Shown one piece after another: positions 1-64,000 of a DNA stretch of 64,000 bases. This stretch comes from Ostrea edulis. Taxonomy: Eukaryota. A program made the position numbers and the translations under genes. The notes under the pieces were generated by a model, which searched no databases, had not been told where the DNA came from, and saw only the letters and a program-made list of their open reading frames with translations. The stretch's first letter is position 1. Every line of letters begins with the position of its first letter. Where the stretch lies: assembly GCF_947568905.1 (NCBI RefSeq), contig NC_079165.1:86118001-86182000 (forward strand), read 5' to 3'.

Positions 1-260
1 GAATTAATTTTCAATCTGTGCGATACTTTATGCGGTCACTGTTAACATATCAAAAGTCCTCTAGGTGGAAACCCCTGAAATTTGAGTTCAAACTTTGAAA
101 AAAAATCTTGTTACACCATACCACGAAGCAGCTTCCATACACCCATAATTCTGCTTTTGATGACGTCATATAAACAGCGTGTTATTATGACTGAACTACA
201 AAAATGAAAACCACCCTCGCCGCATTTTAAACTCCATATCCTCCACATTAGATCATCTTT

Positions 261-1358
261 TGAGAGGATAGCTTACTTTGCATTCACAGGACTCATTTGT
301 AATAAACAGAGAGGATATAGCTGACTTTATATTCCAATAGACAGAGATAATACCTTACTTTATATTCCAATAGACAGAGAGAAAATAGCTTATTGTATAT
401 TCCAATAGACAGAGAGAATATTTTACTTTATATTCCAATAGACAGAGAGATAATAGCTTACTTTATATTCCAATAGACAGAGAGAAGATAGCGTACTTTA
501 TATTTCAATAGACAGAGAGGATATCTTACTTTATATTCCAATAGTCAGAGAGATGATATCGTACTTTATATCCAATAGACAAAGAGAGAATAGCTTACTT
601 TATATTCCAATAGACAGAGAGGATAGCTTTATATTCCAATAGACAGAGATAGTAGCTTACTTTATATTCCAATAGACAGAGAGATGATAGCGTACTTTAT
701 ATTCCAATAGACAGAGAGAGGATAGCTGACTTTATATTTCAATAGACAGAGAGGATATCGTACTTTATATTCCAATAGTTAGAGAGAGGATAGGGTACTT
801 TATATTCCAACAGACAGAGAGGATATCGTAGTTTATATTCCAATAGACAGAGAGAGGATAGCGTACTTTATATTCCAATAGACAGAGAGAAGATATCGTA
901 CTTTATATTCCAATAGACAGAGAGGATATCGTACTTTATATCCAATAGACAGAGAGAATAGCGTACTTTATATTCCAATAGACAGAGAGGATAGCTTACT
1001 TTATTCCAATAGTCAGAGAGGATATCCTACTTTATATCCAATAGACAGAGAGGATAGCTTACTTTATATTCCAATAATCAGAGAGGATATCCTACTTTAT
1101 ATCCAATAGACATAGAGGATAGCTTACTTTATATTCCAATAGTCAGAGAGGATAGCTTACTTTATATTCCTATAGACAGAGAGGATATCGTACTTTATAT
1201 TCCAATAGACAGAGAGGATATCCTACTTTATATCCAATATACAGAGAGGATAGCTTACTTTATATTCCAATAGACAGAGAGAGTAGCTTACTTTATATTC
1301 CAATAGACCGAGAGAGGATAGCGTACTTTATATTCCAATAGTCAGAGAGGATAGCCTA
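261..1358. repeat. Minisatellite, ~30-34-bp unit (actttatattccaatagacagagaggatagc(g/t)t)
   Basis: Head-to-tail degenerate copies with variable (GA)n length; same family as 45451-49400. Confidence 0.95.
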
Positions 1359-1879
1359 TTTTGTGATGCATATTTCATTCAGAGGTGTGAAATCACACCA
1401 AAAAAAAAAAATTACGGATGAGATTTTTATAAAATTAAACTCATTTCCAACGCACTGAATAGAAAATGGAAATTGAATAAGTTCACTTGCATTTTATCTC
1501 CGTCAACATGCCAATTGATGATATATCAACACGAGAATTAGTTATTAAAATGCATGTTTGTTGACCCTCAAACTAATTATGTCAGTATGCTAGTCAGTTA
1601 TAAAAATAAATAATGTTATGATCCTCAATAAATAATATGACCCTAAATAAATAATGATATGACCCTCAAATTAATTATGTCAAGATGTTAATCATTATAT
1701 AATCAATTGTATATTGTATCAATATGCTAATCAATGACGTTAACACATTTCTTCGGTATATCAATATGTTTGTCAATTGCCAAAACAATAGCCGATGGTT
1801 TAAAACTGCTAGGTATATCAACATGTTGGTCAACCTTGACAGCATGATAGTCATTTATATCATCACGCTAGTCAGTTAT

Positions 1880-4016
1880 ATCATCATACTAATCAATTAT
1901 ATCATCATGTGAGTCAATTATATCATCACACTAGTCAATTACATCATCACACTAGTCAATTACATCATCATGTGAGTCAATTATATCATCACACTAGTCA
2001 ATTATATCATCACACTAGTCAATTATATCGTACTAGTCAATTATATCATACTAGTCAATTATATCATCATGTTAGTCAATTACATCATCAGGCGAAACAA
2101 TTATATCATCATGTGAGTCAATTATATATTCATACTGGTCAATTATATCATACTAGTAAATTATATCGTACTAATCAATTATATCATCATACTAGTCAAT
2201 TATATCATCATGTGAGTCAATTATATCATACTAGACAATTATATCATCACGTGAGTCAATTATATCATCATACTAGTCAATCATATCATCACACTAGTCA
2301 ATTATATCATACTAGTCAATTATTTCATCACACTAGTCAATTATGTCATAGTAGTCAATTATATCATCATATTAGTCAATTATATCATCATATTAGTCAA
2401 TTATATCATATGAGTCAATTATATCATCACGCTAGTCAATTATATTATCACACTAGTCAATTATGTCATATTAGTCAATTATATCATCATACTAGTCAAT
2501 TATATCATCATACTAGTCAATTATATCATCACACTAGTCAATTATATCATACTAGTCAATTATATCGTACTAGTCAATTATATCATACTAGTCAATTATA
2601 TCATCATACTAGTCAATTATATCATCACACTAATCAATTATATCGTCATATTAGTCAATTATATCATCATACTAGTCAATTATATCATACTAGTCAATTA
2701 TATCATCATACTAGTCAATTATTTCATCACACTAGTCAATTATATCATCATACTAGTCAATTATATCATACTAGTCAATTACATCATCATGTGAGTCAAT
2801 TATATCATCATATTAGTCAATTATATCATCATACTAGTCAATTATATCATCATACTAGTCAATTATATCATACTAGTCAATTATATCATCATACTAGTCA
2901 ATTATATTATCACACTAGTCAATTATATCATACTAGTCAATTATATCGTACTAGTCAATTATATCATACTAGTCAATTATATCATCATACTAGTCAATTA
3001 TATCATCACACTAATCAATTATAGCATGCCAGTCAATTACATCATCATGTGAGTCAATTATATCATCACACTAGTCAATTATATCATCACACTAGTCAAT
3101 TATATCGTACTAGTCAATTATATCATACTAGTAAATTATATCATCATGTGAGTCAATTACATCATCAGGCGAAACAATTATATCATCATGTGAGTCAATT
3201 ATATATTCATACTGGTCAATTATATCATTACACTAGTCAATTATATCGTACTAGTCAATTATATCACCACACTAGTCAATTATATCATCATGTGAGTCAA
3301 TTATATCATACTAGTCAATTATATCATCATGTGAGTCAATTATATCATACTAGACAATTATATCATCATGTGAGTCAATTATATTATCATACTAGTCAAT
3401 TATATCATCATACTAGTCAATTATATCATAATAGTCAATTACATCATCATGTGAGTCAATTATATCCTCACACTAGTCAATTACATCATCATACTAGTGA
3501 ATTATATCATCATACTAATCAATTATATCATACTAGTCAATTATATCAGACTAGTCAATTATATCATCATACTAGTCAATTATATCATCATGTGAGTCAA
3601 TTATATCATCATGTGAGTCAATTATATCATACTAGTCAATTATATCATGCTAGTCAATTATATCATGTGAGTCAATTATATCATACTAGACAATTATATC
3701 ATCATGTGAGTCAATTATATCATCATACTAGTCAATTATATCATCATACTAGTTAATTATATCATCATACTAGTCAATTATATCATCATACTAGTCAATT
3801 ATATCATACTAGTCAATTATATCATCATGTGAGTCAATTATATCATATTAGTCAAGTATATCATCATGTGGGTCAATTATATCATATTAGTCAATTATAT
3901 CATCATACTAGTCAAGTATATCATGATGTGAGTCAATTATATCATACTAGTCAATTATATCATCATACTAGTCAATTATATCATAATGTTAGTCAATTAT
4001 ATCATACTAGTCAATT
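1880..4016 (+). repeat. Minisatellite, 18/21-bp units (agtcaattatatcat[cat]act), translating as (SQLYH[H]T)n
   Basis: About 100 tandem units; ORFs 1909-3024, 3049-3756 and 3829-4026 share one frame; degenerate units continue leftward to ~1590. Confidence 0.95.
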
Positions 4017-4049
4017 AATCTTTTGATTCAGTACAATAAAAATGTGAAG

Positions 4050-4700
4050 ATTACGAACAGTGACCAATCTAAAAAAAACTATCATGAAGAATAACTAATT
4101 AATAATAGAGCAAACACGGACCCCTGGACACACCAGAGGTGGGATCAAGTGTTTAGGGAGAGTAAACATACCCTATCGACCGGTCACACTTGCCATGGGC
4201 CTCATATTTTGATCAGGTAAACGGAATATGTAATTAAATGTTTGTAAAGAACGGCCTGTCAATTGGTATGGAATACATCAGACAGCATTCGCCATATTGG
4301 CATGCTGTAATTGCAAATATACGAAAGCCCAGAAGGCTCTTTCGACATTCAGATTTTGAATGTCGAATGAGCCTTCTGGGATTTCATGCAAATTAGATCG
4401 TTATAATAACGACCATAGAATTTAAGAAATGCTGACTTTGAACGAGGCTGTTGATGCCTTACGAACTTATTTGTTAGTTGCCTATCTCGATTATTAAATG
4501 CATAACAAGCTCTCGCGCATCCAACCAACTGTGAGACATACCGGTAAATACCATATGAACTTGATTAATGGAATATTGATAAAACATTGGAAGTTAACAA
4601 TACAAAGCTGTTTGTTTAAAATTTGAGTTGTTAGTGTTCCGTTAATGTCTATGTTCAATAATCCTCCAAATGGACCTCGCATGAAAATATATTGATCTTT
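4050..4700 (-). mobile_element. Penelope-like retroelement fragment (RT C-terminus plus 3' tail)
   Basis: Minus strand encodes remnant DINGTLTTQ; shares the ccagaggtgggatca...gaccggtcacac tail with many dispersed copies in the window. Confidence 0.6.
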
Positions 4701-4725
4701 CATTTCATGCTAGGACTATATTCAC

Positions 4726-6021
4726 TTAAGAAATAAGATATCATTTTTGAATATTGTTGGGATATGACATGAATTTGGTCACGTGATCAAATCCTATAAC
4801 GTCCAAAGGGCGTTATAGTAAATTTGATCACGTACCAACTTCATGTCATATTCCAATAACAGTCAAAAATGATATTTTATTTCTTATATTTATATTTTCT
4901 ATTTTGATTTGTGTTCTTACCGAGCTTCCATGATTATGTAGCAGATGACCAAAATAACGATCGTAGAACACAAAATATAGTTCGTCAGAGTTTTATCGAA
5001 TAAAAAATTAGGAACAATATCAAAGAGAATATGATATAGATATTTAATTGAAAATGTTAACAAAAGACGAAACATGTGTAAAATAAAGGTAATTTAGAGC
5101 CTAAAGTTAACTGAGATGACGACAAGAAGAGTGGAGTAAACTACATCCGTGATGTGATTTGGTCGCGATCAGCGATGGAGAAACTGGTGTCGGTCTAGCT
5201 TACTGAGTTGAAAACGCAATTGTTGATCACAGATTTCGACAGAAATTCAAAGGATCCGAGAGAATTTATGGTGGATATGATGGGTCAAGTTAACGTTAAG
5301 CTCTTAGTCAGGTTTTTGGAAAGAAACAACGGTATGTTCATCGTTAGGACTCGCGGTTGTAGCCATGCAGGAGACGATTCAAGGCAGTAGGACAGATTTA
5401 GACAAAATTCAGGTAGGTTGCGTCTTTTATTTACCTTCAGTGTGTGTAAAAGAAAATAAGAACGATCTGACAGACTTTTTGTTCACTTGAGAGATTTCTG
5501 TTGTAGGATTTTAATGAAGACTCGCACCGGTACCCTGACATGAACATGTAAATTTTTCGAGCCTCGAAACCAGCCTCGCTTATGATCATGCCGAGTCATA
5601 GCCGTGATGGAAGTTGCCAGGAAACAACAGGTTAACTTATCATCATAAAGTAAATAGGCTTATAACTCTGCCTACATGTTTTCGCTTCCAATATCATAGA
5701 ACTTTTTTAATTCGCCATGCAGAAGTTGCAGACGGTATTTAAAACTGTATAGAATGAAACAAGATAATGCTATGTTTAATGTTTCTGTTTTATAAATTGA
5801 TGAAATTCTTGTTTGTTTACAAAATAAAATCTGTATAAATATCCTGCTGTGTTTGTTTCTGTTATGTCATTGCAGTGGCGGATCGAACTGACTTTTGAAG
5901 CGGTGATTGTATTCATACGCAAGAACAAACTGATCACGTGACCAAGTTCATGTCACACGAAATTGAACATCGATTTCATTAGTACTGTCATATAAGGAAG
6001 TGCATTGGCAAATGTAAATAT
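4726..6021. mobile_element. Non-autonomous element with terminal fold-back hairpin (possibly Crypton-like)
   Basis: Absent from copy 2 (empty site attcac|tagggattgac near 53065); imperfect 160-bp palindrome at 4727-4886; partial third arm at 5931-5960. Confidence 0.65.
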
Positions 6022-6264
6022 TAGGAATTGACATCCTCAAAAGGCCATATACATGTATGTGTATTGTCTTCGTTCTTGCACAATACAATTCCAGTTAGAA
6101 TATCATGAACTCATATCCTAAATTGGATCAAACTAATTGCATGTGCAGATGTTTTAGTCTGAATAGTTTTTTTAAAAAAATGGATCCAAGTTTAAGTTTT
6201 ATGAATTATATTCAAATCTAAATTGTGGAATGTGAAACCATTATTTCACTACCACAAATATACT

Positions 6265-6560
6265 CACAAAACTAAATCCTACATGAACAAGAGATAGGTG
6301 TCTATAATCCTAATCGAACAAGAGATAGGTGCTTATAATCCTACACGAACAAGAAATAGGTCATAAAATCCTTCACGGACAAGAAATAGGTGCATAGAAT
6401 CCTACACGAACAGGAAATAAATGCATAAAATCCTACAAGACCAAGATAGTTGCATAAAATCCTACAAGACCAAGATAGGTGCATAAAATCCTACAAGACC
6501 AAGATAGGTGCATACAATCCTACAAGAACAAGAGATAGGTGCATAAAATCCAACACGAAC
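6265..6560. repeat. Minisatellite, ~30-bp unit (aatcctacacgaacaagagataggtgcataa)
   Basis: About 10 tandem copies; shorter paralog at 53320-53500. Confidence 0.9.
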
Positions 6561-6738
6561 AAGAGATAGGTGCATTAACTTCCTGGTCCTACTTAAATCT
6601 AGGAAGTGATTGTTCCTTCGCCAAGCGCTAAGCATTTACAAGTGAGAATCACAGTTATCTCTGATATAGGAGTTCAGAGATTGATCACTGTTTGTTATCT
6701 TCACTTTTCATGACCTAAACAACAAAAACACAAATAAA

Positions 6739-7640
6739 AACAAGAGGCCCACAGGCCTTATCGGTCACCTGAATACTAGTGAAAAAGTATCACTATTTCC
6801 ATGGGCTATGAAATCTAGAAAAACTTTCCTATTCTGAACATCCAAGCTAAATTCTAATGTTCAGCAACAGTATAAAACAAGATGTGTTCTTAAAACTTCA
6901 CTGCCCTCAAAAGTGCATACACTGCTGAAAGGCTTTAAATAATAGGTGTATTTACGTTAAAACATCAAAATGTGTGAATAATTTGAACTCACCTAAAGTC
7001 ATAATGCTGGGGTGTGAAATTCACCATTTTTTTGTACATTCTTTTCTGCTATTCCTAAGTATGCATTTAAATTTTATACAGTATCAGCAAACTTACATAT
7101 AAATACTATATACTAAGTTTGGCTCCACCCTGGGATCAAACCCTTACTCTGGGGGAAATCAAATTTACAATTTTGGTAAAAGACTACCTGCTCTATACAT
7201 TTAGTTTCAATTTAGTATCAAGAGCACTAAAGAAGATGCTATTTAAGTGTTTTACATATAAACACTATACAACAAGTTTGGCCCCGCCCTGCGGTCAGAA
7301 CCCCTACTCCGAGGATCATGAAATTTATAATTTTGGTAGTGGCCTTCCTGCTCTTCATCACTATGCATTTAGGTTTTCTTACATGTGTGTGGTTCTTGAG
7401 AAGATTTTTTGAAAAGTGGTCAATTTTGGGCAGTTTTTGCCCCGCCTCTAGAGCCCCAGGGGTGCAGGAGTCCTGAAATTTACAATTGATGTTCCCCTTG
7501 TCCAAATGATGCTTCATACCAAATTGAAAAGAATTGGACTGGTAGTTATTAAGAAGTTAAAAATGTTCAATTGTTAAAGCACAACGCACGACGGACGACG
7601 ACGGACGAAAACCAATTGCAATAGGTGACCTGAGTTTACT
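6739..7640. mobile_element. Helentron-type non-autonomous element (HINE/CvA-like)
   Basis: Starts aacaagaggccc...ggtcacctga; internal ~140-bp repeats (tttggccccgccc); ends (gacg)n...caataggtgacctgag; absent from copy 2. Confidence 0.65.
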
Positions 7641-7839
7641 TGCATATATTATCATATCATATCATGTAAAGCATTGATCACAATTTTCGAGATGAGGAAA
7701 GATTTAAGGATACAACAAAAGTGTCTCTGTTGGACAAATCACTTCATATAGAAAAGCAACTTTTAAAAATGATATGTCGAAGTTCCACTCAAATTTTCAT
7801 GAACCGATTACTGTTATCATCACAAGATATAGTAAATTA

Positions 7840-9069
7840 TCATGAACCGATGACTGCCATCATCACAAGATATAGTAAATTATTAGAAACCAATAAAACA
7901 ACGAAAAGAATTAAAAACAGTCTGTCGAAAGCTAATCCAACATCGTTCCAAGTGACGGTCCATGCGACGTCACTGCCCGCGTCATCGTTTACACATTCTA
8001 CTGCAGATTTCTCCGTATCCCCATACTTTTGTATTGACGCTGTAGATATTTTACGTTCACGACACATTATCACGCCGCGGGTGAAACTCTTCAGTCTGGC
8101 GGAAATCTCCTTGTCGTCTGCTTTATGGTAGAAATTCATCCCAAATACCACGGCTATCATCATAGCACAACCAAGCAACATGTCGACCAAAAGTTTGTAA
8201 GTTAAATACGATACATTCGGTTCTGATGCCTCGGGTAGCTTGTCTTGTATTATTGTGAGGAACACAGCGACAGCCAGTAAAACGGTGATAGAAAATCCCA
8301 TCCTCTCTCCGGACTCCACGGGCAAAACGAACACTAAAATCTGAAGAAAATTCATGAAACAGATAGGTAGAATTAACCCGGCGATGTAATACTCGGTTCT
8401 TCGCTTCATGTTGATTTCCAGTCGAAGTTCCTCAAAATTATACACGTTGACGTGATAATATAGACGAGTGCTTGTGAGAGACCACAATCCATTCTCCTCG
8501 TACAACAGCATGTCAAATGTAGAAGATCTTGGCCTAAGAATAATATCTGACGGGCTTAGAGCGGGAACATAAAATTTCAAGGTGCACGTCTGCGAATCAA
8601 ACGGGTAATAAGTGACGTCAGCATCACAAGTGGCTTCATAAAGGTCAGGAGGTGAACATGAAACTTCTCCTTTAGAGGATACTTTGCAAGACATTCCGTC
8701 TAATAGTACCTTTCTAAATTTATCGTATGGATTCATCAAAACCAGAAAAGGTACCCAAATATCAGATATAAAGAGTGTTGTATCGTACAGGTCTCCACCA
8801 TAGTTGGTAGGGTTCCATGCGAGTCGGGAATCTGTCCATTGAAGACTAAGTGATCCCACAATACCAATTTTACTTAGTCCTTCCGAAAAGTCTTTCAAAC
8901 TGGTCAGGAAGAATTTGATATCAATTTGCAGGGGGGTCGTTCTGTCGATTCCTGGCCTTACCCTTCGATCGTATCCCGGGGTAAGGTTTGTGTGAAGTTG
9001 TGTCTGATCTTGGATGGTATATCCGTCCACACAGCAGAAATAACATAAAACTATCAGCAAGCCTCTCAT
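7840..9069 (-). CDS. Single-exon nAChR-like Cys-loop ligand-gated ion channel subunit, non-alpha (gene A, 409 aa)
   Basis: Signal peptide MRGLLIVLCYFCCVDG; Cys loop CDADVTYYPFDSQTC (C-x13-C); M1-M3 with ESGERMGFSITVLL; M4 after WNDVG; no vicinal CC in loop C; start set at ATG 9069 by comparison with paralogs. Confidence 0.93.
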   Translation of the reverse strand: MRGLLIVLCYFCCVDGYTIQDQTQLHTNLTPGYDRRVRPGIDRTTPLQIDIKFFLTSLKDFSEGLSKIGIVGSLSLQWTDSRLAWNPTNYGGDLYDTTLFISDIWVPFLVLMNPYDKFRKVLLDGMSCKVSSKGEVSCSPPDLYEATCDADVTYYPFDSQTCTLKFYVPALSPSDIILRPRSSTFDMLLYEENGLWSLTSTRLYYHVNVYNFEELRLEINMKRRTEYYIAGLILPICFMNFLQILVFVLPVESGERMGFSITVLLAVAVFLTIIQDKLPEASEPNVSYLTYKLLVDMLLGCAMMIAVVFGMNFYHKADDKEISARLKSFTRGVIMCRERKISTASIQKYGDTEKSAVECVNDDAGSDVAWTVTWNDVGLAFDRLFLILFVVLLVSNNLLYLVMMAVIGS

Positions 9070-10199
9070 GTTTGTATTGTGGTATCTTCCAGTTGCTGTG
9101 GATATCACAGAAACATCGTGTTTTTTTAAAATAGATTTGTTTATCGTGTATATTTAGATACATCCGACTGGAAGGGAGCTTTAAAGCTTGGCAAAAGTTT
9201 CGTTTGACTCGCCTCGGCCAATTTAGAATTTCAACGTATTTTACATTAACATATGATGTCTCTTAAGTAAATGCCCTATATCTTGTTATTGATAGAGGAC
9301 GTTTTCCACTGTAAATACTGTGTAAATAAGTATTTTAGTAAAATAGTATTTGTCATCCATGGAAATATAAACGAAATGAAAACTGCCTGTCCCTTTCAAT
9401 TTTCTATCAATATTAAATCTTTTACATGTACAGTATACTTTTGGATACAGTCCGACTCTACAAAGGTTTAGTGACTGGCTCACGTGCGATAATATTTAGA
9501 TTTATTTAAAAAGAAATCCATTTTCAAACACATCGACTAGATTTAGCGAGCTTTCACTGTTCCGAAGTAGGAAATTCGCTGTCTATTGCCAGTCATGTGA
9601 GGGAATCACGGCTTCGCTCTATCCAATATGAATCAAAAGTGACACGCAAAACACAACAAAGGTTAAAGAACCCAGTGTTGAAATGTAACGAGATTTTAAT
9701 AAGGTTGTCAATAGACATCAGAATGCATAACTGAAATCCAGTGAACGTGAAATATCTGCAATGTGGTCCTGTATAACACCACCTTGTATGATAGGTACTT
9801 CAATACTGTATCATAACCGACACCTCTATTTATGATGTAGAATTGGCTGGTATTGGAAATCAATTTACAGAATCAAAAGGTGATTCGACAGAGCCTGATG
9901 TTGAGCTATCTAGGACGACATTTAGTTACAGGTAGCTTTAAAGGTACCGATAGATAAGATTTATTTGCTATCAAACTAACATGGTTAATGTATCTATAGC
10001 GGCGGTGTACAACTAATTAAGTAATGTAAACTAAATGTAATTTCACTCTACACTAAAGCCTATATACCGAAATTAAATGTCATTCTTGGTTAAAACACTT
10101 GGCTATTTTCGGTCAACCTTATTTGTAGAATGTATGTATTGCACGCGCCTACTCTCCACGAGGTCAGAAAGAAAATAATGACGTCGGTAAGTTTTAACA

Positions 10200-11260
10200 T
10201 TAAGTACATGAAAAGTAAACATAACAAACAGTGATCAATTTCACAAATCCTATAAAGAATACAAAATATTGAGAGTAGGACAGTCAAGAACCTCTGGACA
10301 CATCAGAAGTGGGATCAAGTGCCTAGGAGGATTACCGGGTAAGCATCCTCTGTTGACCAGTCACACCCGCCTAGATGCCCCTATCTTGTCAGATCAGGTA
10401 AACGGGGTAATATGTAGTAAAAAATCAGTATGTAATGTTTGGCCCAATAATTGGTATGAAGCACGTCAGAAAGCATTCAGCCTAACGACAGTTTGTATTT
10501 GTATATCTACAAATTCTATATATTTCACATGTATAGGAATCATGACAAACAGGATGATTTCAGCTTCTCCATCGTCAACTTCCCATATTTATGTAGAATA
10601 TTCCATTATATCCTGCATATCGTGTTTATATATCTCAACTGATTCGATATGCAAGAGCTTGTTCTGCGTATAGTCAGTTTTTAAATCGACGTAAGCTACT
10701 GACAAACAAGTTGATGGTACAAGGGTTTCAGCAGTCTCGATTGAAGTCAGCATTTCGCTAATTCTATGGTCGTTATAACGATCTAGTTCGTCAATACCAC
10801 CTATCATTGGGTCAATTGCTGTCTGGCGTGTTTCATACCGATTGGTAAGCCGTTTTTGGCACACTGATTTTGACTGCGGTAACTCCGTTTACCTGAACAG
10901 TATATAAGGCTCACCGCGGGTGTGACCGGTCGACAGGGGATGCTTATTCCTCCATAACATACTGGTAGTATTGATATCTGTATCAAAATTTAATGTAAAC
11001 AATTAAACATGTATACATCTTTAATGTAAAAATTCGAACCAAAATTCGAGGGAAAAAAAAACAAAAACTCGAAATCAAAAATACCACGGAATCGTCCACT
11101 TCTGCTTCATACTTAGATATTTTTATTGAGAATAGATATCAACGGTAAACTAACAACTCAACTTTATGATAAACGGAATTTCAACTTCTCCATTGTCAAC
11201 ATCCGATATTTATGTACCATGTAATATCCCATTATCACCTGCATATACATTCTCTACCCA
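10200..11260. mobile_element. Penelope-like fragments in both orientations
   Basis: Remnants of DINGKLTTQLYDKR and FSFSIVNFPYL...SQLIRY motifs plus the shared tail sequence. Confidence 0.6.
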
Positions 11261-11819
11261 GAGTTCCGTGCGCTCCTCGCACTACACCTCTGTCAACGGC
11301 TTTTTACAGAAATCTTGTAAAAGTTTCTATTATCTAACATTTATGTTTTGGACTATTATGATATGTTTTTGGTCCAGTTAAATTGATGCTTACTGTAAAT
11401 TGTTTAAAATCACCGTTTTCTGATCATAAATTTGGAACTACTTCGTAATATGCGTATGAATGTAGGACATACACGTGGTGGCGATTTAAATGGAAACATG
11501 GAATCAAAAGTAAGAAAGGCTGTAAAAATACGATAAAACTTGTAAAATATGAGACAAACAGCTAAATGTAAATATGCACTTATTAAAGTGTCAGTGGGTT
11601 ATGAAAAGAGTCTGGTGTATCACCTGTTGCCAGGATTTTTAAAGGGAAAGGAAACCGAAAATGATTGTTTATATCATGTGATTATATTGTCACGTGATTT
11701 CAAGTGTTGACAGAGGTGTATGTGAAGCTTGCGTAACACGCCCTCTGGTGAGAGAATGCTGCATATGGTGTTTATACGAATACCTCTTAACTGATTCGAT
11801 ACACAAAAAATTGCGCTCA

Positions 11820-12030
11820 AAATCACACGGCCTCTCACCTCTGTCGGCGCGAATCCCGCTCGCGCCGGTAAGTGAGAAAGTTTCCCAGTTTTCTTTCGGA
11901 AGGTCGGTTGTCTCTTCCCAGGTACATTGTATCGGCGCTCTCTTTTCCACCAATAAAAACTGGGCGCCACCAGATAACTGAAAAATTGTTGAGTGTGGCG
12001 GGAAAACACAAATCAATCAATCAATCGATA
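11820..12030 (+). mobile_element. 5'-truncated tRNA-derived SINE (V-domain-like)
   Basis: gcgaatccc B-box-like remnant; core ttccaccaataaaaactgggcgccaccagataactgaaaaattgttgagtgtggcg; (aatc)n tail. Confidence 0.6.
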
Positions 12031-13948
12031 CACAAAAGCTTGTTCTGTGTATGATCAGTTTTTAAATCGAGGTATTAAGATATATCAACAACGTTTTATC
12101 TATTAATAATAATTTTAATTCATATGTCGCTTCGATATATACCTGTGAACTCGATATTAAAGACACCACAGACTCGGCCACGTCTGTTTCATACTAGGAA
12201 AGGACAAGGTACGTTTGGGGCCAAATGGCCCCGTGTCCAAATTAAATGATATTCCTCAAAATTCTTTCATATGGTGTATACTTCCATAAAATGTTGATGA
12301 TGTCTTCGTAAAAAGCTTTACTTATGTATAATACATATGTAGATACAGTATAGTTTACGATAACGTTGTGCCATTTTGACGTTACTTTATGCGACGTCAT
12401 GAACAAGAAAGCTATGTCATGAACTCAATATGAAAATAATCCATTTTATGTCGCCATATGCTCAAAGTTTTATTAAACAAATGTGCACTATGATTTTTAT
12501 TTGAAAAGTTTAATTGATTTTTTCCGAAAGTTTTAACCAATTGTAAATGATTCGATGCGGCGGGTGCTGTAATTTGAAGGACGATTAGTGTAATTGTATC
12601 TAAGAATTGTAGAGCAACCCATATATATTCATTCAAATTTAACATTGTATTTACATTTGCATCCACTTTGCATTGTTTTAATCTAAATTAAATGAATATT
12701 ATATATGTACGAAGCGCGTGGTTATTCTTGTGTGTATATGTACACTTTGTTCTTTTTTTCAAGCGCACTAAATGTTTTCAGCGAAGGAACACGCACTAAC
12801 CAATGCTACATTGGATTGTACATGTATTAAAAAGAACATGAAATTCATTAAGAATATATGTGAAAAGAAATATTATAAAACAAACTTGAGAAGTTGTTTT
12901 TTTTTTTTAAAATTCAACACACGACAATCAGACCGAATGTGAACCTTATAGGATGTGATAAGATTTACAAACAATGTGATAAGTTATACACAAGAGTTGA
13001 CACTGACACCATGAAAAACCTAACATAGAATAATCTTGTCGGTATTATATTCAATGTTTTAGCATATACACTTGCATCTATTTACACTCTTTATTTGAAA
13101 AAAAATATACCGGTTCCTGACAATTGTCATTATATAAGAAATCTTTAAATGCATTAGTATTTACGCAAAGGAAAATAGTTTGAATCATAAATCATATTCA
13201 TTGTCTCAAACCACGTCCGAAGTCCGCATGGGAGAGGATCGGATATTTTTTTATCTTCCCCCTTCTACCTTTTGATACATGCCGATTTAGTCGGAGATAT
13301 GAAATAACCTTGGTTTCCTTGTCTAATAAATCATTCAACAATTCCTTTTCGGTCAGTTTCTAATGATGAATTAAGCAGAGACTGTCTATTAACAGTACCA
13401 AAGTCAATCACTATGACAGTGCATCAGCATATATAATGCCGTCAGTCAAAGATATTTTTATTTTCCAGCAATTGTCAAAATAATGAAAGGTGTAAGATCT
13501 AATCAGTTTTTGACACTAAGTTTTTTCACTATACTAGTGAAAAGGACTACTAGAATCTATAATTTACTAGTCCTGCTGATTTGTGACTAATCCGGCAGCT
13601 GAAAGTAGACGGCCGAGTCGCGATGCGAAGAGGGGAAGAGTGCGGGAGGGGCTTGTCCCCTCTTAAAGAGGTGGGGGTCCGAGGAAAATTCAAAATCTAG
13701 ATGCAAATTGTTCATTTGAGACAAATAAATGAAAATTTTATGACCAAATCTAGCCTATTTTTCCTGATTTTCTCGTCAAACCATCATATTTATGCTTGAA
13801 TATCATGAAGAATACGTCGATGTGTAGCATAGTACCGTACTTTGTCGAATATGATATGCAATTTTTTCAAGGGTTTTTGGTGTGAGAAAGGGGTGCGCAT
13901 TGTTTACCAAATAGTTTTTTTCCAGGTGAAACTCGGCGGTTAAGTAAT

Positions 13949-14825
13949 GTTTTACTCAAAGAAAAGGGGCATATTGGTTTGCACCTGTCGGTCGGTCGGT
14001 AGACCACATATTGTCCGATCAATATCTTGAGAACCATTTACTTGATCGTAATGGTATTTCATATGTGGGTTGGTTATGAAAAGAAGAAGACCTCTATTGT
14101 TTTTTAGGTCAAAAGGTTAAAGGTCAAGGGTCAATCTACTCTGGACATTGGAATATACTGTTTGCTCAATATCTTTCTTGAGAACCCTTTGCTTGACAGA
14201 CATCAAACTTGGTACACTGGTACATCTTCAGGAGAAGACGACCCCTTTTGATGTTCAGGTCACATGGTCAAAGGTCAAGGGTGAAACTGGACATTGGAAT
14301 ATACTGTCTGCTCAATGTCTTGAGAACCCTTTGCTTGACAGATATTAAAATTGGCACACTGGTACATCATCACGGGAAGATGACACCCATTGATTTTGAG
14401 GCCGTGTGGTCAAAGGTCAAGGGTCAAACTGCACATAGGAATATACAGTCCGCTCAATATCTTGAGAACCCTTTGCTTGACACATCAAACTTGGTACATT
14501 AGTATGAGAAGATGGCTCCTATTCATTTTGAGGTCACATGGTCAAAGGTCAAGAGTCAAACTGACATAGGAATATACTGTACATTCAATAGCGTGAGAAC
14601 CCTTTGCTTGACAGACATCAAACTTGGTACACTGGAACATATTCAGGAGTTGATGACCCCTATTGATTTTTAGGTCACATGGTCAATCCACTCTTGACAT
14701 AGGAAGATATTGTCTGCTCAATATTTTGAATTGATTATACTACTCTCAATTAAATGATGTGTGTGTATAACCCTTTTCAATTTTGCACCATGGGGTGCAT
14801 ATGTGTTTTACAAACATCTCTTGTT
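13949..14825. mobile_element. Helentron-type non-autonomous element with internal ~140-150-bp tandem repeats
   Basis: ggggcatattg...(gtcg)n start; about 4 repeats containing ggtcaaaggtcaag and cttgagaaccctttgcttgaca; end ggggtgcatatgtgttttacaaacatctcttgtt; absent from copy 2. Confidence 0.7.
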
Positions 14826-15390
14826 GAAAATAGATATTAACGGCAAACTAACAACTTGACTTTAAGATAAAAAGGGGATTTCAGCTTCTTCATCGTCAAC
14901 TTCCCATATTTATGTAGCAATATTCCATTATCTCCTGCATATGGTGTTCATATCTTACAACTGATTCGATATGGAAAATCTTGTTCTGCTTATGATCAGT
15001 TTTTAAATCGAGGCAGGCTACTGACAAATAAGTCGATAATGCAGGGATTTCAACAGTCTCATTTAAAGTCAGCATATCGTAAATTATATAGTTGTTATAG
15101 CAATCTAGATTGCCAATACAACGTATCAATGGGTCAAATGCTGTTTAACGTGTTTCATACCGATTGTTTGGCCGTTCTTGGCACATTGATTTTGTCTAAG
15201 GATAACTCCGTTTACCTGAGCAAGATATAGCGCTCAAGGCGGGTGTCACCGGTTGACAGGGGATGTTTACTTTCTCAGACACCTGATCCCACCTCTGGTA
15301 CATCCAAGGGTCCATGTTTGCCCAACTCTCTATTTTGTATTGCTTATAAGAGTTATGAGATTGATCACTGCTCCTTATCTTCACATTTCA
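14826..15390 (+). mobile_element. Penelope-like fragment (RT thumb region plus tail)
   Basis: Reads IDINGKLTT...FSFFIVNFPYLCSNIPLSPAYGV; ends gagttatgagattgatcactg...tttcat; paralog at ~57375-57910. Confidence 0.65.
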
Positions 15391-15650
15391 TCTTTAATGT
15401 AAGTAAGTAATTTTTATTCAAAATCGAAACTATTTACAATAAACAAGTAACTTGAACTAAAAAGCTCTTTAACCGATTAGATACCATAAAACACATTTTA
15501 AAACATTATACATACATGCACAGTAATAGAACTTTGAGGTGATGAGGAATCGAATCGGACACTAACAAGTAAGTACGCTGGACAGTTATTTGTGAGTGTG
15601 TTGGGGTATTGATGACACAGAACGATTTTAAATTCTGGTTAATCAAGTCG

Positions 15651-16880
15651 TCATGAACTCATTATTGCCATAGCTGCAAGGTATATAAAGTTACTAGAAA
15701 TCAGTAAAACAAGGAAAAGGATTATACACAACTTGTCGAAAGCTAATCCGACATCATTCCAAGTGACGTTACTTGTGACGTCACTGTCTGCGTCATCGTT
15801 TACACATTCTACTGCAGATTTCTCCGTATCCCCATACTTTTGTATTGACGCTGTAGATATTTTACGTTTACGACACATCATCACGCTGCGTGTGAAACTC
15901 TTCAGTCTGGCGGGAATTTCCTTGTCGTCTGCTTTATGGTAGAAATTCATCCCAAGTACCACGGCTATCACCATAGCACAACCAAGCAACATGTCGACCA
16001 AAAGTTTGTAGGTTAAGCACGATACATTCGGTTCTGATGCTTCGGGGAGTTTGTCTTGTATTATTGTGAGGAACACAGCAATAGCCAGTAAAACGGTGAT
16101 AGAAAATCCCATCCTCTCTCCGGACTCCATGGGCAAGGAGAACACTAAAATCTGAAGAAAATTCATTAAAGCAATTGGTAAAAGTAATCCGGCGATGTAA
16201 TACGCGGTCCTTCGCTTCATGTTGATTTCCAATCGAAGTTCCTCAAAATTATGGACGTTGATATGGTAATATAGTCGAGTGCTTTTGATAGACCACAATC
16301 CATTTTCCTCATACAACAACATGTCAAATGTAGAAGAATTTGGTCTCAGAATAATATCTGATGGGTTTAGAGCGGGAACGTAAAATTTTAATGTGCACGT
16401 CTGCGAATCAAACGGATAATAAGTGACGTCAGCATCACAAGTGGCTTCATAAAGATCAGGTGGTAGGCACGAGACTCTTCCGTTATCATATACTCTGCAA
16501 GACATTCCATCTAAAAGCACTTTCCGAACTTTATCGAATGGATTCATCAAAACCAGGAAAGGTGTCCAAATATCAGATATAAAAAGCGATGTTTCGTACA
16601 GGTCTCCACCATAGTTGGTAGGGTTCCATTGGAGTAGGGAATCTGTCCATTCAAGACTAAGTGATCCCACAATACCAATTTTACGTTGTCCTTCTGAGAA
16701 TTCCTTCAAACTCGTCAGGAAGAATTTGATATCAATTTGCAGGGGGGTCGTTCTGTCGATTCCTGGCCTTACCCTTCGGTCGTATCCCGAGGTAAGGTTT
16801 GTGTGAAGTTGTGTCTGATCTTGGATGGTATATGCATATACACACCAGAAAAAACATAAAACGACCAATAAGCCCCTCAT
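15651..16880 (-). CDS. Single-exon nAChR-like Cys-loop channel subunit, non-alpha (gene B, 409 aa)
   Basis: Same architecture as gene A: signal peptide, C-x13-C loop, GER motif before M2, four TM segments, uninterrupted ORF. Confidence 0.93.
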   Translation of the reverse strand: MRGLLVVLCFFWCVYAYTIQDQTQLHTNLTSGYDRRVRPGIDRTTPLQIDIKFFLTSLKEFSEGQRKIGIVGSLSLEWTDSLLQWNPTNYGGDLYETSLFISDIWTPFLVLMNPFDKVRKVLLDGMSCRVYDNGRVSCLPPDLYEATCDADVTYYPFDSQTCTLKFYVPALNPSDIILRPNSSTFDMLLYEENGLWSIKSTRLYYHINVHNFEELRLEINMKRRTAYYIAGLLLPIALMNFLQILVFSLPMESGERMGFSITVLLAIAVFLTIIQDKLPEASEPNVSCLTYKLLVDMLLGCAMVIAVVLGMNFYHKADDKEIPARLKSFTRSVMMCRKRKISTASIQKYGDTEKSAVECVNDDADSDVTSNVTWNDVGLAFDKLCIILFLVLLISSNFIYLAAMAIMSS

Positions 16881-17055
16881 TTTGAAGTCGGCACTATCTA
16901 CCGATACAGGTGGATAATTTTACTGAAATTATGGTCGCAGTTTGGTAAATTGAAACCTTCGATAAATGTCAGATGATCGGTTCTTCTTGTCCATTTAAAG
17001 ATTTCAACATTTCAGTATTTGGCGTCTCTTGTTATGAGTGACGTTCTCGCCTTAA

Positions 17056-17359
17056 GGTAGTACTCTACATCGTCATAATAGCTGACTTCCTTTAAAAATA
17101 TGGATGAAAAAATCGATATCAGCAATATTTGACTTTTCCTTTTCCATTGAAATGCCTAGCCGAGTAGCTCAGTAGGTTAGAATACCGACTGCTGAACTGT
17201 AGGTCGCAGTGGTTTTAAAAAAAATTTCATGTTACCTTCTACTAAAACTGTATTTTTTGACAAAATAAAGTAAATTTGAAAATATTCAAATTCAAAATAT
17301 TGTTGTACATATCCTCCACTTTTCATCTACATCAAATTTCTCTGGTGTAGCGTACATCC
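17056..17359. mobile_element. Kolobok-like non-autonomous DNA transposon (304 bp) with an internal tRNA-like segment
   Basis: TTAA at 17052-17055 and TGAA at 17360-17363; GG...CC termini with short imperfect TIRs; empty site tcttaatgttgatac near 59588. Confidence 0.7.
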
Positions 17360-18506
17360 TGAATGTTGATACAAAACGTTTTACAATTCAGTGAAGTAGG
17401 TGTTCATATAAAGTACCTTTTTATGTCCGTGCCTGTCGTGTAATAATAATTAGTTGGTTTCTGATTTGAAGTTGCAGAGTTTGAAAATATCGCTTCGGGC
17501 TGGATTGTTCATACAACAGAAACAGTTTTCGGTATAACAATTCAACCCTTTGTAATTACTAAAATTAAATGGTTGGGAGAAAGCTCCACATTTACAAAAA
17601 ATAACAAATAACGGGTTGTTGTTTTTTCATACAACATGACCATCCACCATATAATCAATTTCGTGGTTTGTAATTGCTAAAGCCAAGCTACACCTGAGGA
17701 AAAATAACAAATATGCTTATTTTCTTTGTATGGTGCTTGATTATCCATATGAGGTTTTTTTCCACTCATTGACGGATCTCACCAGTTGAAGTGCTGAAAC
17801 TTTTTTTTACTTATTCACAGAGCCGAATACAGGAAGAACCCTTTCTTACTTTTGAGATTTCCTTGTTCATATCCCCTTTAACCTCCCTGTGTGGGGTGCT
17901 AATATTTCATAATGATTGTTGATAAATATCGTTAATTAGTGGCGATCCAAATTTTCGAGTGAACACTAGAGAGCAGTATTATGTTATGCGCAACCAGACC
18001 GCCAGTATCAAGATATTTATGCTTCTTTAAGTGTCCCCTTATTCATAATATTACATTTTCAAAGATCTACTCAAGCCGGTCTATTAACTACCAATCCCAT
18101 TCCCATCAATATGACCCCTCCCCCAAAGATTTATCTGTCTCTATTAATATCCTATGTCAAGTCTTTCACGAGATACTTTCGCAAGAATCCCTATCGCCAA
18201 TGATTTGATTAAATTACGTGGGAACACAGCCGGGTTCGTTTAAAATTAAAGTTCAATCAGTGTGGATGTTTTCACGGCGGTCCCTGGGTAGGAAATCCGC
18301 TGCTTATTGTCAATTTTGTGTCCTTTGTATTCAATGCATAAATAAAATTTACGTGACTTCCAAAAGAGATATGAGAGTTAAAGAACCCAATATTGAAATT
18401 AAACAAGTTTTAAATTAAGCTGTCAATAGACATGTCAACGCAGACCTCATGATAATTTGGTATTGGCATTGTGGCGCTATTAATGGGATACAATGTATAG
18501 TAACAT

Positions 18507-18509
<3 letters not shown>

Positions 18510-18557
<48 letters not shown>
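18510..18557. repeat. (CT)n microsatellite
   Basis: Pure dinucleotide run; shorter paralog near 62345. Confidence 0.95.
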
Positions 18558-18559
<2 letters not shown>

Positions 18560-18664
18560 ACCCGCGTCAGATTTAAAAGGGACATTAGCTGTGAAAATGA
18601 TGACGACCATTTTTGTCAAAATACATGTATCTCAATGGCATAGAAATATATTTTAAAGACTATT

Positions 18665-19760
18665 AAAACATTTTTGTTATGCAATCCTTTGTCTTTTTAG
18701 GCTTTTATATAGACGAAAGTCCACTTGTAGTGAAAAGGTTACCTGTAGGTGTCCAATAAGTTAACAATTGCTGTCCATTATTTTTGAAGAATGGAAAGAT
18801 ACTGTCCGTTCTTAAAAATAATGGACAGTAATTGTCAACGTATTGGACAGTGCCAGGTAAACCCAATAACTTGTTAGACGTCTACAGGTAGGCTGAAAAT
18901 AAGAGAAAGACATTACATTTGTCAAAGAGATACAAATTTAATTTGAAATTCCCAACAAGTAAGAATCAACACAGATATCGGAAAAATCACTGAAACATTT
19001 AAAAGCGATATTTCCCTTTATTAAAATTATATGCTTCAACTCGTAAGATTCACAATTTTTTTTAAATTTGAAAGACATATTTCCATACTGTATTTGAATT
19101 CTGCTGGATTCAGAGGTACATTCCGAAACTTCTTCACAACGTTTTTTTTTATGTTTTCTTTATTAGCATATCCTAATTCTGAATGATTATTTTCGCTTTC
19201 ATGAATAATTTCATTTCATGAGATAGGCGTATTGGGTTCTTTTGGCTGGAGTTAATTATTTCCTCATCCAAATATTCGAAAACACAATGCTTTTCAGATC
19301 AAAATTTGGCTCCATAACTTTCTCACCCTCCATATCCAGAATATAACACATATTTGTAATACTTTCACTGAAATCCTTAAATTTTGATCGTGCAATGAAA
19401 ATGCTCTCCCCATCAGAGGAAGACATGTTGATATGGCTCAGTACTATAGATAGAGTGAATATAAACCTGCAGTAGAAGACTACTTACCTGACACTGTCCA
19501 ATAAGTGAACAAAAGAAACAGAATTCTACGCAAGACTGGTTATATTGTCAGACTATTCAAAATAGCTTTATTCATAATTATCATTGCCAGTGGGTTTACC
19601 TGGGTCTGTTCATTCTTAGAACAAAAGATGTAATGTTTTAAGTAGGATATAAACCTGAAACTGTCCATTCTGTGAGAGAAAGAACTGATCTCGGCCCCAC
19701 GGGCCTCGATCAGTTCTTTCTCTCACAGAATGGACAGTTTTTGGCTTATATCCTTTACAT
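18665..19760. mobile_element. Fold-back non-autonomous insertion with two palindromes
   Basis: Absent from copy 2 (62480-62495 is contiguous); imperfect palindrome at 18738-18862; palindrome at 19644-19754 with 33-bp perfect arms. Confidence 0.6.
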
Positions 19761-19870
19761 AAAGACATTTATTTGGTACAAAATCAAGAGAAACCTAATA
19801 AAACTACGTTAAATAATTGCTTTTAATATAAAGAAATATGTAAGGATGAATTATTGTCTTGCAAGACAAT

Positions 19871-20090
19871 ATAAATTTAAGTTTACTTAAGAATTTTTAT
19901 AGTAATCAATAAGTATCCTCCTTGAATGGCATAGTCTGAGATATTGTATGGTTAAGCATGATGATGGTTATTTTGTCCCGTGTCTGAGGACAGGCAGAGA
20001 TTGACCAATCAGATTCTAACAATTAAAATTCCGGCCTCTTCTCCCACCTACAGCTTTGGAGGACGGACGTTTTTTCAAGTTTGTGAGTTA
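19871..20090 (+). repeat. Left terminal direct repeat of the YR retroelement
   Basis: Matches 34152-34391 apart from one substitution seen and a 20-bp deletion between gcc microhomologies. Confidence 0.9.
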
Positions 20091-20133
20091 TTGGTTAGCA
20101 AGTACTGTATTTGGTGAGTAAAATTATTTTATC

Positions 20134-20731
20134 ATGTCTTCAATGGGCAAAACTTCGGTTGTCATTCTAGGTCACTCAATTGTACGTCGTTTTCACGAAT
20201 TTTTTAAGCATGGTGACGATATCAGATATCAGATATTCTGAAAATCTTGGTCTTGAAAGAACGCATTCCGTTTTGTACAGGGGTGTAGGTGGAAGGAAAG
20301 TTCACGATATACTATCTAAGGATATAGAGAAAGTCGTTGAATTAGGTCCCGAGATAGTTGTTTTGATGATTGGGGAGAGCGATATTGTTCCTAGTACAGA
20401 TCCTGCATTGTTGGCTGCAAAAATTGAAGCGGTGGTGTCGGTGATGCATCGCCGTTATAAGGTTGGGAAGATAATTGTCTGCAAATTATTGCCAAGATTT
20501 AAGGTTAATTTTGGATACAATGAAATAGCAGACAGTGTGAATGTAATACTGAGAGCCGCATTGCCATCACTAGGTTATTGTGTGTTTTGGGAACACGGGA
20601 ATTATTTCATTTCTCCCTGTGAAGGAGATTGTAGTCGGAAATTCGTTTGTGACGGAGTTCACTTGAATAAACAAGGGAATGTTCATTTATTTAGGAGTGT
20701 AAGGGGAGCGTTAATTTCAGAGGGAAAATAG
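20134..20731 (+). pseudogene. SGNH/GDSL hydrolase ORF of the retroelement, frameshifted
   Basis: ATG 20134 gives MSSMGKTSVVILGHSIVRR (block I Ser); YRGVGG, IGESD and DGVH (DxxH) follow in the next frame; removing one copy of atcagat (20221-20234) restores the frame. Confidence 0.85.
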
Positions 20732-20829
20732 GTTTTCTAGAAAATGGAGTAAGATTTCAGATTTATTCTTTTGTTGCATATAGCATTTAGGTATGGTTAG
20801 TAACATGTATATGTGTTCATTGTGGTACT

Positions 20830-20860
<31 letters not shown>

Positions 20861-20919
20861 CGTACCAGTAAATTTGTAAGGTATTATTTAGAAATGTTAA
20901 AGTTACCAGAATTTTGTGA

Positions 20920-21600
20920 TCCTTACAGTACTTAAGGCAAGACCTAAGTACAAGTTTCAGGCAGTCATTGTACTTGCCATTTTGTACCCGCTTGGGTTTT
21001 CGTTTTCGTTTCAACTTTTACCATGTTTTTCCTGGCGATTTTTCCATCGATTTTATTTGATTTATCTAGGAATGTATATTAATGAGTTCCAGATTTATCC
21101 TTTTTGTGAAGAATAATCGTTGGGAAAATTTCTGCCATTTATTTCTTACGGTATTAGTTGATTACTAAAATTCGGTGAGTTTTTACAGTACTTAAGGCAA
21201 GACCTAAGTACAAGTTTCAGGCAGTCATTGTACTTGCCATTTTGTACCCGCTTGGGTTTTTTCATTTTAGTTTCAACTTTTACCCTGGCGATTTTCCATC
21301 GATTATATTTGATTTATCTAGGAATGTATCACAATGCGTTCGAGATTTATCCTTTCTGTAAAGAATAATCGTTGAGAAAATGCCTGCCAATTTATTTGTA
21401 CGGTATTAGTTGATTACTAAAATCTGTGTGTTTTTACAGTACTTAAGGCAAGACCTAAGTACAAGTTTCAGGCAGTCATTGTACTTGCCAATTTGTACCC
21501 GTTTGGGTTTTTCGCTTTAGTTTCAACTTTTACCCTGGAGATTTTTTCATAGGTTTTTATTTGATTTCTCTAGGGATAGAAGTAGAATATTCTCAGGTTT
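20920..21600 (+). repeat. Tandem repeat, ~255-260-bp unit x ~2.6, inside the retroelement
   Basis: ttacagtacttaaggcaagacctaagtacaagtttcaggcagtcattgtacttgcc recurs at ~20922, ~21183 and ~21436. Confidence 0.9.
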
Positions 21601-22696
21601 ATCACGAAGTACAATGTAGTGACGGTCTACACTCAAGGGCAGATATTTACATGTCCACGTGGAAGTGACGTTTGCGTCACGCGTCCACTGGTACCAGTGA
21701 GAGAATGACTTTGAACGTAATTAGTTCATATTAACTTTGTGATTTGGTTCTATCCACGTGCAGGCACACCCGTTTTTGATTGATCAATGATTCAATGTTT
21801 TTTCGTTTTCTATCATCACTTAAATTTATCGTTAAAATATGCCTATTAAACTCATTGTTCCAAATTGTTGCTTCAGAAAGAAATTGTTACATTTTAGGTT
21901 TATTGCTTATGGTAATTGTAGAGTTTAATAGTTCGATACCGAATTGTAAATTCCTTCTATTCATGGTATTATCTATATTTGAGGTATGAAGTATTATGAT
22001 GAATGTGTTGACGATCTTTCTACAAGAATTCGATTCTCAGATTATTGTATGATCACCACGACCAGTTTATTGCATAGTCGAAGAACAATTAACAATACAT
22101 AGTCGTCTTTATGCAAGGCATTAAAGCCTACTAGGTGATTTGGCACGGCAATAGGTGAAACGACTTCAAATGTGGTGATTTATTACTGATGTGAGCGCTT
22201 CGTTTTATGTAGCTAGTAGTCCTTACGGAGTGGCATCTGTTCAAGAGAAGCTGATTAATTGCTTTTGCATTCGCACAATGGGGGGTGCGATTTGCTTGCA
22301 TTAAGGGAAAATTTTGGTTTAGTTTGAAAACAATATTGGTTCTTCCTTTATTGTGATATTTCCGGGATAACTTTTGTTATCAGCTGTAATCGGTACAGGG
22401 TGTCTGTAACTAGTGTAAGTACAGAATCAGGCGATTAGCCACCATTAGGAGAAAAGATTCAGTTTCTATCACTTTAGTTTATTGCTTTTCAATAACATTA
22501 CCATTTGTAGTTATGCATACTTAATTGTGTGTATAATGTATTTTCAAAATATTGGCATGTGATGTACACACGCAAAAGTCATGGTATTACTTGCATCTTC
22601 TAGGCATTCATATTTAACTTAACACAGATTATGTTAAATATAAGGATATATTCTTCTGTCTCAATTTACAATTCTGTAGGTATATTTACTAGCATT

Positions 22697-22879
22697 ATGC
22701 CAGGAAAAAGAAGCAAACCCCAGCAATCCAAAACAAACCAGGCGAAACGACCTCGACGTGGCCAAAACAAAAGAGGAGAACGAAAACTTTCTACTGATGC
22801 TGTGACAGGGGATGTCAGCACTTCACCAACCACTATTCCTCCTGAAACTTTGGCAGCATTGACCCAAGCCATAACAAAG
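22697..22879 (+). pseudogene. gag N-terminal part, split by the Mutator insertion
   Basis: MPGKRSK...ETLAALTQAITK joins in frame to SVTEKVLAEIKP at 29807 once the element and one TSD copy are removed. Confidence 0.88.
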
Positions 22880-25800
22880 GGCACCGTGTAATTCATGGAC
22901 TGGAGTTATGGAGTGGAGTTTGGAGTCAAATTTTGGAGTCTGAGATTTTTTAAAAATATGAATGGAAAAAGACGTTCAAGAATTTGCATTAGTTTGAAAG
23001 TCTTCAATATTTTTGTATGATTGTTGGCTGCTTCACATCTGATTAGTAATTCACAGGAACAATGACCCAGTTAAAATTTATGTTTTTGACACTTATGTAA
23101 GTAGTCAGAACTTGGGAAAATTAAACCAGAAGTGAATAGATAGACATGATACTGACGAAATAACTACGGTTCTTTCAAAATATATGTGACCTAGTGTTGG
23201 GTTAACTTAGTTTTCCGCAGAACAACATGAGTCACCAATATATTGAATGCATAGCAAAGTATATTATTTAAGTAAATGTATATGTGAATTGATAATCTTT
23301 TTAAAGTGCCATGTTAAGAAACCAAGTTGATAGTTGCATATTTAAAGTAAACGAGAGAAAAATCATTGAATAATCTTCCTCAATATGGATTATATGGAAA
23401 TGCATATAAACCATGGAAGTAGCTATTTGAACGAATTTGCAAAAATCAAACAACCTTGTAGCATTTTATTAACCTACATTGTACAGCTGTGTGGTCAAAA
23501 AACCTATAAAAGTTTTAGCAGACATAACAAAGATGTGACAGATGATAAAATTTAGTTTAGGGGTTTTATCACCTTCCAATTATGTGTTGAAAGCAATGGT
23601 GGTCATTATTTATGTAACAGTTAAATTTGATTAAAACATAGAATAAACTGTCACTGTTTTAGGTAACATACTAATTGAAAATGAAAGCTCTGTTAGATTA
23701 CATTAGCTCATAGAATTGTTTTCCAATTAAGTGAAAGGTCAGAATACTTCACACCCAGTTTCAGAGATGCTGATTAAACTGTGAACAATGACCGTTTAAT
23801 TTTGGTCTATGTGACCTAATGTCGGGATAACTTGGTTCTCTAAAATCCAAATCATCTGGGGCCACAGAGGGGTAAATGATATTAGCACATGCAATAAAAA
23901 TGTGCCATTTTTAAGAATTAAAACCTAAACGAACCTCAAAAAGAGAGTATATATATGAAAAATTAATTGATAAAGAGTACTTGTTAACATTCAAGATTAC
24001 TGTGTGCTTGCTAGCTAAATCCTTGAGGTGTTTCTCTTTCTTCAAAAATGTCCAAGAAGATAATTCTGAAGAAAACATATGCTGAGGCTGTTAAAGGTAA
24101 GAACATATGATATAATATCTAACCAATTGGTATAAATTGTCCATTTTATTTCAACTAGATCCTTTTTAACTGGACATCAAAATCTTATTGTCGAACTTGT
24201 TATAAGTAACACAAACTTTGCTTAACGTTTTGGATAATTTTAAAATTCAAAGTTGTCTAAATATTTGCTGAATAAAGCTTAATTAATTGCAATTGAATAG
24301 GTGATGAAAAGTCAGACAGTGAATAAGGTGTTCCAGGTGAAAGTGTTATTAAGCCACAAATGACTGGATTTCCTTACCACAAATTACCACTTGAAAAGAC
24401 CAGCCAACCATGCCAAAAAGAAGGGCAACTTAGACTCAGGAAGACAAAAAATTCCCCAAAGGAAATTGTCAGACAGGTAAAACCAGTTGTATGGACAATT
24501 TCCTCCGACTCGGATAGTTCACCTACTCCAAAGAAGAGAGGAAGAAAAATGTCTGCAGTTGTATCACCTTTTAAAGGAGCCATTGATCATTCACCCTCAA
24601 CTTCTCTACTGCTTCCATTATTCCCAATCAAGAAAGGAAAAGAGGGAACTCAACAAAAAGATTTTCTACCTTCCCCCATTATCATAAGTGATATGAGTGA
24701 AGATGAGAAAAATTCAACTGTGCCATCACCTGTGCGAAGGCAACTCTTCAAAAGAAAATATAGCAGGTCAGATTCAAGTGACAGTTTGCCTGATATTGAC
24801 AGTGCCGTTTACATTCCAGAGAAACATTCAAAATGTCAAGAAGAATTTGTAGAATGTTATGAAAATGATCCACTTTTACCAATTTATAAGTCACCGAACC
24901 ATGGAATACCTACTAAAGAGGCTGTTGAAATTCTGATTCAAAAATTAAGACCGAACCAACTAACTAGAACAATTCCAACAGATATTAACAGAAATGCTGT
25001 ATTTGTATACAGCATTAATTCCATTGGGCATTGGAAAAATGCCCTTTGTGATGGAATGGGTTGTTGGATTCAGAATGGGAAAACCACAAATCATGTGAAA
25101 ATTGGAAATGATGGAACTATTGAAATATCAAATCAACATCAAAATTCAGAGAAATTGAGAGTCATAAGAAGGAAGTATACGAACAAATCTTACTCAAAAC
25201 TTCATAGAATTGTTATTCAATTACAAGAGTCAGACACTGATTTAATATTGGATCAAATGCTTGTCCAGTATTATTTTGATGGAAAGGAAGTTTCCGTAAC
25301 AGTTGCAGCCCATGGAAACAGCAATGAACCACCAACCTCTAAATATTAAAGAACATTTGAGAGCACCAAGAGTCGTATCAAAGAGCTCTGTCAGTTCAAC
25401 AAACCAAAGGATATTTTCCATACTCTTATAGAAGATGAAGGGGGCCTGAACGAAATAAAATGTGGGTCACAAATAGCTCGAGATAGGAAGCAAATACGTA
25501 ATTTTAATAGAAAGAGTCTATCTACACCAGATCCTGTCATTGAATGTTTGGATTTAGCGAAAAGACAGGAGAAAACCGAGGATAGATTTTTAAGAGAGGT
25601 GAGAGCTTCACCTGAATTTACAATGTTTATGTCAACCGATCGACAATTGACAGAAATAGAAAAATTTTGTACCAATGAGACCAATTTGTCAATTCTTGGA
25701 ATCGATACAACTTTTAATATTGGTGAATATTATGTGTCAATTACCACCTACAGACACCTGATGTTGACAAACTCTTTCGGGGTAGAACCAGTTATGATAG

Positions 25801-28800
25801 GACCAATGCTATTACACCAAAGAAAGACATTTGATAGCTACTTCAAGTTGTCTTCATCTTTATTACAAAACTCTCCAAATCTGAAAAATCTACAAGTTTT
25901 TGGAACAGACGGTGACGTAAATTTGTCAAATGCATTTGAGGTTTGCTTTCCATCTAGCATACATTTACTTTGCGATATCCACATGGTTGACAACATAAAA
26001 ATAAAATTAAATAAACTAAATATCAAAGGACATTTAGCAAGACAGTACATACAAGATATTTTTGACCACATGCAGAAGGACACTAAGATAAAAGGACTGG
26101 TTGATTATCTAAATGAAACTGAAATGAGTAATGTACTCGAACAATTAAAGGAAGAATGGATTTCACGTCACGAAAATGGGAAAGACTTTTTACAATATTT
26201 TCTGGAACATAAACTTGAACTTATAAGAAATTGTATGAGCGCAGAAGTAAGAACAAGATGTGGACTCGGTTTTCCTCCAAAACCATATACACAAAATGGG
26301 AATGAATGCATCAACTCTGTCATAAAAGCCGATATTTTTAGTAAGAATAAAGGAAAAGAAAAGAAACTAGATCCTTATGACTTTGTCAAACTGGCAGAGA
26401 AGTGTGTTAGGCGACAAGAAAATGAAATCAAACTTGCTCTGATAGGCAAAGGGGAATATAAATTAAAAGCGGAATACAGACACCTGCAAACAGATGAGAC
26501 TTTGTATTGGAAGAAGTCAGCACAGCAAAGAGAAGCACTATTTAAACGGTATGCAGTATGAATCACTTATCTATATATCATTTTATATTTAAATAATTTA
26601 TTATTAATCCAAATGAATTTTATTTACTCCAATAACTGACGGTTATATCAAAATAATTCTATTTTGTTAAACAGGGAATATCAATTCTCTATATTTTGTT
26701 AAATGAAATACATGTATGAATTTAGATTGATGTAGAAAATATGGATTTCTATTTGTGGTCTTAAACGGCCCTTACTCTGAAAATAAAAAAAATACAATAT
26801 ATATTCTTAAACAACACATTCCCTGTACGTTTTCATCTATCTCCTACACCATGTCATGTGAAATTCATTAAATTTTTATAGTTTCCAAAATGAACCTCTT
26901 AAAGAAGAAGATAAAGAGAGAGATAACACCCCAAGCTGGTTTTCTCAATCCGAGTCCATGAGCTGCATACCAGGCCTTCCCTCTCGGGTCTCTGAAGATA
27001 TTATACAGGAAGCTGATAGGTTAATTACAACAAAACACAGTATTGTTCCTTTGCCTGGTGATACAGAGGGGAAGATCTACCTTGCTGCTAACAAAGAAAA
27101 ATCATCGGATCCTTTTAAGTTAAAATTCTATCCGAATTCTGCATCAGTGTCTTGTGAAAAGAGGTGTTCTCGATGGAGTGCATTCCAAGTCTGTGAACAC
27201 ACTATTAGTGTAGCCCAATATCTAGGTGTATTAAAAGAATATTTAACAAAACTTTCCAAAACAAGAGCACGAAAAGGAGTTAGTTGTAATTTATATCAGT
27301 TAGCCAGTACAAATATGCCAGCATGTCGTGGTAGAAAAGCAAATGCTGCGACCCAAAAAAGGAAAGGAAAAATTAGCAAAACTTCTAAGAACACTCTATT
27401 CTATGCAGATTCCAATGAATCGGATATTGATAAAACAAATAGAATTTCACATTGTCAGCCATTTCACTTGACCTTCCTTGCAGGATTGATAAGAGTGTGT
27501 TATGGATGTGGCCAAGATTTTAAACAGGCAAACAGGCAACCTCCACATGACCTTATTTTAAAACGGTTTGACCACAGAATCTATACTAGCCCCCGGACAA
27601 AACTGAAAAGGAAATCATTTAATTTGCAAAATACATATTTCCATCTGAATGCAGAATGTGCAAGAAAAATATGTCCTGAATTTGAAATGAAAGATGTTAT
27701 AATACATGATGAAATAAAATGTCAATTAACTTCAGATCATTTGAAGCTACTAAATGAAAATGGTATTTACCTTGGTAATTAAATAATTACTGCATGTGAT
27801 GAGATGCAATGAGAAAAAGAATTAAGAGATGAGCTCTTCAACTACTCATAAAACAAACTGCTGTTATTATTATTTTTTTTAATGTTTTTTGTTTTGTTTT
27901 TTGTATATTTTATATGTTTATTTACAACTATGTATAAACTTATTGTTATTATTATTGCTTTTTTAATTTGAATTATATTGCATAGAGATTAGAATTACTA
28001 TGCGCAAATAAAAAAGTAATTTAAAAACTGATTTTCATGTTTTAATTTATGATCATAGGAGGGTATAAAGACATGTTGATGCTACAACATGTACAACCCC
28101 TGTCATTTTTATCAAAAACTTGTTTTGGAGAAAACTGCATTTTTTAAACGAAGGAAAAATAGATGTGAAAAGGAAAAACTGTTTTTATGAGTGAAATTAA
28201 TACCAATGACCCTGTTTTAAGGACCAGCTATGCAGGGATTTGATGCAGCCACTGCTTGTCCCACATATTCAGTTTATCTGAGAATCTGTCAGGAGTTATT
28301 TATACAAGAGCAGGCAGTGTTTCACGATTATAACAGACCCATTCATTCACATCAGCATGTTATCATGAAAGTACAATAATTTTAGGAAATCCTTTTTTGA
28401 GGAAAAAGAGTAACTTGGAGTTGACCAGTTCACCTGTTTAAAAGAGAATTAACTTATAAATATAACATCAGTCCTGTGATTTAGGTAATAGATATTTTGT
28501 GATCTTCACCGGACTTGTTCAAACAATCACCATCTTAATTAAATGAATATTTGTAATTATCTCAACTCTAACGACATAAGCGTTTACAATGTCTTTCATA
28601 ATTATAGATTTGCTTATGGATAGCTCTGGTTGATGTTACAGGGTAATTTAATCATTTGTGAATGATGCCATTATCCAAATTGATAAAAAAAACTGCACAC
28701 CACTAGTTTACTTCAATAATATTTTTTTAACTACAGAATTATAGACCATAACGTTCAAAGGTACACACAACTGTCACCTCCAATTGCAGCATTCATTTGA

Positions 28801-29797
28801 TGTAATGTTAAAGCCACTGTTCATAGTGACAATGGTACATAAGTATTTCAGTTTAAGAGAAATACACAAATATATTTATGATTATTTTAAGCATTTATCT
28901 TTACTTTATAAAACATATCTCATTGCAGTATTTATTAAATCTAGAAATAGTTTTTTATATATATATATAAAAGGTTTATAATATTTATACTTAAAATGAT
29001 TTAAATAATTTGAAATAAAAAAAAATCTTCAAAAATCGTATGGTTACATATTTTCTCAGATGCCATTTTGCAAATTTATAAGTGCTGTTTTACAAATATT
29101 TAAGTGCCTTTTTGAATATTTCGGAAGAGCCGTTTTCACCATTTAGTATAAAATTCTAACACCCGGTGTTCTTAATACATTCGAGGTGTTTTTCGGAGCT
29201 TGTCGTAAAGGCCCGAGAAGTTGTGATTGCATGCTGAATATCAAAGTCCTAGCTGTTGTGTTGGTCGTAAGTTAGAGGTTAAACTGTTTTTATTTGATAA
29301 AGATCAAAGATAAAGTTCAATGTTACGAGATCAGTAAGAGTTTTTTTAGGACAAGAAATAGTTATGCTAAAGATCAAAGCCTTATCTCTCACGGTTCAAA
29401 AGACATAATGTATAATGATAGTGTGAAATATTCTTGAAAACTAGATCAAATATTATGTCATGAGGTCTGCAATCCTGGTGTTTTTCATAATGTCTTGGCT
29501 AAATATTAAACTAGTACCTCTTACAGTTCAATAGATATAAGGTGTCACCTAGTGGCAGAGGGACAGACAGACAATGGAAGGGTGTTCCATTAGTGCCCAT
29601 GCTTTAGATGACACAAAATAGATTCCATTGAACACTACTTCTATTAACAAACAAAACCACAAAAGAAATTAATTTAAGTTTTTGCTTGAAAGCAAAAATT
29701 AAACTAAAGAAAAGAGAAAAAACAGACTCCAAAATTTGACTCCAAACTCCACTCCAAACTCCACTCCATAACTCCAGTCCATGAATTACACGGTGCC
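22880..29797 (+). mobile_element. Mutator/MULE DNA transposon, 6918 bp
   Basis: TIRs ggcaccgtgtaattcatggactggagttatggagt... (left ~22880-22942, right ~29723-29797); 9-bp TSD ATAACAAAG at 22871-22879 and 29798-29806; MULE transposase inside. Confidence 0.95.
24360..27782 (+). pseudogene. MULE transposase (spliced; one in-frame TAA at 25347-25349)
   Basis: GIDTTFN (D), FGTDGD (D), LCDIH (CxxH), NGNECIN (E); phase-compatible GT-AG intron 26549-26881; SWIM-like CEKRC...CEH; C-terminal CYGC...FHLNAEC; possible upstream exon 24048-24096. Confidence 0.85.
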
Positions 29798-29806
29798 ATA
29801 ACAAAG

Positions 29807-30799
29807 TCGGTTACAGAGAAAGTGTTAGCAGAGATAAAACCATTGCTACAACAGCAGGGGAGTATCTCTGTTCATAATGAAGGGTCAGATTGTCAAATGA
29901 TAAGTAGGTCAGGGAATGCAAACATTTCTGGTTTGGTATCAAGTGCTGTGGTTGAACACAGTTCACAGATTGTTGGTACTGAATGCCCATCTTTAGCAAA
30001 TGCAGGTAAGAAGGCAGGATTTGTAAGCTTTTCTGTACCAATAGAGGCAAAGGTTTCAGACAAAATCAAATCAAAAATTTGGTCAAAACAGTATGTTGAT
30101 ATGGCTCTGTTGTTAAAAAAGGAAAAGGGAAAAAGTAAATATTCTATCAAAGTTGAAGAACAAGATCAGTCAGGTAAGGTGGTGATTCACAATATGAGGT
30201 CCGAAGATGATGACGATGTAAGGGATGGCTCCTTATCCCTGAATGACTGGGTAACGGCATGGAATAGGTATGCAGCAATATATTGCATTAAGTATACATC
30301 TGCACAACCAAAACTTGCAAAACATATGGAATCTGTTAGGCAGATTGCAGAAGACAAGGGGGATTGGAGAAAATATGATAAGGAGTTCAGGGAACTCATA
30401 GAACAAGGTGAGGTAGAATGGGGTGACGTCCATATGGAGATATATGTTAATGCTCGCCTCAAGCAATCTGAGAAAAAGTTGAGCAAAATTGCAACAGAGC
30501 GTTCAACATTGGGTAAGTATGAGGAAATTCCTCATGGAGCATGCTTTGCCTTTCACAAAGCTGGGAGATATTGTACCCTAGGTGCTTCTTGCAAATTTCA
30601 GCACAGATGTTTTAATTGTGGTGGCATCCATCCAATTTATTCATGTAAAAATCTGCTTCAACGGCCATTTCGTTTCTTGGACAGAGCTAGAACCCAAAAA
30701 TCATTTCAAAGTAATGGAAAACAAACTTACACAGGTAATTATAAATCCACAAAGGCAACCTATTCCACAAAAGGGTCCAACGCCAATAAATCCCAGTAG
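29807..30799 (+). pseudogene. gag C-terminal part with Cys/His zinc-finger cluster
   Basis: W..YD..FR motif and CFAFHKAGRYCTLGASCKFQHRCFNCGGIHPIYSC, as in DIRS/Ngaro gag proteins. Confidence 0.85.
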
Positions 30800-32342
30800 G
30801 TTAGAGTATTGGTTAGTGGGGTATGACAACATAGAAACTGAATTTTTAGTTAATGGTTTTAGATATGGTTTTAGTATTGGTTATACAGGGAAAATTGAAA
30901 ATATCGTTTCTAAAAACTTGAAATCAGCAAATGACTTACCAGATGTTATCAGCAAGAAGTTAGAGAAAGAGATATGTTTGGGTAGAATTATGGGTCCTTT
31001 CACAGAAAAGCCATTGCCAGTTTTACATTGTTCCCCCTTAGGTCTAGTTAACAAGAAAACAGAGGGTGAGTACCGTATGATTCATCATCTGTCATATCCA
31101 GAAGGTAAATCGGTCAATGATGGCATCCCAGAAGAGGAGTCATTTGTTCAATACTCTTCTGTTGAGGATGCTATTCAGTACATTAAAAAGTGTGGGAAAG
31201 GATCATATTGTTGCAAAACAGATATTTCTAATGCATTTAGGATTATCAATTTACATGCATCCCAGTTTAAATATTTTGGTTTTACATGGCAAGGTAATTG
31301 GTATTTTGACACATGTCTTCAGATGGGTTGCAGTTCTTCTTGTCGCATATTTGAAAGGTTTAGTACGGCGGTTCAGTGGATAGCACAAGAAAAATTAGGT
31401 ATAAAATTTATGACTCATGTATTAGATGATTTTCTAATTGTTGATAAATCTGCCACAGAATGCCGCAAGAAACTTGAGACATTCTTAACAGTTTGTGCTG
31501 ACATAGGTATACCTATGGCTAAGGATAAAACATTCGGTCCAGACAAGATAATGACTTTTCTGGGTTATGAATTAGACACTGAGATGATGGAGGCACGGCT
31601 ACCTATTGATAAAGTTAGAAAATGTGAGGATGCAATTGAGGAGATTTTGCCTTGCAAAAAGATTACTTTGAAGGATATGCAATCAGTGATTGGTCTTCTT
31701 AATTTTGCTTGTAATGTGGTCTTGCCATGAAGAGCATTTCTAAGGCGACTTATCAATACCACTGTTGGCATTATAAAATCATATTATCACATTAGATTAA
31801 ACAAAGAGGTAAAAGCAGATTTACATACTTGGTTGGCCTTTTTGGATCAATTCAACGGTAGGTCAGTTTTCTTACCGGATAGGTGGGTAGATTCCAACGA
31901 ATTGAAATTGTATACAGATGCTTCAGGATCTATTGGATATGGGGCAGTGTTAGGAGGACATTGGTTCTATAGTACTTGGGATGTTAATTGGAAAAAATGT
32001 AATATTACTCTCTTGGAATTTTATCCAATAGTTTTAGCTCTTAAAGTGTGGAGTCATATTTTGAAAAACAAATGTATTTACTTTTACACAGATAATTATG
32101 CTCTTGTGCATATCATTAACAAACAATCATCGAAAGATAAATGTATAATGTATCTGGTGAGAGAGTTAGTGCTCATTTGTTTGCAGTCTAACATTTTGTT
32201 TCAAGCTAGGCATCTTAGTACCAAAGAAAATATTCTATGTGACTGTTTGTCTCGTTTGAAGGTTCAGCAGTTCCATCAGTTGGCTCCTTGGATGGACAAA
32301 GAACCGATGTTGATTCCTCAGCTGCCAGCCTTACCTCCTTAG
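30713..32342 (+). pseudogene. pol (reverse transcriptase + RNase H), one nonsense codon at 31728-31730
   Basis: KTDISNAF, LQMGCSSS, HVLDDF; VLP*RAFLRRL continues in frame; RNase H motifs YTDAS, ITLLE, YTDN, CDCLSR. Confidence 0.9.
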
Positions 32343-33232
32343 AACCAGTCTTGAGGAATCTGTTGAATTCAACATTGGCACCAGCTTCCACTCAGGCATA
32401 TAAAAGGGCATGGGCTACTTTCAGAAATTTTGCAAACAAATTTCATATAAGTAATGATCTTCCATTGTCTCAGGATACTTTGGCATTGTTTATCTCTTAT
32501 TTATTTGCTGAAGGTTATGCAGCCTCTTCTATTGTGTCATTTATTTCATCAATAGCATATATACATAGAATCAATAACTTGCCCGACAATACGTCATGCT
32601 TCCTTGTTCAAAAACTGTTAAGTTCTTGTCGCAAATCAAGACCTTCAATGGATATTCGTTTACCAATAACAATTGCAGTGCTACATAAAATCTGTGGGGC
32701 ATTAGAAAATACAGTGTCAAATATTTATAAGAAAGTACTATTTCAAGCAATGTTTTTATTGGCTTTCCATGGGTTCCTCAGAATAGGAGAAATAACATCA
32801 AGTTGCACTGCTAATCATATCTTGCAAATGTCACAGGTTACTTTTCTAAAAAGTAAAATTTTGATTCACTTTCAAAATTATAAACATTCTGGTGGTAAAG
32901 TCTTTACACTTACAATCAATTTGTGCAACTCTTTTAAATATTGTCCAGTCGGGGCATTAGATTACTACTTAAAAATGAGAGGGAGGCGTGAAGGGCCCCT
33001 TTTTTGCTACCCCCCAAATATCCCTGTCTCAAGGCACGAATTCTCAAACATATTAAAAGAGAGTCTCATGTTTTGTAATTTGGATGTTAATAGATTCAAA
33101 GGACATTCTTTTCGAATTGGAATGGCCTCTTACTGTGCATCACGGGGGATGAGTGATAGTCAGATTAGATTCCTGGGCAGATGGAAATCAGATGCATTTA
33201 AATCTTACATAAGACATGTGACACCATGTTGA
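32288..33232 (+). CDS. Tyrosine recombinase of the retroelement (apparently intact; ORF opens at TTG and overlaps the RNase H end)
   Basis: FHGFLRIGE (R), CPV, GHSFRIG (HxxR), LGRWKSDAFKSYIR (W, catalytic Y). Confidence 0.92.
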   Translation: MDGQRTDVDSSAASLTSLEPVLRNLLNSTLAPASTQAYKRAWATFRNFANKFHISNDLPLSQDTLALFISYLFAEGYAASSIVSFISSIAYIHRINNLPDNTSCFLVQKLLSSCRKSRPSMDIRLPITIAVLHKICGALENTVSNIYKKVLFQAMFLLAFHGFLRIGEITSSCTANHILQMSQVTFLKSKILIHFQNYKHSGGKVFTLTINLCNSFKYCPVGALDYYLKMRGRREGPLFCYPPNIPVSRHEFSNILKESLMFCNLDVNRFKGHSFRIGMASYCASRGMSDSQIRFLGRWKSDAFKSYIRHVTPC

Positions 33233-34151
33233 TATATGTCTGGGTTGAAGTGGAGCTAAAAGGCAGATCTCAGTGTTCTTTACATGTGCAGGACCTTGAC
33301 TTCCAAGTGTGTTTCAGGATCATTACCTAACGGGGACATATGCTTAAGTCATTTGTTAATACTTAGGCTGGTAAATGTTCAAGCTACACACATATATGAC
33401 GGTGGTGAAATGACAGTGAGAAATGTTACATGCGATGTACTGTTTGTATGGGGCATATGTTTATCCCTTATCAAGAACATTTATGCCTGAGTCATTTGTT
33501 AATACTCAGGATCACATACAAACCAAATCCTCAAATGACGGTAATACTTTGATTTTGTTGTAACGAGGGCATATGTTTATCTCTCAAAGAGCAATTTTAT
33601 CATTATTATTATTGAGTTGTAATAGATACATGTATATTTTCCTACATGTCTCATGGACAAGTTGTGTTTCTGTTGTAGTATGGGACATATGTTTATTCCC
33701 ATATTGCAATGTCCAAATTATGTAATTGTTACCCACTACTGATAATTTTATGGTTTGATGTGTGTTGCCACAGTTTTCCTTCATGGGTCTGAACTTTCCC
33801 TGTTTCGGTCAAGTCAGTGGCGTTTTCAGACCCATTTTCATAATTTTTCGGTTAAGTCTAAGTTTTAATTACTGAAAATTTGGATTATCTCCCTTTACAA
33901 AATTGGTTTATTTTTCATATTTACATTTTGTGTCTGTTAAAATTATATGACATTGTTAATAATACTTTTGAGAATTTCAAACAAATTATTAAACGTCACA
34001 AAGGTGGCAACACACGACAAACTGTTCTTTAGGCTTTTTATTCATTAGAGGAGGATAAGATATGGTTATTTTATTGATGAGAGGATATTGGAAAGAAAGA
34101 AGCAAATTAATGGGTTACTGGGCAATAAAAAGACTTATTGCATTAATATAA

Positions 34152-34391
34152 ATAAATTTAAGTTTACTTAAGAATTCTTATAGTAATCAATAAGTATCCT
34201 CCTTGAATGGCATAGTCTGAGATATTGTATGGTTAAGCATGATGATGGTTATTTTGTCCCGTGTCTGAGGACAGGCAGAGATTGACCAATCAGATTCTAA
34301 CAATTAAAATTCCGGCCATGCGGTGCGTCACTCTGCCTCTTCTCCCACCTACAGCTTTGGAGGACGGACGTTTTTTCAAGTTTGTGAGTTA
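34152..34391 (+). repeat. Right terminal direct repeat (CCAAT box, tgcgtcac motif, pyrimidine-rich initiator-like ctcttctccc)
   Basis: Copy of 19871-20090 with an extra 20 bp at 34318-34337. Confidence 0.9.
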
Positions 34392-36071
34392 CCTCCTTCC
34401 GCCCCTCCTCCGCCATTGACATTTCGAAACCACGTCACAAAACTTAAGGCGATCCGACAGAGCCTGATGACGTGGAGTGTAGGTATTCCGCTGTGAAGGA
34501 CAATTTGTTTGATACAAAGTAGTAAAGCGATGTATTTCTTTTGAGAGAAAGTGAACTTTACTCGGGTAATGAAGATACACTGCGCAGAATTATGTAGATG
34601 TCTGTACAGATATCTCATTTCTCATTATACAGAAAAAATTATCTAACCCCCAAACAATCTGATTAGATCCGCTACCCTAATATCATGTCGCTGCACAAAT
34701 GTTGTAATATAATATTATTTCAGGGGATCAAAGGTCTGATTTTCATCAGACTGACCCTGTAAACAAAATTATTTGATATCTTCAACTTGTCCCATACTTG
34801 GAATAAACGTATTTTTACAGCTCATCACTTTATAAATCAAAATTAGAAAGACAAATATTTCTTTTAAAATGACTTTGTGATGCAGATTGATACATTTTGA
34901 TATTTTCTCAAGATTTCTATCCCATTCTGAAACAAACTGTTTGATAATTATTTCATTCACCTGTGAGTCGAAGCTTTTCATAAGTGTGAAAATCTCAGTT
35001 CGTCCATACTTACGGCAGTCCAGAAAAGTTAAAACATATCTCATAATTTTAAACCGAAGATGTTCCAAAGATCTGTCATAAAATCACATACTAAAAACAT
35101 GTACGTTTAAAAATTTCACAAGATCAAAAGGAATAATTATTAAGATTAGATATCTATCAGTTTGTTTGTTTTTTTTAAAATAAAATACATTTGCACATAT
35201 TGGAATTTTGAGATTATACGAACTTTTTAAATATCTTTTCAACATCGAAAAACTTTTCATAACGGCATGCTTCACATACAGACAGCGATATTGGGCTAAT
35301 ACAACAGTCAAACAAATCAAACTGACGATCTACGGATAAATCTAAATATTCAAAATCTTCACTTGAAACTCATCCTGTATATGTTTAACTCTGAGTCATT
35401 AAAGACTGAATAATAAATTTCTGTGATATTCTCTATCACATATCATTTTTATTTTGACAAAACACATTTCCACAAAAATAAATAAAAATGATTTCTAAAG
35501 TAGGAGTTATCGATCTTAACTCATAAAATCTTTACATAAAGACTTGTTAAAAGCTGCATGGCCAGTAAAATGTAATTGTCTCTCATAAAGTTGCACAATA
35601 TAATGAATATATTATCAACATATTTAGAAAACTTCTCAACAAATTTGTTCTTGGGTAAAACAATACAGAAATTCTACTTGTACACATAGGTAAGCGGGGT
35701 ACGAGTCGAGATGGAAATCGACAAAACGTGTTTTTATTTTTCAAGCTGTTGAAATTATTTAAACAACATTTAGATAAACCGAGTTTTACGAATTGAAAGG
35801 CTTACACAATAATGTTTCATTACGGTTTTTTTAAGGATTATAAATATTTCACTCAACATTTAGAAAATTAAGACTTGACCATAAGTTTATATACGTCCTT
35901 TACCCGTGTAATTGATTGCAACAAATGCACGTAATCAGCGAAAAGTGGATATGTTTTCAGGTGAAAGGTCCAGATTTTGCACTCACCCTAAAAAACTCCA
36001 AAATAACATAAAACCAAATAATGAAGAAAAAAGATACTAATATTTCTTCCAACTCATTCGAGTCCTGTCGA

Positions 36072-36332
36072 GATCCGGGTTAGAATAGGCCCTCAGTACC
36101 CCTTACTTGTCGTAAGAGGCGACCAAATTGAGAAGTCATTCCGATGAGACCGGAAAAAACCCACCACGAGACCTTATGTCACAACTGGTGTGGTACGATA
36201 AAGACCACTCCCTGCTAAAAGGCCGTAAACGCCGAGCATAGACCTAAATTTTGCAGCCCTTTACCGGCAATGGTTACGTCTCCATATGAGTGAAATATTT
36301 CCGAGAGGGGCGTTAAACAATATTCAATCAAT
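36072..36332 (+). mobile_element. SINE (Meta-domain-like core)
   Basis: gatccgggttagaatagg...cttgtcgtaagaggcgac core; tail gagtgaaatatt...gttaaacaatattcaatc; second copy at 50891-51140. Confidence 0.7.
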
Positions 36333-36369
36333 TCTATAGAAAGTTCGGGATTATTAATGTTACCCTTTC

Positions 36370-36990
36370 ACACAACTGATTCGATACGTGAGAGCACATT
36401 CTGTATATGACAAAATTAAATCGAGACAGGTTACTGACAAATAAGTTGCTATCAAGTCTAATGCTGTCTCATGTGTGTCTGTCATAGCAATTGTTAGACA
36501 GTTCTATACAAACTAATTTGGACTACGGATTACTCCGTTTTTCTGATCAAGGTACAGGACTCACAACGGACCGGATGTGACCAATCAACAGGGGATACCT
36601 ACTCCCCCTGGGTACCTTATGCAACCTCTGGTGTTTCCAAGGATCCGTGTTAGCCCTACTCTTAATTTTGTATTCTCCATAAGATTTGTAATATTTATCA
36701 CTGTTCCTTGTCTTCGTTTTTGCATCCCCGTGAACTCGAAATAAAAGACACCACAGCGTTTCCCCATATAGCTTGATATTTTGATCTATTATTGAGCATA
36801 GGTGTCACTAAGTATTCAACGTCATGACAAACGGGATGGCTTCAGCTTCTCCATCGTCAACGTCACATATTTATGTAGCAATACTCCGACATCACCTGTG
36901 TATGATGCTTTTATCTCTCAGCTGATTCGATACACAATATCGTGTTCTGTGTCTGATCAAGTCTTAAATCAATTTATACCTAGCCTCATA
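36370..36990. mobile_element. Penelope-like fragments
   Basis: HDKRDGFSFSIVNVTYLCSN...SQLIRY remnant (ORF 36802-37134) plus tail pieces. Confidence 0.6.
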
Positions 36991-37089
36991 AAGATAATGG
37001 ATCATGGTCAACAGTGGATGATTAAACCTCCTAGACACCCCCTTCCACCTCTAATTTTTCGAGGAGCCCGTGTTCATGCAGGGGTAACA

Positions 37090-37710
37090 AATTTAAGAAT
37101 TTCGATGAAGTGTTCGTTGCTTATTATTTGTTGATGTCCAAGAGTAAAGCAATGTTTCGAAAATTACATTAATTTTAATGGTTTTGGCCCAACCCCTTAG
37201 GCTCTAGGGAGGCAGGATCCATTAAGTACACGGAATTTGCTTTCCTTCATTCATAAATGATATATTATAGGATTAAACATTCTTTTTGAAGAATTTCTCG
37301 ATGTGTAAACTCCGGACATTTTACTCACAAACTGAATAAATGTCCGGAGTTTACACATCGAGAAATTCTTCAAAAAGAATGTTTGATTCTTATAATTCCA
37401 ATTCATTCACTTTATTAAAAATTGCAAAAATTTGAATAGTTTCCCCGCACTATGTTATTTGTTTTCAGGCGTGTATAAATACATCGCGTTTTCGGATTTA
37501 TTGATGTATAAACTCTTGTTCAGCTTTATTTTTGTCCAATCAAAACAATTGTAATAAATAACATTGGAATTACACTAAATTAAGTTTAAATTGATTTAGC
37601 CATTCCAGAGAATACTAAGCAAATTGAAAATGTTCAAAAGTTTACCACCGACACCTGACGACGGACAAAAACAGATAGCAATATGTCACGACTCGGATGA
37701 CCTAAAACAC
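37090..37710. mobile_element. Helentron-type non-autonomous fragment with a nested hairpin element (~37266-37575)
   Basis: HINE-like end gacgacggacaaaaacagatagcaatatgtcacgactcggatgacct; 47-bp perfect inverted repeat at 37275-37321 / 37338-37384. Confidence 0.55.
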
Positions 37711-39386
37711 AATCTTCAAATTCGAAACAGAAGAATTCGAGATGCACAGACATATGAGCCGTTCCAAGCAACCCCCTCCCTTATGACGTTCACATAAATT
37801 TTACATCACAATGCATTTACGCGACGTCATTTTTCACGGAAGAAAATCCTCACAGACTACATGTGACGGCGAGTGAAAGTGGAATGTTACGATAAAATGG
37901 ACGAGCTTGAGGTAATGTTATCTACTGTGTTCCTTTACGGGAAAATATGTATGCAAAAATGAAAAACGGAAAATACAGTACATTTAAACAACGTAAAACA
38001 TCAACACAATCGGCGTGCGTTAATCTCGTTAAGTATGCCGCCCGATGTTCTCCATACATTATAACAACCTGTCGTATAAAACCTTTAAGGCTTATATTCG
38101 AAATTTCCATTTTTTGTTTCTTCTTGTATAATATTGATAACATTTAGAATAATAACATGAGGTAAACTATAGTTTCTCACTGTATCAACAAGATGCAGAC
38201 TAATCATTACTTTACAGCACTCCTATAGCAGTGTGTTGTTCTGTACTCAAATCTCAAATACCCGGGTTTTCATCCTGAAATTGTTGTAATTTCTGTTTCT
38301 CCAAGTAGAATATCCCATGTTTCCAATTCTAGTTAAATAATCCATGAGGTTGTTACAGATGTACTATGTATTTACTGTGAAAAGCGCATGCAAATTTAAA
38401 TCCGTTCAGATCGGAAAGTTTGTTGTCATCTGACGCCGGAGAAAAAAATGTATGGCGCGCTGTAGGAGAACAAAATACGTAAAGCATAGTTTAGATTGGG
38501 ATATTTTTTTTTACATCCTACTAGCCTCATTGCTGAAATAAGCTCTATTTTAGAATGTATTTTGATATTGAATTTAAATGATATTAATTTTGTTTTTTGT
38601 GCATGTAAATAATGATGGAAAAAAAATTGTGCGTGTTTTATTTATTCCATTGTCAACCAAAACATTTTTCAACATTCAAGCTTTATTATTACAATTTTCT
38701 TTTCGTATAGTTATACAATATTTCACAGAGTGCAACCTTGAACAGATCTATTAGACAATTCCTTTCTAGAAAAGAATAAAAATTGTTAATTATAAACACC
38801 CACATGATTTATCTTACTGTTTAATAGCAGTGCCACATACAGTTGGGAACTTTTTTGGATTTCAATTTGATATACTGGTTAAAGTTGTGCACAAAAGTAG
38901 AATACTTTTTTAAAAACTTCAAATCAATTAAAAGTGATTGTAAGGTTCTTTGATCCCCAGCCAGCTAAACTTAAAAAATATGAGCATACTTTCCCCTAGT
39001 GTTGTCTGTTCGTCATACTTTAAATATATATATTAAATGAAAACCAAAAGCAATTCTACTATGGTATCCAAACTTTTTATTAAGTTATAGCAGTATTGCA
39101 ACTAAGTTCTAATTTAAAAAATATAGAAAAGTAAGGAAATGTAGTTTAAATAAAATGGGCCGGATTCACCGTTTTACGAATGAGCTAAATACGCTGCAGA
39201 TAATTACCCAGTACTAAGAACACTATTATAATTCTACTCATAATTTTATATAAACGCCGAATTTTATTATGAAGAAAGAGTTTCCGAATTTAGAGATATC
39301 AAACCTTGCTGATGTTTTGGAATTGTTAATGAAATATATTTAGTATATATGTATTTTTGTTTTTAAATTGAATCGTAACAAATGAA

Positions 39387-40208
39387 ATGTGTGATCATGA
39401 TAGAATAAAGCTTGACGTTCTTCCCTTTACTTCATCGTTTCAGGAATTGAACAGGTTACTAGAGGAGCACTTTGGAACAAATCATGTCGCACCCCTCAAT
39501 TTAGATGAAGAAAACCCAGATTCAACTGACAGTGACTTAGATACCAGTAATGACATACCAGTAGCTCAAGAGGTCTCTAGTCTACCAGAAAAGGATATCG
39601 AGAAGCTGACATCAGGATGTGCTTGCGCCAAAAAATGTGTTGAAAGGTTAGACAGAAAGACTGTAGTAGAACATATCCAGAATGTAAGAGAACTTTCCAA
39701 GTGTGAAAAGGATATCTATATCATGGGAGCTCTCAAGGTTAACGGATCTACAGCAACAAAGAGTCAAAAGGAAATCAAGAGACATCGATTTTGTTATTGT
39801 TTCAATGGATCTGAAATTTGTGTCGCTGCTTTTCGAATCATTTATGATATTGGTGAGGACATGCTGAAGAACATTGCGAAACATGTTTTGAACAATGGCA
39901 TCACACCCCGCATTCATGGAAATACTGGAAAAAGAGCCCCAAATGCTTTTGATTTTGAAGAATATAAACGAGTAAAAACCTTTATTACTACTTATGCAGA
40001 TGACTACGGGCTTCCACAACCTGCTGCACCACGAGGGAGAGATGAGGATCCACCTACATACCAGCTGCCAGCTTCACACTTAAAGAAACATGTTTATGAG
40101 CTATACAAAGCAGCACCACATGATACATTTGTGGGTTTATCAGTTTTTTACGATATTTGGAAAAAACTTTGTCCCTCACATCAAAATCAGCATACTTTGT
40201 CAAAATAG
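39387..40208 (+). pseudogene. 3'-truncated transposase-like ORF (possibly Sola-type N-terminal half)
   Basis: CxCxxxC (GCACAKKC), YCFNGSEICVAAFRIIYDIG, PRIHGNTGKRAP, FYDIWKKLCP then abrupt end; no DDE region seen; family assignment from memory of motif pattern. Confidence 0.5.
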
Positions 40209-40444
40209 ATCACGTTCCGTTACAGCATCGATTTCTAATAAATCACACCCCTCGTCATCTTCGGAATATTGTCGTTATCGCGTTATCGAATGAGCTGTAG
40301 AGAAAAATATACAGAAAACAAATACACGCATATTTAGACTTTAGGAGAAGGTAAAATACTACAAATTTAGACAAATAAGAAAATCCTGGTTTTTTTCTAT
40401 AAATGCTTGTCCGAGTATCTGTCTGTCACTTGCATGTAAATGGA

Positions 40445-40605
40445 AAATACTTTTAGTTGGTTGTTTGTTTTACGTCCAGTCGAGAATATTTTACTCATAT
40501 CAAGAGTCATCAGCTGTATGTGAAGTACCACAATTTTTGAAATTGACATTGCGGTCAGGGCCGCAGCAGTGAGGATTTGTTAATGTGCCAACGCCTGCCA
40601 TGACC
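40445..40605 (-). mobile_element. SINE 3' fragment
   Basis: Reverse complement resembles 53600-53760 and ends in gtaaaacaaacaacc. Confidence 0.6.
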
Positions 40606-41589
40606 GGTAGAACAAGCTTGTGTGTATTGAATCTGTTAAGATACATAAACACCATATGCAGGCGATAATGGAAAATTGCTACATAAATATGGGAGGTTGA
40701 CGACGGAGAAGCTGAAATAATCCCGCTTGTCATATAGGTGAGTTATTAGTTTGCCGTTAACTTCCATGTTCAATAAATTACCTAAGTTCGAAGCAGATGT
40801 GGAAGACGGTGTGGTGTATTTAATTTCGAGTTCACTGGGGCATATATAATCGACATATGAATGAAATTGATTATTGTTAATAAGATTTAACCACTTGAGG
40901 TTAAATCCATTTATCAAAGGGAAACGTATATTGATTTGCTGTTCGTTCATGATTCTATACATTCTGAGATTATTTGATTTTGTATCTACTTGTTTTCCCT
41001 CGTTCTGCTACATTGACGATAACAAGTCGTTACCGGGGTTTTTAGTGCTGCCCGTAACTGTCAGGCTGTTAGCTCCTATGACGTCATATTGTGCTTTCGT
41101 CACATTCATCTGGAAAAAATTTACCCTCCCTCCCATATCCCCTCTTTCTCGGGGGGGGGGGGGGGGGGGGGGGTCTGACACTTTAATAGTCGTGTACATA
41201 ATTTTGTAGACTGGTCGATGATTATCATTCTGTTTGATTACATGTATTTCTTTCCTACAGGTACTGCTGTTTCGTTTACTTTTGATTTATATTACAGGTC
41301 AAGTCAAACCGGAATGTTTTCATCAATGACTCCAAATCGTCATGGCTGCTGACAACGTTTCCATATGTTGACAGCATTTTGGCTTACCAGTAGTGCTTCT
41401 ATCTTAACTTTACACGAATTAACATTTTCAATTTTCTATTATGGATTAGGTGAGCAAGCAATCTGAGCATCTGCTCCCAGGGTTAAAATATTTTGCTTGT
41501 TTTTAGGGATGCTCTCTAAGGCAAGAATTGATGCCTAGCTCCCACATTTATAAGCAGCCATGGCCAATCATCGCCAATAAACTTACAAA

Positions 41590-42300
41590 ATATAAGTTGC
41601 GTAGTCATCATTGCATTGGGTGATTCCCCATATTTATTTTCTGCATTTCATCTTTGATAATAGATAAAACCTCGTCGATATACGTGCATATGTTTCTAAA
41701 TGTTGAGTTGAAGTCCACACCAAGATATTTTTTCTTTTCACGTGGAAACTTTTGAATAAATTTTGCCTTATAACAATATGAAAACAGGTCAGTAACAAAA
41801 GAACACAATTCGTGCCCATTGGAATTCCAAAGGACTGTTGGAAAACCCAAGACTACGAAGACATCGTCAATACAAAATAGAGAGTCGAGCAAACACACAG
41901 ATATACCAGAGGTGGGATCAGGTGTCCAGGAGGAGTAAGAATCCCCTGTCGACCGGTCACACCCGCCGTGAGCCCTATATCTTGATCAGATAAACAGAGT
42001 TATCCGTTGTCAAAATTAGTGTGTCAAGAACGGCCTAACAATCGGCATGAAACACGTCAGACAGCATTTGACCCAATAATAGGTTGTATTAGCAATCTAG
42101 ATCGTTAAAACGACCATAGAATTTGCGAAATGCTGATTTTAAACGAGACTGTTGGAACCCCTGCACCATCAACTTGCTTGTCAGTAGCCTACTTCGATTT
42201 AAAAACTGACCATACGTAGAACAAGCTCTTGCCTAACGAATCAGTTGAGAGATGCAAACAGCATATGCAGGTGATACTGGAATATTGCTACATAAATAAG
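41590..42300 (-). mobile_element. Penelope-like fragment
   Basis: Minus-strand RT remnant (STFRNICTYIDEVLSII) and the shared tail ccagaggtgggatcagg...gaccggtcacacccgccgtgagcc. Confidence 0.6.
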
Positions 42301-42309
42301 GGAAAATAC

Positions 42310-42790
42310 TATGATATGATCATTTTTGATAATCTTTGACGTTGACCTTTTATGTAAAGGTCAAATAATAGAATCTTGGGTTAGACCTTTGATATTTGGT
42401 GTACTATGATAAGCCAATCTAATTATATCGTGGAGGAGCGGATATACAAGTCTAATTTTAATTAGATTGTATGATAAGCTTGAGCGTTTCGCGTGCCATT
42501 TTATGACATTTGGCCTTGACCTTTTATGTGAAGGTCAAATAATTTTTTTCATCCATTTTTGTTGTCCGGATCTTAACGTTTTTGTCTTTTGACATTAGGG
42601 ACTGCCTTTGATGTTTGGTATGTGGGTACACCATGACAAGAAAGTGTGTCATGTGCCATTTTTTATTACCCTTGACCTTGATCTTTTATGTAAAGGTCAA
42701 AAATAGAATTTTTGAAGAATGCTTTTGTCCGGATCATAATTGTTTTTGTACATTTGACAGGCCTTTGATATTGGTATGATTGCAAGTTTA
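42310..42790. repeat. Degenerate Helentron-type internal tandem repeats
   Basis: About 3 copies of gaccttgaccttttatgt(g/a)aaggtcaaa. Confidence 0.55.
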
Positions 42791-44256
42791 ATTTACTATC
42801 ATATAATCACAACATTGTTGCTTGTTTGAAGCTCATATTTATATAGGCGAATGTTATGTACCGCAAGTCTTAATTATACACTTTAAAGACGATCCCTAAA
42901 AATGTTTTTAAAAACCATGGAAATTGGAAGGGGGACATCAATTATAGTGTGCTTGAACAGTTCTTTCTAGTTTTGACTAACTTTCTCTTGTTCATATTTA
43001 CCTTTAGCGCTTGCTATAATTTTATTTTATGGCCTGAATTTCCAAACTTGTTTTTACTACTTAAAGTAATAGTGATGGCACTATTCGCTCAGTTTTAAAA
43101 TTACCCATTTAAAGGATGAAAGTGAAAATAGACGAAAATAAAACTGGTGCTCCATATACTCTAAAGACGTCCCTCAGAATCAAAAGGGTAGGCTTATGCA
43201 TACATTGCACGCTGCCCGGGACTATATTAAAGTAAGTATACTTCGAAAGTTGTATATTCCCCCAAATTAGTCAAGTACGTTTTAAGTATTAGATAATATC
43301 TATCTTCAATGTTAATGAACTATATCAATCAGTACACAATATTTGCATGTTGTTGTCAATGCAATTTATGGTGAAAAAAAATATTTATTAACAGTGGCAT
43401 GTAAAGTTGGTAAATATGTATTAAAACGAGCCGATAAAAAGTTTACTTTGAAATTTTCAATATCTTTTTTTTTTTTTTTATATCGAATGACCTAATTTGT
43501 GACTTAATGAAGGCGATGACGTGATATTTAGGGTCCTTTGATAAAATCGAAGTCTGTAGAAATCTAATTATCACCACTAACGAAGTTCATCAGGGATAAA
43601 TACTTTATAAATCAATTAAAGCTCAGCTTCATTTATTCTCTTCTCAATATCAGATACCATTAATATCCACTGTACGGAACATTTGATGTGAGAATAAGAA
43701 ATAGCCCGGGTCAATAACACATTGTCAAGCTATCTTTCCCTTTGAATATAATTTCTGAAGTATTTGCCAATGTTTAGGACAAATATTGAACCCAAGAAAC
43801 AAAGATTTTAAAGACAAAGAATAATAATCATTGTGTTGCACACAACTGGTCAACTACATTGACGTTATCAAAGGAAAATAGAAGAAAGCTAATTAGCTCA
43901 ATACGTCAGTTTTGATGAGAAGCTTCTTCGCTGGGACAATTGGTAATGAACACGATACAGAAAATCAAGTTTTGCAAATTCTAACATTCTTAGGAAAAAT
44001 CTTGAATTACCTACAATGAAACCAAACAAAATTGATTCTTTCTACTTGACAAAAATTATGACAATTGTTTAATCTTTTTGACATGCAAAATAAAGAACAG
44101 ACAAACACAAGGGTAGTTTAAAAGTAATCCCTTTCTCGTCCTTTAAGAGGATAAGTACCTAAAGTATTCATTCATTTCTAAATCACATAGAAAGCGAACA
44201 CAAGGCACCTACCCTCTGTGGAAGATTTCAAAACCCCATTTAGTCTGAGTTCGAGG

Positions 44257-45348
44257 ATGAATAGTCTGGTAGTTTTTCTTCTGTGCTGTGTACCTGTGGC
44301 TCTGTGTTACAGCATAGCTCAGGAAACCCAGCTTCACACGGATTTATTTACGGGCTATCAGAAGGCAATACGCCCCGGGGCAGACCGAACGAAAGCGTTG
44401 TCCATCACAGTGGACTTTTGGTTAATTAGCTTAAAGGAATTTAGTGAAGAAGATAGCAAACTTGCCGTTATTGGAGCTTTTAAGTTCTCATGGGAGGATA
44501 ATCGCTTGATATGGGATAAAAGATTGTATAGCGGTGATCTGCAGGATACATCGGTTCTACAGGAGACTATTTGGGTTTCACTAACATCATCAATCTGAAC
44601 TGTTTTGACAACATGAATCCATTGGACTCTAACTCAATGAGTGTCAGAGTTTATGGCAGTGGTCTTGTCTTGTGGCTTCCTCCTCTTCTCGTTGAGAGTA
44701 CTTGTGAGGCCGACGTGACGTATTATCCGTTTGGTTCTCAAACCTGCGTCATCCGGTACTAACCACCGGATCTGAATCTCTCCCCCCGGGTCCTCTGAGG
44801 TTGACCTCATGCAATATGAGCAGAATAATCTTTGGGACATTACACGCCCCAGCCTTTCCACTATGGTTAACTCCTATGGTTTTCAAGAACTCCATATACA
44901 GCTCCAAATGAAAAGACGTTCCAGTTACTACATCGCCGGCCTTATTTTGCCGATTTGTCTGATGAGTTTTCTGCAGGTCATGGTCTACATCCTCCCTGAA
45001 GAATCTGGAGAACGAATCGGTTTCTCCATCACCGTGCTGTTGGTTGTATCAGTTTTCCTTACTATTATCCAGGAAAATCTCCCAGAAGCTTCTGAACCAA
45101 GCGTCTCTCTTTTAGCATATAAACTCTTAGGTGACGTCCTTACAGGAGCTTTAATTACAACATCAGCTATATTTGGTTCCGTTGTAACCGAAAAATCACC
45201 ACCAGAGGACGCTGTGAATGACTCCGATGATGACGTCATTTCCTGGAGTGATGTAGGAAAGTGTTATGATAAATGCTGTATTTCCTTCTTTACGTTATGT
45301 CTTGCTATGAATAACATTGTCCTCATGATAATAATCAGTATACGTTAA
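44257..45348 (+). pseudogene. Divergent single-exon nAChR-like pseudogene (gene C)
   Basis: Signal peptide; Cys loop CEADVTYYPFGSQTC; ESGERIGFSITVLL; frameshift near 44580, TAA at 44760-44762, second frameshift near the C run at 44782-44787. Confidence 0.88.
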
Positions 45349-45450
45349 AACGATTCGACACGTGAGAAATTATATCTAAATGATTTGATTGAAAATTTAA
45401 ACACATGAGAAAAGGCGATAAACGAAAAATAATAAGGCTCATTCAATTCA

Positions 45451-45667
45451 TAGCGTACTTTACATTCCAATAGACAAAGAGAGGATAGCGTACTTTATAT
45501 TCCAATAGACAGAGAGGATACCTTACTTTATATTCCAATAGACAGAGAGAGGATATCGTACGGTCACTACTTTAAATTCCAATAAACAGGGAGGATAGCG
45601 TACTTTATATTCCAATAGACAGAGAGGACATCTTACTTTATATTCCAATAGACAGAGAGGATAAATG

Positions 45668-45714
<47 letters not shown>

Positions 45715-46822
45715 GCTGACTTTATATTCCAATAGACAGAGAGAGGATAACTGACTTTATATTCCAATATACAGAGAGGATATTTTGCTTTATATTTCAA
45801 TAGACAGAGATAATAGGTTTATATTCCAATAGACAGAGAGAGGATAGTTTAATTTATATTCCAATAGACAGAGAGAGAATATCGTACTTTATATTCCAAT
45901 AGACAGAGAGAGAATTGCTTAGTTTATATACCAATAGACAGAGAGAGAGAATTGATTACTTTATATTCCAATAGTCAGAGAGAATAGAGTACTTTATGTT
46001 CCAATAGTCAGAGAGAGAATAACGTACTTTTGATTACGATAGGCAGAGAGGATATGGTACTTTATATTCCAATAGACATAGAGGATATCTTACTTTATAT
46101 TCCAATAGACAGAGAGGATATCTTACTTTATATTTCAATAGACAGAGAGGATAGCTTTATATTCCAATAGACATAGAGAGAGGATAGTTTACTTTATATT
46201 CCAATAGACAGAGAGAGAGAGAGAGGATAACTGACTTTATATTCCAATAGACAGATAGAGGATAGCGCACTTTATATTCCAATAGACAGAGAGGATATCT
46301 TACTTTATATTCCAATAGACAGAGAGGATATCTTACTTTATATTTCAATAGACAGAGAGGATAGCTTTATATTCCAATAGACAGAGAGAGGGGGTAGTTT
46401 ACTTTATATTCCAATAGACAGAGAGAGAGAGAGAGGATAGCTGATTTTATATTCCAATAGACAAAGAGGGGATAACTGACTTTATATTCCAATAGTCAGA
46501 GAGAGAGAAGATAGTTGACTTTATATTCCAATAGACAGAGAGAGAGAGGATAGCTGACTTTATATTCCAATAGACAGAGAGGATAGCTGACTTTATATCC
46601 AATAGACAGAGAGAGGATAGCTGACTTTATATCCAATAGACAGAGAGTTGATAGCTGACTTTATATTCCAATAGTCTGAGAGGATAGCTTACTTTATATC
46701 CAATAGGCAGAGAGAGGATATCGTACTTTATATTCCAATAGTCAGAGAGGATAGCTGACTTTATATTTCAATAGACAAAGAGGATAGTTTTACATTCCAA
46801 TAGACAGAGAGAGAGAGAGAGA

Positions 46823-46869
<47 letters not shown>

Positions 46870-49049
46870 ACTGACTTTATATTCCAATAGACAGAGAGAG
46901 GATAGCTGACTTTATATTCCAATAGACAGAGAGAGGATAACTGACTTTATATTCCAATAGTCAGAGAGAATAGAGTACTTTATGTTCCAGTAGACAGAGA
47001 GAATAGCGTACTTTATGTTCCAATAGTCAGAGAGAGAATAGCCTACTTCATATTCCAATAGACAGAGAGAGGATAGCGTACTTTATATTCCAATAGTCAG
47101 AGAGGATAGCGTACTTTATATTCCAATAGACAGAGAGAATAGCTTACTTTATGCCCCAATAATCAGAGAGAGAATAGCCTACTTTATATTCCAATAAACA
47201 GAGAGAGGATAGCGTACTTTATATTCCAATAGTCAGAGAGGATAGCGTACTTTATATTCCAATAGACAGAGAGAAGATATCGTACTTTATATCCAATAGA
47301 CAAAGAGAGAATAACTGACATTATATTCCAATAGACAGAGATAATAACTTATTGTATATTCCAATCGACAAACAGAATAGCTTACTTTATATTCCAATAG
47401 ACAGAGATAGGATGGCATACTTTATATTCCAATAGACAGAGAGGATACGTTACTTTACAGTCCAATAGACAGAGAGAGAATAGCTTACTTTATATTCCAA
47501 TAGACAGAGAGAGAATAGCGTACTTTATAATCCAATAGTCAGAGAGGATATCATACTTTATATTCCAAAGGACAGAGAGAGGATAGCTGACTTTATATTC
47601 CAATAGACAGAGATGATAGCTGACTTTACATTCCAATAGACAGAGAGGATACCTTACCTTATATTCCAATAGACAGAGCGAGAGAGAGAGAATAGCGTAC
47701 TTTATATTCCAATAGACAGAGAGAATAGCTTACTTTATATTCCAATAGTTAGAGAGAGAATAGCGTACTTTATATTCAAAAAGACAGAGAGATGATATCG
47801 TACTTTATATTCCAATAGACAGAGATATAATTGTTGACTTCACATTCCAATAGACAAAGAGGATATCGTACTTTATATTCCAATAGAGAGAGGGGGGATA
47901 GCGTACTCTATATCCAATAGAGAAAGAGAAAAAATAGCGTATTTTTTATTCCAATAGACAGAGAGAATAGCTAACTTTATATTCCAATAGTCAGAGAGAG
48001 AATAGCGTACTTTATATTCCAAGAGACAGAGTGAGGATAGCTTACTTTATATTCCAATAGAAGGAAAGGATAGCGTACTTTATATTCCAATAGACAGAGA
48101 GACGATATCGTACTTTATACTCCAATAGACAGAGAGGATAGCTGACTTTATATTCCAATAGACACAGAGATAATAACGTACTTTATATTCGAATAGACAG
48201 AGGATACCTTACTTTATATTCCAATAGACAGAGGATACCTTACTTTATATTCCAATAGACAGAGATGATAGCTCACTTTACTTTCCAATAGACAGATAGG
48301 ATATCGTACTTTATATTCCAATAGAGAGAGAGAGAAAGAGAATATCGTACTTTATATTCCAATAGTCAGAGAGAATAGCGTACTTTATATTCAAATAGAG
48401 AGATGATATCGTACTTTATATTCCAATAGACAGAGAGAGAATAACGTACTTTATATTCCAATAGAGAGAGGGGATACCTTAATTTATAATTCAATAGACA
48501 GAGAGGATAGCTGACTTTACATTCCAATAGACAGAGAGGATATCGTACTTTATATTCCAATAGACAGAGGGAGAGAAAAGCGTACGTTATATTCCAATAG
48601 ACAGAGAAAGAATAGCGTACTTTATATTCCAATAGACAGAGAGAAGATAGCGTACGTTATATTCCAATAGACAGAGAGAAGATAGCGTACTTTATATTCC
48701 AATAGACAGAGAGAGAGAGAATAGAGTATTTTATATTCCAATAGACAGAGAGAAGATAGCGTACGTTATATTCCAATAGACAGAGAGAAGATAGCGTACG
48801 TTATATTCCAATAGACAGAGAGAAGATAGCGTACGTTATATTCCAATAGACAGAGAGAAGATAGCGTACTTAATATTCCAATAGACAGAGAAAATAGCTT
48901 ACTTTATATTCCAATAGACAGGGAGGATAGCTGACTTTATATTCCAATAGACAGAGAGAGAATAGCTGACTTTATATTCCAGTTGACAGAGAGGATAGCT
49001 GACTTTACATTGCAATAGACAGAGAGAGGATATCTTACTTTATATTCCA

Positions 49050-49110
<61 letters not shown>

Positions 49111-49400
49111 CGTACTTTATATTCCAATAGACAGAGATAATAGCTTACTTTATATCCCAATATTCAAGTAGATAGAGAGATGATATCGTACTTTATATTC
49201 CAATAGACAGAGAGAGAATAGCGTACTTTGTATTTTCCTGACTCATTTGTAATAAACAGAGAGAATAGCTTTATATTCCAAAAGACAGAGAGAGTAACTT
49301 ACTTTATATTCCAATAGACAGAGAGAGTAGCTTACTTTATGTTCCAATAGACAGAGAGAGGATAGCGTACTTTATATTCCAATAGTCAGAGAGGATAGCT
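45451..49400. repeat. Minisatellite, ~30-34-bp unit, ~4 kb, with embedded (GA)n expansions
   Basis: Same unit as 261-1358; long (GA)n runs near 45672, 46803 and 49053. Confidence 0.95.
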
Positions 49401-49625
49401 TGTTTTGTGATGCATATTTTATTCAGAGGTGTGAAATCACAGGAAAAAAAAAATTACGAATGAGATTTGTATAAAATTAAACTCATTTCCAGCGCACTGA
49501 ATAGAAAATGGAAAGTTCACTTGCATTTTATCTCCGTCAACATGTCAATTGATGATACATAAACACGAGAATTAGCTATTAAAATGCATGTTTGTTGACC
49601 CTCAAACTAATTATGTCAGTATGCT

Positions 49626-50363
49626 TATTCTGCCATAGACAAGATGAAGTCTGCAGATAGCTACCCTCCTTTTAATGTTGAACAGGTGCAAGTGAAAGTG
49701 AAAGTGGTAAAAGGCTACAAACAAAACAAAACAATCATAAGTTCACAATCATGACACACATCAATATACAATGTATATAACATGCCAATACATGCATGGT
49801 ATCCTCCAAATGAAATATAAAGTCATCTGATATCTAATTAATTCAGTATCAAATATTGAGATGAATGACACACATAGCAGAAGGTAACTTATGCTGATAC
49901 AACTATGACACTAATGGTGAACCGTAGAATGTAGGAATTGAATAAATCAGTAATATTTACAAGAATCAAGTATGTATTGCAACAATACCATCAATTACTT
50001 ATGACTTAAAGATAATTAAGCTGACTCTTGACTAAACACATGTTGCATGCGTATGATTGACACAACTCAATTCGATCTGCAATAATGTGCAAATGTAAAC
50101 AATAGATCATAATTGAAAATACAAATATATCAGCACGATAAGTACAAATGATTTACAAATAAATGTAAATACTTACACCGTGGCGAACCAAAAAGAAAAG
50201 ATGAATACACAGAATGCTCTAAACATTGCTGGCGCGAAGAAAAAACGTGCGTTAACTCAAAATACAAAAGAGTTCCATCCTCTCTTATATAATTAACTCG
50301 TACATATGTAATTCGTATAGAAAGAGAATGTTTCGCAAGTGGATTCAAACATATGACAGGACA
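49626..50363 (-). mobile_element. Putative solo LTR (738 bp)
   Basis: 5-bp TSD ATGCT at 49621-49625 and 50364-50368; empty site at ~1587-1591; minus strand starts TGT, contains a tatataa box and ends ...gcagaata (CA not preserved). Confidence 0.7.
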
Positions 50364-50648
50364 ATGCTAGTCAGTTATAAAAATAAACAATGATATGACC
50401 CTCAATAAATAATGATATGCCCCTCAAATTAATTATGTCGAGATGTTAATCATTATATAATCAATTGTATATTGTATCAATATGCTAATCAATGATGCCA
50501 ACACCTTACTTCGGTATATCAATATGTTTGTCAATTGCCAAAACAATAGCCGATGGTTTAAAACTGCTAGGTGTATCAACATGTTGGTCAACCTTGACAA
50601 CATGCTAATCAACTATATCATCACGCTAGTCAGTTATATCATCATACT

Positions 50649-52144
50649 GGACTTTTGCGAGAAGGGCTGATTTTTTACAGTCAACGGCTGACTTTGACAC
50701 AACCATAATATTCGGAAACCTTTTCATGACATATCTGTACATACATGAATAAGTGATGAACCGATGCATTGTACAGAAATGTTAGTTGTCCAAAGAGTAC
50801 CGAGTTGTCCCGGTTCATCTCCATACTCGTACTGTTTCTGGAACAGTAAAGTCTATGTGACCTAATTTCGCCATAGATTCCTCCTGCACCCCCGCTCCCG
50901 TGGGGATCCGGGTTAGAATAGGTCCTCAGTACCCCTTGCTTGTCGTAGAAGGCGACTAAATAGGGAGGTCCTTCGGATGATACCGCAAAAACAGCAGGTG
51001 TGGCATGATAAAGATCCCTCCTGCTGAAATCCCATAAGCGCCGAGCATAGGCCTAAATTTTGAAGTCCTTCACCGGCAGTGGTGACGTCTCTATATGAGT
51101 GAAATATTCTCGAGAGGGACGTTCAACAATATTCAAATAAATCCTGCAACCTCGGAGCCTTAAGGATGGAGCAAAAATTGATCAAAGTTAAAGCATCTTC
51201 CTTATAACCTCACAGGGCTCACGGCGGGTGTGACCGGTCGATAGGGGATGCTTACTCCTCCTAGGCACCTGTAATTACGAATTGTCGGTACGCTTAGCAT
51301 GCACTGTGTTGTGATTAAATAAACCTGTATAACGACTTCATACATTTTTATGATAAAAGAAAACGCAAAGCTCGTGCATAATAAACTTACATGTACATTT
51401 AATTTATCATGTTGCGATGACTTTTGTAAAGTTTGAACATGAATCAATTTATCTGTGCGAGTTAGGATTTTACACCTGTAATGTATGTATGCATGCAAAA
51501 ATGAAATGAATTGTTTTTATTTTTTGATAATTGTCAGATAAATGAAAGAAGTTCAGGCGGTTTAAAACCTAACAGGCGTACTATAATAATATTGTAACGT
51601 ACAGTGATCTGAACACGCTCACCGTTGCTTAGAGAAATACTACAATATCACTAGAAACGCTACATGTGGCTCTCTAGCGAAGTAGTAGAAATTCCTTACA
51701 AACTGTTCGCTACACTTCCTACGCTCAGGAAAGCTTCGTTCCAAAGCTTAGCATGGATCTTCTCCGATTGTTTGGCACCTCTTCGGCAAAGACATCCGCC
51801 CTTCACGATGATAACCACCGTTGTCCCCGGACGAAACCCCGTCCGTACATGAACACAAAGTCCCAGAAATACTCTATCGGAAGTAGGTCTCCCACCACAC
51901 ATCAGTCACTACCCTGCCATGATTTTGTAACGTGCAGTGGTTTGAACACGCTCGCCTTTGCTTTTGCGTGATCAAGAGAAATCACCAAAAAAAAAAAAAA
52001 AAAAGCCAGCTGAAGAGCGAGGCAGTAGAAGTTCCCTGTATAAATGCTAACAAGTCGATATTACATATATTTAACGATATTGTGCTTCCATACCATACGC
52101 AGGTTTACGTTGATTGTGAAAGTCAGCCCTTCTCGCAAAAGTCC
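50649..52144. mobile_element. Non-autonomous TIR transposon (1496 bp) inserted in the 18/21-bp minisatellite
   Basis: TIR ggacttttgcgagaagggctga (22 bp perfect, extends imperfectly); apparent 3-bp TSD ACT; nested SINE and Penelope-like fragment; absent from copy 1. Confidence 0.85.
50891..51140 (+). mobile_element. SINE (Meta-domain-like core), nested in the TIR element
   Basis: Paralog of 36072-36332. Confidence 0.7.
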
Positions 52145-52342
52145 ACTAGTCAATTATATCATCATGTGAGTCAATTATACCATATTAGTCAATTATATCA
52201 TCATGTGAGTCAATTATATCATCAAGTGAGTCAATTATATCATCATGTGAGTCAATTATATCATCAAGTGAGTCAATTATATCATCAAGTGAGTCAATTA
52301 TATCATCATGTGAGTCAATTATATCATCATGTGAGTCAATTA
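52145..52342 (+). repeat. Short copy of the 18/21-bp (SQLYHH) minisatellite
   Basis: About 10 units; same right flank (cttttgattcagtacaataaaaatg) as at 4020. Confidence 0.92.
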
Positions 52343-52389
52343 TATCATACTAGTCAATTATAGTCTTTTGATTCAGTACAATAAAAATG

Positions 52390-53040
52390 TGAAGATTACG
52401 AACAGTGACCAATCTAAAAAAAACTATCATGAAGAATAACTAAGTAATAATAGAGCAAACACGGACCCCTGGACACACCAGAGGTGGGATCAAGTGTTTA
52501 GGGAGAGTAAACATACCCTATCGACCGGTCACACTTGCCATGAGCCCCATATTTTGATCAGGTAAACGGAATAATATGTAATTAAAATCAGTTTGTAAAA
52601 CACGGCCTGGCAATTGGTATGGAATACGTCTGACAGCCTTCGCCATAATGGCATGTTGTAACTGAAATTTACGAAAGCCCAGAAGGCCCTTTCGACATTC
52701 AGATTTTGAATCTCGAATGGGCTTTCGTGCAAATTAGATCGTTATAATAACGACCATATAATTTAAGAAATGCTGACTTTGAAAGAGACTGTTGATGCCT
52801 TACGAACTTATTTGTTAGTTGCCTATCTCGATTATTAAATACATAACAAGCTCTCGCGCATCCAACCAACTGTGAGACATACCGGTAAATACCATATGAA
52901 GTTGATGAATGGAATATTGCTAAAAACATTGGAAGTTGACAATAAAAAGCTGTTTGTTTAAAATTTGAGTTGTTAGTGTTCCGTTAATGTCCATGTTCAA
53001 TAAACCTCCAAATGGACCTCGCATGAAAATATAGTGATCT
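52390..53040 (-). mobile_element. Penelope-like fragment (paralog of 4050-4700)
   Basis: Collinear with 4050-4700. Confidence 0.6.
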
Positions 53041-53319
53041 TTCATTTCATGCTAGGACTATATTCACTAGGGATTGACATTCTCAAAAGGCTATATACAT
53101 GTATGTGTATTGTCTTCGTTCTTGCACAATATCATTCCAGTTAGAATATCATGAACTCATATCCTAAATTGGATCAAACTAATTGCATGTGCAGATGTTT
53201 TAGTCTGAAGAGTTTTTCAAAAATGGGATCCAAGTTTAAGTTTTATGAATTCTATTCAAATCTAAATTGTGGAATGTAAAACCATTATTTCCCTAACACA
53301 AATATACCCACAAAACTAC

Positions 53320-53500
53320 ATCCTACACGAACAACAGATAGGTGCCTATAATCCTACACGAACAACAGATAGGTGCATAAAATCCTTCACGGACAAGAGG
53401 TAGGTGCATAGAATCCTACACGAACAGGATATAGGTGCCTAAAATCCTACAAGAGCAAGATAGGTGCATAAAATCTTTCACGAACAAGAGATAGCTGCAT
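53320..53500. repeat. 30-bp minisatellite (paralog of 6265-6560)
   Basis: aatcctacacgaacaacagataggtgc units. Confidence 0.88.
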
Positions 53501-53534
53501 TAACTTTTGATTTTAACCTGCTTCTACATAAACC

Positions 53535-53820
53535 TAGGAAGTGATTGTTCCTTCGTCAAGCGCTCAGCATTTAGAAGTGAGAATCACAGGTATTTCGGAT
53601 ATGACCTTAACAACGGTGGGGGTGCCCCGTGTCCCGGCAAGCGCTGGCACGTTAAAGAGCCCACGCTGCTACCACCAGACCTTGATACTAAATTTCTGGT
53701 ACTTCACCTACATCAGGTGTCGTCTCAATATGAGTGAAAAAATTATTGCCAGACGTAGAGCAAAAAAAAAAAAAATTAAAAAAAAAAAAAAAAAAAAAAA
53801 TAATACAACAAACAAACCTA
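53535..53820 (+). mobile_element. SINE fragment with A-rich tail
   Basis: gtgattgttccttcg...gagaatcac...gatatgacctt...tatgagtgaaaaatt followed by poly-A and acaaacaaac. Confidence 0.6.
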
Positions 53821-54001
53821 CTTAGTTTTCATCAATTCATTTGAATGCTAATTTGCATATATTACCATATAAATGTAAAGCATTGATCACAATTTTTGAG
53901 ATGAGAAAAGATTTAAGGATACATAAAAAATGTCTCTGTTGGACAAATAACTTCATATAGAAAAGCAGCTTTTAAAAATGGTCGAAGTTCCACTCAAATT
54001 A

Positions 54002-55231
54002 TCATGAACCGATGACTGCCATCATCACAAGATATAGTAAATTATTTGAAACCAATAAAACAAGGAAAAAAAATAAAAACAATCTGTCGAAAGCTAACCC
54101 GACATCGTTCCAAGTGACAGTCCATGTGACGTCACTGCCCGCGTCATCGTTTACACATTCTACTGCAGATTTCCCCGTATCCCCATACTTTTCTATTGAA
54201 ACTGTAGATATTTTACGTTTACGACACATCATCACGCCGCGTGTAAAACTCTTCAATCTGGCGGGAATCTCCTTGTCGTCTGTTTTATGGTAGAAATTCA
54301 TCCCAAATACCACGGCTATCATCATAGCACAACCAAGTAACATGTCGACCAAAAGTTTGTAAGTTAAATACGATACATTCGGTTCTGATGCCTCGGGTAG
54401 CTTGTCTTGTATTATTGTGAGAAAAACAGCGACAGCCAGTAAAACGGTGATAGAAAATCCCATTCTCTCTCCGGACTCCACGGGCAAGGCGAACACTAAA
54501 ATCTGAAGAAAGTTCATGAAACAGATAGGTAGAATTAACCCGGCGATGTAATACGCGGTCCTTCGCTTCATGTTGATTTCCAGTTGAAGTTCCTCAAAAT
54601 GATACACGTTGACGTGATAATATAGACGAGTGCTTGTGATAGACCACAATCCATTCTCCTCGTACAACAACATGTCAAATGTAGAAGATTTTGGCCTAAG
54701 AATAATATCTGACGGGTTTAGAGCGGGAACATAAAATTTCAATGTGCACGTCTGCGAATCAAACGGGTAATAAGTAACGTCAGCATCACAAGTGGCTTCA
54801 TAAAGGTCAGGAGATGAACATGAAACTTCTCCTTTAGAGGATACTTCGCAAGACATTCCATCTAATAGTACCTTTCTAAATTTATCGTATGGATTCATCA
54901 AAACCAGAAAAGGTACCCAAATATCAGATATAAAGAGTGTTGTATCGTACAGGTCTCCACCATAGTTGGTAGGGTTCCATGCGAGTCGGGAATCTGTCCA
55001 TTCAAGACTAAGTGATCCCACAATACCAATTTTACTTAGTCCTTCCGAGAATTCCTTCAAACTCGTCAGATAGAATTTGATATCGATTTGCAGGGGGGTC
55101 GTTCTGTCGATTCCTGGCCTTACCCTTCGGTCGTACCCCGTGGTAAGGTTTGTGTGAAGCTGTGTCTGATCCTGTATGGTATATCCGTTCACACAGCAGA
55201 AATAACATAAAACGACCAACAAGCCTCTCAT
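54002..55231 (-). CDS. Single-exon nAChR-like Cys-loop channel subunit, non-alpha (gene A', 409 aa)
   Basis: Intact ORF, paralog of gene A with the same flanks. Confidence 0.93.
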   Translation of the reverse strand: MRGLLVVLCYFCCVNGYTIQDQTQLHTNLTTGYDRRVRPGIDRTTPLQIDIKFYLTSLKEFSEGLSKIGIVGSLSLEWTDSRLAWNPTNYGGDLYDTTLFISDIWVPFLVLMNPYDKFRKVLLDGMSCEVSSKGEVSCSSPDLYEATCDADVTYYPFDSQTCTLKFYVPALNPSDIILRPKSSTFDMLLYEENGLWSITSTRLYYHVNVYHFEELQLEINMKRRTAYYIAGLILPICFMNFLQILVFALPVESGERMGFSITVLLAVAVFLTIIQDKLPEASEPNVSYLTYKLLVDMLLGCAMMIAVVFGMNFYHKTDDKEIPARLKSFTRGVMMCRKRKISTVSIEKYGDTGKSAVECVNDDAGSDVTWTVTWNDVGLAFDRLFLFFFLVLLVSNNLLYLVMMAVIGS

Positions 55232-56339
55232 GTTTGTATTGTGGTATCTTCCAGTTGCTGTGGATATCTCAGAAACATCATGTTTTTTAAATAGATTTGT
55301 TTATCGTGTATATTTAGATACATCCGACTGGAAGGGAGCTTTAAAGCATGACAAAAGTTTCGTTTGACTCTCCTCGGCCAATTTAGAATTTCGATGTATT
55401 TTACATTAACATATGATGTCTCTTAAGTAAATGCCCTATATCTTGTTATTGATAGAGGACGTTTTCCACTGTAAATACTGAGTATTTTAGTAAAATAGTA
55501 TTTGTCATCCATGGGAATATAAACAAAATAAAAACTGCCTGTCCCTTTCAATTTTCTATCAGTGTTAAATCTTTTACATGTACAGTATTCTTTTGGAAAC
55601 AGTCCGACTCTACAAAGATTTAGTGACTGATTCACGCGGGAAAATATTTATTTATTTAAAAAGAAATCCATTTTCAAACACAGCGACTATATTAAACGAG
55701 CTTTCACTGTTCCGAAGTAGGAAATCCGCTGTCCATTGCCAGTCATGTGAGGAAATCACGGCTTCGTTTTATCCAATATGAATCAAAAGTGATACGCAAA
55801 ACACAACAAAGGTTAAAGAACCCAGTGTTGAAATGTAACGAGATTTTAATAAGGTTATCAATAGACATCAGAATGCATAACTGAAATCCAGTGATCGTGA
55901 AATATCTGCAAGGTAGTCCTGTATAACACCACCTTGTATGATAGGTAATTCAATACTGTATCATAACCGACACCTCTATTTATGATGTTGAGTTGGCTGG
56001 TATTGGAAATCAATTTACAGAATTACAAGGTGATTCGACAAAGCCCGACGTTGAGCTGTCTAGGACGATATTTAGTTACAGGTATCTTTAAAGGTACCAA
56101 TAAACAAAATTTAATTGCTATCAAACTAACATGGTTAATGTATCTATAGCAGCGGTGTATAACTAATTAAGTAATGTAAACTAAATCTAATTTCACTCTA
56201 CACTAAAGGCTATACACCGAAATTAAATTTCATTCTTGATTAAACCTCTTGGCTATTTTCGGTTAACCTTATTTGTAGAATGTATGTATTGCACGCGCCT
56301 ACTCTCCACGAGGTCAGAACGAAAACAATGACGTCGGTA

Positions 56340-57910
56340 AGTTTTACAATGGAGTACATGAAAAGTAAACATAACGAACAGTGATCAATTTCACAAATCC
56401 TATAAAGAATACAAAATATTGAGAGTAGGACAGTCAAGAACCCCTGGACACATCAGAAGTAGGATCAAGTGCCCAGGAGGATTAAACATCCTCTGTTGAC
56501 CAGTCACACCCGCCGTGATGCTCCTATCTTGTCAGATCAGGTAAACGGGGCAATATGTAGTCAAAAATCATTATGTAATGTTTGGCCCAATAATTGGTAT
56601 GAAACACGTCAGAAAGCATTCAACCTAACGACAGTTTGTATTTGTATATCCACAAATTCTATATATTTCACATGTATAGGAACTAAATTCAAGTTTGGTA
56701 ATGTACGAAACAATCAATATTATGCAAGAAGTTGTGGAAACATAGCAGACAGTATCCTAACGAGAAAGTCACGTGCTCATCTGTCAGCTCTTTCCGGAAA
56801 GAAAGGGTGTCAAAACACGCGTGGCATTTTCAGAATAGTTTCTTTGTATGCAAATTTAACTAAGGTTTACGTTTCATTTTATTTCATTAAATAACATACT
56901 GGTAGTAGTGATATATGTATAAAAATTTAACGCAAACAATTAAAAATGTATATATCTTTAATGTAAAAATTCGAACTTTAAAAATTCGAGAAAAAAGCTC
57001 GAAATTAAAGATACCACGGAGTCGTTCACTTCTGCTTCATACTTAGATATTTTATTGAAAATATATATTAACGGCAAACTAACAACTCAACTGTATGATA
57101 AACGGGATTTCAACTTCTCCATTGTCAACATCCGATATGTATTATGTAATATCCCATTATCACCTGCATATGGTGTTTATATGAGTACCTCTAAACTGAT
57201 TCGATACGCAAGAGCTTGTTCTGCATATGATAAGTTTTTAAATCAAGGCATTAAGATATATCGACAACGTTTTATCTATTGATAATAATTTTCATTCATA
57301 TGTCGATTCGATATATACATGTGAACTCGATATTAAAGAAACCAGAGTCGCCCACGGCAGTTTCATATTAAGGAATTTTATTGAAAATAGATATTAACGG
57401 CAAACTAGCAACTCGACTTTATGATAAAAGGTGGGATTTCAGCTTCTTCATCGTCAACTTCTCATATTTATGTAGCAATATTCCATTATCTCCTGCATAT
57501 GGTATTCATATCTCTCAACTGATTCGATACGCAAAATCTTCTTCGGCTTATGATAAGTTTTTTTTAAATCGGGACAGGCTACCGACAAATAAGTTGATAA
57601 TGCAGGGATTTCAACAGTCATTCAAAGTCAGGATTTCGTAAATTATATGGTCGTTATAAGAATCTAGATTGTCATACAACGTATCAATGGGTCAAATGCT
57701 GTCTGACGTGTTTCATACCGATTGTTTGGCCGTTCTTGGCACACTGATTTTGTCTAAGGATAACTCCGTTTACCTAATCAAGCTCACGACGGGTGTGACA
57801 GGGAACCATTACTTCTCTCAGACATATGATCCCACCTCTAGTATATCCAGGGATCCGTGTTTGCCCAACTCTCTATTTTGTATTGCTTATAAGAGTTATG
57901 AGATTGATCA
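56340..57910. mobile_element. Penelope-like fragments (paralogs of 10200-11260, 12040-12190 and 14826-15390)
   Basis: ORFs 57055-57282 and 57381-57641 read INGKL.T.LYDKR.DF.F.IVN...SPAYG...LIRYA. Confidence 0.65.
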
Positions 57911-58176
57911 ATGTAAAAATGCAAGGAAGTAATTTTTATTCAAAATCGGAACTATTTACAATAAACAAATAACTTGAGCTAAAAAGCTCTTTAACCGATT
58001 ATATACCATAAAACATATTACAAATTGTATATATACATGCACAGTCATAAAACTTTCAGGTGATAAGGATTCGATTCGATTCTGAAACTAACAAATAAGT
58101 ACGCTGGACAGTTATTTGTGAGTGTGTTGGAGTATTGATGACATCGAACGATTTTAGATTATGGTTAGTCAAGTCG

Positions 58177-59406
58177 TCATGAACTCATTATTCCCATAGT
58201 TGCAAGGTATATAAAGTTACTAGAAATCAGTAAAACAAGGAAAAGTATTATACACAACTTGTCGAAAGCTAATCCGACATCGTTCCAAGTGACGTTACTT
58301 GTGACGTCACTGTTTGCATAATCGTTAACACATTCTACTGGAGTTTTCTCCGTATCTCCATACTTTTCTATTGACGCTGTAGATATTTTACGTTTACGAC
58401 ACATCATCACGCCGCGTGTAAAACTCTTCAGTCCGGCGGGAATTTCCTTGTCGTCTGTTTTATGGTAGAAATTCATCCCAAATACCACGGCTATCACCAT
58501 AGCACAACCAAGCAACATGTCAACCAAAAGTTTGTAGGTTAAGCACGATACATTCGGTTCTGATGCCTCGGGTAGCTTGTCTTGTATTATTGTGAGGAAA
58601 ACAGCGACAGCCAGTAAAACGGTGATAGAAAATCCCATCCTCTCTCCGGACTCCACAGGTAAGGCAAACACTAAAATCTGAAGAAAATTCATTAAAGCAA
58701 TTGGTAAAAGTAATCCAGTGATGTAATATGCGGTCCTTCGCTTCATGTTGATTTCCAATCGAAGTTCCTCGAAATTGTACAGGTTAACATGGTAATATAG
58801 ACGGGTGCTTTTGATAGACCACAATCCATTCTCCTCGTACAACAACGTGTCAAATGTAGAGGAATTTGGTCTCAGAATAATATCTGATGGGCTTAGAGCG
58901 GGAACGTAAAATTTTAATGTGCACGTCTGCGAATCAAACGGGTAATAAGTGACGTCAGCATCACAAGTGGCTTCATAAAGATCAGGTGGTAGGCAGTTGA
59001 CTTTTCCGTAATCATATACTTTGCAAGACATTCCATTTAAAAGCACTTTGCGAACTTTATCGAATGGATTCATCAATACCAGAAAAGGTACCCAAATATC
59101 AGATATAAAGAGTGTTGTATCGTACAGGTCTCCACCATAGTTGGTAGGGTTCCATGCGAGTCGGGAATCTGTCCATTCAAGACTAAGTGATCCCACAATA
59201 CCAATTTTACTTAGTCCTTCCGAGAATTCCTTCAAACTCGTCAGATAGAATTTGATATCGATTTGCAGGGGGGTCGTTCTGTCGATTCCTGGCCTTACCC
59301 TTCGGTCATACCCCGTGGTGAGGTTTGTGTGAAGCTGTGTCTGGTCTTGGATGGTATATCCGTCCACACACCAGAAAAAACATAAAACGACCAACAAGCC
59401 CCTCAT
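58177..59406 (-). CDS. Single-exon nAChR-like Cys-loop channel subunit, non-alpha (gene B', 409 aa)
   Basis: Intact ORF; B-type flanks and C-terminus with A'-type internal tracts. Confidence 0.93.
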   Translation of the reverse strand: MRGLLVVLCFFWCVDGYTIQDQTQLHTNLTTGYDRRVRPGIDRTTPLQIDIKFYLTSLKEFSEGLSKIGIVGSLSLEWTDSRLAWNPTNYGGDLYDTTLFISDIWVPFLVLMNPFDKVRKVLLNGMSCKVYDYGKVNCLPPDLYEATCDADVTYYPFDSQTCTLKFYVPALSPSDIILRPNSSTFDTLLYEENGLWSIKSTRLYYHVNLYNFEELRLEINMKRRTAYYITGLLLPIALMNFLQILVFALPVESGERMGFSITVLLAVAVFLTIIQDKLPEASEPNVSCLTYKLLVDMLLGCAMVIAVVFGMNFYHKTDDKEIPAGLKSFTRGVMMCRKRKISTASIEKYGDTEKTPVECVNDYANSDVTSNVTWNDVGLAFDKLCIILFLVLLISSNFIYLATMGIMSS

Positions 59407-60524
59407 TTTGAAGTCTGCACTATCTACCGATAGAGGTTTATAATTTTACTACAGGGTTTTAATCCACAATGGGGCAATTTGGTAAATTGAAACTCTCGAT
59501 TAATGTCAGATGTTCGGTTCTTCTTGTCCATTTAAAGATTTCGACATATCAGTATTTAGTGTCCCTTGTTATGAGTGCATTCCTCGTCTTAATGTTGATA
59601 CAAAAAGTTTTACAATTCAGTGAAGTAGGTGTTCATTTAAAGTACCTTTTTATGTACGTGCCTGCCGTGTAATAATAATTAGTTTGTTTCTTATTTGAAG
59701 TTGCAGAGAACAGAAACAGTTTTCGGTATAACAATTCAACCCTTTGTAATTACTAAAATTAAATGGTTGGGAGCAAACTACACATTTTCAAAAAATAACA
59801 AATAACGGGTTGTTTTTTCAAATAACACGGCCATTCGCCATATAATCAATTTCGTGGTTTTTAATTGCTAAAGCCAAGCTACCCCTGAAGATAAATAACA
59901 AATATGCTTATTTTCTTTGTATGGTGCTTGATTTTCTATATGATGCTTTTCCACTCATTGACGGATCTCACCAGTTAAAGTGCTGAAACTTTTTTTTTTT
60001 TTTTTTACTTATTCACGATTATCCTCACATATACACATTGTAGAAAACAATATTTAAAGAAATATTATTATAAACACCCCTCCACTTTCAAGCTTATCCA
60101 ACTATTATCAACTTAAATATTACGGAATTATGTAAACTTGGTAAATACCTATATAAATGTTCATCTCTTAGATCTCAATTATTATAAGATTATACTCAGT
60201 ACCTATCCTGTCCATCAGTATGATATATTATGTTTTGTTACTAATTCATTGTATAAGTTGTTGTATATACTTTATACCTATGAACGGTATGGTTCTTGGT
60301 CAATAAACAATACAATACGGAGCCCAATACAGGGAGAACACTTTCTTACTTTTGAGATTTCCTTGCTCATATCCCCTTTAACCTCCCTGTGTGGGGTGCT
60401 AATATTTCATAAGGATTGTTGATAGATATCGTAAATTTGTGTTGAACCAAATTTTCGAGTGAGCCAACCAAACACTAGAGAACAGTATCATGTTATGCGC
60501 AACTAGACCGCCAGTATCAAGATA

Positions 60525-61836
60525 CAAGGACTGTTCGATATGTAATGTATATCTCAAAAGCATTCGACTCAAATACTGAAATGAATATTACATCCCTTCA
60601 AAGTATTCTCCACTGTCTGAAATACATAATTTCAATCTCTGAATCCATTTCTGAAATGCGTCACGGTATGCTGATTTAGGTAGACCTCTGAGGCACTGAC
60701 TGATGGCTGAGCCAAAGGCTTGTCGGGATTTGTAACGACGACCAGATAAGAACATTTTAAGTTTTGGAAAAAGGAAAAAGTCGCATGGGGCAAGATCTGT
60801 AGAGTATGGTGGGCGTGGCAAGACGGTATAACCTTCCCCGACTTCAAAAATTGTTTCACAAGCTCAGATGTATGTGATGGAGCAATATCATAAAGTAGAC
60901 GAACATGCCTAAATCCTGACACAGGGCGTCTTTTATGATAATATTTCTTGAGCTTTTTTAGTATAACATCTCGGTATTACCGACATGTAACACTTTTACC
61001 CTTCGGCACCGGAATTTGTACGGCTATACCATCACATGAGAAGAATATGCAATAAAGAACCTTCTTTGTGCTTATGGTTCTTTTGGTAACTACAGGTCTT
61101 CTAGCATGTTTAGTTAGCTATATTTTGTTTCCAATTGTTTTACTGGTTCAAAATAGTGAACCCATGTTTCATCACCAGTAACAATTTGGGAAACATTTTG
61201 AGCACTTGCTTAGCGGTTTGTACTCGTACCCGTTTTTTTGGTCATCTGTCAATATATGCGTTATCCATCTGGCAGAAATCTTTCGTACTTTCAAAATACG
61301 CTTAAAAATGAAACGTATCCGCGATAGCGATATGCCAACAGCTTTGGCAATGTCACGAATCGTGTATCTACCATCACTTTCAATTATTTCCCTGACTTTT
61401 GAGACATTTGCCTTGTATGTTACAGTCACAGGTCGGCCAGATTTTGCTGCATCTTTGACAGACTCTGTGCCAGTCGGAAATTTCTTTCTCCACCTACGAA
61501 CTGTCTCATAAGATACATGTACATTATCAGACCCATAAACTTCCACCAATTCAGTAAAAATCTGCATTACCGAATGATTGAGTTTTGTGCGAACTTTTAT
61601 ATAAGCTCTAATTCCTTTAATATTTTCAACCCATTTCCCAACCATTTTACGACAGTGGTCAATGTCTGGCTCTATTGAAATGACTATAAGTTTAAACCTA
61701 TGTGGAACTGAAGGCTCGTGTTAATACTGTCGGAAATGTATTGAATAGAGCTATTCAAGAATATCATCATCTACGAAATCATGCAAAGCGTTATCATGCT
61801 ATGGTACAATACACATTACATATCGAACAGCCCTCG
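60525..61836 (-). mobile_element. Mariner (Tc1/mariner) transposon, 1312 bp, with frameshifted transposase
   Basis: TA TSDs at 60523-60524 and 61837-61838; ~28-bp TIRs c(g/a)agg(g/a)ctgttcgatatgtaatg; HTH with SGRP, then IVTGDETW, LYDIAP and YSTDLAPCDF; empty site caagaTAtttatg near 18013. Confidence 0.95.
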
Positions 61837-64000
61837 TATTTATGTTTCTTTAAGTGTTCCCTTATTCATAAGTTTACAGTTTCAAAGATCTACTCATGCA
61901 GGTCTATTACCTACCCATCCCATCCCCATCAATATGACTCCCCCCATATAAAAAGATTTGTCTGTCTCTATTAATTTCCTCTCTTAATCAAGTACTTTCG
62001 GAAGAATCTCTATCGCCAATGATTTGATTAAATTACGTGGGAACACAGCCGGGTTCCTTTAAAATCAAAGTTCAATCAGTGTGAATGTTTTCACGGCGGT
62101 CCCTGGGTAGGAAATCCACTGCTTATTTTCAATTTTGTATCCTTTGTATTCAGTGCATAAATAGAATTTACGTGACTCCCAAAAGAGATATGAGAGTTAA
62201 AGAACCCAATGTTGAAATTAAACAAGTTTTAAATAAAGCTGTCAATAGACATCCGAGTACACAACGTCTATGAGATTGACGCAGACCCCGTGATAATTCG
62301 GTATTGGCATTGAGGCGCTACCAATGGGATATAGTAACATACCCCCCTCTCTCTCTCTCTCTTTTCAACTACAACAATACCCGCGTCAGATTTAAAAGAG
62401 ACATTAGCTGTGAAAATGATGACAACCATTTTTTCTTCAAAATACATCTATCTCAATGGCATAGAAATATATTTTAAAGACTAATAAAGACATTTATTTT
62501 GTACAAAATCAAGAGAAACCTAATAAAACTACGTTAGATAAGGGCTTTTAGTGTAAAGAAATATATAAGGAAGGATTATTGTCTCGCCAGACAATAATTA
62601 TTTAATCACCAAAATTACACATTCATGCAAGGTGAAGATAACGAACAGTTCATGTGTCTGCTTTGAGGTTAAGAAGTGTTTGAAATCATTAAATACAGAT
62701 GTTATTTTTGAAATATATAATATAGAGCAATTTTTTTTGCCAATATCACAAGAAATGCCCCTTTAAGTAGTCTGAATATATTCAATGTATGTATTGGGAA
62801 TTTATACATGAAACGGAACTAAATGTTATTTGATGTTACACATAATAAAACGCCTCGTTTGACCATTATATTTGTGTATTTTTATTTGGACATTTAAATA
62901 AACCATTAAAAACCTCAATTTTGTTTTCGACAGTTTCAATCTTTTACCATGTATAAGTTGTATTACAGCTGTACAAGTTATTTCGAAATTCCTAAAACTT
63001 AAATTAATCAATACATGTGAATAAAGCTGATGTCTACAGATTTCAGCTTAATGGGTAGATTACTTATTTTAACCACCTCTGACCTGGAAAAAATACTCAA
63101 AGCATATTGGCGGAACTGTCATGGCTTTTTATTTGAAACAACATTCACCGTTAACATGCCACTCGCATGTTCATACTCTGTGCGCCGATCTTACCACCTG
63201 TAAGCTTTTGGCAGCATAGCATTCACAAATATTCAACAAACCATATCAGAGCTGGGGGACCTGGAGACAACAGTATCCCTCAGCAAATGGTTTTCTGTCA
63301 AAATTGCGTCAACACGTTAGAAACATTGACAAAGGCAAGTCTATAGATTTCTTCACCAGTCTCCAACTGTCACGACGATTTCTGAAATTGAAAGAAAACT
63401 CACAGCAGAAAACTGAGTTCATCAAATTAAACTATAGAATTGGACCTTCAAACCAACCATAATATTTAAGGGAGGGGTGGGAGAGGAATTCGTCTGCACT
63501 TGCCCGAGGATGAAAATGAAAAGGCCGAGAGCGTATGTTCGCGTTAGGACTATTTATGGACTAAGTCTGGTGTCAAGAAAGGACAGCAAAATTCCGGAAA
63601 AATTGAATTGCACTTCAGAATATTCAAGCATGTCAAATTCGTCATTCTCAATAATTGAATTTATCTTAAAGGGATAAATTTGATTATCGAAAATAATATT
63701 TGATACACGTATTGCAAGCTATTGAATATCATATGATACAAGAAATGCACCGGAGAGAAGCTTTCTTGACATTTTGAAACCAATTTATAAAAGGAAAACA
63801 TTTTTACCTTGTATGACAAGTGATTGAATATCATAATTTGATAGAAATACTCTACCGGATAAATTCTTCATTGACATTTTGAAACCACTTCACAAAACTT
63901 AAGGCGATCCGACAGAGCCTGATGACGCGGAGTGTAGGTATTCCGCTGTGAAGGACAATTTGTTTGATACAAAGTAGTAAAGAGATGTATTTCTTTTGAG

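What the first reader, a model, noticed from the sequence alone, without database searches (positions are those of the whole stretch)
7840..59406. Tandem cluster of single-exon nAChR-like channels lacking the acetylcholine pocket: candidate chemosensory receptors
Seen in all four intact genes: loop D reads GSLSL(Q/E)W (no Trp at the usual position), loop A reads W(V/T)PFLVLMN (no Tyr), loop B reads LKFYVPAL instead of KFGSW.Y, and loop C has no vicinal Cys-Cys. The pore keeps GER at -2' to 0', Leu at 9' and Asp at 20', which points to a cation channel. Established: lophotrochozoans, including oysters, have large expansions of intronless nAChR-like genes, and cephalopod chemotactile receptors are nAChR-derived, tandemly clustered channels that lost ACh binding. 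Inference: these subunits may detect non-cholinergic or environmental ligands, as a parallel bivalve sensory family.
Basis: partly seen in the sequence, partly recalled or inferred. Interest (0 to 1): 0.75.

Follow-up and report, generated by a model that had tools for sequence, protein, structure and literature searches.

The report
Oyster orphan nicotinic-like channel gene array
Four intact, intron-free flat-oyster genes encode nicotinic-receptor-like cation-channel subunits that have lost the usual acetylcholine pocket; they are one more array of a bivalve gene expansion already described, and a sensory role remains plausible but unproven.

Summary
The window (Ostrea edulis, OX387705.1:86,118,001-86,182,000) holds four uninterrupted 409-codon Cys-loop receptor genes, 85-94% identical.

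New here:
- The array extends beyond the window: a fifth close paralogue lies 15 kb upstream.
- The window's fifth, frameshifted copy belongs to a different subfamily.
- The four genes are a two-gene unit duplicated as a block.
- They form an oyster-only clade with Saccostrea and Crassostrea orthologues in conserved synteny.
- Pro replaces the loop B Trp across a wide oyster radiation.
- A loop E Cys pair co-varies as a disulfide would.
- Selection is purifying throughout (ML omega 0.15), including the former binding loops (0.16). This is unlike the diversifying pocket of cephalopod chemotactile receptors, which are also more distant in structure (Z about 22) than alpha7 (Z 31).
- The three C. 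gigas co-orthologues are expressed in labial palps, then gills, and in larvae, but not in muscle, mantle, haemocytes or gonad (Jiao 2019, Table S1).

The chemosensory reading is therefore not refuted and not shown. A structural, beta1-like subunit role fits equally well. The expansion and the idea are both published, and this scan has already flagged several similar arrays elsewhere in this genome.

The parts
7840..9069 (-). g1, type A subunit gene (409 aa, single exon)
   Evidence: ORF and translation; Pfam LBD + membrane domains; 94% aa identity to g3
15651..16880 (-). g2, type B subunit gene (409 aa, single exon)
   Evidence: identical to RefSeq protein P0001; AlphaFold2 model with mean pLDDT 85.7 and a full pLGIC fold
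54002..55231 (-). g3, type A subunit gene (409 aa, single exon)
   Evidence: covered by independent genomic DNA runs
58177..59406 (-). g4, type B subunit gene (409 aa, single exon)
   Evidence: 91% aa identity to g2
44218..45348 (+). Pseudogene of a different nAChR-like subfamily (P0028 type): three ORF pieces in three frames plus a 36-residue deletion in the M3-M4 loop
   Evidence: tblastn in three frames; ORF pieces; pieces 96%, 86% and 80% (gap included) identical to P0028 and only about 43% to g2
3808..18684 (.). Copy 1 of the duplicated two-gene block (g1 + g2 with flanks)
   Evidence: blastn: 3808-4726, 6022-6667, 7640-10539, 10954-11246, 12025-12200, 14821-17058, 17359-18684 match the second block in the same order at 83-94%
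52145..62506 (.). Copy 2 of the duplicated two-gene block (g3 + g4 with flanks)
   Evidence: Same blastn result

Best explanation
The window carries four of at least five recently duplicated paralogues of one oyster-specific branch of the nicotinic-receptor family.

Shown:
- Each gene encodes a complete pentameric ligand-gated channel subunit: signal peptide, beta-sandwich ECD with a canonical 13-residue Cys-loop, pre-M1 Arg, M2-M3 Pro, and a cation-type M2.
- The cation-pi Trp of loop B is Pro, the loop A Tyr is Met, the loop D Trp is Ser, and loop C is short with no Cys-Cys.
- All copies, including their former binding loops, are under purifying selection.
- The C. gigas co-orthologues are transcribed in labial palps, gills and planktonic larvae.

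Inferred: the subunits assemble, alone or as A/B heteromers, into cation channels in the water-exposed ciliated feeding organs and in larvae. These channels would be gated by something other than ACh bound in the canonical way. Because the replacement loops are conserved across oyster subfamilies, the agonist is more likely one conserved ligand, endogenous or environmental, than a diversifying panel of cues. The ligand, the stoichiometry and the cell type are unknown.
For: - Complete domains and gating residues.
- The nearest solved relatives are cationic nAChRs.
- Box substitutions on both faces.
- Pro at the TrpB position, in a conserved Y-[VI]-P-G-[YF] motif, runs across the whole oyster radiation while outgroup nAChRs keep KFGSW.Y and CC.
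- Pairwise dN/dS is 0.22-0.26. ML omega is 0.149 overall, 0.162 for loops and 0.050 for M1-M3.
- The clade has 100/100 support with Saccostrea and Crassostrea orthologues, and synteny with a P0028-type neighbour is conserved.
- C. gigas OYG10020568/69/70 are the only genes with the same Cys-loop. About 90% of their summed organ RPKM lies in labial palp plus gill, and larval expression is 5-10 RPKM.
- Only 13 of 132 C. gigas nAChR genes keep the principal site (PMC6896357), so orphan subunits cannot all be accessories.
Against: - There are no expression data for the O. edulis genes themselves. The only runs found were genomic DNA.
- The link to the C. gigas genes rests on an exact, unique Cys-loop match plus the tree, not on full sequences.
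- The palp sample may include nerve or cerebral ganglion tissue.
- A palp-top profile is common, by my hand count about 23 of roughly 80 listed genes.
- Torpedo beta1 shows the same box losses yet works inside an ACh receptor.
- No ligand has been tested, and the related orphan Alpo4 has resisted deorphanisation (PMC10338036).
Confidence: 0.45

Rival explanations
1. They are structural (accessory) subunits of heteromeric ACh-gated channels. Like vertebrate muscle beta1 or neuronal alpha5/beta3, they would contribute no binding face but co-assemble with ACh-competent oyster alpha and complementary subunits, for example in cholinergic control of cilia in palps and gills.
For: - The top solved sequence hit is Torpedo beta1 (E 1e-42). 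It shares VLMN in loop A, lacks the loop B Trp (Tyr there), has Phe at the loop D Trp position and has no Cys-Cys.
- The loops are conserved rather than diversifying, as expected for an assembly interface.
- C. gigas has ACh-competent alpha subunits available as partners.
Against: - Five near-identical copies, plus a wide oyster radiation of the same type, is a lot for a purely structural role.
- Over a hundred bivalve subunits lack the site while only 13 keep it.
- The replacement loop B motif is itself strongly conserved over the radiation, which suggests a retained site.
Confidence: 0.3
2. They are a contact or waterborne chemoreceptor family in the strict sense of cephalopod CRs. Paralogues would be tuned to different environmental molecules and expressed in sensory epithelial cells of palps, gills and larvae.
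For: - Same evolutionary recipe as CRs: nAChR-derived, intronless, tandem, ACh box lost, cation pore kept.
- Co-orthologues are expressed in particle-sorting organs and in larvae.
- Variation among paralogues is largest in the loop E hairpin: 8 of 17 positions vary, including the positions that by offset to alpha7 face the pocket (129, 131, 137, 139).
Against: - There is no diversifying selection. Loop omega is 0.16 and loop E 0.18.
- Loop enrichment of variable sites is not significant (OR 1.86, p = 0.076).
- Loops A, B and D are nearly invariant among paralogues.
- Only about 5 copies exist.
- Structurally the model is further from CRB1/CRT1 (Z 22.6 / 21.8) than from alpha7 (Z 31.2).
- Mantle expression is zero in C. 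gigas.
Confidence: 0.15
3. They are functionless retrocopies drifting towards pseudogenes.
For: Intronless genes often decay. One neighbouring copy of another subfamily is already broken. Jiao 2019 reports more silent genes among intron-poor nAChRs.
Against: Five intact ORFs; dN/dS of about 0.15-0.25 with M1-M3 at 0.05; orthologues and synteny kept across three oyster genera; co-orthologues transcribed.
Confidence: 0.03

Closest known systems
Bivalve/lophotrochozoan intronless nAChR expansion (Jiao et al. 2019, BMC Genomics 20:937, PMC6896357)
   Same: Intron-free genes in tandem arrays arising by stepwise lineage-specific duplication. Most members lack the conserved principal ACh site. Expression is organ-specific, centred on gill and palp, plus larval stages. 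The C. gigas co-orthologues OYG10020568-70 are in that paper's gene set.
   Different: That paper does not describe this subfamily specifically. Not described there: the fixed Pro at the loop B Trp position, the loop E Cys pair, the two-gene block duplication in O. edulis, and the conserved pairing with a P0028-type neighbour.
Cephalopod chemotactile receptors (octopus CRT1/CR518, squid CRB1; PDB 9e6b, 8eiz)
   Same: nAChR-derived, intronless, clustered, ACh box lost, non-selective cation pore type.
   Different: Not the same clade by similarity: Z 21.8-22.6 and 19-24% identity, against Z 31 and 25% for alpha7. The CR pocket is under strong diversifying selection (PMC11526382), whereas here the loops have omega 0.16. 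CRs have known ligands and sensory-cell expression; these genes have neither.
Alvinella pompejana Alpo4 (PDB 8bx5; PMC10338036)
   Same: Lophotrochozoan nAChR-like orphan without the loop C Cys-Cys. Unresponsive to ACh and 5-HT in the published screens. Similar fold (Z 24.7, 23% identity).
   Different: Alpo4 keeps the key aromatic residues, including the loop B Trp (W159). The oyster genes have Pro there and have also lost the loop A Tyr and the loop D Trp.
Vertebrate muscle nAChR beta1 subunit (Torpedo, PDB 2bg9_B / 4aq5_B)
   Same: Best solved sequence match (E 1e-42). Same loop A VLMN, no loop B Trp, no Cys-Cys, no loop D Trp, GE(K/R) pore.
   Different: beta1 is a single-copy, intron-rich gene with a defined structural place in an ACh-gated heteromer. 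These are intronless, multiplied and oyster-specific, about 25-30% identical to beta1, with a much shorter M3-M4 loop.

Membership tests
Pentameric ligand-gated (Cys-loop) channel superfamily | Neur_chan_LBD plus Neur_chan_memb domains, a 13-residue Cys-loop, four TM helices | tested here: met
   Pfam E 1e-36 and 1e-15 in all four genes. C148-x13-C162 with YPFD. AF2 model shows M1-M4 helices at pLDDT 85.7. Invariant gating residues R223, P279, L264-L265.
Cation-selective nAChR/5-HT3 branch | Gly-Glu-(Lys/Arg) at -2' to 0', Leu 9', acidic 20'; nearest relatives are nAChRs | tested here: met
   SGERMGF...LL...QDK in all copies. Top sequence and fold matches are muscle, alpha7 and alpha4beta2 nAChRs.
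ACh-binding alpha-type nAChR subunit (principal face) | Loop C Y-x-C-C, loop B Trp149, loop A Tyr93 | tested here: not met
   No Cys-Cys and a 6-residue shorter loop C; Pro169 at Trp149; Met112 at Tyr93.
ACh-binding complementary nAChR subunit | Loop D Trp55 | tested here: not met
   Ser73 at that position in all copies. The outgroup nAChRs keep Trp.
Bivalve intronless nAChR expansion (Jiao 2019) | Intron-free CDS, tandem array, bivalve-specific clade, non-conserved ACh site | tested here: met
   Uninterrupted ORFs equal to the RefSeq proteins. Array of at least 6 intact genes over 91 kb. Oyster-only clade. Loop table.
Cephalopod chemotactile receptors | Belongs to the CR clade (closer to CRs than to canonical nAChRs) | tested here: not met
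   CRB1 Z 22.6 at 19% identity and CRT1 Z 21.8 at 24%, against alpha7 Z 31.2 at 25%. No cephalopod protein among 123 hits. CR sequences could not be placed in the tree.
Cephalopod chemotactile receptors | Ligand pocket under diversifying selection | tested here: not met
   ML omega is 0.162 for loops and 0.177 for loop E, against 0.122 for the rest of the ECD. Site models were not run.
Cephalopod chemotactile receptors | Expression in peripheral sensory epithelium | tested here: inconclusive
   C. gigas co-orthologues are highest in labial palp, then gill, and near zero in muscle, mantle, haemocytes and gonad. The cell type is unknown and there are no O. edulis RNA data.
Cephalopod chemotactile receptors | Gated by hydrophobic or environmental molecules, not by ACh | not testable with these tools
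   Needs electrophysiology.

The most novel reading that the evidence does not exclude
The oyster-specific clade with the fixed loop B Pro and the loop E disulfide is a receptor for one conserved non-cholinergic cue. It would act in the ciliated particle-sorting epithelia (labial palps, gills) and in larvae. That would make it an ionotropic 'taste of particles' system that arose from nAChRs independently of cephalopod chemotactile receptors, with A and B subunits from the duplicated gene pair forming the heteromer.
Probability: 0.2. Interest if true: 0.7.

Novelty: new member of a known kind. Interest (0 to 1): 0.3.

Why it matters
Bivalves carry 100-200 nicotinic-like genes, and most cannot bind acetylcholine in the known way. 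What they do is an open question. A sensory role would parallel the octopus 'taste by touch' receptors and would bear on how filter feeders select particles and how larvae choose where to settle.

This array does not answer that question. It does offer a compact, well-defined candidate set for the decisive experiment:
- five near-identical genes in two subtypes;
- a conserved replacement pocket;
- co-orthologues expressed in palps, gills and larvae.

It also carries a caution: pocket loss alone does not separate an orphan receptor from a beta1-like structural subunit.

Tried and rejected
- **Expression from public reads.** The run search returned four runs of unknown type. Laying them showed even coverage of genes and intergenic DNA, with spikes only at repeats, so they are genomic DNA and say nothing about transcription.
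- **Short Logan contigs with the C. gigas orthologue**. They have variable ends and no common 3' end or poly(A), so I took them as genomic and not as evidence of expression.
- **Literature search by protein accession** found nothing.
- **Searching Jiao's supplement for the Cys-loop as a plain string** failed because the PDF stores one letter per cell. Reading the file solved this.
- **CR sequences in the tree.** No tool returned them as usable protein ids, and typing them from memory is not acceptable. I relied on structural ranks instead.
- **Model coordinates are not exposed.** The Cys128-Cys138 distance could not be measured. The disulfide rests on the DSSP hairpin register and on the paired Cys-to-Ser change in C. 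virginica.
- **Fifth copy as a member of this group:** rejected, because it is a P0028-type pseudogene.
- **Rfam scan of the window:** no hits.
- **The large representative protein search** was not used, because no claim here rests on an absence of relatives.
Full report
**What is there**

The window has four minus-strand ORFs of 409 codons: 7840-9069 (g1), 15651-16880 (g2), 54002-55231 (g3) and 58177-59406 (g4). All four hit Pfam Neur_chan_LBD (E about 1e-36) and Neur_chan_memb (E about 1e-15). Each starts with a signal peptide and ends after M4. The RefSeq proteins of Ostrea edulis are identical to these translations, so the annotated CDS is one exon.

The genes fall into two subtypes. Type A is g1 and g3 (94% aa identity), type B is g2 and g4 (91%), and A against B is about 85%. 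The AlphaFold2 model of g2 is confident (mean pLDDT 85.7). It shows the full pLGIC architecture, with only the M3-M4 loop disordered.

All the motifs read as stated in all four genes. The HMMER alignment to Torpedo alpha1 gives these equivalences:
- Tyr93 -> Met112
- Trp149 -> Pro169
- Tyr151 -> Leu171
- a six-residue gap over Cys192-Cys193
- Tyr198 -> Phe212

By the constant offset to alpha7, Trp55 becomes Ser73. M2 gives Gly-2', Glu-1', Arg0', Leu9' and Asp20'.

There are two refinements. The TyrC2 position keeps an aromatic residue (Phe). TyrC1 is ambiguous: Tyr or His at 210 in HMMER, a gap in MAFFT. The gating machinery is intact: the Cys-loop with YPFD, the pre-M1 Arg223, the M2-M3 Pro279 and Leu264-Leu265 are invariant across a 76-sequence alignment.

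**Genomic setting**

The window is OX387705.1:86,118,001-86,182,000.
- A fifth paralogue, P0004 (85% identical to g2), lies 14.9 kb before the window on the same strand.
- An intact gene of another nAChR-like subfamily, P0028 (48% to g2), lies 9.6 kb after the window on the + strand.
- The window's fifth copy (44218-45348, +) is a recent dead copy of the P0028 type. Its three pieces are in three frames, and it has a 36-residue deletion in the intracellular loop.

The array therefore spans at least 91 kb, with six intact genes and one pseudogene.

g1+g2 and g3+g4 are two copies of one block, and their flanks match in the same order at 83-94%. Between subtypes A and B, similarity stops within 3 nt of the CDS ends. 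Synonymous divergence is also mosaic: dS is 0.09 in the ICD, 0.64 in M4 and 1.2 in the signal peptide for g1 against g2. I read this as an older A/B split partly homogenised by gene conversion; that is an inference.

About 33 kb of transposon and satellite DNA separates the two blocks.

**Family position**

In an ML tree of 71 relatives, the four genes plus P0004 form an O. edulis-specific group (91/94). That group sits inside a 100/100 clade with Saccostrea and Crassostrea orthologues, which is itself nested in a radiation made only of oyster sequences (100/99). Cnidarian and nematode nAChRs lie far outside.

In S. echinata, S. cucullata and C. virginica the orthologue has a P0028-type gene (69-72% identical to P0028) as its immediate neighbour on the opposite strand. 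The pairing therefore predates the split of the oyster subfamilies.

The loop table shows three things:
- Only the outgroup sequences have KFGSW.Y and Cys-Cys.
- Pro at the TrpB position is fixed in a Y-[VI]-P-G-[YF] motif over the whole oyster radiation. The window genes are further derived (YVPAL).
- Cys128 and Cys138 are conserved in the nearest clade and are both Ser in the C. virginica orthologue.

DSSP places residues 128 and 138 opposite each other in the 127-131 / 135-138 hairpin of loop E. A disulfide clamp there is likely but not measured.

**Selection**

Pairwise dN/dS is 0.22-0.26 for all pairs, with dS of 0.13-0.32.

Among the five O. edulis paralogues, variable ECD sites are only weakly enriched in the six binding loops: 20 of 69 against 25 of 139 (odds ratio 1.86, p = 0.076). 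The variation is concentrated in the loop E hairpin, while loops A, B and D are almost invariant.

A codon ML analysis (GY+F3X4) of ten sequences from five oyster species gives these omega values:

| Partition | omega |
|---|---|
| All codons | 0.149 |
| Binding loops | 0.162 |
| Rest of ECD | 0.122 |
| M1-M3 | 0.050 |
| ICD | 0.243 |
| M4 | 0.190 |
| Loop E alone | 0.177 |

The former pocket is thus conserved, not diversifying. A partition average can hide a few selected sites, and site models were not available.

**Comparison with solved receptors**

By sequence, the best match is Torpedo beta1 (E 1e-42), followed by alpha1 and alpha7. By structure against non-redundant PDB chains:

| Chain | Z | Identity |
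|---|---|---|
| alpha7 nAChR | 31.2 | 25% |
| Muscle nAChR subunits | about 30 | 24-26% |
| beta2 nAChR | 29.8 | 24% |
| 5-HT3 | 27.9 | 24% |
| Alpo4 (annelid orphan) | 24.7 | 23% |
| Squid CRB1 | 22.6 | 19% |
| Octopus CRT1 | 21.8 | 24% |

These genes are therefore not chemotactile receptors; any sensory role would be convergent. In the same alignment, Torpedo beta1 shows VLMN in loop A, Tyr at the TrpB position, Phe at the TrpD position and no Cys-Cys. A genuine ACh-receptor subunit thus lacks the same residues.

**Expression**

The read tools gave only genomic DNA runs, so the O. edulis genes are untested.

In Jiao et al. 2019 (PMC6896357), supplementary Figure S2 lists the Cys-loops of the C. 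gigas nAChR genes. The exact loop of this clade, C-DADVTYYPFDSQT-C, occurs in only three consecutively numbered genes: OYG10020568, OYG10020569 and OYG10020570. This matches my C. gigas orthologues.

Table S1 gives these RPKM values:

| Gene | Mantle | Digestive gland | Gill | Adductor | Haemocyte | Labial palp | Female gonad | Male gonad |
|---|---|---|---|---|---|---|---|---|
| OYG10020568 | 0 | 0.90 | 4.76 | 0.10 | 0 | 9.33 | 0 | 0.16 |
| OYG10020569 | 0.06 | 1.81 | 5.06 | 0.20 | 0.06 | 15.86 | 0.60 | 0.19 |
| OYG10020570 | 0 | 0 | 0.16 | 0 | 0 | 1.63 | 0 | 0.03 |

The developmental series shows about 2-10 RPKM through the larval stages, falling by the juvenile stage.

Caveats:
- This is another species.
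- Ganglia were not sampled, and the cerebral ganglia lie at the palp base (my own knowledge).
- Palp-top profiles are common in this family, by my hand count about 23 of roughly 80 listed genes.
- The alpha7-like gene OYG10012304 is broadly expressed, which argues mildly against ganglion carry-over as the explanation.

**What is known already**

Jiao 2019 reports all of the following:
- the expansion itself, with 99-217 genes in bivalves;
- the intronless tandem arrays;
- gill-dominated expression.

A 2026 preprint (PMC13174522) describes molluscan clades with substituted binding residues and 'CR-like' sequences in bivalves. It explicitly raises independent transitions to new ligands and an ionotropic chemosensory role. 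Alpo4 is a published lophotrochozoan orphan.

This scan has already flagged several similar arrays elsewhere in this genome, and earlier follow-ups judged them ordinary members of the known expansion. I reached the same class from my own tests.

**Verdict**

No sensory function is shown, and the conserved loops and the beta1 precedent keep a structural-subunit role alive.

My ranking is:
- orphan, non-canonically gated cation-channel subunits acting in palps, gills and larvae: 0.45
- beta1-like accessory subunits of cholinergic heteromers: 0.30
- CR-style tuned chemoreceptors: 0.15
- decaying copies: 0.03

I class this as a new member of a known kind, of modest interest.

Noticed in passing
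window 19871-34391: A large retroelement lies between the two gene blocks. It has a reverse transcriptase ORF (30582-31730), a tyrosine recombinase/integrase ORF (32288-33232), and terminal direct repeats 19871-20090 and 34152-34391 at 91% identity. A MULE-transposase-like ORF (25548-26561) lies inside it and may be a nested insertion. Another reader of this scan called it a Ngaro-like YR retrotransposon.
   Followed up: partly
window 1848-4017 (and 52148-52362): A 21-nt satellite of about 108 copies. Its long spurious ORFs (1909-3024, 3049-3756) give weak, false Pfam hits to SNAP, DUF7708 and Syntaxin. A 10-copy remnant sits at the matching place of the second duplicated block.
   Followed up: partly
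window 301-1362 and 45450-49401: A 33-35-nt satellite (unit containing AGACAGAGAGGATAGCTTACTTTATATTCC), about 32 copies at the first site and about 100 at the second. The second array starts directly after the pseudogene.
   Followed up: no
window 56350-57950 (copies at 10556-10953, 14877-15269, 41868-42304, 57435-57885): A very high-copy interspersed repeat with about 330-bp internal periodicity. Summed word depth in four genomic DNA runs is 1e5-1e6 here, against about 10-300 in the genes. A copy lies beside each receptor gene, and also in the P0004 locus (L001:5270-7419). It has no Rfam match.
   Followed up: partly
window 7840-9072 vs 15651-16883: Similarity between subtype A and B genes stops within 3 nt of the CDS ends. 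dS is mosaic along the gene: 0.09 in the ICD, 0.64 in M4 and 1.2 in the signal peptide. This suggests gene conversion confined to parts of the coding sequence.
   Followed up: partly
L012:2337-3584, L013:324-1541 and 4699-5916, L014:4791-6020: In Saccostrea echinata, S. cucullata and Crassostrea virginica the orthologue of the window genes is flanked, on the opposite strand, by a P0028-type nAChR-like gene (69-72% identical to P0028). The two subfamilies therefore form an old syntenic pair.
   Followed up: partly
window 39387-40208, 24360-25349, 26958-27782, 29822-30799: ORFs of 273-329 aa with no Pfam hit. The last three lie inside the retroelement and may be its gag-like or accessory genes. 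The first is unexplained.
   Followed up: no
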